64,000 nt of DNA from a virus (taxonomy: Duplodnaviria; Caudoviricetes), in the IMG/VR virus record IMGVR_UViG_3300037419_001469, positions 20,786-84,785 of that record; one strand, 5' to 3'. The notes below the pieces were generated by a model. The model worked only from the letters and a program-made list of their open reading frames with translations. It was not told the DNA's origin and did no database searches. Below are positions 1 to 64,000 of this stretch, in pieces. How positions within the stretch are numbered: the stretch's first letter is position 1; each line of letters opens with the position of its first letter. The position numbers and the translations under genes are program-made.

Positions 1-27
1 CCAAAGATTCCCTGCTGGAAAGCATTT

Positions 28-1416
28 TTATTCTCCATAGAGGGCCTTGCGTATGTCCTTGTAATTTCGCACGACGCGATTAACTTGCTCATCTTTTCTC
101 AAGAGCGATTCTTGCCTGTTAACTTGTATTGTACCACTTGCAATGGCAAGTCGTACACGAACTTTACGCTTTTGGCCATTGCGATAAACCCTGCCGACTG
201 CCTGCTCGAACTGGATCGGTGTCAGTGGCATTTCCATAAACAGCACGTCTGCGCACATGTCTTGCAGGTTCAAGCCGTAGCCAGCACTCTGCACCTGTGC
301 AACCAGCACTTGGCATGCCGGGTCTTCCATGAACTTAACGATATTTCTTTCCTGCTCCTTGGCGGATATACCGCCGTAGACCGCGACCGCGCCACACTTA
401 GTGAGATACGCGTGCATCGCCGCCGAGGTCATCCGGTAATTCGTGAACACGATCAGCTTCTGGCCTGCCAGCTCATCGAGGACCTGGTCGACCAGCTCGA
501 AGCCGGCCGAGGTCGCATTGGGGTTGCCGGAGAAATAGGCGTGGTTCAGGATGATCTGCTGCATGCAGTGCCACAGCCGGGTCTCCTGGGTCGCATCGAT
601 CTTGCCGCCGTCCTCCAGCTCCAGCATCTGCTCCTCGGCCAGGCGCCGATACAGCGCCATGTGGTCGTCGGCCAGGTCGTAGAACAGCGGCTGATACGCG
701 ATCTCCGGCAGCTCGGCCAGCACGTCTTCCTTCAGCAGCCGGCGCGAGTGGACGCGCAGGTTCTGTTCGAGCAAGTCGAGGTTCGCGTACTCGACGGGTT
801 TCCCGAAAAAATCCTCCTTCGTGATGTGGATGTTTCTCCACATATTGAAATTGCGGTAAATCTGTGGCGCGATCAGCTTGATGTAGGCATACGCATCCTC
901 GATCTTGGCCAGCGGCGTGCCGGTCAGCAGCATCAGGTGGCCATCCATCGAGTAGTCGCGCACCGTCTTGTAGTTCTGGCTGGCGTAGTTCTTGATCGAG
1001 GTCGCCTCGTCGACGATCAGGACCGTCCGGTTCGGGTTGGTCTCGGTCAGGATACGGGCCTGGTCGCGCTTGAACATCTCGATCGTCATCAGCGTGAACA
1101 TCGCCTCGAAGTTCAGCTTCCTGCGCTGTGCCGGCTCGCCGCGGTAGATCGTCGCGGTCACGCCGGGTATCGACATCAGCCACTTGTACCAGCCGCGCAA
1201 GAGGATCGGCGGCATGGTAACAATCACGCGGTCGGCCTCGCCCATGATGATCTTGAACAGGGCGCTGACCGTGGACGTGGCGGTCTTGCCCACGCCCACG
1301 GCCAGGTAGTGGCCGGACTTCGGATACAGCGCAAGCTCGTTGACGACGGATTTCTGGTAGCCGTACAGCTCGAACGGCAACTTGAACCGGGAGGCAACGA
1401 TGTCGCACGGTGTCAT
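28..1416 (-). CDS. SNF2-family (SF2) helicase
   Basis: Walker A-like VGVGKT, DEAT box (LIVDEATSIKN), LLTGTP, GYGLNLQ and QAVGRVYRNGQ motifs. Confidence 0.9.
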   Translation of the reverse strand: MTPCDIVASRFKLPFELYGYQKSVVNELALYPKSGHYLAVGVGKTATSTVSALFKIIMGEADRVIVTMPPILLRGWYKWLMSIPGVTATIYRGEPAQRRKLNFEAMFTLMTIEMFKRDQARILTETNPNRTVLIVDEATSIKNYASQNYKTVRDYSMDGHLMLLTGTPLAKIEDAYAYIKLIAPQIYRNFNMWRNIHITKEDFFGKPVEYANLDLLEQNLRVHSRRLLKEDVLAELPEIAYQPLFYDLADDHMALYRRLAEEQMLELEDGGKIDATQETRLWHCMQQIILNHAYFSGNPNATSAGFELVDQVLDELAGQKLIVFTNYRMTSAAMHAYLTKCGAVAVYGGISAKEQERNIVKFMEDPACQVLVAQVQSAGYGLNLQDMCADVLFMEMPLTPIQFEQAVGRVYRNGQKRKVRVRLAIASGTIQVNRQESLLRKDEQVNRVVRNYKDIRKALYGE

Positions 1417-1419
1417 GGC

Positions 1420-1905
1420 TTACTCCTTCTGCTGTTTTCCATGACGCAATATGCCATCCAGGACCGAGCGGGTGTCGGCCCAGGACCTGGCTTCGATGTC
1501 GGCGGCGATGTCGGCCGCGCGCATCGTGACCGTCTCTATCCAGCGCGGGTTGAACGCGACCATCGGCAGGTAGGACAACCGCTTGGCGTCCATGCGGGAC
1601 ACGCGTTCGACGAACGTCGTTGGATCCTCCTGCAGCCAGCCACGCATCTCGGGAAACAATCGCCTGCAGTTGTCGCCCTTCATCGTAGCCAGCGCATGGC
1701 CGAGCGCGCCGAACGGCATGCGCTGCGTGACCAGCAGCGCATTGGCGCCGGGCGCCAGGTACTGATCGACCATCGGGTAGCTGATGTAGACGAGGTTCCA
1801 CAGCGGCATGTCGCCGCGGCAGCTCGGGCCGTAGCCTATGCTGCCCTTGCCGTAATCCTCCGGTGGCCGCGGCGACCAGCAGAGTTCTCCACGTACATGA
1901 ATCAT
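1420..1905 (-). CDS. hypothetical protein (161 aa)
   Basis: GGAG RBS before ATG at 1905; the longer ORF-track start runs through a terminator and another gene. Confidence 0.7.
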   Translation of the reverse strand: MIHVRGELCWSPRPPEDYGKGSIGYGPSCRGDMPLWNLVYISYPMVDQYLAPGANALLVTQRMPFGALGHALATMKGDNCRRLFPEMRGWLQEDPTTFVERVSRMDAKRLSYLPMVAFNPRWIETVTMRAADIAADIEARSWADTRSVLDGILRHGKQQKE

Positions 1906-1917
1906 GGTGCTGACTCC

Positions 1918-1948
1918 AAAAAAGAAGGCCCACACTAAGTGTGGGCCT
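1918..1948 (-). terminator. intrinsic terminator (leftward)
   Basis: AGGCCCACAC-TAA-GTGTGGGCCT hairpin followed on the minus strand by TCTTTTTT; contains a family-B core. Confidence 0.65.
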
Positions 1949-1964
1949 GGGCTGTCGCATGGAT

Positions 1965-2444
1965 TTAATCGAACACGGGTTCGACGAAATCCACGCACTT
2001 CAGGAACTTGTGCTGCGGATAGAACTTGCCATCGCTGCCAGTCTGGTCCCGGGCTGACTTCAAAGCCATCGCCGGAAACTGGCCCACGGCATATACCTCC
2101 AGGCCCAGGCCGTGGTACTTCTCGGCAGTGCGATTCAGTTGGTCCTGGTTCATCACCAGGCGCGACATCAGCGCGCTCACCACGAGCTCCATATCCTTGT
2201 CGGCATCGAAGCCGGCAAGGTGGTGGCCGCCGAGGCTGAACACGTTGACATCGCACAGCGCATCGCGCAGCTTTTTCGGGTCGCGCTGCTCGATGGCCTC
2301 CAGCGCTTCCTCGACCTCCTCGGGAATGCACTGGACCTGCTTCCTGAGGCGGTCCCAATCGATGGCCTCCGGATTTCCCTGCGGGTTGCCGAAGGCGGTG
2401 TTCATGGCGGCGACGAGGCCGAACATTGAGGGTTGCGTCATCAC
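1965..2444 (-). CDS. MazG-like/PRA-PH-like nucleotide pyrophosphohydrolase
   Basis: Helical EEVEEALEA...DALCDVNVF acidic metal-binding pattern of all-alpha NTP-PPases. Confidence 0.7.
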   Translation of the reverse strand: MMTQPSMFGLVAAMNTAFGNPQGNPEAIDWDRLRKQVQCIPEEVEEALEAIEQRDPKKLRDALCDVNVFSLGGHHLAGFDADKDMELVVSALMSRLVMNQDQLNRTAEKYHGLGLEVYAVGQFPAMALKSARDQTGSDGKFYPQHKFLKCVDFVEPVFD

Positions 2445-2450
2445 TTCTCC

Positions 2451-2657
2451 TTACAGTTTGAACGTGGCATAGCGGTCCACGATGTTGGCATGCACGAAGC
2501 GGCCCGGGCTCTCGGCCCGGGTCAGGTCTTCGTACACGGTTAACGGCACGCCCACATAGCGGTACTTGCCGCCCTTGATGAACGTGAGGGTCAGGGTGGA
2601 GATGCCGTCATGTTCGGCCTCCACCACATTGGAGCTATTCAGCTTTGTCCATGGCAC
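2451..2657 (-). CDS. KTSC-domain protein
   Basis: SSNV...TLTLTFIKGGKYRYVGVP...YEDLTRAESPGRFVHANI matches the KTSC pattern; GTG start with GGAG RBS. Confidence 0.85.
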   Translation of the reverse strand: MPWTKLNSSNVVEAEHDGISTLTLTFIKGGKYRYVGVPLTVYEDLTRAESPGRFVHANIVDRYATFKL

Positions 2658-2658
2658 T

Positions 2659-3108
2659 TTAATCTCCTGGCGGCTTCTGATCCACGATCACGCGGAACAG
2701 GCCGGTAATGGGGTTCACACCGAGTGTGAGGACCACGCCAGCGAATTCGACCTCCATCTTTTCCGGAGCGATGTGCGGTCTTGAAATCGCAACTTCCCCC
2801 GGCTCCCTGACGGCAGCCTTCTTGGCGCGGTTACCTAGTTGAAAAGGCGGCGCGCTTGGGTTCCATCGGTAGGTCGCCTCACGCCCCATGCCGTTCTTGA
2901 TGATGGCGTTATGGCGCTCCAGCACTTTTAAAATGTCGCGCACCTGCCAGTTGGTCCGCTCTGTCCTGGAGATGTCATCCTTCTGCCTCAGAGCGGCAAG
3001 AGATAGCTCCTCTCTGCGTAAGTGCTCCTCGATGAATTTGTACATCAAGGCCAGGTTCGCCATCGGCGGTTGGGCTACGTCTTTGGTCTCGTCGGTAAGG
3101 TCTAGCAT
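2659..3108 (-). CDS. hypothetical protein, possible winged-helix DNA-binding domain
   Basis: GAGG RBS before ATG 3108; WQVRDILKVLERHNAIIKNGMGREATYRW resembles a wHTH recognition helix plus wing. Confidence 0.55.
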   Translation of the reverse strand: MLDLTDETKDVAQPPMANLALMYKFIEEHLRREELSLAALRQKDDISRTERTNWQVRDILKVLERHNAIIKNGMGREATYRWNPSAPPFQLGNRAKKAAVREPGEVAISRPHIAPEKMEVEFAGVVLTLGVNPITGLFRVIVDQKPPGD

Positions 3109-3276
3109 GGTGGTCCTCATTAAAAAATCTGCACAGTTCCCTGTGAAATGGCTGCGTGGTGATGCTGAGACTCCAAGAACTGCCAATTGGAGCGGTATTG
3201 TCAGTGACAAACCCGGCATGGTGGATGATCGACTATCGGTCGCCCATAGATACCTCAAGATAGTCCAATAGTCGAG

Positions 3277-3459
3277 TTAAAGCCAGTCGTCGTGCGAGGT
3301 CCGTGGAGGCACGTCATCCGACAACTGGTCCTCGAATCGGCGGTTACGCGGAGGCGCCTTCGCCTGCTCCTCCGCGCGCCGCTTCAGCGCCTCATATTCC
3401 GCATGCAGGCGCTGAAACTTCCGTCGATTCAGGGCGTTGGATAGCCACTGGAAAATCAT
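3277..3459 (-). CDS. small hypothetical protein
   Basis: ATGA overlap with the stop of the ParB-like gene. Confidence 0.6.
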   Translation of the reverse strand: MIFQWLSNALNRRKFQRLHAEYEALKRRAEEQAKAPPRNRRFEDQLSDDVPPRTSHDDWL

Positions 3460-4547
3460 GGGGCGGCCTTGCCGTCTTCGCCCTTCGGCTTGAACGGCCA
3501 GTTGCCATTGGCAACCTCTCCCTGTTCCGGCGCCGGCCCGTCGCCGTCGTCGTCCTCGTCCTCGTCGGTGCCGAGCATCGCCTGCAGTTCCAGCAAGCGC
3601 TTCAGCACGGTGCCAGGCACCTTGACCGAATACTTGCGGGTGTCGCTGATCGACTCGACCTTGTACTCCAGGTCCGGCAGGAAATGCACCATGTCCTTGG
3701 CGATGTCGACGACTTTCTTCGGGCTGACCTTCTTCTTCGGTGCGGCTTCGCGCTGCGCGGCGGCGACGGCGGCCGGATCACCATCGGTGCCAGCAGCCGG
3801 ATTGGCTGCCATCTGCTTGGCGATCGACGTCGTCACCTTCGGCTTGCCGGTTTCAGCCAGGCGCGTAACGTAGTCACGCAACACATCTACCGCCCCTTCG
3901 GCGCCGTGCTTTTTCACGGCGTCCAGCGCGACATCCACGCTGATCTTGTCGTCGCGGATCAGGTCCTTGATCGGATGCGCCAGGTTCGAGATCGCTTCGA
4001 GCTTGTCGATGTACGACGCCGACCAGGACAGCTTCTTGGCGATGTGGGTCTTCGGCAGATTGAGGGTGTCGATGGCGCGGCGCACGACGACGGACAGTTC
4101 CAGCACGGTCAGCTTCTCGCCCGCGTTCGAGGTCACCGTCATCATCAGGCAATCCTCGTCGGAGCCCTTGAACGGCACGCACATCAGGAAGCCGACGCCC
4201 TCCTGCCCTTCGGCCTTCAGCTCGGCATCGGCCTGCAAGGCTGCCGTGTAGCGGCACTCGCCATTGACGATGGAGACCTTCTCCTTCGACTCCAGGCGAA
4301 CCTCGATGGCCGGCACATACTGGCCGCTCTTGTAGGCTTCCTTGATCGCGGCGATCTTCTCGACCGTCTCCGGTTTCGATAGGTCGCGCGGATTGAAACC
4401 CTCGCGCTTGACGATGCGGTGCAGCGGCACCTTCATCAGCTCGCCGCGGCCGACGTCGGCATTGCCGCGCTCGAAATCGCGGAACGATCCGGAGCCCGGC
4501 ACGCGGCTGGTGTTGGCGGTATCTTTCAATTGCTTCGTCTTCGACAT
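3456..4547 (-). CDS. ParB/Spo0J-family protein (ParB N-terminal domain + HTH)
   Basis: GFNPRDL and IVNGECRYTAA (ParB GxxRxxA-like) motifs, then HTH-like KTHIAKKLSWSASYIDKL; GGAG RBS favours ATG 4547. Confidence 0.85.
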   Translation of the reverse strand: MSKTKQLKDTANTSRVPGSGSFRDFERGNADVGRGELMKVPLHRIVKREGFNPRDLSKPETVEKIAAIKEAYKSGQYVPAIEVRLESKEKVSIVNGECRYTAALQADAELKAEGQEGVGFLMCVPFKGSDEDCLMMTVTSNAGEKLTVLELSVVVRRAIDTLNLPKTHIAKKLSWSASYIDKLEAISNLAHPIKDLIRDDKISVDVALDAVKKHGAEGAVDVLRDYVTRLAETGKPKVTTSIAKQMAANPAAGTDGDPAAVAAAQREAAPKKKVSPKKVVDIAKDMVHFLPDLEYKVESISDTRKYSVKVPGTVLKRLLELQAMLGTDEDEDDDGDGPAPEQGEVANGNWPFKPKGEDGKAAP

Positions 4548-4596
4548 GATCTTCTCCATTTACAGTAAAGGAATGCCCATCTCGTCAATGGGCCTA

Positions 4597-5040
4597 CTAC
4601 GGCACGACAACACCAGGATTTAGCCTGGCTTCCAGCTCTTTCACCTTCTTGCGCAGCTCGTCGACCTCCTGCACCAGTGCAAGCACGAACCCGTCCCCGG
4701 TCACGTCCCGGTTCCACGGCTCGCCGTGGCGGAACACTTCAGTCTTGCCATCCTGGTGCATGACATAGCGGTACTTGCCGTCATAGACGGTGACGTCATA
4801 CATAGGGATTGGCGCGAAATCGGCAAAGCTGTGACCAAGCTTCTCGATCATGGCGCCCTTGCACGAATCGCACAGCGACATGCTGCCGCGCTCGCCATCG
4901 CTTCCCGCCTTGCGTTCGGTGGCGATAACGGTCGGCTTGCTCGTGCAGCGTACCCAGGGACGCGGTCCGAGCGTCATGAAGCTGCCTTCCTGGATCAGTG
5001 CCTGGCACTGGTTCGGGTCCGGTGGGATCAGGTCAGCCAT
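4597..5040 (-). CDS. hypothetical protein (Cys-containing N-half, C-terminal coiled coil)
   Basis: Overlaps the stop of the upstream gene; genome-typical codon usage. Confidence 0.65.
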   Translation of the reverse strand: MADLIPPDPNQCQALIQEGSFMTLGPRPWVRCTSKPTVIATERKAGSDGERGSMSLCDSCKGAMIEKLGHSFADFAPIPMYDVTVYDGKYRYVMHQDGKTEVFRHGEPWNRDVTGDGFVLALVQEVDELRKKVKELEARLNPGVVVP

Positions 5041-5398
5041 ACACGATCTCCCCGAAGCACGCGACCTGCACGATGACGTCAGCCGCGTCGGCGTCGATGT
5101 AGCAGCCGATGTTGTCCTGGTCACCAATCGAGTCGCGGATCCATTGCCGGATCTGGTCGTTGACCTGGACCTCGCCGTTGGCCAGCTGGCGCACGGCGGC
5201 GCGAATCTGGTCATAGTCGACGGAGACTGCCTTATCTCTGTCTGGCATGATCTTCCAGCCAACGACCTTGTTGTCATCATCCAGCAGATGATGTGCCCCG
5301 GCGCACCAGTAATTGATACCGCCTTCGAAAGCGGTGTCCATGACATCAACCACATACCGATCAGTGATCGTGGTTGACGGTGTGATCAAGGTGTCCAT
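5033..5398 (-). CDS. hypothetical phage protein
   Basis: GAGGAG upstream of ATG 5398; C-terminal DADAADVIVQVACFGEIVYG motif that I recall from phage hypotheticals. Confidence 0.7.
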   Translation of the reverse strand: MDTLITPSTTITDRYVVDVMDTAFEGGINYWCAGAHHLLDDDNKVVGWKIMPDRDKAVSVDYDQIRAAVRQLANGEVQVNDQIRQWIRDSIGDQDNIGCYIDADAADVIVQVACFGEIVYG

Positions 5399-5605
5399 CT
5401 TTTCTCTCCTCGGAGAATTCGACATAGAAGCCGTCCCGTTCAGCACGCACTGTCCCATGCGCCTCGGATGACCGGAACGGATGCTGGTAAAACAGCACAT
5501 AGGCCATCGAGTTCGCACAGAACAAGGCACGAATGCGAGATCGATATTCGATGTACTTGTGGGCCGAGCCATCGCAGCGGCCGAAAGAGACGGTGTACAT
5601 AATTG

Positions 5606-6760
5606 CTATCCAATATAGGTTTTGCGCGGCGGGTCTTCCCCGTACAGGTACTCGCGCAGCTCGTTGACGAAGCCAACAGGATCGTTACGTGCGTATCGGA
5701 CCATTTCCTCCCTGGTCATGAAGCCGTCCGGGTCATCGAGATCGATGTATCCGCCATAGCCGAGATCGAACATGCTGCGGCTGAACTGCCGCGCCTCGGC
5801 CGGGTCCCTCTTAGTGGGAAGCGATTCCCAATCAAGAGAGATGCAGGCATCGCGCAGCGCCATCAGGTGACCGACATCGAGCATTTCGCTGCCGGTGTGC
5901 TCCTTCTGGTAGCCGACCGAGACGTTCGTGCATTCAGGGATGCACTCGATGTATTCCTTCGTGTCGGTATAGACGCCGCTATCGTCCGGGCTGTAAAAGA
6001 AATTGAAGTTGAGCGTATTCAGGGCGTCGGCCAGGGCCAGCGCGAATTCATCCGAGCAGCAAGGCTCTCCGCCCTGGTGCGAGATGATGGAATCGGTCGC
6101 CTTGCGGTCGAACGCGATGGCCCGATTAAACTGCCGCAGGAAGTCGGGCTCGTATTGGGCCATCCAGGACGCGCCGATGCCCCCACACTCCTCGCCGCGG
6201 GTGATGACATAAGTGCCTGGCACGCCTGCGTCGATCATCTCCAGCAGCAGCCACACGCCGGCCCCGTCATCCGCGCCCAGGGGCTCGCCGTCTTCCTTGA
6301 AGATGTGCCTCAGGATCGGGTCGTAGGACAGCACCTGCGGCCCTTCCTTGCGGTGGACGGTGTCGACGTGGGCCGAGAACAGCGTTTTCGAATTCTCTCC
6401 CACGGTGATCACATAAGCGGCGATCTGCCGGTCCCCGTAGATGGCCGGGTTGTAGGGTTTGATATACCTCTCGCACCATGCCCGCTCGGCATCGGAATCG
6501 TGCGGACGCTTCACGCCGAGCATGGCAAACAGCCGCGCGTCCAGGCCCTCCGGCAGAGACTTGACCTGCGCCTTCGGCGGTGGCAGCGGTTCCGGCTCGG
6601 CCTTCTTGAACCAGGCCGTGGGCAGCCCCGTGTGCAGTGGGTTCGGCGCCTTGCTGATCTTGGTGGTCTTGACCTCGATGTCGGGCTTGGAGGTCTTGGA
6701 TGTCTTGGAGGACTTCGGGGCGCTCGTGTTGAGCACGCCCTTCTTTTCGGCGGTTTTCAT
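5606..6760 (-). CDS. M28/M20-family Zn-dependent peptidase-like hydrolase
   Basis: Metal ligands in order: SAHVDT, LGADDGAG, RGEE, FDR, GYQKEHT; ATGA-coupled to the upstream gene. Confidence 0.85.
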   Translation of the reverse strand: MKTAEKKGVLNTSAPKSSKTSKTSKPDIEVKTTKISKAPNPLHTGLPTAWFKKAEPEPLPPPKAQVKSLPEGLDARLFAMLGVKRPHDSDAERAWCERYIKPYNPAIYGDRQIAAYVITVGENSKTLFSAHVDTVHRKEGPQVLSYDPILRHIFKEDGEPLGADDGAGVWLLLEMIDAGVPGTYVITRGEECGGIGASWMAQYEPDFLRQFNRAIAFDRKATDSIISHQGGEPCCSDEFALALADALNTLNFNFFYSPDDSGVYTDTKEYIECIPECTNVSVGYQKEHTGSEMLDVGHLMALRDACISLDWESLPTKRDPAEARQFSRSMFDLGYGGYIDLDDPDGFMTREEMVRYARNDPVGFVNELREYLYGEDPPRKTYIG

Positions 6761-8571
6761 GCGCACACCTCTTGTTCAGGTTCATTTACAGTAAATGGGA
6801 CAACTGCATCAATGCGTGCAGCGTGAACAAGTTCGGGGTGGAATAGGCTCCAATCCCATGTTCCGTCCGGGCACTGAATCATATCCGCTTCCTTGAACCA
6901 ATAAAAGCCCCCGGGTGACATATCGACAACAGCTTCGTCTTGATCCCACGCAAGCTTTCCGTCGATCAGCTCGACGGTATCGGCAACGTGCGCGAATTCC
7001 CCGTTGTAGAGCATGCGGCAGTCGGTGTCATTGAGGAGCATCCAACTCTCGTCGGCGCACTGCACGCAGTCCTCCTCCAAGGCGTAGTCGCCGTTATAGA
7101 GCTCGACCACGCCCTCATCGTCGTCCAAGGCCCAATCGCCTCCGACCAGTTCGACCACGCTGCTATCCGAAGACAAGGCCCACCGCTCATCGCCATCCTT
7201 GTCATCGATCAGCTGGACCAGGTCGTCGTGGCCATCGGAGGCATAGCGGCCGTCGTACAACTCGGTGCAGTAGTCCTTGTCCTGGTAATCGCCGTCGACG
7301 TCGAGCACGATGCCGTGGTAATCCAGCACGCTCTGCCGGTCCAGATACCAGTTCTCCCCGACCTGGATGGCGCTGCCGATGCGGACATAGGTTTCATCGC
7401 CATGCTGGCCGTAATAGGCATAAACATAGTGCTCGTCCCTGCAGTAGCTGCAGATGTCATGATCATGGTGCTCGGAATAGCTCAGGTCATCGTTATGGAC
7501 GCGGGAATCGCAGCAGTCGCAGTAGCTGTAGTGCTCGTCGTCGTCATCGTTATCGTCGTCACCATCCATGATGCCGTTGGCATTGGCCGCATCCTTGCCC
7601 GTGTCGCTCCAGAGGAAGTAATCGCGCTGCGTGGCCGAGTCGTAAAGCGGCCCCTCGACTCTCTGGTGGCAGCCGTCGAGGTACGGCATCAGCCAGCCGC
7701 CGCAGTCGAGGTCGATGCACTGCAGCTTGATGCCGAGGCCGCCGAATCCGTCGACCTTCTCGTAGCCCAGGTCCTTCAGGCGCGAAGCCAGGATCTCGCC
7801 ATCGTTGCCGTAGTAGCGCACGAAGGCCTTGTTCTTCATGTCGCACAGGCAGCGCGCGGAAGCGCCGTTGGGCGAGCCGAGGTAGGCAAGGCCAAGACGG
7901 TACGAGCCGTCCGCCTCCTGGTAGCCGTAGACCTCGACCGGGTGCATGTTATCGACGCGGCAATCGTCCCCTTCCATGCAGGACTGGATGCCGCAGTTCT
8001 CGTACACCTCGCGGATCGCCTCCGGCCCGACCGCCCACTTGATCTCGTCCTGGTGGATGTTATTGGCGATGTCGCGGATCTGCTCCTGCGTCAGCACGTC
8101 CGCATAGAACTTCTGCAGGTAGCGGCCTAGCTTCATTTTCACTTGGCGATCGGCCAGCCCATACTGGTGGCTCGGCGTGTACGCGATCATCGTCGGGTCG
8201 TCGGTCGACAGGTGGACGAAGTGGTACACATAGCGCAGCCGGACATTCTCCGGCAGGTTGCGCAGGCCGTAAATCAGATTCGACACCGGCTGGTAGTGGC
8301 CGTGCCAGAAACGCATCGCCTCGCGGTACAGCCACCAGTTGAGGTCGTTCGGCTCGGCATTGCAGTAATCCTTGAACCGATCAAGGTCTTCGGGCGCGAC
8401 GCCCTCCGGAGGGTAATTGCACATCGGGCTTTGCTTGACGCGGAAAGGATGGCCGACCGGGCTCCTGTGCGTCTCCAGATACCAGTGCGTGGTCCAGAAG
8501 TAATCGGTCTCCCGGTCGACATAGACCCGGTAATCCTCGAACGTCTTGATCGGGGTGATGTTCTCAGCCAT
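6757..8571 (-). CDS. large hypothetical protein with CxxC/His Zn-ribbon and acidic beta-repeats
   Basis: 604-aa ORF; YCDCCD...ICSYC, followed by repeated VEL(Y/V)xGxWA-like units. Confidence 0.8.
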   Translation of the reverse strand: MAENITPIKTFEDYRVYVDRETDYFWTTHWYLETHRSPVGHPFRVKQSPMCNYPPEGVAPEDLDRFKDYCNAEPNDLNWWLYREAMRFWHGHYQPVSNLIYGLRNLPENVRLRYVYHFVHLSTDDPTMIAYTPSHQYGLADRQVKMKLGRYLQKFYADVLTQEQIRDIANNIHQDEIKWAVGPEAIREVYENCGIQSCMEGDDCRVDNMHPVEVYGYQEADGSYRLGLAYLGSPNGASARCLCDMKNKAFVRYYGNDGEILASRLKDLGYEKVDGFGGLGIKLQCIDLDCGGWLMPYLDGCHQRVEGPLYDSATQRDYFLWSDTGKDAANANGIMDGDDDNDDDDEHYSYCDCCDSRVHNDDLSYSEHHDHDICSYCRDEHYVYAYYGQHGDETYVRIGSAIQVGENWYLDRQSVLDYHGIVLDVDGDYQDKDYCTELYDGRYASDGHDDLVQLIDDKDGDERWALSSDSSVVELVGGDWALDDDEGVVELYNGDYALEEDCVQCADESWMLLNDTDCRMLYNGEFAHVADTVELIDGKLAWDQDEAVVDMSPGGFYWFKEADMIQCPDGTWDWSLFHPELVHAARIDAVVPFTVNEPEQEVCA

Positions 8572-8664
8572 TTTGCTACTCCTTCGAGTGAAATTAAGCC
8601 CACAGTGGGCGGCTAGAAACGGGCCTCAATGGCGAGGCCCTGGGAATCACACTTAGTGGGGATC

Positions 8665-8985
8665 TCATCCCATTGCGCGGACTTGGCGCTGCACCTCGGA
8701 CAGCGGGATCGGAGACCAGTACAGGTCGCGCTCGATGGTCAAGCCTCCGGGTCCGCGGATCATCTCGAGTTCGTCGATCGAGACATAGCCAAGCTCGGCC
8801 TCGTCGGCGTAATTCAGCAGGCAGAAGCCGAAGGCCAGGCGCTTCTCGGGGTCGTACTCGGTCAGCCACCACGTTGCCATGGCCCAAGGACAGAACAGCT
8901 TGACGACGCATTGCGGGTCCGGGATGCGCTCCTGCGAGTACAGCGGCGGCAAGAGCTTGGCCGCTTCGTTATCGATCAGCGTCAT
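8665..8985 (-). CDS. DUF2958-like protein
   Basis: VVKLFCPWAMATWWLTEYDP...AFG...ELGYVSIDELE...IERDLYW pattern. Confidence 0.8.
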   Translation of the reverse strand: MTLIDNEAAKLLPPLYSQERIPDPQCVVKLFCPWAMATWWLTEYDPEKRLAFGFCLLNYADEAELGYVSIDELEMIRGPGGLTIERDLYWSPIPLSEVQRQVRAMG

Positions 8986-9272
8986 TGCCGGCCTCCGCAC
9001 GTCGGGATCACGTTGTCTTTCGGCTGCACCAGGTGCAGCACGATCTCGAGCGATGCGGCCAGCTCCATCGCCGCGTCGTGGTCGCTGAAGTCGGCCACCG
9101 ATTCGATGCCGCCGACTTCGCCGCGGTAATGCAGCGCCACCATCCAGGCGTTGGCCTGGGCTTCGTCAGTGGGCAGCAGGGCGCCATTCATGTATCGCAT
9201 CGGAAGCAGCTCGACGGCATCGAAGTCCAGCAGGCTGCCGGTGAACTCAATACGGGCAAAGGTCTCAGCCAT
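8982..9272 (-). CDS. hypothetical protein
   Basis: Tightly coupled ORF (ATGA overlap). Confidence 0.7.
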   Translation of the reverse strand: MAETFARIEFTGSLLDFDAVELLPMRYMNGALLPTDEAQANAWMVALHYRGEVGGIESVADFSDHDAAMELAASLEIVLHLVQPKDNVIPTCGGRQ

Positions 9273-9618
9273 GATCGGTCTCCCTGATCTTGGCCTCGAC
9301 TTCCTCGACGGCCTTCGTGTACGGTGCGATACCGCCGCTGTTCAAGCCGTCGACGTTGAGCAGGAAGGCCAGCTGGTGGCAGATCAGGCGGACCGCGGTG
9401 TCCTGGCAGACGGAGTCGGTGCCGCGGTAATCGGCCGATCTCGCGAACTCGTCGATGGCCGCGACCAGCGAGCGGGCCACGCCGCTCGGATTGCAGGCGC
9501 CCTGCGAGATCGCGATCGCATCGCGGTATCTCTTGCCGAGTTCGTTCTTGCTGATGACGATATGGGTCATGTCCAGGGTCCGGAGTGCGGACTGGACAAG
9601 CGTGATGTCTCCGCTCAT
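9265..9618 (-). CDS. hypothetical protein
   Basis: Start follows a family-A palindrome/GGAG RBS. Confidence 0.7.
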   Translation of the reverse strand: MSGDITLVQSALRTLDMTHIVISKNELGKRYRDAIAISQGACNPSGVARSLVAAIDEFARSADYRGTDSVCQDTAVRLICHQLAFLLNVDGLNSGGIAPYTKAVEEVEAKIRETDHG

Positions 9619-9644
9619 GGGAGCCTCCATTTACAGTAAACGGG

Positions 9645-9896
9645 TTAAAGGCGATCGACCAGCGACTCGATCTCGGGTTGGGGCAAGGTGGTGACTTCCT
9701 TCTTCGGATCGGCCCCGCGATCCTCGAAGTATTTGCCGACCACGCGCGAGGTCGTGCGGCTGTGCCTGGTCTGCGACTTGAAGTAGCCGTGCTCCGGGCG
9801 GTAGCCCGCGACCGGCGTGTCGTGGTGAAACAGCAGCTCGGTGCCGTCGTGGAGCGTGACGGCGATGGCGTTGTTGTGGAATTGGGCGACCATCAT
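9645..9896 (-). CDS. hypothetical phage protein
   Basis: Coupled start; HDTPVAG...SRTTSR motif. Confidence 0.65.
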   Translation of the reverse strand: MMVAQFHNNAIAVTLHDGTELLFHHDTPVAGYRPEHGYFKSQTRHSRTTSRVVGKYFEDRGADPKKEVTTLPQPEIESLVDRL

Positions 9897-10204
9897 TTCA
9901 GTGTCTCCAACAGGATGTCGATCCAGCGCAGTTCTTCCTGCTTCAACCTCATGTGAGGAACCAGGGCCGGCGTGATCGTGGCCAGCACGCCGCGCGCGGA
10001 GGTCAAGGCGGCGACCAGGGCCTCGTGGTTGTTGACGGCCTTGACGATGAATTCGACATTGGCTCGCCGCTTGTCGTCGAACGTGTGGAAACAGGCAACC
10101 TCCCTGCCATCGGCGCCTGCGATGCTCAGTGGGTAGTAATAGGTTCCCCCGGTCCTGATTTCCCACGGTGTCGGTGCCGGTGCGTTTTCAGTTCCCATGA
10201 TCAT
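9893..10204 (-). CDS. hypothetical protein
   Basis: In-operon ORF with GGAG RBS. Confidence 0.65.
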   Translation of the reverse strand: MIMGTENAPAPTPWEIRTGGTYYYPLSIAGADGREVACFHTFDDKRRANVEFIVKAVNNHEALVAALTSARGVLATITPALVPHMRLKQEELRWIDILLETLK

Positions 10205-10472
10205 CTCCGATCAGCTTTGCGTTGATGGCGGCGATGAACACCGACTTCTTCGCTTCGTCATCGAGGAAGTACGGCTCGGGCATGCCGAGATCCTTGGCCA
10301 GCTCGCGCACATCGATGTCGTCGCGCTCATCGCCGTTCAGCACCGGATCTAGGGTGTAGAAGCAGAAGTTGACGCCCTGCTCGATTTCGTCATCCTTGTA
10401 GGTGTGGTACACCTTGACGCCGTCATGCTCGATGAACAGTTCGGCGTCGACTTCGGTTGTCAGGTATGGCAT
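10188..10472 (-). CDS. hypothetical protein (acidic)
   Basis: GGAGG RBS, operon packing. Confidence 0.7.
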   Translation of the reverse strand: MPYLTTEVDAELFIEHDGVKVYHTYKDDEIEQGVNFCFYTLDPVLNGDERDDIDVRELAKDLGMPEPYFLDDEAKKSVFIAAINAKLIGDDHGN

Positions 10473-10481
10473 GTGGGCCTC

Positions 10482-10889
10482 CTAGTAATTGAAGCTGACT
10501 CGAATCTCTACCCGGTACTCGCGACCGCGGATGTGGCGCGCGGTGGCGCTGTAGCTGGCACAGCCGCAGCAGTCATATTCGTGATCGCAGCCCCAGGCCG
10601 AGAACTCGCTTTGCAGCGCGCGAATCATCAGGTCTTTGTCCTTCCAGCCGCGCGGCGCAATCACGCGGTGGACGTAGGTCGGACCATCGGACGGGTCGAG
10701 CTGGTCGATGGCGCGGTCCAGGCCGCGCGCATGACGCAGGCCGTTGGCGATGGCGAAACGGGTGGCCGCGTGGATCTTTTTCGGCTGCAGAACTTTCACC
10801 CGCGCCACGTCGCGCCATGCGTCGAGATGGCGCCAGGTGCCGACATACTTGTGCGTCAGGCGCTCGGACAGGGTTTGGTAGTGGGCCAT
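10482..10889 (-). CDS. hypothetical protein with CxHxxDCCGC motif
   Basis: GAGG RBS; WGCDHEYDCCGC putative metal site. Confidence 0.7.
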   Translation of the reverse strand: MAHYQTLSERLTHKYVGTWRHLDAWRDVARVKVLQPKKIHAATRFAIANGLRHARGLDRAIDQLDPSDGPTYVHRVIAPRGWKDKDLMIRALQSEFSAWGCDHEYDCCGCASYSATARHIRGREYRVEIRVSFNY

Positions 10890-10890
10890 G

Positions 10891-11139
10891 TCACACCTCG
10901 ACGTGGGTCGTGACGGTGTAGGTGCCGTCGTCGCACAGGTGCAGCTTATGCACTGTGGGCGTGTCACCGATCCAGATCGTGAACTCGCCTGACGTGCCTT
11001 CTCCAGATGGGACCAGGGACATGTATTCCATCTCCTCCAGTCTGCGCATCATCTCGAAAGCGTTAAACGGACGCAGCACGACCTCCATCGTCGGTATGGT
11101 CGTACTGCCCTCTTTGACTTCCATCGTCTTGATGGACAT
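10891..11139 (-). CDS. hypothetical protein
   Basis: GGAG RBS, operon packing. Confidence 0.65.
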   Translation of the reverse strand: MSIKTMEVKEGSTTIPTMEVVLRPFNAFEMMRRLEEMEYMSLVPSGEGTSGEFTIWIGDTPTVHKLHLCDDGTYTVTTHVEV

Positions 11140-11157
11140 GGTGCTTCTCCTTAGCGG

Positions 11158-11508
11158 TTAAGGGTTGGCGATATGCCGCAGGACACGGTGCGCCTTGTCC
11201 TTGAAGGCGTTGAGCAGTTCCCACACCTCGCCGGTATCGGTGTGCTCGTTCTTGCGGCACTTGAGGTTGAAGGTTTTCACTTGCTCAAGGTGGTGGCGCA
11301 CCAGGGTCTCCAGGCGCCGATGCACGTTCGGCATCTGTTTCATGCTGCTATCGAGCAGGTCGACCTGGGTCATGCAGCCGACCTCGTCGACGACGTTAAA
11401 CACCAGGGCGTGCGTGGCCGGATGCTGCGCGGCGCGCGCCGCGGTGGCCGCCTCGAGCGGGTTGTTGGCTTCGACATCGATATGCCAGGAGACGCGGTAG
11501 GTTTTCAT
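11158..11508 (-). CDS. hypothetical protein
   Basis: GAGG RBS, ATGA overlap. Confidence 0.7.
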   Translation of the reverse strand: MKTYRVSWHIDVEANNPLEAATAARAAQHPATHALVFNVVDEVGCMTQVDLLDSSMKQMPNVHRRLETLVRHHLEQVKTFNLKCRKNEHTDTGEVWELLNAFKDKAHRVLRHIANP

Positions 11509-11744
11509 TCCTCGCTCCCACTAAGTATGACGACGTCGGACATGTCGATCTCAGCCCCGGAAATCGTGCTCGGGTCGAGGACCATGACCAGGCACGCCTC
11601 CACGCTGATCTCGCCGCCCGGCGCAAGCAGGTCCCGGGCATCCGTCTCCGTCATCCCGTCGACCTCGACGGCGTGTTCCAGCGCGACATCAAACACCGCC
11701 TGCACATCGAAGATGCGCAGGTCCATGATGAATCTGGCTTGCAT
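11505..11744 (-). CDS. hypothetical acidic protein
   Basis: GGAGG RBS. Confidence 0.65.
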   Translation of the reverse strand: MQARFIMDLRIFDVQAVFDVALEHAVEVDGMTETDARDLLAPGGEISVEACLVMVLDPSTISGAEIDMSDVVILSGSEE

Positions 11745-11753
11745 GATTGCCTC

Positions 11754-12212
11754 CTATGCGTGGTACATCACGAATCGCGAATACAGCTCGCCCAACAGGT
11801 CCGAGTTGACCGGAGACGAGGCCCGAATCCAGACGCGGTGCGATCGCTGCATCAGCTCGATCAGGCCACGCGCAGTGGCGTTGTCCGCCCACAGCATCGT
11901 GTGAGTGACGACGAGCAGGTCCTGGGCCGGGATCGCGTAGCTTTTTTCGACGGCATGCTTCGGCGCCATCAGGTTGACGTAGCGCGGCGCCGAATGCGCC
12001 CGGGCCTTGTCCCTTCTCCAGAAGTGCTGCAGCGTCGTCGGCGTGATGCCGAGCACGCGGCTGCCGGCCGGCAGGGTTTCGATGGCGGCCAGCATCGGGC
12101 TGGTCTGGTCCCGGCTCACGTCCGCATAGAAAATCACATGCGAGTTCTTCGTCAGGAATTCGGCGAGGTCGGCCTGTTCGACGTCCAGGGTTGGCGAGGT
12201 AATGCTGTTCAT
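11754..12212 (-). CDS. hypothetical protein
   Basis: ATG 12212 overlaps the stop of the upstream gene. Confidence 0.6.
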   Translation of the reverse strand: MNSITSPTLDVEQADLAEFLTKNSHVIFYADVSRDQTSPMLAAIETLPAGSRVLGITPTTLQHFWRRDKARAHSAPRYVNLMAPKHAVEKSYAIPAQDLLVVTHTMLWADNATARGLIELMQRSHRVWIRASSPVNSDLLGELYSRFVMYHA

Positions 12213-12637
12213 TGCTTGGGCTCCGGAAGGTAAGTTCGTGTGATGGCAGGCAGCAGCAAGCCGTGCTGCAGGGCCAGGTCGTTGAGGGCTTGCGCGACGA
12301 CGTGGAGATTGCGGATGCGGGTGCCGTAAGCGCCGTCGTCTTCGCGTGGCATGTGGGAGTCGTGGATTTCCTGCAGCTGGCACATCAGCCTTGGATGCTG
12401 CATCCAGTCCATGTCGACGCCGTCGCGGCGCAACTTCGAAATCACGGTGAAGGCGCCGACGCCTTCGAATGCATCCCTGTAGGCATAGTCCGGGATCATC
12501 ACGCCGACTGCGCACTTGTTGCCCGCCTCGTCTCGGTAGCAGCAGCCGATGCCCTCGTCGCCGCGCTCGCCCCAGGCTGCGACCTTTTGCGCGAACAGGT
12601 GAATGCAGACCTTGTCGAAAATTTCTTGCTTGGTCAT
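12209..12637 (-). CDS. hypothetical phage protein
   Basis: MTKQEIFDKV..HL..Q...CCYR...KCAVG motif; start follows a family-A palindrome. Confidence 0.75.
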   Translation of the reverse strand: MTKQEIFDKVCIHLFAQKVAAWGERGDEGIGCCYRDEAGNKCAVGVMIPDYAYRDAFEGVGAFTVISKLRRDGVDMDWMQHPRLMCQLQEIHDSHMPREDDGAYGTRIRNLHVVAQALNDLALQHGLLLPAITRTYLPEPKQ

Positions 12638-12663
12638 GGTCATCTCCATTTACGGTAAATGGT

Positions 12664-13122
12664 TCAAGCGGTCTTGGGCGGCAGCTTCTTGTAGGCGATG
12701 ACGCTGCCCCAGGTCACGAAGTCGGCCTGCTCATCGAAGTGCGCGCCGGCCTCGAACCAGACGCGCACGCGATCGGTATCGGCCAGCTCGGAGGGCATCT
12801 TCGGGGTCTTGTCCCACACCAGGCGGTCCGGGTCCGGAATCAGGTTCTGCAGGCCGAACAGGGAATCGTCGATGACGCCGTCGATGTGGCTGATGTGGTC
12901 GCGCAGCTTGGCCATGACCAGGCGAGCATCGGGAGGCAGGAACTGGTCGGCGCGCTGGCTGACGACGGCCTCGTAGTCGGTGGCGATGGAATCCAGGTCT
13001 TCCACGATATTGCGCAGATGCGCGATCAGGTCCGGGACCAGGTTCACCGAGGCGGCGAGGTTGCCCAGGGCGTCGCGCCTGGCTTCGTTTGCTGCTTGCA
13101 CTGCATCGAAATCGATCTTCAT
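12664..13122 (-). CDS. hypothetical protein
   Basis: GGAG RBS; C-terminus resembles the repeat unit of 13661-14746. Confidence 0.7.
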   Translation of the reverse strand: MKIDFDAVQAANEARRDALGNLAASVNLVPDLIAHLRNIVEDLDSIATDYEAVVSQRADQFLPPDARLVMAKLRDHISHIDGVIDDSLFGLQNLIPDPDRLVWDKTPKMPSELADTDRVRVWFEAGAHFDEQADFVTWGSVIAYKKLPPKTA

Positions 13123-13141
13123 GTCACTTCTCCTTTGTTGA

Positions 13142-13339
13142 TCAAGCCAGGACCGTCAAATCCCGGACACGCCATAACTCGATTCTTCCTTCGAGCTTGG
13201 CCAGCTCGCCGTAGCTTGCCGACCGGACCACACGCTCGACGGTGCCGAGGATGACGCCACAGGTTGTGGCGACTTTCACCCTCTTGCCCACGAGCTTGTG
13301 GTTGAACTGCTGCTGATACACCTGCTGTTTTGCCGCCAT
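13142..13339 (-). CDS. small hypothetical protein
   Basis: GGAGG RBS before ATG 13339. Confidence 0.6.
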   Translation of the reverse strand: MAAKQQVYQQQFNHKLVGKRVKVATTCGVILGTVERVVRSASYGELAKLEGRIELWRVRDLTVLA

Positions 13340-13465
13340 GCACGCCCTCCAGATCGAAAGGTGAGTCCCACTCAGTGGGAGTGCCGGACAACCCGACATG
13401 GCAGACGCCTCGGATGCGAAGCATCTGTGATGTCGGCGCTCAAAGGAGCGCCGGATAGTTGCATT

Positions 13466-13657
13466 TCAATTGCGGCGTTTCACGCGGATGTCGCTGCGGA
13501 AGCCGTCGTGATGGATCAGGCTGCGGCGCACGTCATCCGGGCTGCAGGCCGGCGTGAAATACACGGTCGTCAGCAGCTTTTCCCCTGCGGTCTTGCGCCG
13601 CGGGTAGACCCGCGGCGGCACCGGCACGTACACGTCCCAGGCAATGGTCGCGCTCAT
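13466..13657 (-). CDS. small hypothetical protein
   Basis: In-operon ORF. Confidence 0.6.
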   Translation of the reverse strand: MSATIAWDVYVPVPPRVYPRRKTAGEKLLTTVYFTPACSPDDVRRSLIHHDGFRSDIRVKRRN

Positions 13658-13660
13658 GGC

Positions 13661-14746
13661 TCACTCCACGAATCGGTAGTGGGTGATGCGGCAAGGATCG
13701 CCAGGCGGCTCGTCCCACAACCATCTTTCTGGCAATTGCGACATGGTCTCGGTGCCGTCTTTCAGTCGGACCTGGATCTTCCTGGTGTTGAGCGGAGCGC
13801 CGATTGGGCAGGACCGAATGATGTCTCCGACCTCTATCCAACCCTTGCTCGGATTGCGCCACACCATGCGGTACGCGACGATGCGGCCGGTGTTCCCGGG
13901 AGGCAGGTTCCAGACGAAGGACTTGGCGGTGTTGCAGACCTCGGTGCCATCGGCAAGCCGGACCTCGATCAGCTGATTGCCCTCGTATACCGGGGACTTC
14001 ATGTACATGCCAGGCACGTTGATCCACGGCCCGTACTCGGTGTCGGGCTCGACCTCTGCCTCCGGCTTGACCTCGATCTGTGGCGCCGGCTCGGGCATCG
14101 CTGCATCCGCGGCACAGATATAACCCTTGTGGCTGAACCTCCAGGCGACGACGCGCCCAGGGTCTTCCGGATTGCATTCCCAATCGACGTGGTCGACGGA
14201 TGCAAATTCGCTGATGGTGCCGTCCCTGAACAACGCCTCGAATCGGATTCCGTCATCGAGGTCCGGCTTGATCGTGGCATCGTCAGAGATCGTGATCCAG
14301 CCCTCTCCAGGCGGCACGCGCAAGGGTTTGATCTCAGCCTCCGCCTTCGGCGCCTGGTACAGCGCCTCACCGGCCAGGAAGCGGCGCGCGCCGGTCATGA
14401 AGTCATCCAGGAATTCGCGCACCTCGGTACGCGGCATCAGGATGACATCACCGATGCGTTTGTCGAAGTGCTCGACCTCCGCCGCCCAATGCGCAATGAA
14501 CCAGCGCGCATCGGCCTCGCCCTTGAACAAGGGTTGCCCCTTGGAGGCGTAATAGTCAACGATCTCCATCGCCTCGATCACGTTCACGCCGTACTGGCAT
14601 TCGAGGAAGGTCGTCATGTGGGCCGTGACGTCGGCATTCGAGTTGCACAGCGCAAGCAGCATGTCGTGGTAGCACGCATCGATCTTGATCACGCGCTTGT
14701 CGGCCGTCTCGAAGGTGTCGGTCACGGTTGGGTATATCGGTGTCAT
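13661..14746 (-). CDS. hypothetical protein with three tandem W..EVRLxDG..W..IxAYR-type domains
   Basis: Internal triplicated ~60-aa domain; start follows a family-A palindrome. Confidence 0.75.
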   Translation of the reverse strand: MTPIYPTVTDTFETADKRVIKIDACYHDMLLALCNSNADVTAHMTTFLECQYGVNVIEAMEIVDYYASKGQPLFKGEADARWFIAHWAAEVEHFDKRIGDVILMPRTEVREFLDDFMTGARRFLAGEALYQAPKAEAEIKPLRVPPGEGWITISDDATIKPDLDDGIRFEALFRDGTISEFASVDHVDWECNPEDPGRVVAWRFSHKGYICAADAAMPEPAPQIEVKPEAEVEPDTEYGPWINVPGMYMKSPVYEGNQLIEVRLADGTEVCNTAKSFVWNLPPGNTGRIVAYRMVWRNPSKGWIEVGDIIRSCPIGAPLNTRKIQVRLKDGTETMSQLPERWLWDEPPGDPCRITHYRFVE

Positions 14747-14776
14747 GTGGGTCTCCATTTACGGTAAATGGCTTGG

Positions 14777-15253
14777 TCAGCCGATGGGTTCTGGTTCGGG
14801 GTCGGAAGCCTGGCTCGGCACTTCGAGCGGGCGCGTCGTCGCCATCTGCAGGTAGGCCCAGGCCTTGTCGAGGATCGTGCCGAGATCCTTGTTGAGGCGG
14901 TCCGCCACCTCCTTGTCCTTGATGATGTCGGTGACGCCGGCTCGGTGCGTCAGGTGGCCGCCATGCTGGTACGTGGCGGCCGCCTCCTTCAGCGCATACG
15001 CCTGCTTGTACAGGTCGCGGATCACCCACCAGTCCGAGTCCGAGATCAAGGTGTGCTCGAACAGGTCCTTGACCTTGTGCCTACCGATCAGCGTGTCGAA
15101 GTGGAAGTGGCACTGCGCATTGCCGATATAGCCGAAGCCCCAATACCAGCCGCAGTCCCAGGAATGCTTGTGGATCACCAGCGTCTGGCCATCCGCATAA
15201 GTGCCAGCGCCCTGCTTGACCCGGCCCAGGATGATGTATTCGCCATTTGCCAT
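14777..15253 (-). CDS. hypothetical phage protein
   Basis: GGAGG RBS; HSWDCGWYWGFGYIG motif. Confidence 0.75.
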   Translation of the reverse strand: MANGEYIILGRVKQGAGTYADGQTLVIHKHSWDCGWYWGFGYIGNAQCHFHFDTLIGRHKVKDLFEHTLISDSDWWVIRDLYKQAYALKEAAATYQHGGHLTHRAGVTDIIKDKEVADRLNKDLGTILDKAWAYLQMATTRPLEVPSQASDPEPEPIG

Positions 15254-15254
15254 G

Positions 15255-15812
15255 TCAGCCTCCATTACTCAGTTCAGCTTCGCGCTGCGCGATCGCATAT
15301 TCGAGGCGGGCGATGGCAAGGTCCTTGTGATGCTGGTATCCGAGGTGAGACGTTCCCTTGGACAGAGGAAGACCGTGATCCGCAATCAGCATCCGGTCGT
15401 GAGTGCCGCCGCCATAGGTCGAGAACAGACGATCGTAGGCATCCTTGCCGAACAGGGCAGCCATTGCGCCCTCCCTCTTATCCCCATTCTCGTCGAGCGG
15501 CGCAACATCCTCCGCCGTCACGAAGTGCGTGATGCATTCGCTTTTCTCGATCCACATGCCCTGCTTCTGGAAATAGTCGTACAGGGAAATGGTGCCGGCC
15601 AGGCAAAACAGCGTGCCGCATCCGGTCTCGTTCGTGAAAAACGCGAGGTTGAACTTCTCCACGGGCGCCGCCTTTGCGATTTCCAGCGCGACGTGCAGGT
15701 TGCGCAGGATCGGGTCTTTCACACTGAGTATGGCCGGGTCGATGATGGTGGCGATGGGCTTCGTCACGATCTCGCCATAGGTCTTGATCGGGAATTGCAG
15801 TTCGGTGTTCAT
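15255..15812 (-). CDS. hypothetical protein, paralog of 18412-18987
   Basis: CGTLFCLAGT..LYDYFQKQG and DRLFSTYG shared with the paralog. Confidence 0.75.
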   Translation of the reverse strand: MNTELQFPIKTYGEIVTKPIATIIDPAILSVKDPILRNLHVALEIAKAAPVEKFNLAFFTNETGCGTLFCLAGTISLYDYFQKQGMWIEKSECITHFVTAEDVAPLDENGDKREGAMAALFGKDAYDRLFSTYGGGTHDRMLIADHGLPLSKGTSHLGYQHHKDLAIARLEYAIAQREAELSNGG

Positions 15813-15861
15813 GGTCTTCTCCTAGTCAGGGTTTCACTTCTTGGCGTCTCGTCACGCCATA

Positions 15862-16032
15862 TCAGGCGTCTGCATTCTTCAGTTCGATGCGCGCGAGCTT
15901 CTTCAGGGAGCGGCGCTGCCTCCAGTATTCGGTCTCGAACTGGAGCATGGCGTCACTCCAGCTCGATGCGAATATCTGCATGTCCATCAGAACCGCACCT
16001 TGCGCGTCATACGCATAGCCATAGATGCGCAT
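15862..16032 (-). CDS. small hypothetical protein (56 aa, below ORF-track cutoff)
   Basis: Manual translation MRIYGYAYDAQG...KNADA; GGAGG RBS; TGATG coupling. Confidence 0.55.
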   Translation of the reverse strand: MRIYGYAYDAQGAVLMDMQIFASSWSDAMLQFETEYWRQRRSLKKLARIELKNADA

Positions 16033-16169
16033 CACTTCCTCCTTCTCTTTTCATAGCGCGCCTTCACGGCGCTCGGCCGCGACCTCCACAGATCCCACGC
16101 GCGCCGGCCCAGGTGCATCAGCACGGCCGCATACGCCAGGCACAGCAACAACAGCATCAGGTCGCCCAT
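16032..16169 (-). CDS. small membrane protein (45 aa)
   Basis: Manual translation MGDLMLLLLCLAYAAVLMHLG...; one hydrophobic helix and a basic tail. Confidence 0.5.
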   Translation of the reverse strand: MGDLMLLLLCLAYAAVLMHLGRRAWDLWRSRPSAVKARYEKRRRK

Positions 16170-16170
16170 C

Positions 16171-16542
16171 TCAGGTCTCCTTGAAGGCGGTGGCGAGGAC
16201 GATGTTGGTGTCGGATTCGATCACGTCGACAATCGCCGTGTCGGTCGCCTCGCCCCAATTCGCAACCCACAGGCGGGTGTCGCGGTCGACCAGGTAGTCT
16301 CCGCCCTTGTAGCCAGTAATGGTTTTGCCGAGCATGTCGCTGGCGCGGTTGTACAGGTCGAGGGCGGAGATCGACAGGCCTCGGTCATAGGACTCATAAC
16401 CGAGGGCCAGGTCTTCGTAGAAGCCGCGGTAGCTGCGGAACTGCTTGGGCATGAAGAAGCAGAAATCGAACAGGATTTCCTTGGCCGGATCGACGTCCTG
16501 CAGCTGCTCGATCAAGCCGCCGAGGGTGAGGTGGTCAGCCAT
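16171..16542 (-). CDS. hypothetical phage protein
   Basis: LTLGGLIEQL...SYRGFYEDLAL...GYKGGDY pattern; GGAGG RBS. Confidence 0.75.
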   Translation of the reverse strand: MADHLTLGGLIEQLQDVDPAKEILFDFCFFMPKQFRSYRGFYEDLALGYESYDRGLSISALDLYNRASDMLGKTITGYKGGDYLVDRDTRLWVANWGEATDTAIVDVIESDTNIVLATAFKET

Positions 16543-16723
16543 GATCGTCCTCCGTATCGGCAGCCAGGTACTCATTGCCTCGCTCGATGGCAATGTCCTC
16601 CAGCTGGCCAGCATCGGCCTCCCCGACTTCCTCCGGGGTCCAGATGACAACGACATACCCGGCGTCGCGCAGCTGGCGCACGGTCTTGTTCCAGATATCC
16701 ACGTCAGATCCTTTCCGGGACAT
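16535..16723 (-). CDS. small hypothetical protein
   Basis: Overlapping operon ORF. Confidence 0.55.
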   Translation of the reverse strand: MSRKGSDVDIWNKTVRQLRDAGYVVVIWTPEEVGEADAGQLEDIAIERGNEYLAADTEDDHG

Positions 16724-16919
16724 AGTCCCGATTCCTGGCACGCAAGCAGGCAAGCTCCCGGGCTTGCCGCTTGGTCGTGCCGTAGTCGATGCAGAAGGAA
16801 AAGTAGGTCTCGCGCGCGGCCCCGGTCTTACCGGCAGCCGCGCGCCTGGCCTCTATCGTGGTGAAGTAGATCGCCTCCTTGTGATGCCCTTCGAGGGCGA
16901 TGCAGTGTAGGCGGATCAT
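16704..16919 (-). CDS. small hypothetical protein, paralog of 17444-17695
   Basis: LHCIALEG...TGAARETYF. Confidence 0.65.
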   Translation of the reverse strand: MIRLHCIALEGHHKEAIYFTTIEARRAAAGKTGAARETYFSFCIDYGTTKRQARELACLRARNRDYVPERI

Positions 16920-17156
16920 TTCAGCCTCCGATCAGACCGCGAATCCAGTCCAGCACCAGTGTCGGTGCCGAGACGAACACGCAGGCGGCAAGCGTGATCA
17001 GATAGAACACGCCCCGGTTCATGGCTTGCCTCCGACCTGCTCGATGCCGAGGATGATCCCACTGAGTCGGAACATGAAATCGGCATAGCTATTGGCCGCG
17101 GCGAACGTGTCGAACACACGGCCGCCGCAGGTGTAGCGGATGGTGGTTTCCATGTC

Positions 17157-17447
17157 TCACCTCCACACCTGAACCTGGCCATCCGCGACCATCTGGCGCT
17201 CGATCGCGCAGTCTCGCCTCCAGTGGTGGTCAGGCTCCTCATAGGTGCCATCCTTGAGGAAGTAGCCGAGGTCGAGGATGTCGTACCCGCGGACCTCTTT
17301 CTCATCCGGGTATTGGGCGCGGTATTCCTCCAGGTCGAAGCGCGCGATGTCGGCATACTCGGTGTTGTTGCCGTGGCTGATAACGACGCCGGTTTGGGCG
17401 TCGATCGTGATGTCGCCGTGGCTGGAATGGACGGTGGCGGTTTTCAT
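17157..17447 (-). CDS. hypothetical protein
   Basis: GGAGG RBS, ATGA overlap. Confidence 0.7.
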   Translation of the reverse strand: MKTATVHSSHGDITIDAQTGVVISHGNNTEYADIARFDLEEYRAQYPDEKEVRGYDILDLGYFLKDGTYEEPDHHWRRDCAIERQMVADGQVQVWR

Positions 17448-17695
17448 GGCGCGACCTCCGCGAATGCCGGGTTCTTCCACGAGCCTTCGGCCACGTAATC
17501 CTTTTCCCAGGCGGCGTCATCGGCCAGCTCGGTCATCTCGTCATCATTGAGGCCGTCTGCGACCTCCAGGGTGAAGTAGATTTCCTCCTCGGCCCCGGTA
17601 TGCGTTGCGGCGGCGTCGCGGTCCGCCCGGGTGTCGTACCAATCCACGCCGGTCGGCCCATTGCCCTCAAGGGCGATGCAGTAAAGGGTTTTCAT
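17444..17695 (-). CDS. small hypothetical protein, paralog of 16704-16919
   Basis: LYCIALEG...TGAEEEIYF. Confidence 0.65.
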   Translation of the reverse strand: MKTLYCIALEGNGPTGVDWYDTRADRDAAATHTGAEEEIYFTLEVADGLNDDEMTELADDAAWEKDYVAEGSWKNPAFAEVAP

Positions 17696-18075
17696 AGCGG
17701 CTCCCTGTCCCAATCCGACTTCGCATCGTCGGCCAGCAGCTTGACCAGGTACGCATTGAACTGCGCGCGGGTCTTGGTCGAGACGTTGGTGCGCAAACCG
17801 ACCAGGGTCTTCAGCTCGGCCGCCGTGAAGTATTGCGGCTTGATCTGGTCGTTGTCGTCCACGCGCTTGCGCATGGCGCCCCGGGCATGCTCGTACATGT
17901 GGATGCGCTGATAGACCTCGTGCAGATTGGCCGTGGTGATCTCGGTCATACTCACCGACAGCAGCGCCCAAATCGCCGCCTCCAGGTGCGGCTTCAGCGT
18001 GACCATGCCGCCTCCGGCATCGTCGAGGATGGCCGTCTTGTCTTCGACGGCGGAATAGTCGTAATCAAGGCTCAT
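17692..18075 (-). CDS. hypothetical protein
   Basis: Start follows a family-A palindrome/GGAG. Confidence 0.75.
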   Translation of the reverse strand: MSLDYDYSAVEDKTAILDDAGGGMVTLKPHLEAAIWALLSVSMTEITTANLHEVYQRIHMYEHARGAMRKRVDDNDQIKPQYFTAAELKTLVGLRTNVSTKTRAQFNAYLVKLLADDAKSDWDREPL

Positions 18076-18107
18076 GACACTTCTCCATTTACAGTAAATG
18101 CGGGTAG

Positions 18108-18401
18108 TCAGCCCGGGATTGTTTTTGCTGCGCGCTCCTGCTCGATGGCTTTCCAGCCCTTGATAACAACAGACTCGGGGTCGAGAGCCGCCTTCAGCAT
18201 CGACCCCATCATCTGCTGACTGTGGGCGATGGAGCTGTTAAGCAGTTCTATGTATTCAGTCTGGTAATGCTCAAGCTCCTTCACCCTACGGCGCAGGTAC
18301 TGGTTCTCGTCATAGATGGCCAGCACTTCCTCGGCCATCCTGACCACGGACGGCGTTTGCACGCGCTGGAAGTCATCTTCCATATCGAATGGGGATTCCA
18401 T
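18108..18401 (-). CDS. hypothetical coiled-coil protein
   Basis: GAGGAG RBS before ATG 18401. Confidence 0.65.
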   Translation of the reverse strand: MESPFDMEDDFQRVQTPSVVRMAEEVLAIYDENQYLRRRVKELEHYQTEYIELLNSSIAHSQQMMGSMLKAALDPESVVIKGWKAIEQERAAKTIPG

Positions 18402-18411
18402 CTCGTTCTCC

Positions 18412-18987
18412 TCAGCCGCCGAACGTGCGATCCAGCTCGTGCTCGATCCTGGCAATGGCCAGCGCCTTGTGGTCGGCATTGGTCTCGTGGCCCTGCAGCG
18501 GCAGGCCGTGATACGCGATCAGCTCGGCGTCATAGCGGCCCTCGCCATAGGTCGAGAACAGGCGGTCGAAGGCAAGGTCGCGCATTGAAAACGGCGCGTT
18601 GTCATGGTCGGTGCCGCCGAAGATGCGGTTCAGGGTGGCGTCCATGCCGTAGTTGGCCTCGAAAAGGGCGAAGCGCCCGCCGCGGTGCCGGCCGGAGCTG
18701 GCCTCGATGTAGATGCCCTGCTGCTGAAAATAGTCATACAGCGCGGCGGTGCCGGCCAGGCAGAACATGGTCCCGCAGGCGGGCTCGAACTCGCCAGTCG
18801 GCCTTCCGTCTTCCGTGTGCTTTTCATCGACACCGCCGTAGGCGAAATCGGCCAGGTTGAAACGCTCGACATCTGCCGCCTTGGCGATGGCCAGTAGCAC
18901 GCGCAGGTTGCGGCGCACAGGGTCGGACTCAGGAATCGAGGCCGGGTCGATGATGTTCTTGATCGGGAACGTGACGAGGTGTTTCAT
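18412..18987 (-). CDS. hypothetical protein, paralog of 15255-15812
   Basis: CGTMFCLAGT..LYDYFQQQG; start follows a family-A palindrome. Confidence 0.75.
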   Translation of the reverse strand: MKHLVTFPIKNIIDPASIPESDPVRRNLRVLLAIAKAADVERFNLADFAYGGVDEKHTEDGRPTGEFEPACGTMFCLAGTAALYDYFQQQGIYIEASSGRHRGGRFALFEANYGMDATLNRIFGGTDHDNAPFSMRDLAFDRLFSTYGEGRYDAELIAYHGLPLQGHETNADHKALAIARIEHELDRTFGG

Positions 18988-19023
18988 GTGGGTCTCCATT
19001 TACAGTAAATGGGTGGATAGGGA

Positions 19024-19674
19024 CTACTTGATGCGCACCTGGTGGAACTTCTGTTCGACGACGATGCGCACCGGCTTGCCGTCGCGCTCGATCTTGGCTT
19101 CCATCACCATCGGGTCGTTGCAGACGGTTTGCCAGACGTTTTGATCCTTGCCGCCGACTGCCTGGGCCATGCGCTTTTCCAGGTCGTCGATCGCTTCCTC
19201 GGAAACGAAGTCGGCATTAAAGCGGTGGAACAACTGCTTCTGGCGCCCGGCCTCGTCGATCTCGGTGATCGTGTGCTCGATCATGTTCCCGAATTTCACC
19301 TGGTCCTGCTTGGCCGCCATCAGGTTGGCCAGTTCGAGCAGGGCTTCGGTGTCGGAGATCGTCCCGGCCTCGATCCTGCGGCGCAGCTGGCAGCCCTGGC
19401 ACTCGCAGCCGTTATCCGGCTCGGTATTGGCCTTGGCCGCGCCCAACAGATCCACCATGTCGAGCAGCTTCAGGTTCGACGCCGGGGACACGCCGAGCGA
19501 TTGCGCGATCGCCTTCTCGAGTGAATCGCGCAGCCGCGGCGGCATGTCCTCGACTTTTATCGCCTTGCCCAAGCCGCCCTTGATGTGGACCAGGGTTTCC
19601 AGCATTTCGCTGGAGGCAGGGTCCAGCAGCACCGGAAGCGGGACGCCGGGCATATTCTTCTTTTCCATAGTCAT
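19024..19674 (-). CDS. hypothetical protein (CECQGC motif)
   Basis: Long ORF, genome-typical codons. Confidence 0.7.
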   Translation of the reverse strand: MTMEKKNMPGVPLPVLLDPASSEMLETLVHIKGGLGKAIKVEDMPPRLRDSLEKAIAQSLGVSPASNLKLLDMVDLLGAAKANTEPDNGCECQGCQLRRRIEAGTISDTEALLELANLMAAKQDQVKFGNMIEHTITEIDEAGRQKQLFHRFNADFVSEEAIDDLEKRMAQAVGGKDQNVWQTVCNDPMVMEAKIERDGKPVRIVVEQKFHQVRIK

Positions 19675-19794
19675 TTCCTTTGGCGATGGCGGTGGCGAGC
19701 AGCAAGCCGGCAAGGGCCATCACAACCAGGCCGGCAAACAGGGACAGGATGAAAACGGACTCCGCCTCCATCCCGATGAACAGTTGGATCCACC

Positions 19795-19953
19795 TCACAA
19801 CTTTGCGACGAGCCAGCAGACCGCACCTCCGATAGCAACATAGGCGGCGGTCCAGCCCTGGAATGAGAAGGCGGCGAACCAGTCGTGAATCTGCTTGACC
19901 GTGTCGTGCGCCTGGCCGGTGGCGATCGCCACCAGGATGTCAAAGGCATCCAT
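19795..19953 (-). CDS. small membrane protein
   Basis: GGAG RBS; C-terminal hydrophobic helix. Confidence 0.5.
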   Translation of the reverse strand: MDAFDILVAIATGQAHDTVKQIHDWFAAFSFQGWTAAYVAIGGAVCWLVAKL

Positions 19954-20350
19954 GAGAGCTCCTTTCGTCCTGATCCATGCGCTCGGCCTCGTCTTCCCAC
20001 GAGTAGCAGGTCGAGCCATAGGCGCACGGTTGCTGCGTCCAGCCCATGCGGGCAAAGAAAGACATATCTCCCCGGCTCAACTCGAACACCTCCCGGACGA
20101 TCTCCAGCGTGTTCTCGGCCAGGCCCCTCGCCTCGCGCCTCCGGTCGCGGAACAGCGGATGGCCCTCCTCGCTGCGCCGCACCTGCACGCCCTTGAAATA
20201 GGACGGATGCGACCAGCGTCGGCCATCGGCGTGCTCGGCAACGACGAAATAGGCTTCTCCATAGAACGGGGTGCCGTCCTCGGAAACGCCAGCGTGATAG
20301 GACTCGGAAGCGATGCCAAAGCTGATTTGGGTTTGCATGATGGACTCCAA
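19940..20350 (-). CDS. hypothetical protein
   Basis: In-operon ORF; start uncertain (20350 or 20338). Confidence 0.65.
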   Translation of the reverse strand: MESIMQTQISFGIASESYHAGVSEDGTPFYGEAYFVVAEHADGRRWSHPSYFKGVQVRRSEEGHPLFRDRRREARGLAENTLEIVREVFELSRGDMSFFARMGWTQQPCAYGSTCYSWEDEAERMDQDERSSHGCL

Positions 20351-20403
20351 CAGTTGGAGAGGTGGGCTCCCACTCAGTGTGGGAGGGTGAGGTCAGACTG
20401 AGT

Positions 20404-20919
20404 TCAGGCTGTCGTCAAGCCTTTGTCAGCATCCGGGCAAAACTGTGGCGCTTCGGCGCCGGCATCGGCCAGCTCCGCCGCTTCGATCTCCGCCAACTCC
20501 GCCTCCGCCGCCTCGCTCAAGGGTTCGAGTGGCGCGACATACGGAGCTTCGACCAGGGCATTGTGGTCCCGGTTCAGGCGGATGATGTCGGAGATGACTT
20601 TGGCCTCGATCAGGTCCAGGGCCGGCAGGCCGGTCTTGTCATACGGGGAGGCATAGGCGGAGAAGACGCTGCGCAGCTGGAATTCGTAGCTGTTCGGGCT
20701 GATGGAATTGAGGCCGAAATTGAGGTCCATCTTGGGGCCATTCAGAGGAATCGATTCCTGCCTCAGGCAGCGCATGAACTCCGGATGCGTGATGCGCTCA
20801 TGGTAGAGGGCGCAGACCAGGTCTCCGATACGCACGCGGCGCTCCGCGTCCATGTCGATTTGCATGCCCTGGAAGATGCCGAGTACGGTGTCGGTTAAAG
20901 CTTGCGTTTTCGTTTTCAT
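20404..20919 (-). CDS. hypothetical protein, first gene after an AT-rich control region
   Basis: AGGAG RBS; acidic C-terminus. Confidence 0.7.
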   Translation of the reverse strand: MKTKTQALTDTVLGIFQGMQIDMDAERRVRIGDLVCALYHERITHPEFMRCLRQESIPLNGPKMDLNFGLNSISPNSYEFQLRSVFSAYASPYDKTGLPALDLIEAKVISDIIRLNRDHNALVEAPYVAPLEPLSEAAEAELAEIEAAELADAGAEAPQFCPDADKGLTTA

Positions 20920-21194
20920 AGTCTCTTTCTCCTAAACGTTAGGGTTTAATTAAGCCCATTTACGGTAAATGGGTGCTTCCGACTGGTAACTTACAGTTGC
21001 GAAATGGCACTATCACAAACATCCCTGCTTCGACATCGAATTACCGTTTGGTATTGATTATAGTCGGAGATTTTCGCGTATCGCTATGGATTTTAGGATG
21101 GTCGAGTGATTTTGTCGGGTTTTGTCCTACATTACCTCCTCTCAACATGTTTGGCGTAATTCAAACTATTAGTACATTAACTTTTCAGTTTGCA

Positions 21195-21974
21195 TTAACT
21201 GTTGGAGAACATGAATTCCTTGCGGCTGCCATCGGCATAGTGCTTGGCATCGTACTCGGCCAGCGTCATGCCCAACGCCTCTGCCGCCTTCTGCCGCCTC
21301 TGCCGGTCAGCCTCCAATTGTGACAAGTGGTGTTGGGCGATGATCTCGTCCGTCTCTCCGTAGGGCCTTGTCGGCCTCAGAAGATCCTGGCCGCGTTGGT
21401 GGCGGCGGCGCAGCTCGTGGAAATTCACCGCGGAGATCGTCGTGACTTCGATCTCGGTCGTGACCAGGGCATCGGCCTCGTCGCTCCACTCGCGCACGCG
21501 CAAGGTGTAGGGGCCGTAGCCCTCGGGCAGATCCTCGCCTTGGTGCGCCTCCAGGTATTGCGCCAGCTGCCGCAGCGTCATCAGCTGCCCATTGTTGAAC
21601 GGCGTCTTGACCAGGATCGTTTTCGCCTGCACCGATTTGGCCTCGGCACGGGTTACCCATACGGCATTGGTCGGGTTGAAGCCGACTTTCAGGTTCTTGC
21701 GCCCGAGATAGATGCGGCGAAAGCGCATCGGCTTGGATTCGTCATCGTCCCAGGCCGGGTACATGTCCTCGACGAAGGCATGGAAATCGAACCAGCGCCG
21801 CATCACGAACGCACCCTTGGCGCCCAGGGCGCTCCAGTGCTTCGATTTCGGGTCGGCGCAGCCGTCGATCATCTTTTTCCATTCCCGGTACAGCGGATGG
21901 TTCGAGGAGCCGCGCGGTGCCGATGGCGGCGGGTAATCGAGGTCGGCAAGGTCGGCCGGTTGGACGGTTTCCAT
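21195..21974 (-). CDS. HNH-endonuclease-like protein with degenerate active site
   Basis: HPLYREWKKM..C.DP...W..F..FVEDM scaffold of phage HNH proteins, but LDRIDN/NCRWAT..EQxxN positions read LGRKNL/NAVWVT..EAKSV. Confidence 0.65.
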   Translation of the reverse strand: METVQPADLADLDYPPPSAPRGSSNHPLYREWKKMIDGCADPKSKHWSALGAKGAFVMRRWFDFHAFVEDMYPAWDDDESKPMRFRRIYLGRKNLKVGFNPTNAVWVTRAEAKSVQAKTILVKTPFNNGQLMTLRQLAQYLEAHQGEDLPEGYGPYTLRVREWSDEADALVTTEIEVTTISAVNFHELRRRHQRGQDLLRPTRPYGETDEIIAQHHLSQLEADRQRRQKAAEALGMTLAEYDAKHYADGSRKEFMFSNS

Positions 21975-22031
21975 GAAATCTCCATTTACAGTAAAGGACT
22001 AGGCGGATAAGGCTTGGCATTCCGGCTTGGC

Positions 22032-22062
22032 ATTATACGGCCGAAAATGGCTTGTCCCGCAA
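22032..22062 (-). promoter_or_regulatory. putative leftward sigma70 promoter
   Basis: Perfect TATAAT (22032-22037) with TTGCGG 19 bp upstream; GGCTTGGCATT direct repeat (22011, 22024) over the start region. Confidence 0.5.
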
Positions 22063-23120
22063 GTATGAGCAAATGTTGAGAAAATATTTTCGAAGGATTT
22101 TTGAATTGATCAAACTTGGATCACAAAAATATGCCGGCTAAAAAAATTCTCAACATTTGTTTATACTTGAATGTCATTTATAAGAAAAAAATTTAATCCT
22201 TATGAATCCTTGACTTATAAATGTTGTTATATTTGAAATCGGTCGACCTTGCGCTTGTGAATCTGGCAATTTCGATGGCAGTGTGACAAGACAATAACCA
22301 TGCTTGCGGTAGGGCCGATTTCGTTGTCAGAGTGCTATGCCAAGTACCGAGTGCAGAATGGTCGTGCCATTTGCTCATACTTGGGTAGTTTTTCCATAGC
22401 ACGAGCTTGGCGGGAATAAGTGTCGGGAATAACTGGTGAAATGGGCTGTCTGCGCAGGGCGCTCGGGAGAACGCCCTGGGGAGACACCTTTCGGTGTCGG
22501 TGGGACTGGCGCGCGTCTCCCGACGCTCGCCACGGTAGGCTCCAGGACGCTTGCCATCCCGGCAATCGCCCCTCGTCCTTGTGCTCCCGTGCTGGCGGCA
22601 GAGCCGTGTGCCGCTCGGGGAGCCGCATCGTCGAATGTCGCTGAGGTGACAGTCGTTCAGAGCTTCGAGGCCGCCAAGAACGCTTGATGGAGCAGGGGCT
22701 GACAACGCTCGAACCCACACGTTGCCAGTGCCGGCCGCCCGCGCGTATCGCTACGCCTGAGGCAGTGGCCGGGTCCGCTTGCGCGGCTCTACTCCAGGGG
22801 TCACCGGAATCTCACGACCGGCGCTTGCGCGCCGCATCCTTCGATGCCGGAATCGGCCCGGGCGATGCTGCTGCCCGGGCCTATCCTGATAATCAAATTG
22901 TCAGATCATGGGTTCATCCGCGCGCCAGGGGCGATCATCACCACCAGCTGGTGCGCGAAGCCGCAGGGCCGCGCCTGATCTGCGCATGGCCCTGCAGGAA
23001 CCGCCCGTTCATGTCACCGCCGCGCCGCGCGAGGCCGAATCGGTGATACCGGGTCGATTGGTTCATCCTGCCGAAGAATCGGCATTGGCAAGCGCGGGGC
23101 TTGCCGATGCGGACTCGCAT

Positions 23121-23303
23121 TTACTGTAAATGGCGCGGCCGGTGAGATTCGAGACACGCCTTGATGGCGGCGCAGTAGCGTCTGTCGCATTCCTTGACAT
23201 CGCCATCGCTGCACATGCCAGCGGCGCGCATGCGCCGCGCCTCTTCCAGTTCTTCGCCATACTGATCTGCCAGCGCGCCAAGGCGCTTTTGTTCGCTTGT
23301 CAT
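23121..23303 (-). CDS. small hypothetical protein (60 aa)
   Basis: GGGAGG RBS inside a family-A copy; TAA stop lies inside the next family-A copy. Confidence 0.55.
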   Translation of the reverse strand: MTSEQKRLGALADQYGEELEEARRMRAAGMCSDGDVKECDRRYCAAIKACLESHRPRHLQ

Positions 23304-23316
23304 GTCAGCCTCCCAT

Positions 23317-23457
23317 TTACTGTAAATGGCGGCGCTGGCCGCGCTGTTTGGCGGCGCGCATCGCGTCGCGCACGTTGATAGCCAGCGCGCCGAGGGCGAT
23401 GCCGCAAGCGGCGGCGGCAAGCGCGAGATTGCCCGCCGCATGAATGATCGTTTCCAT
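23317..23457 (-). CDS. small putative membrane protein (46 aa)
   Basis: Manual translation METIIHAAGNLALAAACGIALGALAINV...RHLQ; GGAGG RBS; stop inside a family-A copy. Confidence 0.5.
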   Translation of the reverse strand: METIIHAAGNLALAAAACGIALGALAINVRDAMRAAKQRGQRRHLQ

Positions 23458-23777
23458 GATTTGCTGCCTCCTATGCGATGGCAGGCGGCGCATTTACTGT
23501 AAATGGCGCGCTGCCTGCCGATTGCGGCGCGATAGCGCGAAAGTTCGCGGGCAAGCATGCACAAGCGCGGAAAGAATCCGCCCTATTGCGCCGCCTGCCG
23601 CGCCAAATCGCCCCATAGCGCCGCCAAATATGCCAGCGCGGCAGAATGCCCGCGCCAGCGCCGAAAATGCCGTATAGCGCCGCTATGGCGCTGCCAGCAT
23701 AAGAAAAGCGGCAGGGGTGATTGCTCACGCCTGCCGCCTTACTTATGCCGCCTGCCTTGCGGCAGGCGCTGAAGCGA

Positions 23778-24626
23778 TTACTTGCCGCGCTTGCCTTGCG
23801 GCGCGCTGCCTGCCGCTTCCAACTCTGCGACGCGCGCCGCCGCCGCATCGCGCGCCGCTTCCGCCGCCGCGAGATCGGCGCGCACAGCGGCCAGTTCTTC
23901 GCGCAACGTCAGCACAAGCGCCGCGTTCGCTTCGGCGGTTTCCAGCGCCCTTTTTTGCGCCGCCGCTTCATTGCGCGCCGCTTCTATGCGCCGCGATTGC
24001 TCATTGGCCGCGCCTTCCGCCGCCGCCTTTGCCGCCGCGATGCCGCCGCCGCTGAGGAGGGCGTCGCCTGCCGCCGCCCTTGCCGCTTCGAGCACTTCCG
24101 GCGCATCGAAACCGGAGGAACAGACGGTCTGCACGATGGCGGCAACGTCGCGCTGCACCTGCTCTGCCATGCGCGTTTTTTCTTCCGCCTCCGCCGCTTC
24201 CGCCGCCTTTTTATCCTGCGCCGCGATGCGAGAACGGGCGACGGCAATCGCGTTATACGCGGCGGTTTTGTCGGCATTCGTTGCCAGCGAGCCTTCCCTT
24301 GTCCCAAGGAAAGCGCCATGCCAGTCTGTCGGGGCGATGCCGCCATCGCCGCGCATCAAGGCTTGCATCATGGCAAGGCGCGACACGGAACGCGGCACCT
24401 CGAACAGTTCGCACAGCGTGATAGCGTCGCGCAGCGCGCCGTTTTCATCGCGGCAATTTTGTTCGACTGCCGCAGAGATGGTTTTCTTTGCGGCATCGAC
24501 GGTTTTTTTCGCGCCGTCAAGAATCGGTGCCGTGTCGCACAGTGCCTGCACAGCAGAGACGATTTGCTGATGCGTGACGGCAAGTGCTTTGTTGCTTTCC
24601 AGCGAGACGATATTTGCGGTTTTCAT
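23778..24626 (-). CDS. Ala-rich coiled-coil hypothetical protein, first large gene of the left arm
   Basis: AGGAG RBS; 282 aa; atypical AAA/GAA/GCG codon use. Confidence 0.7.
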   Translation of the reverse strand: MKTANIVSLESNKALAVTHQQIVSAVQALCDTAPILDGAKKTVDAAKKTISAAVEQNCRDENGALRDAITLCELFEVPRSVSRLAMMQALMRGDGGIAPTDWHGAFLGTREGSLATNADKTAAYNAIAVARSRIAAQDKKAAEAAEAEEKTRMAEQVQRDVAAIVQTVCSSGFDAPEVLEAARAAAGDALLSGGGIAAAKAAAEGAANEQSRRIEAARNEAAAQKRALETAEANAALVLTLREELAAVRADLAAAEAARDAAAARVAELEAAGSAPQGKRGK

Positions 24627-25617
24627 GACTAGCTCCTATGGATGAAGGTTAAGGCGCACAGCGCGCCGCTGCCTGCCGCGCCGCCCATTTACTGTAAAGG
24701 GCCGGCGCTTACTGCCGAGAAACTTACTACACTGCAACTACATCAAACCATCTACTACAGTGCCAAGCATAGGCCATCAAGGAATAGAACGCAAGGTTTA
24801 TCGAAAGACGACATGCCTAGTATGTATGACAGAGATCAAATGCACAGCATGTGCCGCCATGCCGTGCGCCATGTAGGAGGCGGCATGTAGCGCCGCCATA
24901 TATAAGGCAGCATGCGCCGCCGCCATGCCAGCGCCGCAAGGAAGATTGTTAATAGAATGTGTCAGAATAGATGCCCACAGGCAGCAACAATGTTAACTAA
25001 ATGTGTCATAAAAGATGCACACAGGCAAAGAAAAGACACAAAAGACAGGCAAAAGTTAACAATGTTGCCTATAAAGAATGCCCATAGGAGGCGCAAGGAA
25101 GGCGCATAGGCGGCGCGGCGCGCTGTGCATGCCGACATATTGCCGCCTGCCCGATCGTTCAACAGGGACGTTTTCCTGTATGTATATACAGGTGAAATTG
25201 CACTCAAGAATCGAAAAGACAGTCTGTAAATCAATGCTTATCAGACAGTTTAGCCACCCCGCCATTGTCCACCGGCAACTAATGAGCCATCTAAGTTGTT
25301 GCCGCAAAGACAATAGCCAGCGCCGCTGACCTTGCCCAGGAGCAATGTCATGCCTATAGGCAATGGCAGCGGCAGGGATGCTGCCAGCGCCGCCGCCACT
25401 GCCGCCGCCGCCACTGCCAGCGCCGACGCCGAGCACATTGCCAGGTGGAAACCTCGAGGCCGGATGGCAGCGGCAGCGTATAGCGGCGGCGGCAGTGCCG
25501 ACAGCGGCGGCAGCGCCAGAGACAGCGGCGGCGGCAGTGGCGGCGCGCATGCCGGGGAGGATGGCGGCGGCGGGGACGATGGCAGGGTGACGCCCTAGAC
25601 TTTGCCGATGGGACTAA

Positions 25618-25664
25618 CGGCGGCGCGCCCCAGGCCCCTCAAAAATTTTTTGAAAAATTTCCGG
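25618..25664 (+). other. candidate cos site (cosN/I2-like)
   Basis: CGGCGGCGCGCC...TTTTTTGAAAAATTTCCGG resembles the lambda left end as I recall it (GGGCGGCGACCT...TTTATGAAAATTTTCCGG), with similar spacing; lies upstream of the packaging operon. Confidence 0.45.
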
Positions 25665-25671
25665 CAATAAA

Positions 25672-25700
25672 TTGACATTGATTAGAAACAAGACCATGCT
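25672..25700 (+). promoter_or_regulatory. putative rightward promoter
   Basis: TTGACA-N17-CATGCT. Confidence 0.4.
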
Positions 25701-25852
25701 CGGCCTCTGAGACATGCCCGGAGGCAAGAATGTGGCACCCAACCCTCGCTCTGTTGTTGCTCTGGATGGCGCCTCTGCTACTGCAGGCGTCCGTACCGCC
25801 CTGGCCTGTCTTTTACTGGCCATCGCCCTAATTCCCGCCAACGCCGTCGACC

Positions 25853-26125
25853 ATGCGCGACCTCACCCCCGCCCTCATCCATATCACCATCAGCGCGGCC
25901 ATCGCCATTGCCTGCTATGCCGCCCTTGCCTGGCACGAGCGCCGCTACAAACGGCGGCTTTCACTGGCGGACCTGATCTTCCGGCGCAAGGTCGAGGACT
26001 ATGCGCGCTTGCGAGCCTGGTCACGCGAAATGGAGCGGAAGGAGGCCGCCGCCAGAGGCCAATGGTCCAAGACCATCCGCCCGCTGCCGCCACCCAAGCC
26101 GACGCCGCGCGGCGCGAGGTACTAA
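25853..26125 (+). CDS. hypothetical membrane protein
   Basis: N-terminal hydrophobic helix, basic tail. Confidence 0.55.
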   Translation: MRDLTPALIHITISAAIAIACYAALAWHERRYKRRLSLADLIFRRKVEDYARLRAWSREMERKEAAARGQWSKTIRPLPPPKPTPRGARY

Positions 26126-26233
26126 CGCCATGAGCCGTTTCGACAGCTTCGACCTGCTGGAGTGGCTGATCGCCTGCCTGTGCTGGCTCGCCTGGGCCGC
26201 CTATGCCTCCGACCTTGACCGGGACAACGACCA

Positions 26234-26881
26234 ATGAACTTCGCCCCCTACTTCGACGCATTCGATGCCAGCGACTGGCTGCCGACGCTGGCCCTAGCCA
26301 TCATCCTGGTCATCTTCGTCATTACGATCCTGCGCGACGACAGCTGGTTCATGGACCTGCTGAGAGCGGACATGTGCCGGGAGATGCCGCCGCGCCCGCC
26401 TCTGCCGCCGCCGCAAGTACAGATGAGCCCCATCGGCATGATCACGCGCTGCGATCCGCCACCGCCCGAACCGCCGCGACCGGGCATGATCCTCACAAGG
26501 GTCAAAGGCAGGGAAACCTGGATCCCCGCACCTCCGCCAATACCGCCCGCGCGCACCGTCAAGGGCGATCGCCTCCCGGACGACCTGCAGCAACGGCCAC
26601 AGCGCCGATGCGCGCCGCCCGCGCAGCGCGGCGACACCGTCATGGTCAAGGGCATGCGCTCGAACGGGCTGGACACGCACCCGGCGGTCATCACGCGGCT
26701 GTTCACGCCGGACCAGGCGAACGTGACGCTGCTGCCGGATGGCGCCCTACCCTTGCCAATGCAGTCGGTGCGGCTGTTTCCAAGCCAGGCGGAGGCGGAG
26801 GCGTACCTGCAAAGCCTCAATGGCGCCTCCGACATCGTCGCCTGGCAGCGCTCCAACACCGACACCGACAGCCTGAAGTGA
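26234..26881 (+). CDS. hypothetical membrane-anchored Pro-rich protein
   Basis: TM segment, Pro-rich linker, C-terminal HPAVITRLF...ANVTLLPDG domain. Confidence 0.65.
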   Translation: MNFAPYFDAFDASDWLPTLALAIILVIFVITILRDDSWFMDLLRADMCREMPPRPPLPPPQVQMSPIGMITRCDPPPPEPPRPGMILTRVKGRETWIPAPPPIPPARTVKGDRLPDDLQQRPQRRCAPPAQRGDTVMVKGMRSNGLDTHPAVITRLFTPDQANVTLLPDGALPLPMQSVRLFPSQAEAEAYLQSLNGASDIVAWQRSNTDTDSLK

Positions 26882-27189
26882 TGGAAAACGACGATTCCGT
26901 AAAGCAATATGCCAACCGCAAGGCCCGAACGGAGGCGAAACGGCAACTGGCAGCGCAATACAACGTGTCCATTCGCACAATTAACAGGCAGAAACTATGT
27001 GACAAGCCATTGAAAAGCGTGGAAATTCGTGCAAAACGAACGGAAATTCATGCAAAACACAGAGAAAAGTGTGAAAAAATGGCGTCTCTTGTCGTAAATC
27101 GCAAGGTTTCCGCGCAAGAAGGGGCGATACAGTGTGGCATCAGCTTGCGCCAAATGTATCGGTATGTCGCGCTGCAAAAAGGAAAATAA
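26881..27189 (+). CDS. tandem helix-turn-helix DNA-binding protein (102 aa)
   Basis: Two HTH-like units: KRQLAAQYNVSIRTINR and AQEGAIQCGISLRQMYRY; very basic; TGATG coupling. Confidence 0.65.
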   Translation: MENDDSVKQYANRKARTEAKRQLAAQYNVSIRTINRQKLCDKPLKSVEIRAKRTEIHAKHREKCEKMASLVVNRKVSAQEGAIQCGISLRQMYRYVALQKGK

Positions 27190-27245
27190 GTCGAAAATGC
27201 AACGTAGTACGGCAAGGTAATTTGCACAGGAATAGACGAAAACGC

Positions 27246-27254
27246 TGCTACAAT
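27246..27254 (+). promoter_or_regulatory. extended -10 promoter element for the packaging operon
   Basis: TGCTACAAT (TGn-TACAAT) in an AT-rich gap. Confidence 0.45.
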
Positions 27255-27323
27255 CCGCGACTTTTGCCTATCGCAGCCCCTGCCAGTACAAGAAACGGCG
27301 CGAAACGACTTTAAGGATGAGAC

Positions 27324-27671
27324 ATGTTGACTGATTCAACGATGAAAGCCGAGGGCTACCTGATCGAGACGATGGGCGGAGGCAGAGACCTGAGATTCAA
27401 CGCGCCTCTGAATGACCCAACGATCCTCGCGGTGACGCCGCTGTACAAGCGCGTGCCGCGCCGCGGCTTTTCCGATGCCCGGATACTCGAAATCGCTGGC
27501 GCGCAGGCCGCGCCGGCGCCGTTCCAGGCTTACATCCTGCGCGCGATGCGCAACATGATGCACGAGCTGCAGAGGTCGGAGACGGATGAGAGGCAATACC
27601 CGCCCGCCGTGCTGCCCGACCTGTCTCCGCCGAGCGTCCCACTCAGTGCGACCCAGGACGCCACCGAATGA
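27324..27671 (+). CDS. hypothetical protein
   Basis: AAGGA RBS; overlaps the next start. Confidence 0.6.
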   Translation: MLTDSTMKAEGYLIETMGGGRDLRFNAPLNDPTILAVTPLYKRVPRRGFSDARILEIAGAQAAPAPFQAYILRAMRNMMHELQRSETDERQYPPAVLPDLSPPSVPLSATQDATE

Positions 27672-28108
27672 AAACCCCTCCCCGCATGTTCTCCGACGAG
27701 GTCAAGCCGCTTGACTACGTGCCTCCGGCTGGAGCCGAAGCCCCGAAGATCGACCTCTCGCTATACAGCCCGTCCGAGCTGCTGACGCTGCGCAGCCGCA
27801 TCGATTCCCTGCTGCCGCCGCTGTCCCTGGGTGGCCTGAACCTGGCCGACGAGCTCGCGGTGCAGTACCAGACGGTCAAGGCGATGCAGGCTGACACGAT
27901 CGCCGGAGACGAGGATTCCTCAAAGAAGGCAGCCGCTGTCAACGCCTGCCTCTCCGCCCTCGGCGCCATCATCCGCATGCAGAACGACTTGCACAACAGC
28001 GAGCGCTTCAAGGCGCTCGAAACCCTGATGATCCGCTACATGAAGCGATTGCCGAAAGACGTCGTCGACCGCTTCATGGAGGATTACGCCAACCTGATCG
28101 AAGGCTGA
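27668..28108 (+). CDS. putative terminase small subunit
   Basis: 146-aa helical protein upstream of terL; assignment is positional. Confidence 0.45.
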   Translation: MKTPPRMFSDEVKPLDYVPPAGAEAPKIDLSLYSPSELLTLRSRIDSLLPPLSLGGLNLADELAVQYQTVKAMQADTIAGDEDSSKKAAAVNACLSALGAIIRMQNDLHNSERFKALETLMIRYMKRLPKDVVDRFMEDYANLIEG

Positions 28109-28110
28109 AA

Positions 28111-28302
28111 ATGAAGAAAGACACCCAGGAATTCACCGACTACATGCTCATCTGCGGCATCGTCTCGCAGCTGGAGCCGGCCGAGCAGGGCGCGGTCAAC
28201 GAGCTGGCACTGCAGATCGAGCAGATCGTCAAAGCCAATGGCGAGCGCGGCACCGTCGCCCTCGCGCTGGCCGGCGCGAAGATCCAGGCGGAGCAGGCAT
28301 GA
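28111..28302 (+). CDS. small helical paralog 1 of 4
   Basis: IVKANGERGTVALALAGAKI. Confidence 0.7.
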   Translation: MKKDTQEFTDYMLICGIVSQLEPAEQGAVNELALQIEQIVKANGERGTVALALAGAKIQAEQA

Positions 28303-28508
28303 GCGCGACCAAGTCCAAGACCCCGCAGCGCACCGAATACGAGCGCATGATGGCAAGCCTGTTGCGCGTGTCCAGCGACGACCAGGCCGAGGTGCATGAG
28401 GTTACCCGGATCATTGCCGGCGTCGTCGAATCCCACGGCATCTTTGGCCGGATGGCCCTGACCCTTGCCTTCGCCAAACTGGCCGCCATCGAATCCGAGC
28501 ATGGCTGA
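28299..28508 (+). CDS. small helical paralog 2 of 4
   Basis: VVESHGIFGRMALTLAFAKL. Confidence 0.7.
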   Translation: MSATKSKTPQRTEYERMMASLLRVSSDDQAEVHEVTRIIAGVVESHGIFGRMALTLAFAKLAAIESEHG

Positions 28509-28683
28509 CGCGCGCACCGAAGCCCTCATCATCGTCAACCAGATGGACCCGGCATCGCAGCGGGTCATCGCCATTCTCCAACAGTCCTTTATTGCCCTGG
28601 TGCAAAGTCACGGGGACCTCGGTATGATCGCCCTGTCTCTGGCCGCAGATGATCTCCAACACCGAGAGGGCAATCATGGATAA
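28501..28683 (+). CDS. small helical paralog 3 of 4
   Basis: LVQSHGDLGMIALSLAADDL. Confidence 0.7.
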   Translation: MADARTEALIIVNQMDPASQRVIAILQQSFIALVQSHGDLGMIALSLAADDLQHREGNHG

Positions 28684-28924
28684 CGCCATCAAGCGCGAAT
28701 GCACGGACCCGCTGGTGCATGACGGCTATTACGAGGTCTCGCCGGAGGCGGCTGCGCTGAAGAAGGTCAACGAGGAATTCGACGCCCTCGAACACGAGGC
28801 GCAGCGGGAAGTCCACGAAATTTACGAGACCCTGATCGCCGTGGTGGAAGACCGCGGCGAAGCGGGCGTGTTGGCGCTGGCCCTGCTGTGCGCCGAAATC
28901 GATGCCGGAGTCAGAAGAACATGA
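28676..28924 (+). CDS. small helical paralog 4 of 4
   Basis: VVEDRGEAGVLALALLCAEI. Confidence 0.7.
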   Translation: MDNAIKRECTDPLVHDGYYEVSPEAAALKKVNEEFDALEHEAQREVHEIYETLIAVVEDRGEAGVLALALLCAEIDAGVRRT

Positions 28925-29205
28925 GCTTCATCAGGGAGAGTTGTCAGATCATCAGAGACGTCGCCGTCTCGCCATTCCGCAGCGAGGTCGGAGGCGATGC
29001 CTGGGAGGGCGTCAAGGCGCAGGGCTATTTCCTGTTCGTGGCAGCCCTGTCGCTGCTGGTACTTGCCCTATTCCCGATCAGCATCCCGGGCCTGGTATGG
29101 CTGCAGCGCGCCAGCGAGCGGCGCTACGCCGCGCAGCGCGCCGCCATCGCCGCGCGCCACGCCGCATTCCGGGAAGACGTGGTGAGCCGTTACGGCCTGG
29201 AGTGA
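28921..29205 (+). CDS. small membrane protein
   Basis: Hydrophobic YFLFVAALSLLVLALFPISIPGLVWL; ATGA coupling. Confidence 0.6.
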   Translation: MSFIRESCQIIRDVAVSPFRSEVGGDAWEGVKAQGYFLFVAALSLLVLALFPISIPGLVWLQRASERRYAAQRAAIAARHAAFREDVVSRYGLE

Positions 29206-29210
29206 GGTCG

Positions 29211-30947
29211 ATGACGGAGGCCACACTTAGTGGGACCGTAGAGGTCATCCACCGCAACCCGATGCTCAATGACCCGGTGTTCCAGCGGCATGTGGCACGC
29301 CTGCGCAGCTCGCTGTCGGCGCATTCACGCGACACGATCTGTCAATTCATTACCGAAAACACATTCCTGCGCAGCGCGCCGTTTTCTTTCAAGGACCACG
29401 AATACCAGCAATTCATCCTGGAAGATAAATCCGCGGAAAAGGTCATCATCAAAAGCGCGCAAATGGGCATTTCCGAAATGTCCGCGCGCATGGCCCTGGC
29501 AATGGGTAATTTGATCGACGGCTTTTCCACGATTTACACGCTGCCTTCGGCACTTGCTGCAGCGAATTTCATGAAAACCCGGATCGATCCGGTGATCGAT
29601 TCGTCGCCGTATTTGTCGGAGGCCGTTTCCAAGGAAATCGACAATACGCTGATCAAGAAATTCGGGGAATCCTATTTGTACCTGAAAGGGGCGCAAGTCG
29701 ATTCCCAGGCGATTTCGGTGCCGGCCGATATGCTCATTGGCGACGAGGTCGATAATTCGAACCAGGACGTATTGACGCTATTCGAATCCCGCTTGATCCA
29801 TTCGCCCTATGCGTACAAGGTTTATTTGTCCACGCCCTCGGTGCCGGGATATGGTATCGACGCGCGCTATAAACAATCGCGCCGCCATGTCCACATGTGC
29901 AAGTGTGTGCATTGCAATCACTGGTTTGAGCCTGATTATTTTCGGGACGTTAAAATTCCGAAGTTCAAAGGCGAGATTGGCGACATCGTCAAGGCCACTT
30001 TCAGCGACCCCGTCTTCCTCTGGCAGCAAGCCTATGTCGCCTGCCCGGGCTGCGGCAAACCTGCGGATTTGTCGGAACCGAACCGCACCTGGGTCTGCGA
30101 AAACCCGAATGATGCTTATGTCGCAGCCGGATTCCGCGTGTCGCCATTTTCCTGCCCGAATATCATTAAAGCGTCGGCGCTCGTAAAGGCGTCGGTCGAC
30201 TATGCGCGCGTGCAGGATTTCCATAACCAGCGCCTGGGCATGCCGCTCGAAGACAAGGAATCGACGCTGACGGCCGAGGAATTGCGCAATTGCCTGGTCT
30301 CCGATTTCGGCGCGACCGGGGCGTTTTCGTATGTCATGGGCCTGGATATGGGCAATGTCTGCCATTGCACGATCCTCGCCTGTTTGCCCGACAATCAATA
30401 CGTCGTGGTTCACCGCGAGAGAATCCCGCTATTCCAGGTATTCGAGCGCCGGCAGGAATTGTCGCGACAATGGCGAATCCGCATTTGCGTCGTCGACCAC
30501 GGCCCGTATACCGAAACGGTCTATCGCATGCAGCAATACGACCGCAGCGTATTTGCCGGCGTGTATGTGCGCACCAAGGGCATCGACCTGTATCGAATCA
30601 AAGACCAGGAAGAAGACAAGGAAAAGGGCAAGCAGGAATTGCGGCAGGCGAATATCGCGCGCGACAAGGTGTTCGACCTGATCATGCTGATGCTGCGCGC
30701 CGGGCAATTCAAGGTCGTCGCTGGCTCGGAGGATGACCTTTGGATCCAACAGATGACCTCGCAAAAACGGGTGCGCGAGTTCGTCAACGACGAGCTGGTA
30801 TTCGTGTGGGCGAAGACCGATGGCAATGACCATTACCACCACAGCATGCTGTATGCCTACATCGCCAGCCAGATCCTCGGCGTGGCCGGTAACACCCTTG
30901 CGCTGCCGTCGCTGATCAGCAAATTCAAGGTTACGGCAGGGCAATAG
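29211..30947 (+). CDS. terL: terminase large subunit, lambda GpA-like
   Basis: Walker A KSAQMGISE, Walker B LIGDEVD, coupling motif STP, CxxC Zn motifs, RNase H-type GLDMG and DHYHH; alternative start 29262. Confidence 0.9.
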   Translation: MTEATLSGTVEVIHRNPMLNDPVFQRHVARLRSSLSAHSRDTICQFITENTFLRSAPFSFKDHEYQQFILEDKSAEKVIIKSAQMGISEMSARMALAMGNLIDGFSTIYTLPSALAAANFMKTRIDPVIDSSPYLSEAVSKEIDNTLIKKFGESYLYLKGAQVDSQAISVPADMLIGDEVDNSNQDVLTLFESRLIHSPYAYKVYLSTPSVPGYGIDARYKQSRRHVHMCKCVHCNHWFEPDYFRDVKIPKFKGEIGDIVKATFSDPVFLWQQAYVACPGCGKPADLSEPNRTWVCENPNDAYVAAGFRVSPFSCPNIIKASALVKASVDYARVQDFHNQRLGMPLEDKESTLTAEELRNCLVSDFGATGAFSYVMGLDMGNVCHCTILACLPDNQYVVVHRERIPLFQVFERRQELSRQWRIRICVVDHGPYTETVYRMQQYDRSVFAGVYVRTKGIDLYRIKDQEEDKEKGKQELRQANIARDKVFDLIMLMLRAGQFKVVAGSEDDLWIQQMTSQKRVREFVNDELVFVWAKTDGNDHYHHSMLYAYIASQILGVAGNTLALPSLISKFKVTAGQ

Positions 30948-30986
30948 TGATAGCATGGCGAAAATTCCGTACAGGAAACTTTCGCC

Positions 30987-32504
30987 ATGATCAAGAGCTT
31001 GCTGTCCTCCTGGGGCATCTCCGCCGCCACCGCCATCCCGACTGACCCTGCGCCGAAGGTGCGCAGCAAGCGTCAGGCGCTGCCCTCTTACCTGCTGACG
31101 GCCAAGCCGCCGCAGACGCCGATGCCGGTGACGGACCGGCAGCTGGCGAACACGGACACCGTGCCGACCTTTGCCGGCGCCGGCAGCACGAGCAAGACGC
31201 TGCGGGCGATGGGCTACATGTCGCCCGAGTTCTCCTCGGCCATCTTCTCGTACCTGCGCGTGGGCATCCCGAACGGCTATGTCGCTGTCGCGAAAAATCC
31301 GGACGGCAGTTTTAACCCGGAGGCGACCCAGGCGCTGCAGCAGATCATCGCGCGCTTCGATGTGCTGCCGGATTACACGCAGGGGTTCAATGGCGTGGCC
31401 TCCTTGCGCAGCCTGTCGGAATCGCTGGCCAAGGACTTGCTGTACGAGGGCGCGATGTGCGGAGAGCTCGTGCTGGACAAGAGCTACCTGCCCTCGCGCA
31501 TCCAGCCGATCTCCGTGTACAACATGCGGCAGCAGCCAGACAAGGATGGCTACCTGGTGCCGGTGCAGTACATCGGCGGCTCGCACACGGTGCTCGATGC
31601 GCCGACGATTTTCTATGTCGCGCTGGACCAGGCGCTGATCGATGCGTACCCGTCCTCGCCAATGGAATCCGCGATCAAGGCGGTCCAGTTCTCGGAGAAT
31701 TTCGTCAACGACGTGCAGCGCGTGATGAAGCGCGCCGTCCACCCGCGGCTGACGGTGACCCTGGACGAGGACAAGTTCCGCAAGTCCGTGCCGCAGGACA
31801 TCGTCAACGACCCGGTGAAGCTGATCGCGTACCAGAACGAGGTCGTCGCCAATATCCAGGCAATGATCAACGGCCTGCAGCCGGAGGATGCGCTGGTGTA
31901 TTTCGACATGCTCGGCATCCAGCTGATGAACAACGGCAACCAGTCGCTGTCGCACGAATACACGTTCATCCAGGACATGGCCAACGCGAAGATGGCCTCT
32001 GGCGCGAAAACCATGCCGGCCGTGCTCGGCATGGGCAGCGGCAGCCAGAACGTCGCTTCCACCGAGACGATGCTGTTCGCGAAAGCGGTCAGCGGCGCGA
32101 TCACGAAGAAGCTCGACGAATTCTATTCCCGGATTTTCACGCTGGCCGTGCGCCTGCTCGGCTACGACGTGGTGGCCGAGTTCACCTATGACCCGATCGA
32201 CCTGCGCCCGGAGTCGGAGCTGGAGTCGTTCCGCTCGGTCAAGCAGGCCCGCATCCTCGAGCTGCTGTCGCTCGGCTTGCTCACCGACGAGGAAGCGAGC
32301 CTGCAGCTGACCGGGAGATTACCGCCGAAAGGCTACGTCCCACTAAGTGGGACCCAATTCAAGAGCGCGGGGCCGGCAGAGGCGACCGATCCCACCTCCA
32401 ACGCCGGCAGCGCCGCCAACAAGGCGATAAAAGCCGACAGCGCGGGCGTAAAAGGTCAGAACAAGAAGGCGAATCCGCAACAGGCGGCGCCGACCAAGCA
32501 TTGA
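30987..32504 (+). CDS. portal protein
   Basis: 505 aa between terL and the protease, helical; synteny. Confidence 0.8.
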   Translation: MIKSLLSSWGISAATAIPTDPAPKVRSKRQALPSYLLTAKPPQTPMPVTDRQLANTDTVPTFAGAGSTSKTLRAMGYMSPEFSSAIFSYLRVGIPNGYVAVAKNPDGSFNPEATQALQQIIARFDVLPDYTQGFNGVASLRSLSESLAKDLLYEGAMCGELVLDKSYLPSRIQPISVYNMRQQPDKDGYLVPVQYIGGSHTVLDAPTIFYVALDQALIDAYPSSPMESAIKAVQFSENFVNDVQRVMKRAVHPRLTVTLDEDKFRKSVPQDIVNDPVKLIAYQNEVVANIQAMINGLQPEDALVYFDMLGIQLMNNGNQSLSHEYTFIQDMANAKMASGAKTMPAVLGMGSGSQNVASTETMLFAKAVSGAITKKLDEFYSRIFTLAVRLLGYDVVAEFTYDPIDLRPESELESFRSVKQARILELLSLGLLTDEEASLQLTGRLPPKGYVPLSGTQFKSAGPAEATDPTSNAGSAANKAIKADSAGVKGQNKKANPQQAAPTKH

Positions 32505-32574
32505 GAATTTCCTGACACACATAATTCCTCCATGCAATAATGCCGGAAATTTCAGAGGTCACTCAGAGGTCACT

Positions 32575-34080
32575 ATGCCGAAACAGTTTGTGCTCCAGGA
32601 TGTGATGTGGGCCGGGACGGAAGCGTCCCTGCACGCCTACATTCAATCGGCAACGGCCATTTCCGAGTTGCCTCCCGGCGCGCTGCCCGCGGGCCACCCG
32701 CAGGCGGACGCGAATGCCGAGGCCGATCCGCTGCCTCCGGGCCTGGATATCCAGGGCGGCGTCGGCGTCGTCTCGGTCAATGGCTCGCTGGTGAACAAGG
32801 CGCAGTGGTGGCACAAGTATGAAAACGTCGCCTCGTATGAATCGATCCGCGAGGCGCTGATCGCCGCGGCAACGATGCCGGACGTGCGCGCCATCGTGCT
32901 CGACATCTCCTCCGGAGGCGGCGCGGTCGCCGGGCTGGCGGATCTGTCCTCGCTGATCCAGACCATTGACAACCAGATCAAGCCGGTCTATTCCTTCACC
33001 GATTCCGCGATGATGAGCGCGGCCTACTGGATCGGCGCCTCCGCACGCGAGGTCTACGCCTCGAACGTGGCCGCGGTCGGCTCCATTGGCGTGATCGCCA
33101 CGCACATGGAGCAGAGCAAGCTGATGGAAAAGATCGGCATCACGCCGACCGTGCTGCGCGCCGGCAAATACAAGGCGCTGGCCAACAGCAACGAGCCGCT
33201 GACGGAGGCGGCAAAACAACAGCTGCAGGACGGCCTTGACGCCCTGTACACCGTATTCGTGCAGCACGCGGCCGACGCGCGCGGCATGCCCTATGACGCT
33301 TTCGACAAGAAAGCCGCCCAGGGCCGGGAGTTTTACGGCCAGCAAGCGGTGGAGGCGGGGTTGGTCGATGGCATCACCTCCTTTGACGGCCTCATCTCAA
33401 AGGTGCAAACGGAGATTGACAAAGCTCAATCTCTTTCTCAAAATCGAAGCATATTGACTACAGGAAATACTTCCATGCCTAAAGCTCTGACTGAGGCCGA
33501 CATCGCGGCCCTGGCCGCAGGCGGGGCTGCCGCCCAAGCGTCTTCGGCGCCGGCGCAGGCCGCGGCTCCTGCCAATACCGACCCGGCTGCGCCGGCAGAT
33601 GGCGCTGCACCGGCCTCCGCCTCCGCTCCGGCCGACACCACCCAAGCCTCTGCTCCGGCAGCGGCACCGGCTGCTGCGCCTGCGCCTGCTGCCGCGCCGG
33701 CTGCGCAAGCCGACGTGGTCAGCTTCCTGCAGGCGCAGGTCAAGGAAAAGGACACGGCCCTGCTGGCGGCCAACGTCGAGATCGCCGGCCTGAAGTCGCG
33801 CGCCGCCGATGGCGAGAGCGCGCTGTCCGGCTTGCTGGCGATTGCCGCGGCCTCGGTCAACAACATGCGCGTGGCCCTGGGCGGCACGGCAGCGGACTTC
33901 AGCGCGATGAGCGCGACGCAGCTGCTGGCCGAGCACGCCAGCATCAAGGACACGTTCCAGTCCAAATTCAAGGTCGGCGGGGTCGCGGCAGTCAGCGCCA
34001 CGGTGACCGAGAAGCCGACACCTGCAGCCTCCGATGTCACGCTGCAGCGCCTCGGCGCGGTCATGCAACCTTCCAAATAA
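32575..34080 (+). CDS. S49 (SppA/ClpP-like) prohead protease with C-terminal scaffold
   Basis: LDISSGGG, MMSAAYWIG, VGSIGV, AGKYK motifs; Ala/Pro linker then helical domain. Confidence 0.9.
   Translation: MPKQFVLQDVMWAGTEASLHAYIQSATAISELPPGALPAGHPQADANAEADPLPPGLDIQGGVGVVSVNGSLVNKAQWWHKYENVASYESIREALIAAATMPDVRAIVLDISSGGGAVAGLADLSSLIQTIDNQIKPVYSFTDSAMMSAAYWIGASAREVYASNVAAVGSIGVIATHMEQSKLMEKIGITPTVLRAGKYKALANSNEPLTEAAKQQLQDGLDALYTVFVQHAADARGMPYDAFDKKAAQGREFYGQQAVEAGLVDGITSFDGLISKVQTEIDKAQSLSQNRSILTTGNTSMPKALTEADIAALAAGGAAAQASSAPAQAAAPANTDPAAPADGAAPASASAPADTTQASAPAAAPAAAPAPAAAPAAQADVVSFLQAQVKEKDTALLAANVEIAGLKSRAADGESALSGLLAIAAASVNNMRVALGGTAADFSAMSATQLLAEHASIKDTFQSKFKVGGVAAVSATVTEKPTPAASDVTLQRLGAVMQPSK
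33475..34080 (+). CDS. putative internally initiated scaffolding protein (in frame with the protease)
   Basis: In-frame ATG with AGGA RBS and upstream TTGACA-N17-CAAAAT; analogous to lambda C/Nu3. Confidence 0.55.
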   Translation: MPKALTEADIAALAAGGAAAQASSAPAQAAAPANTDPAAPADGAAPASASAPADTTQASAPAAAPAAAPAPAAAPAAQADVVSFLQAQVKEKDTALLAANVEIAGLKSRAADGESALSGLLAIAAASVNNMRVALGGTAADFSAMSATQLLAEHASIKDTFQSKFKVGGVAAVSATVTEKPTPAASDVTLQRLGAVMQPSK

Positions 34081-34095
34081 TCAAGGAGCATTCTC

Positions 34096-34569
34096 ATGGC
34101 AAAGTTTCAAATGACCGAGCTGCTTGGCGCAGACGTGATCACCGCCCGCCTGGGCGGTGGTGCCGGTGCCCAATACCTGCTCAATGACAAGGATGTCAAC
34201 AAGGCCGTGAAGCTGGCGGGCGATTCCCGCTACGACTTCTGCGCCGTGGGCGATCGCATCGAGGGTTTCATCACCTCGGTCGACACCGCCACCTCCGATG
34301 GCTACTCGACGGGCGGCGTCCAGACCGAAGACCGCAAGACCGTCGTGTTCGACGGCATCCAGGCGGACGGCACCGGCAACATCGCCGTGGGCGACTACGT
34401 CGTGGCCGGCACCCCGGTTGCGCTGAACACTGCGCTCACCGAAGCCGGTCCGCGCGTGCGCAAGGCCACCAGCCAAGCTTTCGCTGCCTTCGCCTGGCGC
34501 GTCGTGTCGATCCTGTCCGGGACCGGCGCGGCCGGCTCGGTCGGTGTCATCGAACGCGTCGACGGCTAA
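34096..34569 (+). CDS. head decoration/cement protein
   Basis: 157-aa beta-rich protein directly before the MCP. Confidence 0.65.
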   Translation: MAKFQMTELLGADVITARLGGGAGAQYLLNDKDVNKAVKLAGDSRYDFCAVGDRIEGFITSVDTATSDGYSTGGVQTEDRKTVVFDGIQADGTGNIAVGDYVVAGTPVALNTALTEAGPRVRKATSQAFAAFAWRVVSILSGTGAAGSVGVIERVDG

Positions 34570-34606
34570 TCCCGGCGATCCCCCACATCCACAGGAGCCT
34601 ATTACC

Positions 34607-35785
34607 ATGCCAGCATTCATCGACGCAAACGGCCAGGTACAGCAAGTCCAACTCGAAGTTGGCATGTACCGCACCGCGCACGACCAGGGCTTGACCCTGC
34701 CGCAGTACCTGAACCGCCAGTACCCGACCGCAGCCGGCCAGCCGAAGGCGTTCGAGCAGCTGTGCGCTTCCGAGGGCATCTTCCTGAAGCCGAACAAGGA
34801 TACCGGCGTGCGTCCGGCGTCCATGCACGAGATCATGAACGGCTCGCCGCAGGCGGCCGGCACGATCCTGAAGGAAGGCGTCCCGGCGTCGCGCATTCTG
34901 TTCCCCTCGGCCTACCTGACCGCCATCGAAGACAAGCTGGTGCCGGACTACACCCAGGCCGCCGCCACCTTCGACACGCTGGTCGCGATCGACGACTCGA
35001 TCAACAACGACCGCTTCGAGCGTCCGGTGCTGAACTTCAGCCGCCCGGAAGGCGCTCGCAGCATGGCGGTCACGCAGCTGGCCATGCCGAACACGATGCT
35101 GGCGATCACCGCGCATGACGTGATGCGCAAGATCCCGGTGCGCTCGCTCGGCCTGGAGATTTCCGAGCAGGCGATGAAGGCGACTTCCTTCGACATCGTC
35201 GGCCTGTCGCTCGCGCGCCAGGCGATGGTCGAGCGCAACGAGCGCGCGAACCAGCACATCCTCGCCTTGCTCAACGGCGACCCGGACATCGGTGACGTCG
35301 CGCTGTCGACCATCACCGACAAGGTCGTCAAGGCCAAGGACCTGGATGCGAGCATCACCGATGCCGGCAAGCTGACGCAGACTGCCTGGATCAAGTGGCT
35401 CGCGCGCAATGCCCTGAAGCGCAAGATCACCCACGTCATCACCGACCTCGACGGCGCGATGGCCATCGAGAACCGCCAGGGTCGCCCGGTCATCACCCAG
35501 GACAACCCGACCAGCCCGCGCATCGACACGATCGGCCAGGTGCTGAACCCGTCGTGGGAGCCGGAAGTGAAAATCTTCCTGTCGACCGACCCGAACTGGC
35601 CGGCTGGCACGATCATGGGTATCGACCAGCGCTATGGCATCCACCGCGTGACCTCGCTGACCGCGACCTACGAAGCGATCGAAGCGCTGGTGATGCGCCG
35701 CTCGACGCAGATGCGCTTCGACGTGGGCGACATCGCCTACAGGTTGTTTGACGAAGCCTTCGAGGTACTGACCCTGACCCTGTAA
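34607..35785 (+). CDS. major capsid protein
   Basis: 392 aa, strong codon bias, AGGAG RBS, followed by a terminator. Confidence 0.85.
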   Translation: MPAFIDANGQVQQVQLEVGMYRTAHDQGLTLPQYLNRQYPTAAGQPKAFEQLCASEGIFLKPNKDTGVRPASMHEIMNGSPQAAGTILKEGVPASRILFPSAYLTAIEDKLVPDYTQAAATFDTLVAIDDSINNDRFERPVLNFSRPEGARSMAVTQLAMPNTMLAITAHDVMRKIPVRSLGLEISEQAMKATSFDIVGLSLARQAMVERNERANQHILALLNGDPDIGDVALSTITDKVVKAKDLDASITDAGKLTQTAWIKWLARNALKRKITHVITDLDGAMAIENRQGRPVITQDNPTSPRIDTIGQVLNPSWEPEVKIFLSTDPNWPAGTIMGIDQRYGIHRVTSLTATYEAIEALVMRRSTQMRFDVGDIAYRLFDEAFEVLTLTL

Positions 35786-35809
35786 TGCGGCCCGGGTAAC
35801 GCAGAGACG

Positions 35810-35838
35810 AAAAGGGAGCCCTCTGCGGCTCCCTTTTT
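35810..35838 (+). terminator. intrinsic terminator
   Basis: AAAAGGGAGCC-ctctgc-GGCTCCCTTTTT. Confidence 0.85.
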
Positions 35839-35865
35839 ACCAACTTCACACTCAGTGGGAATCCC

Positions 35866-36132
35866 ATGCCAGAAATTGAAAAGAACGTCGAGGTGCCTGC
35901 CGATGGCGCAGCCGCTGCCGCCCCCGCCGCCAAGCCCGCCGCCAAGCCGGCAGCGAAAGCCGCGCCCGCGGCCGAAGCGCCTGCCAAGGAGGGCAAGTTC
36001 ATTGCCGTCCACGGCGGCCCGATGATCGACCCGGCCTCGGGTATCGCCTTCACCAACGAGCCGAAGGTCTCCGTCGAGACCGGATGGGTCAAGCACCAAC
36101 TGCAGCACAAGAAGCTCGCGCGCGTGGAGTAA
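35866..36132 (+). CDS. small virion-associated protein (Ala/Pro/Lys-rich N-terminus)
   Basis: Position after the MCP. Confidence 0.6.
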   Translation: MPEIEKNVEVPADGAAAAAPAAKPAAKPAAKAAPAAEAPAKEGKFIAVHGGPMIDPASGIAFTNEPKVSVETGWVKHQLQHKKLARVE

Positions 36133-36135
36133 CGC

Positions 36136-36627
36136 ATGGACCTGCTCGATTACACCGACTACGACAACGTGCGCTCGCTGTTGGGCGTCAACGCCAAGGA
36201 AGTCGCGGACGCGACGATCGGCCTGGAGGTGTATTCGAACGGCTTGCTGCTGGACTTGCAGGACATCGCCGCCGCGATCCCGGCGCGCTACCTGGCGGTC
36301 GATGAAACCCAGGAGGCGGACCGCACGGCGGAGGAAGCCCGGTTCTACATGACCGCGCGCACCTTCGCCGCCTATTCCGTCGCCAAGCTGCTGACGACGT
36401 CCTTGCCGATGTTCGCGCCGAAGGAAATTTCGGATAGCAAGACCTTGCTCGGCCGCTTCGCCGCCAACCCGTATGCCGACACCATCCTCAAGGTCGAGGA
36501 GGGCTTTGCGCTGAACCGGCAGCGACTCATCGCCGCCTTCAATACCCTGATCACGCCACCCGACGCGCCGCCGCGCACCTGGCTGGCGATCTCGTCGCCG
36601 TCGTCCGACCCGGTGACCGGCACATGA
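36136..36627 (+). CDS. putative head-tail adaptor
   Basis: Helical 163 aa; synteny. Confidence 0.55.
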   Translation: MDLLDYTDYDNVRSLLGVNAKEVADATIGLEVYSNGLLLDLQDIAAAIPARYLAVDETQEADRTAEEARFYMTARTFAAYSVAKLLTTSLPMFAPKEISDSKTLLGRFAANPYADTILKVEEGFALNRQRLIAAFNTLITPPDAPPRTWLAISSPSSDPVTGT

Positions 36628-37466
36628 TGACCCTCTACGATGCGGCGTCGTATTTCAACGACGACCAGTTCCTCGATGCCTACGGCGGCGACGGCGCGTT
36701 TGCCGGCCGCCTCGAGCCCTACCCGGACACGATGCGCGACTCGCTCGTGACCGAGCGCCGCATCCTGATCACCGCGCCCGACACCGAGATCCCGCCGCGG
36801 CGCACCGTCACCCTGGGCGACCAGGTCTGGCTGATTGGCACGATGTCGGCCGACACCCACCGCGGCCGGGTGCTGCGCAACAAATACATCGTGCATCGTG
36901 CCGACGACAGCGCGGCGGTCGGCACCTTTGCCGACGTGCTGGCCGGCGCGCCCCTGACCACGCTGTGGGCTTCGCTGCTGTGGGTAAAGGAGTGGCGGGA
37001 TTCACAGGAGTCCTCGGCCATGACCGGGGAATTCAACCTGTTCTTCGGCGCGACCGAGTCGGCCCTGCTCGGCAAATACACGCTGGCGCGCGTAAAAAAC
37101 CGCTGGTATATCCACCGCGCCGCGTATGACGCGGCGGGCGGCGTGCTGGTGTCGATTGCCGACGAGCTGCCCGGCAACGTGCTGGTCGACGCGGCCTACA
37201 ACACGGTGACCTACAACCCGAAGACGGATGTCCGGACGACATCGGCGTCCACGATCAAGGCCCTGTTCATCCGCTGGCAGAGCCACTTCCGCTACTTCTC
37301 GGATGCCTCCGCCACGTACCAGCCGGGCGATGTAAAACTGGTCATCCTGAAGGCGGCGCTGACCCCGAAGGCGGGAGATACCGTCACCGCCGAGGGCCTG
37401 CCCTTCCGCGTCATCGAGGTGGCCGACGAGGGAGACTGTTGGGGCTTGCATATCCGCCATGCTTGA
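36624..37466 (+). CDS. putative head-closure/neck protein
   Basis: Beta-rich 280 aa; synteny. Confidence 0.5.
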   Translation: MMTLYDAASYFNDDQFLDAYGGDGAFAGRLEPYPDTMRDSLVTERRILITAPDTEIPPRRTVTLGDQVWLIGTMSADTHRGRVLRNKYIVHRADDSAAVGTFADVLAGAPLTTLWASLLWVKEWRDSQESSAMTGEFNLFFGATESALLGKYTLARVKNRWYIHRAAYDAAGGVLVSIADELPGNVLVDAAYNTVTYNPKTDVRTTSASTIKALFIRWQSHFRYFSDASATYQPGDVKLVILKAALTPKAGDTVTAEGLPFRVIEVADEGDCWGLHIRHA

Positions 37467-37971
37467 GATCAAGAATAAAGCGCAGGTGTTCCGGCAGATG
37501 GACGACTGGCTGGCCGCCGTCGAGGCGGAAATCGTCGCCGTGGCCAAGGGCATGGCGAGAGAGGCGCTGGCCGTGCTGCTGGAAAACTCGCCGCAGTACA
37601 GCGGCGACTTCGCCGCGAACTGGAACATCAGCATCGGGGAAAAGGATGTGTCGTTTCAGCCGCTGCTGTTCGGGGACGACAAGGCGTTTCCTTCGAAAGA
37701 CCCGTTCATTGCCGGCGATGCCCCGGCGATCTCGTATGCGCTGGCGCACAACGCCGGCCGGCTCGACGGCTTCCAGCTCGGGCAAACGATCTGGATCACG
37801 AATGCTGCCGCGCACGACCAGGATTACGCCTGGATGATCGAGAACAACCTGATCAAGTTCAGGGATGGCAACGCGGGCGAGCCGGTGTTCCACGCGCTGC
37901 AGCACCTGCAGATCCGCTACGGCACGATTGATAAAAGCCGCGCACAGCAGCTGACGGGAGGATTGACGTGA
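37459..37971 (+). CDS. putative tail-completion protein (HK97 gp10-like)
   Basis: SPQYSGDFAANW and ITNAAAH motifs; synteny. Confidence 0.6.
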   Translation: MLEIKNKAQVFRQMDDWLAAVEAEIVAVAKGMAREALAVLLENSPQYSGDFAANWNISIGEKDVSFQPLLFGDDKAFPSKDPFIAGDAPAISYALAHNAGRLDGFQLGQTIWITNAAAHDQDYAWMIENNLIKFRDGNAGEPVFHALQHLQIRYGTIDKSRAQQLTGGLT

Positions 37972-38375
37972 ATATGACACAGATGCGCGACGCGCTCGTG
38001 GCGAAGCTCGAAGACGATTTCGTCGCACAGCATGCCATGACGGTCGTCTATGACAATGCAGGCGAGATCGACCTGGACCATGTCACCAGCCCGTTCCTGA
38101 ACGTCAGCTTCACGTTTTACGGGGCAGTACAATCTTGCTTGGGGGAATCCCCATTTCATCGCACGCATGGTAGCATGCGGATAATTCTTATGAGCAAGTC
38201 CGGTACGGGCTTGCGCGAGCGGCTGGTGCTGATGGATGCGCTGACCGAGCTATTCAAATTTCAGGTGTTGGGCGGGCTTCACGTCCAGGTTCCCACGCCG
38301 GGTAGAACCGCGGAACAAAACGGCTGGCACAGCGCCACGCTCCTCGTTCCCTTCTTTGCAGATTCCAACGCATAA
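37968..38375 (+). CDS. putative tail terminator
   Basis: 135 aa immediately before the tail tube. Confidence 0.6.
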   Translation: MNMTQMRDALVAKLEDDFVAQHAMTVVYDNAGEIDLDHVTSPFLNVSFTFYGAVQSCLGESPFHRTHGSMRIILMSKSGTGLRERLVLMDALTELFKFQVLGGLHVQVPTPGRTAEQNGWHSATLLVPFFADSNA

Positions 38376-38390
38376 CCCGACGAGGACCAC

Positions 38391-39329
38391 ATGGCTACCA
38401 CCCCACTCGCAACGACTGCACTGGCGCAGCTGCGCTACATCAAGGAAACCGACTTCGGCGTGATCCCGGCTGCGGGCAACCCGAAAAACCTGCGCATGAC
38501 CGGCGAGTCGCTGGCCTTCTCGCTGTCGAAGACCGAATCCGCCGAGATCCGCGCCGACCGCCAGACCACCGACCTGGTGCTGACCTCGGCATCGGCCTCC
38601 GGCGCCGTGAACTACGAGCTGTCGTATGCGGAATTCGACGACTTCCTCGAAGCCGTGCTGTTCGGCACCTGGGCCGGCAACGTGCTGGTCAACGGCGTGA
38701 CCCAACGCTCGTTCACCATCGAGCGCGCACTGAACGACGTGAACCAGTTCTTTGCCTTCCGCGGCATGACGCTGTCGAAGATGTCGATGAAATGGCAGTC
38801 CGGTTCGATCACGGGCGGCTCGTTCGACTTCATGGGCAAGGATGCGGTGCGTGCCGGCGCGACCCAACTGCCGGGCTCCCCGATCGCGTCGCAGACCTTC
38901 GACGTGATGAATGGCGTGTCCGGCGTGACCGGCATCAAGGAAGGTGGCGCGGCGCTGGCCGGCACCTTCATCAAGTCGCTGGACCTGTCGATCGACAACA
39001 GCCTGCGCGCCCGCGACGCGATCGGCACCCTGGGCGCGGTGTCGATCGGCGCCGGCACGATCAAGGTCACCGGCAACATCTCGGTGTATTTGTCGGACGG
39101 TACGCTCTACGACAAATTCCTGAACAACACCTCGACCTCGCTGGAGTTCACCAGCCAGGACGGCGCGGGCAACGGCTACACGATCCTGCTGCCGCACGTC
39201 AAATACGGCGATGCGAAAGTTGCCGCTGGACAAAAAGATCAGGACGTGATGCTGGATCTGCCGTTCACTGCGCTGATGGATTCCGTGTCCGGCAACACGA
39301 TCCAGATCACCAAGGTCGCCGCGGGCTGA
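38391..39329 (+). CDS. major tail tube protein
   Basis: SAEIRADRQ, SFTIER, LSIDNSL, VTGNISVY patterns; no sheath gene, so a non-contractile tail. Confidence 0.85.
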   Translation: MATTPLATTALAQLRYIKETDFGVIPAAGNPKNLRMTGESLAFSLSKTESAEIRADRQTTDLVLTSASASGAVNYELSYAEFDDFLEAVLFGTWAGNVLVNGVTQRSFTIERALNDVNQFFAFRGMTLSKMSMKWQSGSITGGSFDFMGKDAVRAGATQLPGSPIASQTFDVMNGVSGVTGIKEGGAALAGTFIKSLDLSIDNSLRARDAIGTLGAVSIGAGTIKVTGNISVYLSDGTLYDKFLNNTSTSLEFTSQDGAGNGYTILLPHVKYGDAKVAAGQKDQDVMLDLPFTALMDSVSGNTIQITKVAAG

Positions 39330-39354
39330 TCGAGGCGGCTGTTGCCGCTGCCCA

Positions 39355-39384
39355 AGAGGCCGCCTCCGGGCGGCCTCTGTTTTT
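39355..39384 (+). terminator. intrinsic terminator
   Basis: AGAGGCCGCC-tccg-GGCGGCCTCT-GTTTTT. Confidence 0.8.
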
Positions 39385-39473
39385 CTCGACAGGGTTTTTG
39401 CCTGGAGGTAAGATTGCGCGGTCTTTGACGAAGACGCAGTGCTTATCCAGATACCTTGACTAGGAGAACTTTC

Positions 39474-39884
39474 ATGCTCGATCTCTTTTCCCAATTTGCC
39501 ACCGATGCCCAAGCCGAACTCAACGGCGTGCGGGTCCCGTACCAGGGCGTCGTGTTCATCATCGCCCGCTCGGGCAACAAGCGTTACGGCAAGCTGCTGG
39601 CCGAAAAATTCAAGAAGCACCAGGTGCAGCTGGAGCTGAAGGACGACGCCGCCGACGAGCTGTCCGACAAGCTGATGGCCGAGATCATGGCCGAGACCAT
39701 CCTGCTCGGATGGGAAGGCGACATCGGCTACAAGGGTGAAAAACTCGCCTATTCGAAGGAAAACGCGGTCAAGGTGCTGATGCACCCGGACTTCCGCGCC
39801 TTCATCAGCAAGCTGGCCGACGATCGCGAGAAATTCCGCGCCGACGCCATCGACGAGAAGGTGGGAAACTCCGCAGCGTCCTGA
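39474..39884 (+). CDS. tail assembly chaperone (gpG-like)
   Basis: AGGAG RBS; between tail tube and TMP; slippery G GGA AAC near the end. Confidence 0.8.
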   Translation: MLDLFSQFATDAQAELNGVRVPYQGVVFIIARSGNKRYGKLLAEKFKKHQVQLELKDDAADELSDKLMAEIMAETILLGWEGDIGYKGEKLAYSKENAVKVLMHPDFRAFISKLADDREKFRADAIDEKVGNSAAS

Positions 39885-40219
39885 CCTGGGAAATGCAGTG
39901 GGGCAGCTCGGTCAAATCCCTGCTGGAGATCAAGAAGGCCAGCGGCAAGACGCCCCTGGCCTTGCTGAACCGCCCCCTGCTGCGCGCTGACTGCCTGGAC
40001 TGCAAGAAGGCGTTCCACTTGCTGTCTGGCCAGCGGCAATCCGACCAGACCGGGCCGCAACCGATCGCGATCTCGGAAATCGAGTCGTACCTGCGCTTGA
40101 AGCGCATCGACGACGAGGACGAGATCGACACCTACCTCGAAGCCATCACCGCCCTCGATGCGCTGTGGCTGGAGAACGTGCGCGAGAAGATGGCGCAGGC
40201 GATCAAAAGTCCCACTTAG
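39863..40219 (+). CDS. tail chaperone gpGT extension via -1 frameshift
   Basis: In-frame heptamer G-GGA-AAC at 39863-39869; the -1 frame is open into ORF 39893-40219. Confidence 0.8.
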   Translation, partial: GKLRSVLTWEMQWGSSVKSLLEIKKASGKTPLALLNRPLLRADCLDCKKAFHLLSGQRQSDQTGPQPIAISEIESYLRLKRIDDEDEIDTYLEAITALDALWLENVREKMAQAIKSPT

Positions 40220-40309
40220 TGGGGATTCCCACTGAGTGGGATTTTGTTTCCTACCGGGAAGAATTGCCTGGTGATAATATCGACCTATCCCCGTTGACCA
40301 TCCGCCATC

Positions 40310-43300
40310 ATGTCTGACGCCGTCTCGAACATTGCCCTTGGCGTAAGCTCGCAGGACGCCCTGACGCACCTGAAGGAGTTGCGCGAAGCGTTCGCGTCGC
40401 TGAAGACCGAGATGAACGAATTCTCGGCGGCGCGGACGAGCACCGATGCGCTGTCGCAGGGTGCGGCCGCCTCCGCCTCCGCCATCGAGCGGCTGTCGGC
40501 AGACCTGAACCGGGCGCAGAGCGAGATGCGCGGCCTGCGCACGCTGGTCGACGAACTGACCCGGGCCAACCAGGGCTTGCAAACGGCGCTGTCCGGCGCG
40601 GCGCGTGCGCAGCAGGAGGCGTCGACTGGCGCCACGCAGGCGGTCACGCGCGCCAATGCCGAGCAAACCCGTTCCCTCACCGCCAGCCTCGAGCAGCAGG
40701 TGCGCGCGACCCAGGACGCCGCCAACCGGCGCGTCAGTACCGAGGAAGAAACCTCGCGCCGCATCGCGGCTTCCTACCGGCAAAATCTCGGCAACAGCTT
40801 CTCGATCTCTTACCGCCTGTCTCCCGAGGAGGCGACCGCCTCCGCAATGGGGCCGTCGCGGCAGGAGATGGATGCGGCGATGCAGCGGCAAAACCTTGTG
40901 GCCATGCGCAACGAGTGGGCCGCCGCCGAGGAGGAGCGCCGCCGCCAGGGCCGCAGCACGTCGCAGGAAATGCTGCGCGCCGAACTGGACCGTCAGGCGC
41001 AGGCGCGGCAGACCGGCCAGGAAATGCAGCGCGCGGAGGTCGAGCGCCAGGCGGAGGCAAAGCAGACCGGCTGGTTGATGGTCAAGGCGGAGCTGGACCG
41101 CCGCAGCGAAGCCAACCGCACCTACCAGGACATGCTGCGGGCGGAGACCGAGCGCCAGGCGCAGGCGAAGGTCACCGCGCAGGAGATGCAGCGCGCGGAG
41201 GCGGAGCGCGCCGCCGAGGGCCGCGCCACTGCGCAGGAAATGCTGCGCGCCGACCTGGAACGCCGCGCCCAGGGTATGGCGACGGCGCAGGACATGCTGC
41301 GCGCCGACCTGGAGCGCGCCGCCGAAGGGCGCGCGACCGCGCAGGACATGCAGCGCGCGGAGCTGGAGCGACAGGCGCAGGCGAAAGCGACCGCGCAGGA
41401 AATGCTGATGGCCGAGGTGCAGCGCCGCGAACAGAACTCGCTGGCGCTCAAGGATGCCCGCGCGCTGATCGCCACGCAGGAACGCCAGCTGCAACTAGCC
41501 AAGGAGGCGATGGCCTACCGCCTGAGCGGCGTGTCCGACGACATGGTCAAGGCGCAGTACGGCACGCTGGTCGAGGGGATGGCCAATCCTGCGGGCATCC
41601 GCAGCATGGAGCAGCAGCTGGCCGCCGCCAAGACCCAGGCCGAGCAGTTGGCCGCCGCCCTGCGCGACGCCGGCAAGAACACCGCCTTCCTGGCGGACGC
41701 GGCGCACTCGGATGTCCAGCGGCTGCAGCGGCAGCTGGACTTGCTGAAGACCGCCTACACGTTCTCGCAGCAGCCGGGCGTCACGCCGCAGCACGTCGAG
41801 GAGAAATACGGCTCGATGGCGGCAGCCCGGGCCAACCCGGCCGACATCGCCGGGCATGAAGCACTGCTGGCCGCGGCCACGGCCGCCGCCGCGCAGCAGA
41901 ATACGCTGGCCGGCGCCACCGGCCGCGTTTCCGCCGCCAACCGCGAAGCCTCCCTCGCGATGAAGGAATACGGCGACGCGATGAAGGAAGTCCACTCGCT
42001 TACGCGGGGCCTGGCGGGCGGCCTGCAGATGCTGTGGGTGACCTGGGGCTCGATGGCGCCGCTGGTCGCGGGCGCGGCGCTGACCGGCACCCTGCGCGCG
42101 GTGTACAACGTCGGCAAGGAGGTCGAATACCAGCTGCAGTTCGTCAAGGCGTTGGGCGAGGAGCCCGTCGACTTCGACCGCTTCATCAAGATTTCCGAAG
42201 GATCCATCGTCGGCCTGAAGGATGCGGCCAACGGCATGCGCGCCCTGTCGCAAGCCGGCCTGGACGCGCACCAGGCGCTGCTGGCGCTACCCACCGTCAT
42301 GAACCTGGCAGTCGTGGGCGAGATGAGCGTTGGCCAGGCGGCGCTGGCGGCAACCGGCGTGATGAACGCCTTCAACCTTGCCATCGGTGACATCGACCGG
42401 GTAGGCGACATTTTCGCGAAGGTCGCAGCCACGACCAACACCAGCGTCGCGGGCATGACCGAGGCGATGAAGCAAGCGTCGACCGTGGGCGACATGTTCA
42501 AGGTCTCGATCGAGGAAACGGCCGCCTCCATCGGCGTGCTGGCCAAGAGAAACATCGAAGGCACCGCAGCCGGCACGTCGCTGACGAATGCGCTGAAGGG
42601 CCTGTATGAGCCGAGCGATAAGGCCAAGGAAGCCCTGCAGCGGCTCGGCATCGAGACGCGCGACCCGAACGGCCAGCTAAAGAACTACACCGAGCTACTG
42701 AAGGACCTTGCGCTGAAGCTGTCGACGCTGAACGAGTCCGGCAAGCAGAACTTCCTGGGAACGATCACCGACCAGCGCGGTGCGAAGACGATCTCCGCGA
42801 TCACTTCCGACATGGGCGCGTACATGAAGGCGCTGGACGATGCCAAGCATGCGACCGGCTTCATGACGCAGGCGGTCTCCGTGCTCGAAGACACGACGAC
42901 GGGTTCGCTCAAGCGCATGTCGAACGCCTTCGAAGGCTCGTTCGCCAAGGCATTCGAATCCGCCGCGCCGGCCATCCGCCAGGTGGTTGATGCGCTGGCC
43001 GAGGGCGCGCGCAGCCAGCAGTTCATCGACCTGATCGACAACCTGGCACGCGGTGCGTCGCAACTCACCTTGCTCATGGTCGAGCACGGCAAGACGATCC
43101 TGTGGGTGCTCGGTATCTATGCCGGCGCACGGGTAATTTCCGGGTTCACCTCCGGGCTGGAAGTGCTGAAGCTGCGCTCGATCGAAGCGGCCGCCGCGCA
43201 ACAGGCGATGGCAGCCGGCCAGACGACGCTGACCGCGAGCGCGGCGCTTGCCGCCACCGGCATCGGCCGCCTGGCCGCCGTGTTGCGCGGCCTGACCGCG

Positions 43301-46300
43301 GCGGCCGGCTGGATTGGCCTGGCGATCGCTGCACTGACGACCCTATACGAGCTGTGGACGGGCGGTGCGGATAAAGCCGAGCTGGCCGAGCAGAAGGTCC
43401 AGAACTCGATCAACACGACCTTGACCTTCCTGGACCGCGAAATCGATCGGCTGAAGCAGAGGAATGAACTGCTGCAGACGAGCCTGCGCGATGAGTTCGG
43501 CATTGGCGGCGACGCACAGCAGAAGACGATCCAGTCCGAGCAGGAGCGGCAGCAGCAGCATCTGAAGGACTTGCAAGGCCAGAAGGCGTCGCTGCAGTCC
43601 GAGATTGACAAGCTGTCCAGCAAGACCGTGGATGCGAAGGTCGGGCAGACCGTCGACATCCGCGACATCAACGCGCTGCGCGAGAAACGCGCCGAGATGC
43701 AGAGCCTGAACCGGACCATCGAGGATACCCGCGCCAAACTCGCGGGCGTCTCCGACAAGCTGCAGGAAATTTCCGCGCAGGATTCCGAAGGCCGCAACCT
43801 GAACCAGCAGCTCAAGCTGATGCGCGACCTGGTCGCGCTGGAGCACCAGATGGGCGGCGGCGGCGTGCAGTACGAGCGCAACGGTAATGCCGCCACGCAC
43901 GGCATGCTGCCGCAGGTAGAAGCCCTGAAGCAGCGCACGCGCGAGGCGACCGGCGCGGCGGACCTGCAGCAGATCCAGCAGGAATACGACAATGCCTACC
44001 GCCATGTGCAGGGCGTGCTGCAGAACTTCGAGAAGCTGGACAAGAAGGCAATCAGCGACGAGATGCAGGCGCGCATCAAGGAGATCGAGGGCGCGCGCCA
44101 GCGCCTGGACGACAGCCTGAAAAAGCAGGAGGAGCAGGCCAAGGCCAGGAACAAGGCCGGGGAGATGGGTGACGCCGAGCTGCTGGCGAAGCAGCGCGAG
44201 CTGTCCGTGACGAAAGCCACCGGACATGCGCAGGCCGCCGCCGACATGTACAGCGTCTATTCCGAATACCCGGACCATAAGAAGGACATGCAGGCGCAGG
44301 TCGAGGCGCTGAAGCTGGCGAAGCAGCAAGGTGCCGAGGCTTCAGAAAAATATGACGCCGAAATGGCGGCAATGACCCGGAAGTTCGATGACGAGACCCT
44401 GGCGCACAAGGCGGAAACGCTGCGCATGCAGGGCCACCTGGTCGACGCCTACCTGCTGGAGATGCAGGCGAAGTATGGCAAGACGATCGACAAGATCGAG
44501 CGGGACTTGAACAACCCGGAACTGAAGCTGACCAGCCAGCAGCGCAAGTCCCTGGAAGACCGCCGCGCCAGCATCCAGGAAGAAATTGCCCACGGCGTGC
44601 TGAAGAACTCGTTTACCGAGACCGTCGACAGCTTCAGCAGCAAGAAGACGGACATGCAGAACAGCATCGACGACCTGGCCCCGAAAGCGGCCAAGGGCGA
44701 TGCGTTCTCGCTGCTGGCGGTCGCGCAGGAAGCGGAAAACATCCGCAGGCAATCCGTGCCGGCGCTGCAGGCGCTGGCGGAACAGGCCCGGGCCACCGCG
44801 AAAGAGCTTGGCGATCCGAAGCTGCTGGCGCAGGCGAACCAGATGAGCCGGGAGCTGGCCAAGGAAGCCGACAAGACGATCGAGCTGTGGCAGCAGGCCG
44901 GCAAGGCGATTGAAAAATCGCTGACGGAAGCCTTCGGCGCGGGCGGCAAGGCCGCTGGCGGCATGATCTCGGCGTATATCTCTTACACCAAGGAAAAGGA
45001 AAACATCGACGCCCGGGTGCAGAAGGTCAAGGACGACCCGAACCTGGACGATGCCGAGCGGCAGAAGAAGCTCGACGAGCTGTCGAAGGCCAGCGCGCAG
45101 GCGCAGATCAACAATTACGCGACGATGGTCGGCGCCGCCAAGGGCTTCTTCGATACCAAGAGCAAGGGCTACGCCGTGCTGCAGAAGGCGGAGCAGGCGT
45201 TCCGCCTGTTCGAGATCGGCCTGGCGCTGGAGTCGTACGTCAAGAAGACCTTCTTCGCCACGGCGGAGACGACCGCCGCCGTCGCCGGGGACCAGGCCAA
45301 GGCCGCCTCTGCCGTCGCGGTCACGCCAACCCTGGTTGGCGCAAGCATGGCGCAGGGCCAGGCCGCCGCCGTGGCGGGAGTCGCGAACCAGGCGCAGGGC
45401 GACCCCTACTCCGCCTGGGTGCGCATGGCCTTGATGGCTGCCACGATGGCCGCGCTCGGCTTTGCCGTGATGGGCAGCGGCAGCAGCGACGCGCCCGCGC
45501 GCGACCCGGCCAAGGACCTGCAGGACCGCAACGGCACCCAGGCGCAAGGGAGAAGCGGCGATAACACCGCCATCGGCTACTACGATTGGGAGTTACAAAA
45601 ATCCGACTCCATCGACAAGTCGCTGGAGATCGTCAAGAACAACAGCAACATCGCGCTGCGTTACACGCAGCTGATGACGGCGCACCTGCAGTCGATCAAG
45701 GACAACATCGGCAACCTGGCTGTCCTGGTGTCGAACGCGGCTGGCGTGCGCGGCACGATGGCTGACACTGCCGGCCTGGGCCTCGGGTCGGTCAATGGCG
45801 GCATGGGCTTTTCGATCACCCGCACGAGCCTGCAGGATTCCGGCATCGTCTTTGGCCAGCAGACCCTTGCCGATGCGATCGCGCAGGGCATGAAGGCCAA
45901 TAGCTACATGCAGGTGCAGACCGACACCTCGTCCTGGTGGGGGCTGTCGCACGACATCGAGAACGTCACGAAGTACGGCAGCCTGTCGGATGATTTGCTG
46001 CGCTCGTTCACGTCCACACTCAGTGAGGTGGCGCAGACCGCGCAGGTCGCGGGGCAGTCCCTCGGCCGGTTCGGCGGCAACCTGCAGGATGCGCTGCAAA
46101 ACATCGACCTGGCCAGCCTGGGCCTGACGCAGGCGTCGTTCAAGGGCATGAGCCAGAAGGAGGTTCAGGACGCGATCGACGCGATGATGAGCCAGGCGGG
46201 AGACAGGATCGCGCATGACCTGGTGCCGGGACTGGACGCGTTCCAGCGCGCCGGGGAATCCTACCTGACGACGCTGGTGCGCGTGTCGACCGGCCTGGAG

Positions 46301-48277
46301 CAGGCGAAGAATGCGTTGCAGGAATTCGGCCTGCAGGCGACGAGCCTGGAAAATATCCAGAACAAGACCGCCTCCGACATCGGCGCCGAATCGGTCCGGG
46401 AAGCGATCACGAACAAGGAGTCGACGCCGCAATTCAATCCGCGGTGGGACGGCGGCGGCACCTGGACGCAGAAGCTCAACGGCGTTGGCGACATCATCGA
46501 GCACATGACCGGTTCGGTCGACGACCTGGTCAACGCCTACCGCGACTTGTTGAAGATCCGCAGCGAGATGTTCTCGATGGGCCTGAACTACGCCGGCCTG
46601 ACGCAAAAGATGGTCGACGGCGCGGGCAGCCTGCAAAACCTGACGTCGGGCATGGACGCCTACACATCGAAGTTCTTCAGCGCGGCGGACCAGCAGCGCA
46701 TGAAGATCGACATGCTGACCGCGCAGTTCAAGAACCTCGGCGTCGAAATGCCGACCTCGGAAAAGGGCTTTGTTGCGCTGGTCAATTCGATCGATCTGAC
46801 CACGGATTCTGGTCAGAAGCTGTACGGCCAGTTAATGAGCCTGGCCGGCGCGTTTGCCGATGCGGCGGATGCGTCCGGCACCGTCATCGCACAGCTTGCC
46901 GAGCTGCGCCACGCGATCACCAGCACCGATTACAAGACCGACCCGACGACCATGACCGATTGGGCCAAGCGCTGGCTCGACGTGAAAAACAATGCGGCGG
47001 ACCTGTTCGATACGATCGACAAGGCGATTTTCGACCAGAAGCAGTCGGCGTATAACGCCTACGACAGCATGACGAGCCTGACGGCGGACCAGGCTACGGC
47101 CAAGGCGCAGCTGCTGGCCGACATGCAGCAGATGCAGGCCGAGCAGGAAGCGAGAAGCCAACAGAAGATTTCTGACCTGTGGGGCCAGTTCAATACCGCG
47201 GGCATCACGCCGGAGCAACAACTTGACCTGGCTGGCAAGCTGAAGGATGCGATCCTCAACCGCTACCAGATCGAGCAGCAGAATAGCCAGAAGCTGATTG
47301 CCGCGGCCAAGCAGATCAAGGACTACCTCGACTCACTGCTGACCGGGGATTTGTCCCCATTGACGAATTCCGGCAAGCTGCAGGCCGCACAGAGCGATTA
47401 CCAGTCGACGCTGGCTGCTGCACAGGGCGGCGATACCAACGCGCTGTCTGCGCTGCAGGGCAAGGCGCAGACATACCTGGAGCAGGCCCGCAACTTCTAC
47501 GCGTCGTCGGATGCCTACAAGGCGATTTTCGACCAGGTCTACAGTTCTCTGCAGGCGATGGGCCAGAGCGCCGATGCCCAGGGCAATTCAGCCATCGACA
47601 TCGCGAACCAGCAGCTGACCCAACTGCAGTCCCTGGAGACCGCGGTGCAAGGCGTGCAGGATCAGGCCAGCAAGCAGTACGACACGGCGGTCAACACGCT
47701 GGCTGCTGCGATCGCGCAGCAGCAGGCGCTGGAGGCGACCTACGGCGTGGTGTCGACGATACCGCAGCTGCTGGCCGACATGCCTGCCGGCCTGACCGCC
47801 GCGCTGCTGGCAGCCGGTGTGGTGAATAAGAACCCGATCGGCACTGCGCCGACTGTGGCCACCAGCAGCCAGTTGCCAAGCAACCCGGCCACGATACAGC
47901 CGGCCCCGACTTACGGCGCCGGCACGCCGAATACGACGGTGCCGCGCTTCTTCGACGTTGCCTTCGGCTCGCACGCGAAGGGCCTGGACTACGTGCCATT
48001 CGACGGCTACATGGCGCAGCTGCACAAGGGAGAGCGGGTGCTGACGGCTGCCGCGACCGCGCGCATGGATGCCGGCCACGCCAACCTGATCGACCAGCTC
48101 ACGGCGCTGCGCGCCGAAGTCGCCGCGCTGCGCAGCGAGCAGCGCGACCATACCGGCGCGGTGATCCGCAGCCATTACGACGCGACCGACCGCGCCGCCG
48201 ACAAGGTCGTGGCAGGCACGAAGGACGCTGCAGAGACCGCCGCCTGGCAACAGCGCAGCGCGGCCACCTTGAAGTGA
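40310..48277 (+). CDS. tape measure protein (2655 aa)
   Basis: Helical Ala/Gln-rich; TP901-type core (TNTSV...VSIEET...AGTSL); C-terminal HKGERVLT. Confidence 0.95.
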   Translation: MSDAVSNIALGVSSQDALTHLKELREAFASLKTEMNEFSAARTSTDALSQGAAASASAIERLSADLNRAQSEMRGLRTLVDELTRANQGLQTALSGAARAQQEASTGATQAVTRANAEQTRSLTASLEQQVRATQDAANRRVSTEEETSRRIAASYRQNLGNSFSISYRLSPEEATASAMGPSRQEMDAAMQRQNLVAMRNEWAAAEEERRRQGRSTSQEMLRAELDRQAQARQTGQEMQRAEVERQAEAKQTGWLMVKAELDRRSEANRTYQDMLRAETERQAQAKVTAQEMQRAEAERAAEGRATAQEMLRADLERRAQGMATAQDMLRADLERAAEGRATAQDMQRAELERQAQAKATAQEMLMAEVQRREQNSLALKDARALIATQERQLQLAKEAMAYRLSGVSDDMVKAQYGTLVEGMANPAGIRSMEQQLAAAKTQAEQLAAALRDAGKNTAFLADAAHSDVQRLQRQLDLLKTAYTFSQQPGVTPQHVEEKYGSMAAARANPADIAGHEALLAAATAAAAQQNTLAGATGRVSAANREASLAMKEYGDAMKEVHSLTRGLAGGLQMLWVTWGSMAPLVAGAALTGTLRAVYNVGKEVEYQLQFVKALGEEPVDFDRFIKISEGSIVGLKDAANGMRALSQAGLDAHQALLALPTVMNLAVVGEMSVGQAALAATGVMNAFNLAIGDIDRVGDIFAKVAATTNTSVAGMTEAMKQASTVGDMFKVSIEETAASIGVLAKRNIEGTAAGTSLTNALKGLYEPSDKAKEALQRLGIETRDPNGQLKNYTELLKDLALKLSTLNESGKQNFLGTITDQRGAKTISAITSDMGAYMKALDDAKHATGFMTQAVSVLEDTTTGSLKRMSNAFEGSFAKAFESAAPAIRQVVDALAEGARSQQFIDLIDNLARGASQLTLLMVEHGKTILWVLGIYAGARVISGFTSGLEVLKLRSIEAAAAQQAMAAGQTTLTASAALAATGIGRLAAVLRGLTAAAGWIGLAIAALTTLYELWTGGADKAELAEQKVQNSINTTLTFLDREIDRLKQRNELLQTSLRDEFGIGGDAQQKTIQSEQERQQQHLKDLQGQKASLQSEIDKLSSKTVDAKVGQTVDIRDINALREKRAEMQSLNRTIEDTRAKLAGVSDKLQEISAQDSEGRNLNQQLKLMRDLVALEHQMGGGGVQYERNGNAATHGMLPQVEALKQRTREATGAADLQQIQQEYDNAYRHVQGVLQNFEKLDKKAISDEMQARIKEIEGARQRLDDSLKKQEEQAKARNKAGEMGDAELLAKQRELSVTKATGHAQAAADMYSVYSEYPDHKKDMQAQVEALKLAKQQGAEASEKYDAEMAAMTRKFDDETLAHKAETLRMQGHLVDAYLLEMQAKYGKTIDKIERDLNNPELKLTSQQRKSLEDRRASIQEEIAHGVLKNSFTETVDSFSSKKTDMQNSIDDLAPKAAKGDAFSLLAVAQEAENIRRQSVPALQALAEQARATAKELGDPKLLAQANQMSRELAKEADKTIELWQQAGKAIEKSLTEAFGAGGKAAGGMISAYISYTKEKENIDARVQKVKDDPNLDDAERQKKLDELSKASAQAQINNYATMVGAAKGFFDTKSKGYAVLQKAEQAFRLFEIGLALESYVKKTFFATAETTAAVAGDQAKAASAVAVTPTLVGASMAQGQAAAVAGVANQAQGDPYSAWVRMALMAATMAALGFAVMGSGSSDAPARDPAKDLQDRNGTQAQGRSGDNTAIGYYDWELQKSDSIDKSLEIVKNNSNIALRYTQLMTAHLQSIKDNIGNLAVLVSNAAGVRGTMADTAGLGLGSVNGGMGFSITRTSLQDSGIVFGQQTLADAIAQGMKANSYMQVQTDTSSWWGLSHDIENVTKYGSLSDDLLRSFTSTLSEVAQTAQVAGQSLGRFGGNLQDALQNIDLASLGLTQASFKGMSQKEVQDAIDAMMSQAGDRIAHDLVPGLDAFQRAGESYLTTLVRVSTGLEQAKNALQEFGLQATSLENIQNKTASDIGAESVREAITNKESTPQFNPRWDGGGTWTQKLNGVGDIIEHMTGSVDDLVNAYRDLLKIRSEMFSMGLNYAGLTQKMVDGAGSLQNLTSGMDAYTSKFFSAADQQRMKIDMLTAQFKNLGVEMPTSEKGFVALVNSIDLTTDSGQKLYGQLMSLAGAFADAADASGTVIAQLAELRHAITSTDYKTDPTTMTDWAKRWLDVKNNAADLFDTIDKAIFDQKQSAYNAYDSMTSLTADQATAKAQLLADMQQMQAEQEARSQQKISDLWGQFNTAGITPEQQLDLAGKLKDAILNRYQIEQQNSQKLIAAAKQIKDYLDSLLTGDLSPLTNSGKLQAAQSDYQSTLAAAQGGDTNALSALQGKAQTYLEQARNFYASSDAYKAIFDQVYSSLQAMGQSADAQGNSAIDIANQQLTQLQSLETAVQGVQDQASKQYDTAVNTLAAAIAQQQALEATYGVVSTIPQLLADMPAGLTAALLAAGVVNKNPIGTAPTVATSSQLPSNPATIQPAPTYGAGTPNTTVPRFFDVAFGSHAKGLDYVPFDGYMAQLHKGERVLTAAATARMDAGHANLIDQLTALRAEVAALRSEQRDHTGAVIRSHYDATDRAADKVVAGTKDAAETAAWQQRSAATLK
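40958..41434 (+). repeat. nine tandem 18-aa (54-nt) repeats in the TMP
   Basis: TAQ(E/D)MxRA(E/D)LERxA units. Confidence 0.85.
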
Positions 48278-48289
48278 GGAGATTGATCC

Positions 48290-49780
48290 ATGACCGATGC
48301 CGACTTTGAAGCCTGGCTGATTTCCCCGGACTCCCTGCGATGCGTGCTGGTCGAGGCGACCTGCTATGTCGACGGCGTCGAGACGGTGCGATACCTGTCG
48401 AACCTCGGCTACAACACGCAGGGCGGCGACACGCCGCCCAACACCGCGTACCTGCCGGTGCTCGGGCGCGGCGGCACCGCCTTTGCGGAGACGCTGTCGC
48501 TTGACCAGTCCGGCCTGTCCTACGGCGACATCGAGATCATCAATGCGGAGGGCCAGTTCGACGCCTGGCTGCTGGACCGCTGGATCAACTGCCCGGTCAA
48601 GATGTTCGTGGGCGATCCGCGATGGGCGCGCGCCGATTTCCGGATGGTGTTCAACGGCATCGCCGCCGACCTGTCGAGCAAGTCCCGCACGAGATTGAAC
48701 ATCCTGATCCGCGACAAGATGGAGCGCCTGAATTCGCCGGTGACGGACGTGAAGTTGGGCGGCACGACGCAGAACAAGGACGAGCTGCTGCCGCTGGTCT
48801 TTGGCGAAGTCCACAACATGACGCCCTTGCTGATCGATCCGTCGCTGCACACGTACCAGGTGCATCAGGGCCAGATCCACCGCGTCATCGAGGTGCGCGA
48901 CAACGGCGTGCCGGTGACGATCGTGGCCGACACCGTCTCCGGCACCTTCAACCTGACCGGCACGCCGGCCGGCGCGATCACGGCGTCGGTGCAGGGAGAT
49001 ACGCAGCCGGACTGGAACATCACCGTTGCCTCGATCATCAAGAGGTTGGTCACCGGCTACGGCAAGGAGCCGATGCGGCTGACCGAAGACGACATCGACC
49101 TGGACAACTTCGCCGCGTTCGACACCGCGCATCCGCAGCCGGTCGGCATCTGCACCACCAGCAAGACCAACGTCGTCGACATGGTGCAGGCGCTGGCGAA
49201 ATCGCTCGGCGCGCAGCCGTGGTTCAACCGCCTCGGAAAACTGCAGCTGCTGCAGCTGTCGTTTCCCGGCGTGCTGCCCGCCTCCGGCATTGCGCAGCGC
49301 TTCGGCCCGGAAGACATGGCCGCGCAGAACCTGTCGATCGCACAGCGCAGCCCGGTCCAGGCCGCGGTCATCCTTGCCTACTGCAGGAACTGGACGGTGC
49401 AGACCGGCTTGCAGACCGGCATCCTCGAGGAGCACAAGGCGCGCTTCGCCACCGAGTGGGACACCTTCACCGCGAAGTACACCGTGATCGCGCAGCAGTA
49501 CGGCCTGGACCTGGACCCGGACCAGAGGGAAACGATGCTGCTGCGCCGGAAAGAGGCCGAGCCGGAAGCCTGGCGCCTGCTGGACATGCTGTGCGTGCCG
49601 CGCACGACCTACCGCTTCCAGGCCTACGGACGCGGCTTGCTGCTGTCCCTGGGCGAAGCCGTGTTGCTGGAGCACCCGCGCTTCAACCTGGATGCGATCG
49701 TCGGCGGCACGCCGGGTGTCGTCGTCGGCCTGACGCCGGACTGGTTCGCCGGACGCTGCCTCGTCGACGTGATGGTGTGA
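48290..49780 (+). CDS. tail tip/baseplate hub protein
   Basis: First gene after the TMP; beta-rich; PLVFGEVHN motif. Confidence 0.65.
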   Translation: MTDADFEAWLISPDSLRCVLVEATCYVDGVETVRYLSNLGYNTQGGDTPPNTAYLPVLGRGGTAFAETLSLDQSGLSYGDIEIINAEGQFDAWLLDRWINCPVKMFVGDPRWARADFRMVFNGIAADLSSKSRTRLNILIRDKMERLNSPVTDVKLGGTTQNKDELLPLVFGEVHNMTPLLIDPSLHTYQVHQGQIHRVIEVRDNGVPVTIVADTVSGTFNLTGTPAGAITASVQGDTQPDWNITVASIIKRLVTGYGKEPMRLTEDDIDLDNFAAFDTAHPQPVGICTTSKTNVVDMVQALAKSLGAQPWFNRLGKLQLLQLSFPGVLPASGIAQRFGPEDMAAQNLSIAQRSPVQAAVILAYCRNWTVQTGLQTGILEEHKARFATEWDTFTAKYTVIAQQYGLDLDPDQRETMLLRRKEAEPEAWRLLDMLCVPRTTYRFQAYGRGLLLSLGEAVLLEHPRFNLDAIVGGTPGVVVGLTPDWFAGRCLVDVMV

Positions 49781-49807
49781 TCCCACTAAGTGTGAAAGGG
49801 GCAGGAC

Positions 49808-50008
49808 ATGGGTGAGGACGGGCCGATCAATGACCGCGACGTGTGGCTGCAGACGGCCGAGAGCCGCTTCGCGGTGCCGACCGTGATGCAGGCCACGGCG
49901 CTGTCCTACGACCAGGCCGCGGCGACCGGGGCGACTATTGCGGCGGCCAAGCGGCTTGACCTGTCCGCGACGGTGCAGTTCTTTATCGTGCGCGCCGGCC
50001 CGGCATAA
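49808..50008 (+). CDS. small tail-tip module protein (66 aa)
   Basis: Homologous to the C-terminal 60 aa of 50017-52032. Confidence 0.7.
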   Translation: MGEDGPINDRDVWLQTAESRFAVPTVMQATALSYDQAAATGATIAAAKRLDLSATVQFFIVRAGPA

Positions 50009-50016
50009 GGAAGACC

Positions 50017-52032
50017 ATGAGCGTATCGAATGACAGCTACGGCAGCGCGGTCCCACTAAGTGGGGACAGCGGCAGCATCGCCGGCACCAACATCGGCGCG
50101 AACACGCTTGACTCGGGAGAGGTCGACGGTTCCGTTGTCTGGTACAAGTGGACCGCGCCGCGCGACTGCCAGGCGAAGTTCTGGCTGACCAGCCCGCCGA
50201 AGACGGCGATGATGCGCATTTTCAATGGCTCCGGGTCGTCGTTCTCCAATGTGCTGCAGTATGCCGACTACCGCTACGGCGGTTACCAGGATGGCACCGG
50301 GCTGTTCTTCGATGCGAAGGCGGGCGAGGAATACCACATCTCGGTCGGCACCCAAAGCGCCGATGCGAGCGCGCAGTATGCCTTCACGCTGAACTGGCAG
50401 GTCATCACCCTGCTGCCACTGGAATCCCCGGCCAGCACGCCGCCCGCCAATTCCGACTGGACCACGGCCATCGACATCGACGGCATCTTCGGGGAAGTCA
50501 CCGGCACGACCAATGGCTCGCCGGACAACTCCGTCTGGTACAAGTGGACGCCGGACACGGCCGGCACCATCGTCTTTACCGTCACGCCGACGAACAACGG
50601 CAATGTCGGCGGACCGTGGGCCTATCGCGGCGACGCCTACGCCTCGTCCTACGACATCGAGCCGGCCGAGTGGACCTACGGCTACGATTTTTCCACGATC
50701 AAGGTGCCGGCGATGGTCGGCATCCCGCTGCACATCAACGTCTCCATGTTCGACGTCGGCCGGCAGGGCTTCAAGATGACGTGGAAGCAGCTGCAGCCGC
50801 AGCAGGACCCGGTCAGCGGCCTGTCGTTCACGGCGATGATGTCGCCCACGCGCTCGGCCTACGTGTCGATCTCGAACCCGCTGGTCAATGAAGTGTGGGT
50901 GATGCAGGACATTTACGCGCCGACCACGCCGACGCCGTACAACGCGATCGCGCGCTTCCGCGAGGGGGATGGCTTGTTCCTCGGCTTCATCCAGATGAAT
51001 GTCGTGCCGTATGACCCGATCGTCTACGACGCCTTCAACCAGCGCGTGTGGATTCCGCTGGAAGGCAACCAGACGACCTACGTGTCGGCGCTGCCGCCGT
51101 TCACGCAGGGGCCGGTCTTCAATTTCCACATGGATTACGGCGGCGACATCTCCCCGGTCGACGGCACGCTGTGGCTGACCCGCCCTATCGTAGGAACTCC
51201 GGCGGCCATCACTACGCTGGAACAGTGGAGCCAGAACACCGGCACCCGCCTGCATGACTTCCGGCAGGACGGCATCACCAACAACATTTTCGAGTACCAC
51301 TTTTCCAAGACCGGCAGGCTGTTCGGCAACCTGCAGAAATACCGGGGCGACCTGCCCTATCCGCAGGTGGACGATCTGTACGCCGGTTATGACCGCGCGA
51401 TCTACGAGTTCAACACCACGACCGGCGCGGCGACGCGGCTGGCGGGAACCGACCACGTCTACCGCTTCGTCGTCTCATTCAAGAGAAACAGCCTGTTCCT
51501 GTACATGCTGCTGCCAGACCCGGCGACGGGGCTGACCGACACCACGCGCAGCCAGGTGATCGAGTACAGCCTGGACACGAACGCCGTCGTCGCCACCTAC
51601 GAGATCCCGTACTACTTCTTCCAGTACGAGTATTACGGCTACATCGTGGCGGACGACCTGCGCGACGTCTTCTGGATCATGGACACCAACACCGGCCAGT
51701 TCGCCGCGGTGTCGATGGTCGACGGCACGGTAAGCCATGTCGCCACTTCTCCGGGCGGCAGCGGCAGCATGATGGTCTCGCCGGACGGCCTGTGGGTTCT
51801 CAGCTACGACGTGTTCTACAAGATCCAGACGCTGCGCGTCGCGCCGGAAGGGCCGATCAATGATCGCGACGTCTGGCTGGAGAGCTACGCCAACCGCTTC
51901 GAAAATTCAGAAGACCAGGACAAGACCAGCCTGAGCGGCGCGCAAAGCGCCTCCACCGGCATCGTCGTGTTTTCCGCGAAGCGACTTGACCTGGCCGCAT
52001 CCGTTCAATTCTTCATCGTGAGGCCGTCGTGA
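50017..52032 (+). CDS. putative receptor-binding/adhesin tail protein (two PPC-like domains + beta-propeller-like region)
   Basis: Repeated ND..A..(L/I).G..G...G....SVWYKWT units, then YVTN/NHL-like blades. Confidence 0.6.
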   Translation: MSVSNDSYGSAVPLSGDSGSIAGTNIGANTLDSGEVDGSVVWYKWTAPRDCQAKFWLTSPPKTAMMRIFNGSGSSFSNVLQYADYRYGGYQDGTGLFFDAKAGEEYHISVGTQSADASAQYAFTLNWQVITLLPLESPASTPPANSDWTTAIDIDGIFGEVTGTTNGSPDNSVWYKWTPDTAGTIVFTVTPTNNGNVGGPWAYRGDAYASSYDIEPAEWTYGYDFSTIKVPAMVGIPLHINVSMFDVGRQGFKMTWKQLQPQQDPVSGLSFTAMMSPTRSAYVSISNPLVNEVWVMQDIYAPTTPTPYNAIARFREGDGLFLGFIQMNVVPYDPIVYDAFNQRVWIPLEGNQTTYVSALPPFTQGPVFNFHMDYGGDISPVDGTLWLTRPIVGTPAAITTLEQWSQNTGTRLHDFRQDGITNNIFEYHFSKTGRLFGNLQKYRGDLPYPQVDDLYAGYDRAIYEFNTTTGAATRLAGTDHVYRFVVSFKRNSLFLYMLLPDPATGLTDTTRSQVIEYSLDTNAVVATYEIPYYFFQYEYYGYIVADDLRDVFWIMDTNTGQFAAVSMVDGTVSHVATSPGGSGSMMVSPDGLWVLSYDVFYKIQTLRVAPEGPINDRDVWLESYANRFENSEDQDKTSLSGAQSASTGIVVFSAKRLDLAASVQFFIVRPS

Positions 52033-53435
52033 TCGTTGAACCACCCTCAATTGCCCTGTCCCCGACGCTGCGCAACCTGGCCGGCACGCCGACCTATTCT
52101 GTCGTGTCGGGCAGCGCGACGCTGGTGCCTGTCGGGGACAAGGTGCAGGTCATCTTCGGCAGCATGGGCAGCGACCGCGTCACGATCCGCGCCTCGATCA
52201 GCGATGGCGGCATCACCTACCAGGACCAGATGACCCTGGTGAAACTGGTCGACGGCGGCACCGCCATCTCGCATGTGCTGACCAACGAGATGCACGCGCT
52301 GTTCTCGGACCAGTTCGGCAACATCGTCAATTACATGGGCGCGTCCGGGCAATTCCAGGTGTGGAAGGGCGCGACCGAAGTCACGAACGAATGCACGTTC
52401 TCGATCGTGTCGACCTCGGCCGACGTGATCATGTCGATCTCGAACATCGGACGCTACGCGCTGACCGGCATGCCGGCCAGCCTGGACACCCTGACCGTGG
52501 TGCTGCGCGCCACCTACGAGGGGGCGAACTACGACGAGACCTTCACCGTCACCAAGATCAAGGCACCGGCCGGCAGCGGCGGCGACCCGGCGCAGCAGGT
52601 CGTCAACGGCATGCGATTGCCGATGAATTTCACGGTCGCCACGGCCTTGACGACCTGGTCGAACTTGCTGGCGAACCAGGCGGTGATCCCCTACAACGGC
52701 ACCGTGCGCAACGACATCGTCACCGAGTACAACAACGTCGCGGTGCCGCCGTACAAGGAGACGCGGTTTTGGGACGGCAAGCAGTGGCTGCGGCTTGACC
52801 AGAAGCTCGATGGCAACCTGCTGGTCACCGGCACGGTGTCGGCCGATGCGCTGTCGGCCAATGCCGTCGATGCGATCACCGGCAACTTCCAGCAGCTCGT
52901 CACCGACCAGATCACGGCGAACAACGCAACGATCCAGACGGAGACGGCGCAGCAGATCAGCGCCGCCTCGATCAGCGTCGACCAGCTGGACGTGGCGAAC
53001 CTGCGCCTGAACGGCGTCAACATCAACCCGGACCAGCTCGGCACGGGACACATGATCGACCATTCGATCACGGTGCCGGTGCTGCTGCAGGCCTCGGCCA
53101 GCGCGTCGCTGTCGGCCGGGCAGTCCTGGGACTCCGGCACGATGTCGGCCGACTATGGCGCCGACGCGACCGTGATGGTGCAGATCACGATCTCCGTCGA
53201 AGGCTTGTCCGGCACCAACGGCTTTGCCCGCTACATGATCAGCGCCATGCGCGACGGTGGCGGCGTCTCCGGCCAGACCTTCTCGGTCGGTGTGAACGCC
53301 TTCGATTCCGGCACCTTCACCACGCAGATCCCGGTGACGGCCGGCACCCATACCTGGGGCGTGCAGGTGCAATGCACCGATGGCAGCCTGCAGATCAGCG
53401 GCGTCTCCGCTTCCTTCCTCGGGACCATGAAATGA
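52029..53435 (+). CDS. central tail fibre/tip protein
   Basis: GTG start with GAGG; LDGNLLVTGTVSADAL J-like segment. Confidence 0.65.
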   Translation: MIVEPPSIALSPTLRNLAGTPTYSVVSGSATLVPVGDKVQVIFGSMGSDRVTIRASISDGGITYQDQMTLVKLVDGGTAISHVLTNEMHALFSDQFGNIVNYMGASGQFQVWKGATEVTNECTFSIVSTSADVIMSISNIGRYALTGMPASLDTLTVVLRATYEGANYDETFTVTKIKAPAGSGGDPAQQVVNGMRLPMNFTVATALTTWSNLLANQAVIPYNGTVRNDIVTEYNNVAVPPYKETRFWDGKQWLRLDQKLDGNLLVTGTVSADALSANAVDAITGNFQQLVTDQITANNATIQTETAQQISAASISVDQLDVANLRLNGVNINPDQLGTGHMIDHSITVPVLLQASASASLSAGQSWDSGTMSADYGADATVMVQITISVEGLSGTNGFARYMISAMRDGGGVSGQTFSVGVNAFDSGTFTTQIPVTAGTHTWGVQVQCTDGSLQISGVSASFLGTMK

Positions 53436-53779
53436 TCGTCAAGCTCTTTTTCTACGACACGTCCGGCCGCATCACGATGGTCGGCGCCTGCCCCGAATCG
53501 ATGGTGCCGCTGCAGGAAGGCGACCATTACCAGGGCGAGATGGACCCGTCGACCGAATACATCGTCGACGGCAAGCCCGCGCCGCGTCCGACCTGCCCGG
53601 CTGCGCTGTCCGGATTCACACTCAGTGGGATGCCGGTGCCGTCGCAGCTGTTCATCAATGATGTCGCGCATGACGTCACCGAGGCCAGCGTCGATCTCGA
53701 GTTCCCGCAGCCGGGGAAGTACGACTTGCGTGTCGTCGCCTGGCCCTATCTCGACGGCCGGTTCACGGTCACGGTGTAG
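53432..53779 (+). CDS. minor tail protein
   Basis: ATGA coupling; YIVDGKPAPRP motif. Confidence 0.6.
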   Translation: MIVKLFFYDTSGRITMVGACPESMVPLQEGDHYQGEMDPSTEYIVDGKPAPRPTCPAALSGFTLSGMPVPSQLFINDVAHDVTEASVDLEFPQPGKYDLRVVAWPYLDGRFTVTV

Positions 53780-53818
53780 CATGCTAAAGTTTCGTGCAGG
53801 AAATATCCGAGGCTCCCG

Positions 53819-54229
53819 ATGAAGATCGTTTTCGACAATACCGCTTACCGCGACGCGGCCATTGCCCAGGTCGACCGGGCCTGCGACGCCGCGCGGCTGC
53901 GCGTGGTCGAAGACCCGGTGCGGGTATGGGAATACGAAAAATCGCAGCAGCAGGCACAGGCCTATGCCGATGCCGGCTTCACCGGCGACGTGCCGCGGTA
54001 TGTCGCCGCCTGGCAGAAGGCAAAGTGGCGCCAGAACTGGACCGCGCAGCAGGCGGCGCAGGACATCCTCGCCACCGCCGCGCCGTGGGAAGAAGCCTTG
54101 ATCGCCATCCGCGAGCTGCGCCTGGGCGTCAAGGAAGACCTGCGCGCGTCGACCACGCAGGCCGACATCGATTCCATCCTTGCCGGCTTTTTCGGCAAGC
54201 TGACAACCATGATGCAGGGAGTGCAATGA
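53819..54229 (+). CDS. tail fibre assembly-like protein
   Basis: RDAAIAQVDRACDAAR...YEKSQQQA...IRELRL pattern. Confidence 0.6.
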   Translation: MKIVFDNTAYRDAAIAQVDRACDAARLRVVEDPVRVWEYEKSQQQAQAYADAGFTGDVPRYVAAWQKAKWRQNWTAQQAAQDILATAAPWEEALIAIRELRLGVKEDLRASTTQADIDSILAGFFGKLTTMMQGVQ

Positions 54230-54663
54230 TGCAGGTGGCTCTGTACAAAGGAAAGGGTCAACGCCTGTTCGACCGGCTGATCTGCTGGTGGACACGCAGC
54301 ACCTACTCGCATTGCGAGGCGGTCTTCGACTACAACGCCGAGACCGGCCAATATTTCTGTGCCAGCGCCTCGGTGCTCGACGGCGGCGTGCGCTTCAGGT
54401 GGATGCCGCTCGATCCCACTAAGTGGGACCTGGTCGAACTGACCGCCGACAAGCATGCCGCCTTCGAATGGTATGCAAACCATGTCGGTCGGAAGTACGA
54501 CTACCAGGGCATCGTCGGCTGCGTGATCCGCGCCATTCCCGCCAACCCGGCGCGCTGGTTCTGCTCGTCGGCGCTGGCCGCCGCGCTCGGCTGGCCGGAG
54601 CCGTGGCGGTGCCTGCCGGCCAACATCAAGAACGCCGCGGATTGGGAGAAGGCGCATGGCTGA
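54226..54663 (+). CDS. permuted papain-like (YiiX/YebB-type NlpC/P60) protein
   Basis: YSHCE precedes GRKYDY and WFCS (His-before-Cys order). Confidence 0.7.
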   Translation: MMQVALYKGKGQRLFDRLICWWTRSTYSHCEAVFDYNAETGQYFCASASVLDGGVRFRWMPLDPTKWDLVELTADKHAAFEWYANHVGRKYDYQGIVGCVIRAIPANPARWFCSSALAAALGWPEPWRCLPANIKNAADWEKAHG

Positions 54664-55459
54664 CATCGTTCCGAACGCGCGCATCGTCGCGGACAATGCC
54701 GCGCTGCGCGCGACGGTGTCGGCCAGCAGCTCGGTCGGCACCTTCCTGCCTGGCAACCTGATCAAGACCGGCAAGACGCTGGTGCATCGCGCGGGCGGCA
54801 CGTCCGTCACCTACACCCTGTCCTGGCCCTCGGCCGAGATGATCGGCATGGTTGCGCTGGCCTTCTCGAATCTGACGAAGAACGCGACAATTTCCGTCAA
54901 TGGCGTGACCGTGCAGGCCGCGCAGGAACAGGAGCCGGCGCCGTATGGCTTCGAGGGGCTATCCCGCGTCTCGGCCAAGTCAACCTATGGCGGCGGCACC
55001 TACGCCACCGTCTGGTTCACGCCGTCTGCCATGTCGAGCATCAGCCTGACCGTCGACGATCCGGGCAACCCTGACGGCTACATCGAGGCCGGATACATCA
55101 TCGCAGGCAACTGGTGGACACCGACGCGCAACGTGTCCTATGGGGCGTCGGCCGGCGTCGGAGACAACACAAAGAACGAGAGAAACGATGCCGGGGACTT
55201 GATCTCCGACCGCGGCCCGGTGTTCAAGAAGCTGACGCTGCCGTTCAACGATTTCGATGCGGCAGACCGCCACGCGCTGTTCGACATCCTGCACCGTAAC
55301 GGCTTGTCGCGGCCGTTCTTCGCCTCGTTGTTCCCCGACAACACCGATAAATCGGTCGAGCGCGCCCACGAAATCTACGGCAAATTGTCAAATCTCTCTG
55401 CGGTCTCCGTCGCCAACTTCACGTCATACACGACGACGCTGGAGATCGAGGAAGTCTGA
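54656..55459 (+). CDS. distal-tail-like minor tail protein
   Basis: WTPTRNVSYG...RNDAGDL...KKLTLPF pattern. Confidence 0.55.
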   Translation: MADIVPNARIVADNAALRATVSASSSVGTFLPGNLIKTGKTLVHRAGGTSVTYTLSWPSAEMIGMVALAFSNLTKNATISVNGVTVQAAQEQEPAPYGFEGLSRVSAKSTYGGGTYATVWFTPSAMSSISLTVDDPGNPDGYIEAGYIIAGNWWTPTRNVSYGASAGVGDNTKNERNDAGDLISDRGPVFKKLTLPFNDFDAADRHALFDILHRNGLSRPFFASLFPDNTDKSVERAHEIYGKLSNLSAVSVANFTSYTTTLEIEEV

Positions 55460-55519
55460 GCTGATCTTTCCACGAGGAAATGGGCCTATAATGGCCTCAA
55501 CTTTCCTCGGGGAAACCCA

Positions 55520-55957
55520 ATGCGCCGCCTCCGACTTGCCGCCTCCGACTGCCGTTCCCGCCTCCTGGTCCTGCTGCTGGACACGAACCTGCTGTCGGCG
55601 CGCTTCATGCTGATGGTGGCGTCGCTGTCCTGGGCCTTCGCTCTCCTCCTGCCTGGCGATGGTTTCGTCAGGCCCCTTTATCAGCCGATGCGCCTGATCG
55701 CCCCGGAACACGTATGGGCGGCGCTGTTCGGCCTTCACGGTGTCTCCTCGCTCATCGCGAGCTTCAGCCGGTGTCGCCACCGGCTGTTTTTCTTCCTGGA
55801 GCCCGCCCTTGGGCTCCTGCTGTACTCCGCCTCGACACTGAGCGTGTGGGCCGGAGCTGACCAACCCGCGCCACTGCTGTCCTGTTCTTTCGCCTGCATG
55901 GCTGCCGCCTTCTGGCTGGTGGCGCGCTACCCGGAGAAACCCCGTGCAGGCACCTGA
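55520..55957 (+). CDS. multi-TM membrane protein (holin/antiholin candidate)
   Basis: About four hydrophobic helices at the head of the lysis cassette. Confidence 0.55.
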   Translation: MRRLRLAASDCRSRLLVLLLDTNLLSARFMLMVASLSWAFALLLPGDGFVRPLYQPMRLIAPEHVWAALFGLHGVSSLIASFSRCRHRLFFFLEPALGLLLYSASTLSVWAGADQPAPLLSCSFACMAAAFWLVARYPEKPRAGT

Positions 55958-56357
55958 CTTCAACACCGGCTCGACCGGCTGGATCGCCAGCCTCTCCTCC
56001 GGCATCACGATGCTCGGTTTCGGCGCGATGTACGCGGTGCGCCAGTACATGGGAACCAGGCGGGCGAATGCAGCCGACCAGGGCGTGACCTCGGCGTATG
56101 AGTTGCTGACCTCGGAAAACAAGCGGCTGTCGTTGCAGCTTGCCGACCTGTCGCTCCTGGTCAACAAGAACCTGACGGAAAAGCTGGAACTGGTCGCGCG
56201 CGTGGGCGAGCTGGAACGCAAGCTCGGCGTGATGGGCGACCTGGAAAAAGAGAACGCGGAGCTGCGCGAGGAGGTTGCGCAGATCCGCGCCGAAAACCAC
56301 GAACTGCGCGACAAGCTGCACACGCTGGAGCTGCAGATGGCCGTGTCGAGGACCTGA
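55944..56357 (+). CDS. TM + coiled-coil lysis-cassette protein
   Basis: GTG start; one TM then long heptads. Confidence 0.55.
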   Translation: MQAPDFNTGSTGWIASLSSGITMLGFGAMYAVRQYMGTRRANAADQGVTSAYELLTSENKRLSLQLADLSLLVNKNLTEKLELVARVGELERKLGVMGDLEKENAELREEVAQIRAENHELRDKLHTLELQMAVSRT

Positions 56358-56358
56358 C

Positions 56359-56841
56359 ATGTTGTTGACCTTGATCTCGATGTTGGGCGGCGGCGCGATG
56401 CGCCTGCTGCCGGAAATCTTTTCCCTGCTGACGAAGAAGCAGGACTATGCGCACGAGCTCGCCATGCTCGACCGCCAGGCCGCGCTGGAGCAGTCCCGCA
56501 GCCAGGCCCGGCTCGACGAGATCACGACGCAGGGCAATTTCACCGACATGCTGGCCCTGCTCGATGCGCAGAAGGAGGCGCTGAAGGGGCAAATGCAGCC
56601 GACCGGCATCCGCTTCGTCGACGCGCTCAATTTCCTGGTCCGGCCCCTGACGACGTATTACTTCCTCGGCTGCTACGGCATCTACAAGACCGCCTTGCTG
56701 GTCATCGCCATCCGCCAGGTCGATGCCTGGACCGCGATCCTGCAGTGCTACACCGAGAACGACATGAACATCCTCGCGTCGATCCTGGCGTTCTGGTTCG
56801 TCGGGCGCACCGTCGACCGCAACAACGGCGTCCTGAAGTGA
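56359..56841 (+). CDS. holin (3TM family-like)
   Basis: LGGGAMRLLPE...KKQDYAHELAM...VDALNFLVRP...AFWFVGR. Confidence 0.7.
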   Translation: MLLTLISMLGGGAMRLLPEIFSLLTKKQDYAHELAMLDRQAALEQSRSQARLDEITTQGNFTDMLALLDAQKEALKGQMQPTGIRFVDALNFLVRPLTTYYFLGCYGIYKTALLVIAIRQVDAWTAILQCYTENDMNILASILAFWFVGRTVDRNNGVLK

Positions 56842-57386
56842 TCGAGCTGCTGGAATGGATCGTCGCCCTGGTCATGCAGGGCGAGGGCTGCGTGCTGCGC
56901 GCCTACCCGGACCCGGCCTCGCCGCTGTACCGGGCGCTGGCCGCGCGCGGCCTGGTCCGCCAGGTCCTGGCGGGGAAAGCCGAGATCCCGGAAGACTTGC
57001 GCGGCCTGTCCGGCGCTCCCTGGACTTGCGGTTGGGGCGAGACCCTGGGCGTCAAGCAGGGCGACGTGTGGACGCAGCAGCAGGCGGATTTCCGCTTGCG
57101 CCAGCGCGTCGCGCAGTTCCTGCTGGCGGTCTATCAGCGCTGCCCGCACCTGCATGCGGAACCGGACAACCGCGTCGCCGCCTGCATCGATCTGGCCTAC
57201 AACATTGGCGTCGGTGCGTTCGCCGCCTCGAGCGTGTCGCGCTGGACCGGCCAGAATAAGTACCAGGCGGCGGCCGATGCGTTCCTGCTGTGGAACAAGG
57301 CGGGTGGGCGGGTCCTGCCCGGCTTGACCACGCGCCGGCAGAGAGAACGCGGCGTCTACCTCGGGCAGATCCCGGCGAAGCGCTGA
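56838..57386 (+). CDS. endolysin, GH24 lysozyme
   Basis: EGCVLRAYPD...WTCGWG, DLAYNIG, WNKAGGRVLPGLTTRR. Confidence 0.9.
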   Translation: MIELLEWIVALVMQGEGCVLRAYPDPASPLYRALAARGLVRQVLAGKAEIPEDLRGLSGAPWTCGWGETLGVKQGDVWTQQQADFRLRQRVAQFLLAVYQRCPHLHAEPDNRVAACIDLAYNIGVGAFAASSVSRWTGQNKYQAAADAFLLWNKAGGRVLPGLTTRRQRERGVYLGQIPAKR

Positions 57387-57540
57387 GTCCCACTCAGTGG
57401 GATTCCCCATTTTGCAACTATCAGACGCGCCCTGCCCGGGCGGCCACCAGGCGGAGGCGTTGCGCACGCCTCCGCTCATAGTTTCCAAGCCTCAACCTCA
57501 TGCTATGATCTCCGGTAATTCCCACAGGCAATAACAGACC

Positions 57541-57933
57541 ATGCCTACGATCCCCACTATCGGCAACATTGGCGACCGGCTGGACTTGCGCATCAAGCAG
57601 GGCGCGGACTTCGGGCCGGTGGTTGTCACGCTGACGAACCCGGACAATTCCCCAATGGATCTGACGGGCGGCAGCGTGCAGGGCATGGTCAAGAAAAAGC
57701 CATCCGATGCGACCCCTGCCGCGACGCTGCGCACTGCCATCGTCGACGCTGCTGCCGGTAAATGCCAGTTCTGGCTGACCCATGCCGACACGCTCGGCAT
57801 CAAAGCCGGCGCCGAGATGACGGACCCGCAATCGGCCTACACCTGGGACTTTTTCTTCATCGACAGCCAGGGCCGGCGCCTGCCGCTGCTGTACGGCGAT
57901 GCCCTGGTATTTCGCGAGGTGACCACGCCATGA
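57541..57933 (+). CDS. BppU-like fibre adaptor domain
   Basis: IKQGADF...PMDLTG...GKCQFWLT...YTWD..F pattern. Confidence 0.65.
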   Translation: MPTIPTIGNIGDRLDLRIKQGADFGPVVVTLTNPDNSPMDLTGGSVQGMVKKKPSDATPAATLRTAIVDAAAGKCQFWLTHADTLGIKAGAEMTDPQSAYTWDFFFIDSQGRRLPLLYGDALVFREVTTP

Positions 57934-58097
57934 CGATCTCGGTCAACGTCGAAGCCGTTCAGGCTGCCATCGAACCGCCGCAGGAAATCACGGTCGCGCT
58001 CGCAGTCGGCCAGGGTCCGGCCGGCGTGCCGGGCCTGCTGACGGAACAGGACCTGCCCTACGACCCGACTCTCCTACTTGAAAACGCGCTGGCATAA
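57930..58097 (+). CDS. small fibre-associated protein
   Basis: ATGA coupling; GQGPAGVPG. Confidence 0.55.
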   Translation: MTISVNVEAVQAAIEPPQEITVALAVGQGPAGVPGLLTEQDLPYDPTLLLENALA

Positions 58098-58108
58098 GGA
58101 CCATCACC

Positions 58109-58600
58109 ATGAGCATCGTCGTCCAACTTTCAAACCTGATCACCCGTATCGGCACCGAGTTCAAATCGGTACGGTCCACGACCGGCGCGCTGACGGACTT
58201 GTCCACCACGACCAAGTCAAGCCTGGTCGGCGCGATCAACGAGGTCAAGGCGGCGCTGGCTTCCGCTTCGCAAATCAACGATGCCGCCGCCAGCACGACC
58301 ACGGCCTACTCCTCGCAAAAGGTCACGGACCTGCTGGCGACGCTGAAGTCCGACATCCTCGGCGGCGCCTCGGCGGCGTATGACACGCTGCAGGAGCTGG
58401 CCACGCTGATCCAGTCGGACGAGTCCGGCATCAGTTCGCTGACCACGGCAGTCGGCAACCGGGTGCGGTTCGATGCGGCGCAGACCCTGACCTCGGGTCA
58501 GCAGGCGCAGGCGATCGCGAACATCGGCGCGATTGCCGCGGCCGATGTGGGCGACGTGACCACGGACTTCGTCGCGCAGTTCAATACCGCCATCGCGTAA
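58109..58600 (+). CDS. fibre shoulder/anchor protein
   Basis: LSTTTKSSLVGAINEV, GASAAYDTLQEL fibre motifs. Confidence 0.7.
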   Translation: MSIVVQLSNLITRIGTEFKSVRSTTGALTDLSTTTKSSLVGAINEVKAALASASQINDAAASTTTAYSSQKVTDLLATLKSDILGGASAAYDTLQELATLIQSDESGISSLTTAVGNRVRFDAAQTLTSGQQAQAIANIGAIAAADVGDVTTDFVAQFNTAIA

Positions 58601-58609
58601 GGAGCCAGC

Positions 58610-60484
58610 ATGAGCCTGGTTAGCCAGATCACGGCGGTCGTTCAGGCCATCGGTGCTCAGATCAAGGCGATCAATTCCGCCAAGGGTGCGGCCAACGGTT
58701 TAGCCACGCTTGGCAGTGACGGCAAGGTGCCGTCTGCGCAACTGCCAACGCTTGCCGCTACGCCGGGCGGCGCGACGACGCAAGTGCAGTTCAACGACGC
58801 CGGCAGCTTGGGCGGCGACGCCGATTTCACCTGGGACAAAACGAACAACGTCCTCACCATTGGCACGGGCGCAGGGACTGGCACGCTCAAGGCCGCCGAT
58901 GCTGCAGCGGCCACGGGCGCAGGCGCAAACCTTGCCATTACTGCCGGTGCAGGCGGTACAAGTTCTGGCGCAGGCGGCTCGATTGCGATCACTGCCGGCA
59001 CTCCCACCAGCGGCAATGGCGGTTCAATCACGATCAAGTCGGGTGCGGGCAGCGGCCTCTCCCCGGCCGGTGACATCACGATCATGCCGGGCCAGAACAA
59101 GGGTGGCGGGCTAGGCACACTCACCTTGAAAGGTTCCTCCGAGGGAGGAGGTCAAGGACCTGTCAAGGTGCTCGGCGGCGATGCCGCATCCGGCACGGCG
59201 ACTGGCGGCGCAGTCACTGTCCAGGGCGGCAATTCTGTCACCAATGGCGGCTCTGGCGGCGCAGTCACGGTGGCGGGCGGCGATGCGATCGCACCGGGCG
59301 GCGTCGGCGGCAACGCGACTCTGCGGGGCGGCAACAGTTTCGGCGTCTCGCAAATCGGCGGCAGCGTATCGATCTCTGGAGGTGCAGCTGATCCAGGCAC
59401 CACGGCCGGTTGGAATGGCAAGAACGGTGGCACGGTTACGATCACTGGCGGCACCGGAGGCAGCGCGACGAACTCGGGCGTCGCTGTCGGCGTGGGCGGT
59501 GCGGTCACAGTCCAGGGCGGCGCAGCCGGCACAGCCAGCAATAGCGCGAACGGCAGCTCGGGCGGCGCAGTGCTCATCAAAGGTGGCACGGCAACCGGCA
59601 ACGCAACGGGTGGCACGGCAACCCTTGCGGGCGGAGACGGCTCCAGTGGTTCGACTGCTGGTGCCTTGGGCGGCAACACCGTCATTTCCAGCGGCAGCCC
59701 CGGCTACGCTGCGGCGCAAGCTGGAAGCATCACCATCCAACCGGCCGATTCGGGCACGAATGCTTCCGGCGCTGGCGTCACGATCAAGGGCGGCACATCT
59801 CAGAGCGGCGCAGTCGGCGGTGACGTCACCATTTCCGGTGGCGCAGGCACCACATCAGGCACCGGCAGTGCCGGCAACGTCATCATTCAGGGCGGCGCAG
59901 CCTCGTCCACCAACGGCAACAATGGCGGCGGCGTCACGATCAAGACCCTCACGCCGGGGAACGCGGGCGGCGTCGCCGGCAATATCGCCATCACTTCCGG
60001 GGATGGCGGCACCGCCAGCTTTGGTAATGGCCCTGCGGCTTCTACCGTCACGGTCACCGCAGGTAAGGGTGGCACCGGGACTTCAGGCTGGAACGGCGCG
60101 GCGGGTGGTATCGCGCAGATGCTTGCTGGCGCGGGTGGCAACGGTAACGGCTCGGGCGCACCGGGCGCAGGTGGCGACGCCAAGGTCACGGCCGGCGCGG
60201 CAGGCACGGGCGGCACCGGCAACGCCAACGGTGGCAACGTCGTCCTTACACCAGGCGCTGGCGCCGGCACCGGAGCACGCGGCAACGTTGTGCTGAACGG
60301 CACGGGCGCGGCGCTGGCGACCACAGCCACGGGCGGGTTCACCTGCATCCCGACCTGTGCCGGAACTCCGACCGGTGTGCCGGCAAACGTCTCGGCCGGC
60401 ACGGTGCCGATGGTGTTCGACACGACGAACAACAAACTGTGGGTCTATACGGGCGGCGCGTGGAAATCGTCACTGCTTGCTTGA
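58610..60484 (+). CDS. glycine-rich tail fibre
   Basis: GLATLGSDGKVPSAQLP then many GGxVxIxGG repeats. Confidence 0.8.
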   Translation: MSLVSQITAVVQAIGAQIKAINSAKGAANGLATLGSDGKVPSAQLPTLAATPGGATTQVQFNDAGSLGGDADFTWDKTNNVLTIGTGAGTGTLKAADAAAATGAGANLAITAGAGGTSSGAGGSIAITAGTPTSGNGGSITIKSGAGSGLSPAGDITIMPGQNKGGGLGTLTLKGSSEGGGQGPVKVLGGDAASGTATGGAVTVQGGNSVTNGGSGGAVTVAGGDAIAPGGVGGNATLRGGNSFGVSQIGGSVSISGGAADPGTTAGWNGKNGGTVTITGGTGGSATNSGVAVGVGGAVTVQGGAAGTASNSANGSSGGAVLIKGGTATGNATGGTATLAGGDGSSGSTAGALGGNTVISSGSPGYAAAQAGSITIQPADSGTNASGAGVTIKGGTSQSGAVGGDVTISGGAGTTSGTGSAGNVIIQGGAASSTNGNNGGGVTIKTLTPGNAGGVAGNIAITSGDGGTASFGNGPAASTVTVTAGKGGTGTSGWNGAAGGIAQMLAGAGGNGNGSGAPGAGGDAKVTAGAAGTGGTGNANGGNVVLTPGAGAGTGARGNVVLNGTGAALATTATGGFTCIPTCAGTPTGVPANVSAGTVPMVFDTTNNKLWVYTGGAWKSSLLA

Positions 60485-60643
60485 TCCCACTTAGTGGGAC
60501 CCGGAAATGACACAGGCCCGGTTGACCGGGCCTGCGGGATACCTGATGACGAGGCAAGTACCCGAAGTAATGACTAGGAGAAGTGTCGATTACTAGGCCG
60601 CAAGTGTAGCAATTGTGGCCCGGTTCGTCAATTTGACACTGCT

Positions 60644-60895
60644 CTACTTCCAGTTCCCCGGCACCTTTACCACGCGCCCCAATGCAGGCGGCGCATCGTC
60701 GCGGCGCACGAACTCCCGCGCCGAGTTCCCGGTCGGAAAGCGCATGGCCTTGGCCGGGTCATTGACGTAGCACGCGCTGATGCGCTCGCCCTCGAAGATC
60801 AACTCTTGCAGGTAAGCGTAACCGCTCGGGCTGTGGCCATTCTTGATGCGAATCGCATAGCTGGTGTCGGTGTCGAGCTGGCATTCCTTGGTCAT
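60644..60895 (-). CDS. hypothetical protein
   Basis: ATGA coupling. Confidence 0.55.
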   Translation of the reverse strand: MTKECQLDTDTSYAIRIKNGHSPSGYAYLQELIFEGERISACYVNDPAKAMRFPTGNSAREFVRRDDAPPALGRVVKVPGNWK

Positions 60896-61239
60896 TTCAG
60901 GTACTCCTTCAGAAGGTATTCCGTCATGTGCATCGGGTTCACGTTCGATTGCGACTCCGGGTGCGACAGGCCCTTGTCGACGTAAGAGATGACCGTGTGG
61001 CCCTTCTTTTTCAGCTTCGCGTCGCGCAGCGCCTGGTCCCAACACTCGATGATGAAGTGCAGGTTGTGAGTGCTGATCTCGGTGCCGTGGTGCTTCTCCA
61101 GCCAAAGCGCCATCTTGGCGTGCCGTGGCTCCAGCTGGCGGTAGACGATGCCAAGGCTGTTGTCGCGCTCCCACGGCATCTGCTGCAGCAGCTGGCCGTA
61201 TTGCGCGCGGATGTCGTTAGTCAGTTGCTCTGGCGTCAT
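60892..61239 (-). CDS. hypothetical protein
   Basis: AGGAG RBS before ATG 61239. Confidence 0.6.
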   Translation of the reverse strand: MTPEQLTNDIRAQYGQLLQQMPWERDNSLGIVYRQLEPRHAKMALWLEKHHGTEISTHNLHFIIECWDQALRDAKLKKKGHTVISYVDKGLSHPESQSNVNPMHMTEYLLKEYLK

Positions 61240-61286
61240 GATGGCTCCTGTGCGGGCGAACAGTCTACAGCAGCCCGCACAGACCA

Positions 61287-61580
61287 TCACAGCACGAGCG
61301 GACCCTTGCTTGGTATCTGCCGATCAAGCATCTGCTGTACGCGCTGTGGCGTGTTGTCGATGCTCATCGTATTGGTTTCCTCGTCAACTGTAATCGTCTG
61401 GCCGCGCTCGAAGCGGAAGTCATGCGGGTACGCAGGCAGACAGATCAGGTAGGCATCGTCGGTCTCGTGCGTGACCGGGAAGCCATTGAACGTAAAGCTC
61501 CACGGCATGCCATTGACGATATTGCCACCAGCCTCGATGCCGTACTGGATGAACTGCTCGAAGGTGAAGGTCCGTTTCAT
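61287..61580 (-). CDS. hypothetical phage protein
   Basis: GGNIVNGMPWSFTFNGFPVTHETDDAYLI motif. Confidence 0.7.
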   Translation of the reverse strand: MKRTFTFEQFIQYGIEAGGNIVNGMPWSFTFNGFPVTHETDDAYLICLPAYPHDFRFERGQTITVDEETNTMSIDNTPQRVQQMLDRQIPSKGPLVL

Positions 61581-61948
61581 GCTTTCTCCCTAGTTGTGCT
61601 TTGATCCAGCAAGGATCGCATGGCAACGACTTCCTGCGGGTTTTCATCCCGCCACTGCTGCCAGCTCTCATGCGTCAACTTGTGCTCGATCCAGATCGGA
61701 TGATCCGGCGTCGGTTCGAATGGCTCCTTGCCCTCGACACAGCAAGCACAGCGCTGGCTGTACCCGACCTGGTGCTCGCCGCAGAAGAACAAGCCGCAGC
61801 CGTCCTCGCCGCCGTAGGGCTCCTCGCCGCAGACATAGCCGAGCCCGCGATCGATCTCCTTGCCGCAGCCCGGGTGGTCGCAGTACGCCGGCACACCATA
61901 GCCGATGTCGCGGTTCCAGTGATCGTCATAGCCGATGCTCCATCCCAT
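61577..61948 (-). CDS. Cys/His-rich hypothetical phage protein
   Basis: CDHPGC...VCG...CGLFFCGEH...CACC. Confidence 0.75.
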   Translation of the reverse strand: MGWSIGYDDHWNRDIGYGVPAYCDHPGCGKEIDRGLGYVCGEEPYGGEDGCGLFFCGEHQVGYSQRCACCVEGKEPFEPTPDHPIWIEHKLTHESWQQWRDENPQEVVAMRSLLDQSTTREKA

Positions 61949-61981
61949 TTCATTGCTCCCGTAGAATAGACATAGCGTTCG

Positions 61982-62230
61982 TTATGCATCACCGAAATCG
62001 ATGCTTTCCGGCATATAGCGTGCTGGCGTGTGCTTACCCCTGACTTCCTCCTTCAGCACGATCTTTCCTTCCTGCACTGCATAAATTTCCTTGATGACCT
62101 CATCAGGACACGGCTCGCCGTTGCCATAACTCATGTTTGATGGGTACTTGCGCACGATCTCCAGCGTGCCGTTTTCTTCCAACCCAGCACGGAGAATCGT
62201 GTGCTGCCGAAACAAGTAAGCGTTGCTCAT
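61982..62230 (-). CDS. hypothetical protein
   Basis: AAGGA RBS before ATG 62230. Confidence 0.6.
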   Translation of the reverse strand: MSNAYLFRQHTILRAGLEENGTLEIVRKYPSNMSYGNGEPCPDEVIKEIYAVQEGKIVLKEEVRGKHTPARYMPESIDFGDA

Positions 62231-62265
62231 ATTTATTTCCTTTTGGTTATTCAACATATCCCCGG

Positions 62266-62577
62266 TTATGCGGCATTCAGTCGGGCGTCAATCGCTTCGT
62301 CTAGCTCGTCACTAGATAGCGAAAACCCTTCCTCGTCACATACATCAAGATCGCCGGAGTGCGTCTCGCCGATGTTCCGCAGCCAGCGATACCGCGCAGC
62401 ATCCTTTTCCAGCTCGGCAATGCGCTGCTCCGACGTCGCTAATGCACGGCGCAGTTCATTGATTTCCTGATCCATCGCTATCCCGGCCATTGCCATATCC
62501 GTCTTGGCAAATGGGTTGCGCTCATCCCACGGGGCTATATCGGAAAGTTTCTTAGTCGTCATAGTTGTATTTTTCAT
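62266..62577 (-). CDS. Ead/Ea22-like coiled-coil protein
   Basis: RIAELEKDAARYRWLR...LDEAID motif; start uncertain. Confidence 0.6.
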   Translation of the reverse strand: MKNTTMTTKKLSDIAPWDERNPFAKTDMAMAGIAMDQEINELRRALATSEQRIAELEKDAARYRWLRNIGETHSGDLDVCDEEGFSLSSDELDEAIDARLNAA

Positions 62578-62585
62578 AATGGATA

Positions 62586-62846
62586 TTATGCGTAGAGCGG
62601 TGTAATGGTCGCCCCGGAAATCAGCGCATTCTGTGCGGCACGCTCGTTGTCGAAATACCCGTATTTCACAAAGCCATCGGGAAGACGCAACTCTACTTTC
62701 CATGCGACCGGCTCACCACGCGCCGCCTGCCATGCTTCCCACATAGCCTCCATGATCGGAGCGCCTTCGACTTGCACCTGAAACCAATCAGGCACTTTGT
62801 TCCTTTCGCGGAACCACTTTTCAAACGCGGCGCGGGTATCGGTCAT
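62586..62846 (-). CDS. hypothetical phage protein
   Basis: RAAFEKWF...WEAWQAAR..PVAW...TPLYA. Confidence 0.65.
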   Translation of the reverse strand: MTDTRAAFEKWFRERNKVPDWFQVQVEGAPIMEAMWEAWQAARGEPVAWKVELRLPDGFVKYGYFDNERAAQNALISGATITPLYA

Positions 62847-63328
62847 TTCGGTTCTCCGGGCTTAGCGTCATTCACTTTGGCCTGCGCCCACAGTTGCAGA
62901 ATTCCGTCCCGCTGATCTCGCGCACCTTCTACATACCAACTACGGCCCGACTGGTCGTATTGGTCTTGCGTGTACATGTGCTGGCCGGTAACGCGGTCAT
63001 GCCATAGGCCGTGATCCATAAAGAAGCGATCGCTCTGGATAGCGGCAGACCATGCCTGCCATGCAGTCACCGTGTCTTTAACCAAGTCCCATGTGGTATA
63101 GCCGCCATCTGCGACAGCTTCATCGAGCCATGCATTAAATTCCGGGTCGGGGAAGCTGATGCGATCAGCGTCGCGGTCGCGTCGTTTTGCTTGCGGGCCA
63201 GCTGACCGCGTGTACAGCCTTCCGCCAACCTGCTCGCACAGACCCGACCTTTCGCAGAGCGCTGGATAGTGTTTCTTCAGCCATTCGACGGCCTCGGCCG
63301 GCACGCTGACAAAATCTTGCGCATTCAT
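62843..63328 (-). CDS. hypothetical phage protein
   Basis: Coupled ORF. Confidence 0.65.
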   Translation of the reverse strand: MNAQDFVSVPAEAVEWLKKHYPALCERSGLCEQVGGRLYTRSAGPQAKRRDRDADRISFPDPEFNAWLDEAVADGGYTTWDLVKDTVTAWQAWSAAIQSDRFFMDHGLWHDRVTGQHMYTQDQYDQSGRSWYVEGARDQRDGILQLWAQAKVNDAKPGEPK

Positions 63329-63825
63329 TGCGGCACCTGCATAGCAACAACTGGTGCCCCTCGGTTAAACAGCATCATGGCAAAATTGCCAATATCGACC
63401 GGGTCGCCTTTTGCCAAGTGCTCGATCAACAGGGCTTGCAGACGCTCGACCGGGCATTGTTCTGGGGCATTCCATCCACCCCGGCCCTTGGCGCGCGATG
63501 CCTCCATTTTGTCTTTCATGGCAGTAGCAAAGCGATTAACTGCCAAGTCATCGGGATGAGTGTTGCAAACATAACAATCGCACGGCGGCTCCTCGACGGC
63601 CGCCTGATTCCCCAAATCGTCCTGCGCGGCGGCAGGTATTTCCTTGGTCATCTCCTCCCTAAGCACCATTAACCGCTCCAATGCAGCATCAAGGCTGGCA
63701 ACATTGTCGAATGCCATTTCCGTCAGTGTTTTTCCGGTTAATGCACGGGCAAATTTCACAGCGTTGCTATCGTTGCTGGCATGGCCGCAATCGCGCCAAA
63801 GTGCCAAGATTTCGTCAGTGGTCAT
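63325..63825 (-). CDS. hypothetical phage protein with HPDDLAV...GDPVDIGNFAMML domain
   Basis: Recurrent phage domain; GAGG RBS. Confidence 0.65.
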   Translation of the reverse strand: MTTDEILALWRDCGHASNDSNAVKFARALTGKTLTEMAFDNVASLDAALERLMVLREEMTKEIPAAAQDDLGNQAAVEEPPCDCYVCNTHPDDLAVNRFATAMKDKMEASRAKGRGGWNAPEQCPVERLQALLIEHLAKGDPVDIGNFAMMLFNRGAPVVAMQVPQ

Positions 63826-64000
63826 TTTTGAGAGCCTCGTTTTAAAGTGAATAAGTAGGCATATGGATAATGCGGCTTATCTGCCTAGTGGTTATGGTTG
63901 CAGGTGCAATAAATCTCGCATTGGCTATTCGATTTGTCATTTGCAGCGGCATTGTGCTGGCAGCTTGTCGCATTCGCGGCAAAATAGCGAAAAGCGCTGA

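Follow-up and report, generated by a model that had tools for sequence, protein, structure and literature searches.

The genome of an uncultured phage carries a genuine array of 15-bp palindromes (family B), which is under selection at the DNA level, evenly spaced, conserved with turnover in relatives and co-occurring with a gene for a ParB-like protein. The best explanation, which we favour with modest confidence, is that the palindromes form a docking array for this ParB/KorB/Noc-like protein of the phage. We found no paper describing such an arrangement of palindromes in phages.

Copy number, positions and selection of the palindromes

In the window, that is the whole stretch of 64,000 nt analysed, 18 exact CACTNAGTG cores were counted, whereas dinucleotide shuffles average 0.57 and never exceed 4; in the whole genome of 84,785 bp the cores are 23, with about 1 expected. 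The family-B consensus is TC(C/A)CAC-TNA-GTG(G/T)GA and the mean distance is about 3.7 kb per palindrome, gene interiors included. Four near copies (2715, 5805, 11516 and 17057) have a single core mismatch each and good flanks. A first-pass annotation of this DNA had reported the 18 cores, which are present where it placed them, and the four near copies, which are real too; its G+C content of about 64% has to be corrected to 62%, as measured for the genome. Window coordinates are as follows, the palindromes being given without strand.

392-406, family-B site CCACACTTAGTGAGA, within the SNF2 helicase gene (28-1416, minus strand)
1930-1944, site CCACACTAAGTGTGG, intergenic; stem lengthened to 10 bp, then a minus-strand T-run
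2715-2729, near copy TCACACCGAGTGTGA, centre CGA
3456-4559, minus strand, ParB/KorB/Noc-like protein of 367 aa, candidate binder
5805-5819, near copy TCCCTCTTAGTGGGA, upstream by about 200 nt of the ParB-like operon, whose first gene is the conserved one of 75 aa
8647-8661, site TCACACTTAGTGGGG, intergenic, stop codon 3 nt before
11516-11530, near copy TCCCACTAAGTATGA
13366-13380, site TCCCACTCAGTGGGA, intergenic
17057-17071, near copy TCCCACTGAGTCGGA
20368-20382, site TCCCACTCAGTGTGG, intergenic
27637-27651, site TCCCACTCAGTGCGA, the stop of gene 27324-27671 lying 20 nt further on
29221-29235, site CCACACTTAGTGGGA, 10 nt into the large terminase gene; degenerate G001 counterpart at the same place
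32338-32352, site TCCCACTAAGTGGGA, in the 505-aa gene adjoining the terminase, translated V-P-L-S-G with rare codons
35846-35860, site TCACACTCAGTGGGA, between a canonical terminator 3' of the major capsid gene and the next start codon
40210-40224, site TCCCACTTAGTGGGG, overlapping the stop codon of 39893-40219
40227-40241, site TCCCACTGAGTGGGA, then TTTTGTTT; intergenic, before the tape-measure gene; G001 site in the matching region
46014-46028, site CCACACTCAGTGAGG, within the tape-measure gene (2655 aa)
49781-49795, site TCCCACTAAGTGTGA, beginning immediately 3' of a stop codon
50051-50065, site TCCCACTAAGTGGGG, 34 nt into gene 50017-52032
53616-53630, site TCACACTCAGTGGGA, second place, within gene 53432-53779
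54414-54428, site TCCCACTAAGTGGGA, second place, within gene 54226-54663
57388-57402, site TCCCACTCAGTGGGA, second place, stop codon 1 nt before
60485-60499, site TCCCACTTAGTGGGA, immediately past the final right-arm gene

For the 505-aa gene, previously noted as portal, no family match was found in this analysis. Of the 18 window sites, nine fall between genes and one more runs across a stop codon. The distance from a preceding stop is 0-1 nt for 49781, 57388 and 60485 and 3 nt for 8647, which fits the earlier description of about half the sites as intergenic and many as hard against stops. Copies within genes are 14 genome-wide, far above the background of 500 synonymous-codon shuffles (0.51 +/- 0.66, maximum 3), the codon-preserving check that had been proposed. 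The codons used by these copies are rare (ACA, 4% of Thr; ACT, 5%; CTA, 2% of Leu; AGT, 4% of Ser); uncommon codons had also been claimed, for CTA, CTT and AGT. The sites are spaced more regularly than by chance over the whole genome, the largest gap being 7,269 bp where 13.8 kb would be expected (P = 0.001) and the spacing CV 0.58 (P = 0.004), and spacing is likewise even in the relatives G001 (CV P = 0.003) and G006 (CV P = 0.027).

Duplex DNA or hairpins

Among the 46 half-sites, position 2 is always C, although it was left free in the motif search, while at position 3 C predominates (26), followed by A (15), G (3) and T (2). The pairs at position 3 (CC 9, AC 7, AA 2) are compatible with independence, in agreement with the independent half-site variation reported before. 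The position of the sites, about half of them intergenic and many immediately past stop codons, could suggest that the palindromes are hairpins in RNA or single-stranded DNA, for example terminators, 3' stabilisers or processing sites. Site 1930, because of its 10-bp stem and minus-strand T-run, resembles an intrinsic terminator too, and TTTTGTTT comes after site 40227. However, we consider this reading very improbable. The arms show no compensatory covariation, with a perfect match in only 9 of the 23 sites and mismatches in the other 14, and in relatives the centre varies but the arms are kept, frequently without pairing (A opposite C). The mean RNA folding energy of the sites is -4.7 kcal/mol, versus -16 to -24 for the real terminators of this genome, and of the 18 window sites no more than 2-3 qualified in a terminator scan. 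Sites 35846 and 8647 have canonical terminators as neighbours, and 60485 precedes a GC-rich hairpin that has no T-run, so these sites are not themselves the terminators. The independent half-sites and the poor RNA folding of most copies therefore point to a duplex-DNA site and a symmetric dimer, as the first-pass annotation had preferred.

The ParB-like protein and other candidate partners

The ParB-like reading frame, previously given as 3456-4547, actually spans 3456-4559. The protein of 367 aa has an N-terminal ParB/Srx-type domain with GECRYTAA, a central HTH and a low-confidence C-terminal region. It matches phrog_1033 (E 3e-39), and Pfam HTH_ParB scores 20.8 bits, just below the cut-off. 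Foldseek matches of its AF2 model (pLDDT 74.5) to ParB, Noc and KorB extend over the N-terminal and HTH domains, with TM 0.67 for 8qa9_B and 0.70 for 1r71, the KorB DNA-binding domain on its operator; the family profile against PDB gave Spo0J (6e-10), Noc (1e-9) and the KorB DNA-binding domain (3e-7). The family carries a conserved N-terminal peptide, FRDFER, and its box III reads SN-EGE where ENLQRE is expected. Box II is invariant, with GECRYTAA versus GERRxRA, and two of the three arginines are absent; CTP-driven sliding is therefore doubtful, as is the CTP-dependent loading suggested earlier, and, judging from these motifs, the protein probably lacks the canonical CTP clamp chemistry.

We compared the presence of sites with the presence of this gene. 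For the phage genome (G000 in this comparison), 24 sites matching its own motif type were counted versus 0.45 in controls, and G001 and G006, both with the ParB-like gene, have 13 sites each of CTRCAC-N3-GTGYAG versus about 0.9, while G003-G005, without the gene, have 0-1. Enrichment was found in all of six further loci with the gene, and L095, where it is truncated, has zero sites over 20.7 kb. Between G001 and G006 the arms are identical at 67 of 72 positions (93%), the centre at 12 of 18 and the flanks at 66-82%. A site in the primase-helicase gene (FTLSA, ACA CTN AGT) is preserved in G000, G001 and L097 (the G006 contig), and L095 encodes the same FTLSA with other codons. These comparisons, of the kind that the first-pass annotation had named as a check, indicate purifying selection.

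In relatives, sites also occur upstream of the ParB-like gene itself. In L094, L109 and L111 the distance to its start is 34-38 nt and in L096 it is 76 nt; in L110, L112, G001 and G006 the site is 250-380 nt away, ahead of the first gene of the operon. In G000 the palindrome immediately before the gene belongs to family A and not to family B, the nearest B-like copy to the operon being a 1-mismatch site about 200 nt upstream. The recognition helix is (W/F)S(A/P)SY(I/V)DKL in TCMCAC-type genomes and KS(I/V)GW(I/V)DRLIV, the first two positions varying slightly, in CTRCAC-type genomes. It should be noted that this correlation of protein and motif consists essentially of two clades, so common ancestry could yield it, and that a 259-aa HNH-like protein, the conserved 75-aa protein and several small ORFs share the phyletic pattern of the ParB-like gene.

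From its fold, its co-occurrence with the sites, the helix changing with the arms and the sites upstream of its operon, we rank the ParB-like protein first among candidate binders, and this part of the earlier proposal is supported. We infer that family B would represent evenly spaced, genome-wide docking sites in duplex DNA, of the form YYN-CAC-N3-GTG-NRR, occupied by a symmetric dimer of this HTH protein, which would specifically recognise TCCCACTNAGTGGGA. A site at least every 7.3 kb would allow the entire chromosome to be marked or covered, and the purpose would most likely be global transcriptional control or chromosome organisation, as for KorB at OB and Noc at NBS.

It is also possible, but unlikely, that a different symmetric DNA-binding protein of phage or host occupies the sites and that the ParB-like protein merely accompanies the array. 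Phage candidates are a 149-aa neighbour (2659-3108) with weak winged-helix look-alikes and the 75-aa protein, whose gene is ahead of the ParB-like gene in every relative. However, the former is missing from G001-type genomes that nonetheless carry arrays, and the latter exists in L095, where there are no sites. A common host factor could be indicated by L006, an unrelated viral fragment of 47% G+C with six exact 15-mer copies and zero proteins in common with the phage. Such a factor would not explain why the arms vary between sub-clades together with the ParB-like recognition helix, and the 13-mer was not found in a 5.8-Mb Rugamonas MAG holding a related contig.

The sites could otherwise be targets of an enzyme for nicking, cutting, strand passage or base modification, which we judge improbable. 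The ParB-like protein may then serve as a targeting or activating subunit, as DpdB does with DpdA. In G001-type relatives the gene 3' of the ParB-like gene encodes a 292-aa Spo11/TopoVI-A-like protein (phrog_6247 'DNA topoisomerase', E 5e-115; motif GDHDPSG by eye), and the phage encodes a ligase, SbcCD, a MazG-like protein and a dATP/dGTP diphosphohydrolase domain. In favour of this reading, phage ParB-like proteins activate 5mYOX thymine dioxygenases on duplex DNA (PMC13229309). However, those ParBs are without a DNA-binding domain and act on short contexts, while the phage protein has an HTH; the topoisomerase-like protein has no homologue in G000, where no Tet_JBP, TGT, PurZ, N6/N4 methylase or C5 methylase was found; and a modification target needs neither over-representation nor even spacing.

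Comparison with known systems

The first-pass annotation had also assigned the array a centromere role in segregation. The candidate binder is a ParB-family member and N15 has dispersed centromere sites, so that a plasmid-prophage of the N15 or P1 kind could be imagined, but we give this reading hardly any probability. Neither a ParA-type ATPase (PF13614, PF01656) nor a tyrosine integrase was found in the near-complete 84.8-kb genome, which makes a centromere unlikely; repressor and protelomerase gave no match in family scans of the phage's proteins. The genes present are those expected of a virulent phage equipped with a replisome of its own (Pol A, primase-helicase, ligase, exonucleases), and 23 evenly tiled sites are far above the need of a centromere. 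The segregation claim is thus unsupported, and plasmid-style partition is not a likely purpose. ParB-parS and SopB-sopC, including the N15 sites, share a palindrome recognised by a ParB-family HTH protein, and differ because the phage has no ParA, its sites are not clustered near an origin and their number goes far beyond partition needs, in a virulent-type gene content.

RK2 has about 12 KorB sites, while the phage has 23, evenly tiled and often intragenic. KorB with its OB operators on this IncP-1 plasmid (PMC11790492, PMC13584720) is nevertheless a close known system, and the parallel drawn earlier is apt. The phage protein is also of the ParB family, with an N-terminal domain and an HTH, and its model and profile match the KorB DNA-binding domain; the OB core, TTTAGCGGCTAAA (13 bp), is a compact odd-centred palindrome like family B; OB sites are scattered across the replicon, some distant from promoters, and the system is self-regulating. 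Differences are the replicon, a plasmid there and a phage genome here, and the IncC/ParA partner, which is missing here. CTP binding by KorB needs the phosphate motif GERRxR and is abolished by R117A (PMC11790492, PMC13584720). This motif becomes GECRYT in the phage protein. By analogy, and speculatively, a second palindrome family lying close to promoters (family A in the phage, OA in RK2) and the small neighbouring DNA-binding-like protein might parallel KorA.

Noc of Bacillus subtilis is a ParB paralogue without partner, whose roughly 70 dispersed 14-bp NBS palindromes, many intragenic, mark most of the chromosome and do not segregate it. It hydrolyses CTP, its GERR motif is canonical and its N-terminal helix targets the membrane. 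Noc structures (7ol9, 7nfu) are among the best fold and profile matches of the phage protein, whose family however has the FRDFER peptide and is without two of the three arginines, on a viral replicon about 50 times smaller. Stoperators of cluster A mycobacteriophages such as L5 are two to three dozen short sites genome-wide, typically at gene junctions near stop codons, where one phage protein binds for global transcription control. They are asymmetric and orientation-dependent, and their binder is a temperate phage's immunity repressor, whereas family B is palindromic and often intragenic, its candidate binder is ParB-like and lysogeny genes were not found.

Copies, codons and symmetry of the family-B palindrome

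The core CACTNAGTG occurs 18 times in the window, where 0.57 copies are expected and shuffled sequences reach at most 4, and 23 times in the whole genome (an IMG/VR record of 84,785 bp, the window being bases 20,786-84,785; 62% G+C, 98% complete according to CheckV and without end repeats). The four near copies named in the first-pass annotation all exist as well. Including the flanks, the consensus is TC(C/A)CACT-N-AGTG(G/T)GA; position 2 of the half-site, which the search did not require, is C in 46 of 46 cases, and position 3 is C in 26, A in 15, G in 3 and T in 2. A two-mismatch motif scan and a de novo scan for degenerate palindromes were too noisy to be used.

The sites were placed relative to genes on a map based on our own heuristic (ORFs and codon bias), in which the left arm is encoded on the minus strand and the right arm on the plus strand. 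Nine of the 18 window copies are intergenic in a genome that is 89% coding, a tenth overlaps a stop codon, and several begin 0-3 nt past one, as had been described. The earlier claim that the motif is kept even inside genes also withstood a codon-preserving control: 14 intragenic copies were counted genome-wide, against 0.51 +/- 0.66 (maximum 3) in 500 trials in which synonymous codons were shuffled within each gene. These copies are read in two frames, as T/P-L-S and H/P-T-K/E-W/C, through codons (ACA, ACT, CTA, CTT, AGT and CCA) that make up 2-9% of their synonymous families in this phage.

The two half-sites of a palindrome vary separately. Position-3 pairs (CC 9, AC 7, AA 2, others 5) are those predicted for independent half-sites, with no excess of complementary pairs, and the arms are perfectly paired in nine of the 23 sites and mismatched in the other 14, in agreement with the preference stated earlier for a dimer site in double-stranded DNA over an RNA hairpin. 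The sequence pattern looks like one that is read in duplex DNA by a protein of two-fold symmetry. The competing explanation, according to which the repeats act in RNA as intrinsic terminators or REP-like hairpins, was rejected on the lack of covariation, the mismatched arms, weak folding and a terminator scan. Folded as RNA, the 15-mers average -4.7 kcal/mol, compared with -16 to -24 for the evident intrinsic terminators of the genome, and only two or three of the 18 window sites pass a terminator scan (1930 and 40227, with 40210 passing weakly). At 1930 the palindrome is part of a longer stem of 10 bp that comes with a T-run, and this site may do double duty as family-B site and terminator. 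Canonical terminators adjoin several family-B sites, at ~35,815-35,840 after the capsid gene and near 8,600, and the sites are therefore something other than terminators; a GC-rich hairpin without a T-run comes after the 60,485 site.

The first-pass observation is thus confirmed on every substantive point, and family B is very probably a selected array of protein-binding sites in duplex DNA. Our search of the literature on the motif and on phage ParB site arrays found no description of such arrays in phages. A host-repeat origin was rejected because the 13-mer is absent from a Rugamonas MAG, one contig of which carries a homologue or related sequence. In IMG/VR, the exact 15-mer gave single chance matches and one unrelated fragment:

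L006 (IMGVR_UViG_3300022200_005881, 4519 bp, 47% G+C): six exact copies of TCCCACTNAGTGGGA
L006 sites at 743, 1836, 3074, 3490, 4441 and 4486: one or two per intergenic gap, with an extra conserved flank (A/T)(G/C)TCG

A tblastx comparison of this fragment with our phage found no common protein, and either a shared factor or a chance resemblance between palindromic phage repeats may lie behind its copies. A link through HNH proteins was discarded: both match the same PHROG, but the HNH protein of L006 and the one at window 21195-21974 are not alike.

Spacing of the sites and their distribution among relatives

For spacing statistics the genome was treated as circular or permuted, the record itself being linear. 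The largest gap between the 23 sites is 7,269 bp, compared with a mean of 13.8 kb under random placement (P=0.001), and the coefficient of variation (CV) of the gaps is 0.58 (P=0.004); the wrap-around gap is 6.0 kb, possibly ~1.7 kb longer, which leaves the result unchanged. Spacing is even again in the related genomes G001 (CV P=0.003) and G006 (P=0.027), which are not independent of each other because some sites are shared by descent. This evenness fits a short-range spreading or bridging protein equally well as a clamp.

In our phage the longest stretch between neighbouring sites, window 20,382-27,637, is the control region that separates the arms, and in these 7.3 kb without a family-B site the second palindrome is densest:

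Window 4560-24703: family A, CATTTAC-N-GTAAATG (15 bp), 13 copies, e.g. 4557-4571, 12647-12661 and 18997-19011

Family A is confined to the left arm and lies nearly always immediately 5' of the ribosome-binding site (GGAG) of genes on the minus strand. A variant, CATTAAC-N-GTTAATG, stands at 514 in the related contig L096, with a degenerate copy upstream of the ParB-like gene of that contig. By analogy with KorA and its operator OA, family A could serve a second regulator as its operator, or else act as a translational operator.

Relatives were five viral records from capsid-based searches and a sixth added later.

Table. ParB-like genes and palindromic sites in this phage and related genomes. 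Sites are one-mismatch matches to each consensus.
Genome; ParB-like gene; sites; shuffled control
G000 (this phage); yes; 24, TCMCAC-N3-GTGKGA; 0.45
G001 (86.5 kb, closed); yes, 36% identical; 13, CTRCAC-N3-GTGYAG; ~0.9
G006 (86.8 kb, closed); yes, 36% identical; 13, CTRCAC-N3-GTGYAG; ~0.9
G003-G005; no; 0-1 of either type; similar to observed

Across relatives, array and ParB-like gene are thus present together or absent together. A profile search retrieved 33 ParB-like homologues, and of seven syntenic loci tested, the six with a full-length gene (L094, L109-L113) carry 2-6 CTRCAC-type sites per 13-21 kb, against 0.1-0.3 in controls; locus L095, where the gene is truncated (227 aa), has none in 20.7 kb. 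Short contigs whose proteins are of the G000 type (51-59% identical) have G000-like sites, with three CNCAC-TAG/CTA-GTGNG sites in 5.5 kb of L096 and one in L099.

Where orthologous sites can be aligned, the arms are what is kept. G001 and G006 are 73% identical across the alignable half of their genomes, and in six cleanly aligned sites the arms match at 67 of 72 positions (93%), the three central bases at 12 of 18 and the surroundings at 66-82%. Between our phage and G001 most sites stand at different positions, which points to turnover. Three positions are kept: an intergenic one before the tape-measure gene, one where the terminase gene begins (the G001 copy being degenerate) and one inside the primase-helicase gene, where the peptide FTLSA is encoded by ACA-CTN-AGT in G000, G001 and the G006 contig and by ACG-CTG-TCT in the array-less L095. 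That number and evenness are kept while positions drift is expected of a coverage function rather than of a set of specific operators, and the even layout itself suggests such a function.

The ParB-like protein as candidate binder

Compact palindromes of 13-16 bp are the usual targets of the ParB/KorB fold. This typical target size, the co-occurrence of gene and array, sites upstream of the gene and a match between recognition helix and arms tie the motif to the ParB-like protein (window 3456-4559, minus strand, 367 aa), which we are slightly inclined to regard as the protein that binds family-B sites. A site precedes the ParB-like start codon by 34-38 nt in L094, L109 and L111 and by 76 nt in L096; in L110, L112, G001 and G006 it lies 250-380 nt upstream, ahead of a conserved 75-aa first gene. 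Our phage has only a one-mismatch family-B copy ~200 nt upstream of the ParB-like operon, and in front of the gene itself stands a family-A palindrome. The recognition helix reads (W/F)S(A/P)SY(I/V)DKL in five TCMCAC-type genomes and KS(I/V)GW(I/V)DRLIV, slightly variable in the first two positions, in eight CTRCAC-type genomes, a correlation of helix and arms that rests on two clades.

Other proteins considered are the following:

Window 5367-5603, minus strand: conserved 75-aa ORF with the motif FGRxDGSAxKY...HPF(K/R)SS, without family match and missed by the gene caller
Window 2659-3108, minus strand: 149-aa protein, two genes downstream of the ParB-like gene, 57-64% identical in G000-type relatives
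Window 21195-21974, minus strand: 259-aa HNH/restriction-endonuclease-like protein (phrog_8790, phrog_3377), without Pfam match

The 75-aa ORF heads the ParB-like operon; homologues lie near the ParB-like gene in five of five relatives checked (L094-L098), and similar-sized ORFs take its place in L109-L113. For the 149-aa protein a protein atlas offered only weak winged-helix (MarR/ArsR-like) look-alikes, and it is possibly a second DNA-binding protein. It and, separately, the family-A palindromes were considered as putative counterparts of a clamp-locking co-repressor of the KorA/TrbA type and of the operator of such a protein. The 259-aa protein, which only G001 among the complete relatives also has, shows a phyletic distribution like that of array and ParB-like gene, and is for this reason a minor alternative candidate.

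The ParB-like protein matches PHROG 1033 (phrog_1033), 'ParB-like partition protein', at E 3e-39. Its AlphaFold model has a pLDDT of 74.5, rising above 88 over most of residues 70-250, and the best Foldseek matches across the N-terminal domain and the helix-turn-helix (HTH) are ParB, Noc and KorB (E down to 1.6e-9), with TM 0.67 to KorB chain 8qa9_B and TM 0.70 (rmsd 3.1 over 116 columns) to the operator-bound DNA-binding domain of KorB (1r71). A profile of the family matches Spo0J 1vz0 (E 5.7e-10), Noc (1e-9) and the KorB DNA-binding domain 1r71 (E 3.1e-7); Pfam HTH_ParB scores 20.8 bits, slightly below the 22.6 cut-off. Structure model and profile thus agree on a ParB/Srx-type N-terminal fold and a central ParB/KorB-type HTH.

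The canonical CTP-binding patch, GERRxRA with box III ENLQR, is absent from the alignment of 14 family members. Box II is GECRYTAA (residues 100-107), with GE-R-TAA invariant and the Cys present in 13 of 14 members; it aligns to GERRYRAA, the first and third Arg being replaced by Cys and Thr, and in box III SN-EGE aligns to ENLQRE. We take the pocket Cys to stand at the position of the catalytic Cys of sulfiredoxin and of the first GERR arginine of ParB. Such conservation points to an alternative pocket and not to decay. In KorB, CTP binding depends on the pocket arginine R117, and the GERRxR motif has been called highly conserved (PMC11790492). As two of the three arginines are replaced and a Cys sits in the pocket, CTP-dependent sliding is not assumed here.

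Gene content, possible roles and known systems

The two arms encode the following:

Left arm, minus strand: SbcC/SbcD-like proteins, ATP-dependent ligase, family A DNA polymerase, 5'-3' exonuclease, RNase T-like exonuclease
Left arm, minus strand, also: thymidylate synthase homologue, 955-aa primase-helicase, SNF2 helicase, MazG-like protein, ParB-like gene
Right arm, plus strand: large terminase, major capsid protein, 2655-aa tape-measure protein, tail genes

Six-frame family searches of the genome, with positive controls, found no tyrosine integrase, ParA-type ATPase, Tet/JBP dioxygenase, TGT/DpdA, PurZ or common DNA methylase domain (N6_N4_Mtase, C5). For ParA, PF13614 and PF01656 had no match at E<=1 in this 98%-complete genome, the controls being positive in 14 of 14 genomes, and the protein family scans run on the phage proteins found no repressor families. 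Megablast against phage records returned nothing and thus no close cultured relative; the nearest cultured capsids, of Vibrio phage SHOU24 and Pseudomonas phages Lana and PMBT3, are ~31% identical. Given this distance, its own replisome genes and the failure to find an integrase, the phage represents an uncultured lineage, and its genes are those of a virulent, siphovirus-like phage. Two genes concern nucleotide metabolism:

Genome 14665-15225 (L092:14665-15225, outside the window), minus strand: protein with a dATP/dGTP diphosphohydrolase N-terminal domain (PF18909, E 9e-25)
Window 1965-2441, minus strand: MazG-like pyrophosphatase

With the ThyA homologue that is also encoded, they hint at nucleotide-pool editing. 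PurZ, TGT and Tet_JBP were not found, and no base modification pathway was recognised.

Phage ParB-like proteins activate thymine dioxygenases on duplex DNA (PMC13229309), and by analogy the ParB-like protein may be the targeting subunit of an enzyme; however, no such partner was detected in our phage. Modification or nicking of the 5mYOX-ParB or DpdA-DpdB type was rejected, no Tet_JBP, TGT, PurZ, N6_N4_Mtase or C5 methylase gene having been found. In G001-type phages, the gene that adjoins the ParB-like gene or overlaps its end codes for a 'mini-A' protein of 292-294 aa matching PHROG 6247 (phrog_6247), 'DNA topoisomerase', at E 5e-115:

L094:5009-5887, L097:10999-11883 (G006 contig) and L110:11208-12089: topoisomerase-like gene

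By eye, this protein is laid out like Spo11/TopoVI-A: its N-terminal part bears a Tyr, and it has a Toprim motif, GDHDPSG. G000-type phages have at that place a 60-aa and the 149-aa protein instead.

The first-pass annotation had proposed that the ParB-like protein loads at family-B sites to organise, segregate or repress the chromosome. Segregation did not stand: a centromere is unlikely because ParA and lysogeny genes were not found, and partition of the ParABS type was rejected in a genome of virulent-type content, which encodes Pol A, a primase-helicase, a ligase, exonucleases and SbcCD of its own and does not suggest a low-copy plasmid or prophage lifestyle. Analogy with KorB, for global control, and with Noc, for chromosome marking, fits better.

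Combining these elements, we tentatively suggest, as a rather unlikely possibility, that a partner-less ParB tiles the virulent-type phage chromosome as a kind of phage 'chromatin'. The ParB/KorB-like protein would cover the whole chromosome from evenly spaced loading sites, using a nucleotide pocket with a conserved Cys (GECRxTAA) instead of CTP-binding arginines; this 'chromatin' might time transcription, organise replicating or packaging DNA, or mark the DNA as self against host nucleases, and in sister phages the ParB-like protein may recruit the Spo11/TopoVI-A-like enzyme. If true, this would be an undescribed mode of phage genome organisation. Among phages, ParB-like genes without a ParA partner are frequent, and most have been given no function. 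In the present case, a gene of this kind gains a concrete candidate target, a defined 15-bp word never more than 7.3 kb apart, selected despite rare codons, whose arms change in step with the recognition helix.

The closest known systems are KorB-OB of RK2 and Noc-NBS of Bacillus, to which cluster A mycobacteriophage stoperators can be added for their layout alone. Like the KorB operators, the 23 sites are compact, odd-centred 15-bp palindromes with a free centre, dispersed over both arms of their own replicon. Stoperators, in contrast, are asymmetric, fixed in orientation to transcription and bound by an immunity repressor, whereas the site described here is palindromic and no integrase was found. 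Our phage differs from all three in that the replicon is a virus of virulent-type gene content with no ParA partner found, the sites are evenly tiled and often intragenic, and the nucleotide pocket is non-canonical. If binding is confirmed, the finding would offer a natural Cys-for-Arg pocket variant for asking whether such arrays need CTP switching, and would extend to viruses the principle known from KorB and Noc, that is, genome-wide control, not segregation, by a ParB-family protein.

Follow-up and report, generated by a model that had tools for sequence, protein, structure and literature searches.

Thirteen copies of a 17-bp palindrome, here called family A, lie in the leftward early arm of the genome of this uncultivated phage and are best explained as recognition sites of one sequence-specific, probably dimeric nucleic-acid-binding protein encoded by the phage, a reading to which we assign a probability of roughly 0.42. 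Such a protein would co-regulate, and most likely shut down, a set of ORFan early genes, and it could read the sites as DNA, as mRNA beside the ribosome-binding site (RBS), or in both forms.

Distribution of the palindromes

The analysed stretch of DNA (the window, 64,000 nt) comprises bases 20786-84785 of a virus record of 84,785 bp. Exact matching of the core TTTACNGTAAA (TTTAC-N-GTAAA) returned 13 sites, all between 4.5 and 24.7 kb of the window, against a chance expectation of 0.00 in 100 dinucleotide shuffles. A search with the 17-mer allowing up to three mismatches recovered these 13 again without adding any degenerate site, and the remaining 20.8 kb of the record outside the window contained no copy. 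Both searches thus bear out the original observation of 13 such sites with none farther right, but its description of an array marking the left arm has to be narrowed, as the copies occupy only the promoter-proximal 20 kb of a leftward arm of roughly 49 kb. All 13 are confined to this early arm, leaving the structural arm free of them, and 12 fall in non-coding DNA although only 12.7% of the region is non-coding (binomial P = 2e-10). The block carrying the array consists of ORFan genes with almost no homologues in nine complete relatives, together with local duplications and paralogue pairs, and the conserved replication module farther along the same arm has no copy. The array marks accessory, fast-evolving early genes, not the leftward arm as a whole.

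Relatives of this phage appear in Betaproteobacteria. Family A was found in none of 16 related virus records, nor, at any arm spacing from 0 to 10, in the nine complete relatives, and the array was absent from all relatives and public contigs scanned. Three relatives instead carry hairpins whose stems co-vary, placed 4-9 nt ahead of a fixed box, GGAGTYCA (22 sites with 19 different stems; mean z -3.4), which marks RNA structure at this position as a trait of the lineage. Some relatives thus combine a variable stem with a fixed ribosome-binding box, whereas the phage studied here combines an invariant sequence with a weak RNA hairpin.

Sequence of the palindrome

The family-A consensus is the symmetric cCaTTTACnGTAAATGg, a single 8+1+8 palindrome. 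On the minus strand all 13 copies agree at positions 2, 4-8 and 10-16, with ten core positions retained despite unrelated flanks, while the outer palindrome positions vary symmetrically and the centre base is free (T in six copies, C in three and A in four). Position 18 is a purine in every copy, and the orientation of a site is visible only through this flanking purine or the GGAG. Comparison of the 13 copies revealed no conserved sequence upstream of the motif and no conserved -35 or -10 element around it. The motif forms an A/T island of 11-13 nt in DNA of 60% GC, directly 5' of the Shine-Dalgarno (SD) sequence. Judged from sequence, the invariant dyad, the free centre base, the complete lack of degenerate copies and the lack of a conserved promoter nearby favour one sequence-specific, probably dimeric reader; the earlier proposal that one regulator serves a dozen early units is to this extent plausible, if unproven.

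Table 1. Family-A palindromes in the window, with their surroundings (all on the minus strand; sequences given as minus strand).
Position	Sequence	Relation to next start	Other features
4556..4572	TCCTTTACTGTAAATGG	8 nt to ATG of ParB-like gene 3456-4547	Most distal copy of the array
6782..6798	CCATTTACTGTAAATGA	21 nt ahead of ATG of gene 5606-6760 (own SD, AAGAGG)	Inside 3' end of 604-aa gene
9627..9643	CCGTTTACTGTAAATGG joined to GGAGG	ATG 8 nt on (gene 9265-9618)	26-nt gap filled
12646..12662	Perfect CCATTTACCGTAAATGG joined to GGAG	ATG 8 nt on (gene 12209-12637)	26-nt gap filled
14755..14771	Perfect, joined to GGAG	ATG 8 nt on (gene 13661-14746)	
18085..18101	GCATTTACTGTAAATGG joined to GGAG	ATG 9 nt on (gene 17692-18075)	
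18996..19012	Perfect, joined to GGAG	ATG 8 nt on (gene 18412-18987)	
20956..20972	Perfect	36 nt ahead of ATG of gene 20404-20919 (own AGGAG)	15 nt downstream of promoter-like TTGTGA-N17-TAAGTT
21982..21998	TCCTTTACTGTAAATGG joined to GGAG	ATG 7 nt on (HNH-like gene 21195-21974)	TATAAT ~33 nt upstream
23117..23133	CCATTTACAGTAAATGC	1.1-kb ORF-less stretch next	TAA of palindrome ends doubtful 60-aa ORF
23313..23329	Perfect, centre A, joined to GGGAGG	ATG 9 nt on (60-aa ORF)	TAA of palindrome ends 46-aa ORF
23490..23506		32 nt ahead of 46-aa ORF	At tip of longer GC-rich inverted repeat; 22 identical nt in common with site 23117
24685..24701	CCCTTTACAGTAAATGG	58 nt ahead of first early gene 23778-24626	GC-rich inverted flanks; 19 nt after -10-like hexamer TAAGTT

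Link to start codons and RNA structure

In eight copies (4556, 9627, 12646, 14755, 18085, 18996, 21982 and 23313) the palindrome stops 7-9 nt short of an ATG, so that its last GG begins the Shine-Dalgarno GGAG, and GGAG or GGGAGG overlaps the palindrome in each of them. This agrees with the original observation that eight palindromes run into the SD, and the four copies said to fill most of the space between one stop codon and the next start indeed do so, the intergenic gaps being 26-36 nt long. Where the fit is tight, the preceding gene's stop codon is 1-14 nt from the palindrome. Eight copies sit inside operons in gaps of only 26-49 nt, too short to house a promoter. Among the start-linked copies, the sequences linking SD to ATG are for the most part unrelated, which argues against simple common descent as the origin of the 7-9-nt register; the leaders of sites 14755 and 18996 are almost identical over about 29 nt, though the genes behind them are unrelated. 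The remaining five copies do not adjoin an SD, being 21-58 nt from a start or lacking a downstream gene. Two placements in the earlier account are corrected here: site 6782 falls within the last codons of the 604-aa gene, and site 23117 precedes an ORF-less stretch, not a gene.

As RNA, the palindrome is predicted to form a weak hairpin (-1.5 to -8 kcal/mol, mean z -0.7), which is not the predicted fold in several sequence contexts. A C-U mismatch breaks the stem in three copies while the flanking C/G is still kept, and seven of the ten variant positions disrupt pairing, with no compensatory change among them. The suggested comparison with an RBS-occluding hairpin or a roadblock is apt, but the hairpin on its own is weak and, in those three copies, broken.

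Proposed mode of action and alternative explanations

In the preferred reading, a protein bound to DNA could act as a roadblock or silencer within transcription units, like the stoperators of cluster A phages, since the sites are located within such units and not at promoters. On mRNA, it could in addition keep ribosomes out by occupying the transcribed copy, as Aca2 does on anti-CRISPR operons, because the 3' half of the palindrome is joined to the SD in eight copies. The sequence itself shows a motif far beyond chance, its invariance and placement, and an array that coincides exactly with the block of genes lacking homologues in nine relatives; binding by a protein, the identity of that protein, the form in which it reads the site (DNA or RNA) and the direction of regulation are inferred. 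A DNA roadblock would not need the 7-9-nt register to the ATG, which counts against it, but compaction of short gaps could produce such a register.

The same register, kept in eight of the 13 copies with the last GG as SD start and with unrelated spacers, would also be expected of a purely RNA-level translational operator, in which an RNA-binding protein recognises, or a nuclease cuts, the palindrome at the RBS of the transcript (folded into a 7-bp stem and 3-nt loop, or single-stranded) without any binding of DNA. By analogy with T4 RegA or RegB and the MS2 coat protein this is possible, if clearly less probable than the preferred reading, and the co-varying hairpins before GGAGTYCA in three relatives speak for it. 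The hairpin, weak and in several contexts not the predicted fold, its C-U mismatches and the uncompensated variants all argue against it, however, as do the five copies that lie 21-58 nt from a start or lack a downstream gene; moreover, the loop flanks C8 and G10 are invariant and the loop centre is free, the reverse of usual loop recognition. Doubtful is a cis-only element with no dedicated reader, either an A/U-rich leader recruiting S1 in a GC-rich transcript or a small termination-coupling hairpin; in the coupling version, translation of the downstream gene is tied to termination of the upstream gene. The A/T island immediately 5' of the SD and the closely preceding stop codons speak for such an element, but an exact palindrome, invariant at 10-13 positions throughout 13 copies, is more than either mechanism requires; other genes of the same arm make do with ordinary leaders such as ACTAGGAGAAG, and five copies are not beside an SD. 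Pairing in trans ranks near the bottom: it is very unlikely that the copies pair as RNA without a protein reader, a leader or non-coding RNA from 22.0-23.8 kb masking early-gene RBSs or marking them for cleavage. One abundant RNA could then act on the ribosome sites of numerous early genes together, since every copy of a palindrome is complementary to every other. The four promoter-proximal copies, in leader or non-coding positions, have centre A, while the nine gene-proximal copies have centre U (six) or centre C (three). A centre-A leader copy is complementary to the centre-U copies at ribosome sites, so that a perfect 17-bp trans duplex is possible, which computed cofold energies favour over the hairpins by 7-21 kcal/mol; the A/U split is nevertheless weak evidence, as three of the four A-centre copies come from one local triplication.

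Two further explanations set regulation by a binding protein aside or make it secondary. Linker-mediated cassette exchange has its model in the PeSL cassettes of T4-type phages, and the palindromes might mainly be recombination linkers for cassette swaps between co-infecting relatives. The coincidence of the array with a hypervariable ORFan block, the leader shared by the unrelated genes at 14755 and 18996, and the local duplications and paralogue pairs are consistent with such a role, which we nonetheless consider improbable: no other genome or contig scanned carries the same array as a partner, 17 bp is short for homologous exchange, and the comparable cluster O repeats are not involved in rearrangements (PMC4351075). 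Least probable, together with pairing in trans, is a role for every palindrome as a complete promoter in its own right, used by a phage-directed RNA polymerase or sigma factor, with transcription starting at the position 18 purine. In its favour are that purine, present in 13 of 13 copies, the crowding of copies where the arm begins, and an arrangement, 17 bp and then GGAGA, reminiscent of T7-type promoters. A search for a T7-like RNA polymerase found none, but it found none in control genomes either and is uninformative. Transcripts beginning at position 18 would lose half of an SD whose distance to the ATG is correct, the motif matches neither the -10 nor the extended -10 consensus of sigma-70 and lacks a conserved -35, and dyad symmetry is not typical of such promoters.

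Candidate binding proteins

Comparison of about 55 proteins with Pfam and/or PHROGs gave no clear reader of family A. The sole DNA-binding candidates among them were a ParB-type helix-turn-helix (HTH) protein, an HNH-like protein and a 102-aa ORF (26881-27189) with a sub-threshold predicted C-terminal HTH; no Aca HTH regulator was seen in these scans, and neither an integrase (PF00589) nor an HTH_3 repressor was detected in the genome. None of the four binders originally put forward gained support. The HNH-like gene 21195-21974 is conserved in relatives that lack the motif, ORF 26881-27189 has weak homologues in motif-less relatives, and gene 2659-3108 has no detectable domain. For the ParB-like gene 3456-4547, a second palindrome (family B, CACTNAGTG, 23 copies genome-wide) is the better candidate site: a variant form of it is common only to two relatives, G006 and G007, which also encode the closest ParB-like homologues (36% identity).

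It therefore seems quite unlikely, if slightly less so than the promoter, that the ParB-like protein reads the 13 sites and silences the early block as KorB does from dispersed OB sites on RK2. A ParB-like gene is indeed present (phrog_1033, 3e-39; ParB HTH) and bears the last family-A copy on its own ribosome site, and family A shares its form with the KorB operator core TTTAGCGGCTAAA, likewise an odd-centred palindrome whose arms read TTTA...TAAA (PMC11790492). Yet it is family B, not family A, that tracks the closest ParB-like homologues, and neither G006 nor G007 has a family-A copy, whatever the spacing.

Comparison with known systems

The proposed likeness to 17-bp lambdoid operators does not hold. 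Family-A sites are not clustered at promoters or overlapping the -35/-10 of early promoters, eight of them are inside operons without promoter room, and no CI/Cro-type HTH_3 protein was detected. Cluster A stoperators (L5 gp71 type) are closer, being repressor sites in short gaps inside transcription units that stop elongation and not initiation (PMC9283540). Family A shares this spread through short intergenic gaps, but stoperators are 13-bp, asymmetric, oriented with transcription and bound by the monomeric immunity repressor of temperate phages (PMC9283540), whereas family A is symmetric and neither repressor nor integrase was found here. In RK2, the OB operators are dispersed odd-centred palindromes from which KorB, a ParB-family protein, silences genes at a distance (PMC11790492). 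The arms are alike and a ParB-like gene bears one site, but RK2 is a plasmid, no KorA-like partner was seen in the phage, and its ParB-like protein fits family B better.

Aca2 is an HTH dimer that binds an inverted repeat on DNA as well as a structured RBS-proximal mRNA motif, and Aca motifs, which target fast-evolving early accessory genes, are also predicted between genes inside anti-defence operons (PMC13551039). Eight family-A copies similarly lie directly at an RBS, all in the ORFan block; the 13 sites compare with one to three in Aca regulons, which also have a recognisable aca gene, and no protein here matched a known Aca family in the Pfam scans. The cluster O repeats (17 bp, 7+3+7, TGTTCGGNNNCCGAACA) number more than 30 genome-wide, a third of them inside genes; they are not start-linked, occur in phages that are not obviously temperate, and were predicted by their authors to bind a dimeric protein (PMC4351075). 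Length, invariant inverted arms around a variable centre, a mostly intergenic location away from promoters and a higher density in the non-structural arm are common to both, but family A is 8+1+8 with another arm sequence, and its 13 copies lie in one 20-kb block, eight of them joined to an SD.

The analogy with the start-associated sequences (SAS) of cluster K mycobacteriophages and their extended form (ESAS) is apt. SAS are 13-bp, asymmetric (GGGATAGGAGCCC), of one orientation and conserved across the cluster; ESAS, upstream of them and likewise conserved across the cluster, are 17-bp inverted repeats of two imperfect arms with a 4-13-bp spacer, for which the authors considered protein-binding DNA more likely than RNA hairpins (PMC3203893). 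Family A differs in being symmetric and unrelated in sequence, with only GGAG in common and its 3' end overlapping the SD, in its single 8-nt arms 1 nt apart, and in its restriction to one genome. Both are short repeats of 11-19 copies in the non-structural half, a few bases before the starts of unrelated genes, and both include the GGAG ribosome-binding core, mostly ahead of ATG; the SAS distance of 3-7 bases before a start with SD core has its counterpart in eight of the 13 family-A copies, at 7-9 nt. The array thus adds a new example of start-associated repeats, a kind already known but mechanistically unexplained in other phages.

Copies and sequence of the palindrome

The core of family A, TTTACNGTAAA, was matched exactly 13 times in the window and not once in 100 dinucleotide-preserving shuffles, in line with the original observation of 13 palindromes with an invariant TTTAC-N-GTAAA core. 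When up to three mismatches to the full 17-mer were allowed, the same 13 sites were recovered and no weaker ones, so the family is sharply bounded, and no copy occurred in the 20.8 kb of the virus record (84,785 bp, completeness rated 98% in IMG/VR) that lie outside the window, which spans bases 20786-84785. All neighbouring genes are coded on the minus strand, and there the consensus reads c-C-a-TTTAC-n-GTAAATG-g-R, with positions 2, 4-8 and 10-16 invariant in all copies, T (six copies), A (four) or C (three) at the centre, and a purine at position 18 in 13 of 13. The aligned sequence 5' of the motif had zero information content.

Placement relative to genes

Genes were called in this analysis with a codon-bias and ribosome-binding-site model. 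Twelve of the 13 copies lie in non-coding DNA, which makes up 12.7% of the region (P = 2e-10). Eight copies end 7-9 nt 5' of an ATG and have their last two bases overlapped by GGAG or GGGAGG, while four more stand 21, 32, 36 and 58 nt ahead of a start with its own AGGAG. The tight copies occupy gaps of 26-49 nt with no other content, laid out as stop codon, 1-14 nt, palindrome, Shine-Dalgarno (SD) spacer and ATG; only at site 4556 is the palindrome preceded by a longer stretch, of 27 nt including a hairpin. It had been proposed both that the palindrome runs into the SD sequence in eight copies and that several copies fill most of the stop-to-start gap, and both proposals were confirmed.

Within the palindrome, TAAATG joins a stop codon to a start codon. 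At the five sites spaced by 8 nt (4556, 9627, 12646, 14755 and 18996), this ATG lies four codons ahead of the downstream gene in the same reading frame and has no SD of its own. Three palindromes are carried by a local triplication (Table); the ORF-less stretch past 23117 is first GC-rich and hairpin-dense and then AT-rich. Two tiny ORFs in the triplicated region both end in R-H-L-Q-stop, which is encoded by the CAT TTA CAG TAA of the palindrome, and are perhaps not genes.

Table. Coordinates of features discussed in the text
Feature	Position in window	Strand	Remarks
Family-A site	23117	-	1.1 kb without ORFs downstream
Family-A site	6782	-	Within final codons of 604-aa gene
Region with local triplication and ORF-less stretch	21999-23800		Triplicated unit about 180-196 bp; carries palindromes 23117, 23313, 23490
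Replication module	Distal 25 kb of leftward arm		Family A DNA polymerase, ligase, SbcC-like ATPase, 5'-3' exonuclease, thymidylate synthase, 955-aa protein, SNF2 helicase
ParB-like gene	3456-4547		phrog_1033, 3e-39
HNH-like gene	21195-21974
102-aa ORF	26881-27189	+	Coupled by TGATG to 215-aa ORF
Paralogue pair	15255-15812 / 18412-18987		45% identity; family-A leader on one member only
Paralogue pair	16704-16919 / 17444-17695		40% identity
44-bp tandem repeat	24939-25026		80% identical; TTGTTAAY/AACATTGTT motifs
Family-B copies (examples)	1933, 8650, 13369, 20371, 40213, 40230

Genome layout

Every gene between genome bases 1 and 45,411 is encoded on the minus strand; if the genome is circularly permuted, this leftward arm would continue into eight further genes of that strand at the right end. 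The terminase, portal, capsid and tape-measure genes (the last encoding 2,655 aa; PF10145) form a structural set that runs rightward. Comparison of the called genes with nine complete relatives by blastp divided the leftward arm into two zones, namely a conserved replication module in the distal part and a promoter-proximal 20 kb (window 4.5-24.7 kb) of about 44 mostly small genes, with near-zero homologues in the nine relatives and almost no Pfam or PHROG matches. The palindromes are confined to this ORFan zone, and the ParB-like gene, at the border of both zones, carries the last copy on its ribosome site. The earlier statement that they punctuate only the left arm thus stands in so far as no copy falls outside it, but only the promoter-proximal 20 kb is marked, the distal 25 kb being free of copies.

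The ORFan block also contains two paralogue pairs (Table). Between both arms, the AT-rich divergent control region contains a 44-bp tandem repeat that may supply the operators for the main switch.

DNA site, RNA hairpin or promoter

As RNA, the palindrome would form a 7-bp A/U-rich stem with a 3-nt loop. This hairpin is of low stability (-1.5 to -8 kcal/mol, mean z -0.7) and frequently not the predicted fold in context. In three copies a C-U mismatch breaks the stem, with the flanking C and G still kept, and none of the ten variant positions showed a compensatory change. The outer positions vary symmetrically, and the sole unconstrained position is the central base, which in RNA would be an exposed loop nucleotide. 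As far as sequence can indicate, an invariant dyad with a free centre, symmetric outer variation and no degenerate copies is what the binding site of a dimeric protein on duplex DNA usually looks like. On the other hand, the tight copies keep a constant register of 7-9 nt to the ATG, with spacers that are unrelated, which points to a role for the ribosome site; the same register could also arise by compaction of short gaps. A possible explanation that would reconcile the dyad signature with the register is that one protein recognises the site both in DNA and, beside the SD, in the mRNA, as has been described for Aca2 (PMC13551039). We tentatively rank such a combined protein site first, with a probability of roughly 0.4. 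A translational operator acting on RNA only, which the register would favour and the weak, uncompensated stem would not, ranks second and appears rather unlikely.

The sites are internal to transcription units. No -35 or -10 elements were conserved around them and the gaps of the tight copies are too short to fit a promoter, so they are not classical operators, and the likeness to lambdoid operators that had been put forward was lost. Three looser copies lie approximately 15-35 nt downstream of promoter-like hexamers read from the sequence, TAAGTT (20956 and 24685) and TATAAT (21982), a spacing that would put them early in the 5' leader. Readings as sigma-70 promoters or as terminators were both rejected, since counts were at shuffle expectation with none tied to the sites, and a box for LexA, TyrR or another host factor was set aside, since neither the spacing nor the order of half-sites matches. 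A search for a T7-type polymerase gave no match, as was also the case for control genomes, and no known RNA families or tRNAs were found.

Candidate binders

Searches for a regulator by Pfam, PHROGs and PDB sequence yielded none, and no integrase or HTH_3 protein was detected in the genome. By analogy with KorB (PMC11790492), the ParB-like protein, one of the binders originally suggested, is a tempting reader of family A. However, the second palindrome family, family B (TCCCACTNAGTGGGA, core CACTNAGTG), has 23 core copies genome-wide, on both arms and both within coding sequence and outside it, and its variant CTACACTNAGTGTAG occurs five and seven times in the relatives' genomes G006 and G007, respectively, compared to 0-1 times in seven other relatives. 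Since the closest ParB-like homologues are those of G006 and G007, family B would be the better fit for this protein, and the role proposed for it at family A gained no support. Some family-B copies form the stem of terminator-like hairpins. The HNH-like protein, likewise suggested as a binder, is conserved in G006 and G007, both of which are without family A, which lends its candidacy no support.

The 102-aa ORF is AT-rich (47% GC) and was missed by the gene caller, being easily overlooked with GC3-based calling. It is predicted to fold into two long helices and a C-terminal helix-turn-helix (pLDDT 88); fold searches gave only weak helix-turn-helix matches (all E > 0.3), and weak homologues are present in G006 and G007.

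Distribution in relatives and their leader modules

Relatives were gathered via alignment of the capsid protein, which has more than 1,000 homologues, including 76-89 kb contigs and copies in Ferribacterium and Variovorax chromosomes. Capsid homologues with 76% identity were confined to short contigs of 2-3 kb. The chromosomal copies suggest betaproteobacterial hosts and a temperate habit in some members. TTTACNGTAAA was absent from 16 related virus records, and no TTTAC/GTAAA inverted pair at any spacing of 0-10 was found in nine complete relatives' genomes. An exact-pattern scan of IMG/VR gave single matches only, mostly in AT-rich unrelated DNA and none related to the phage; the same holds among the matches listed for metagenome contigs and species genomes, which were single, mostly in AT-rich DNA and not related to this phage. 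Three queries with early proteins retrieved no close relatives, and megablast of the region no matching GenBank phage. The array is therefore specific to the present genome within the sequence examined.

Three relatives, G015 (L161-L162), G012 (L170) and G013 (L141-L142), carry 22 modules of the form AACCCG, stem-loop, 4-9 nt, GGAGTYCA, 1-5 nt, ATG. Their stems of 5-10 bp comprise 19 different sequences, and folding is far more stable than in shuffles (mean z -3.4); hairpins were scored by per-sequence folding, RNAalifold giving no consensus because the stems were misaligned. A fourth relative, G018 (L150-L152), has a fixed extended ribosome-binding box, ACCAAGGAACCACC, directly 5' of at least 14 start codons. 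Leader modules linked to starts are accordingly a trait of the lineage. Structure is kept and sequence free in the hairpin modules, and family A is the reverse.

An 11-mer, CCCCGACAACG(TC), occurs in 30 copies in G013 (L140-L144) and 15 in a further relative, G009 (L155-L159). The copies are mostly intragenic and co-oriented with transcription, many reading Pro-Asp-Asn, and in G013 copies of either orientation are concentrated at 49-51 kb, the divergent control region.

Comparison with known systems

Start-associated repeats have been in actinobacteriophage catalogues since 2011, with no mechanism yet. The present case comes from an unrelated, GC-rich lineage of an uncultivated phage with relatives in Betaproteobacteria (Ferribacterium, Variovorax), and is unusually clean in that a single exact palindrome is limited to fast-evolving accessory early genes. 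As sister phages achieve the same placement with structure-conserved hairpins, the contrast could help to tell readers of sequence and readers of structure apart. Should a dozen ORFan early genes indeed be gated by one regulator, the motif also marks them as one functional set, which we infer may consist of host-takeover or anti-defence genes.

The closest described systems are the cluster K SAS/ESAS, the 17-bp dyad repeats of cluster O and the stoperators. Stoperators (PMC9283540) and most cluster O repeats (PMC4351075) are internal to transcription units, as are the family-A sites. Family A has defining features of all three and fails at least one of each.
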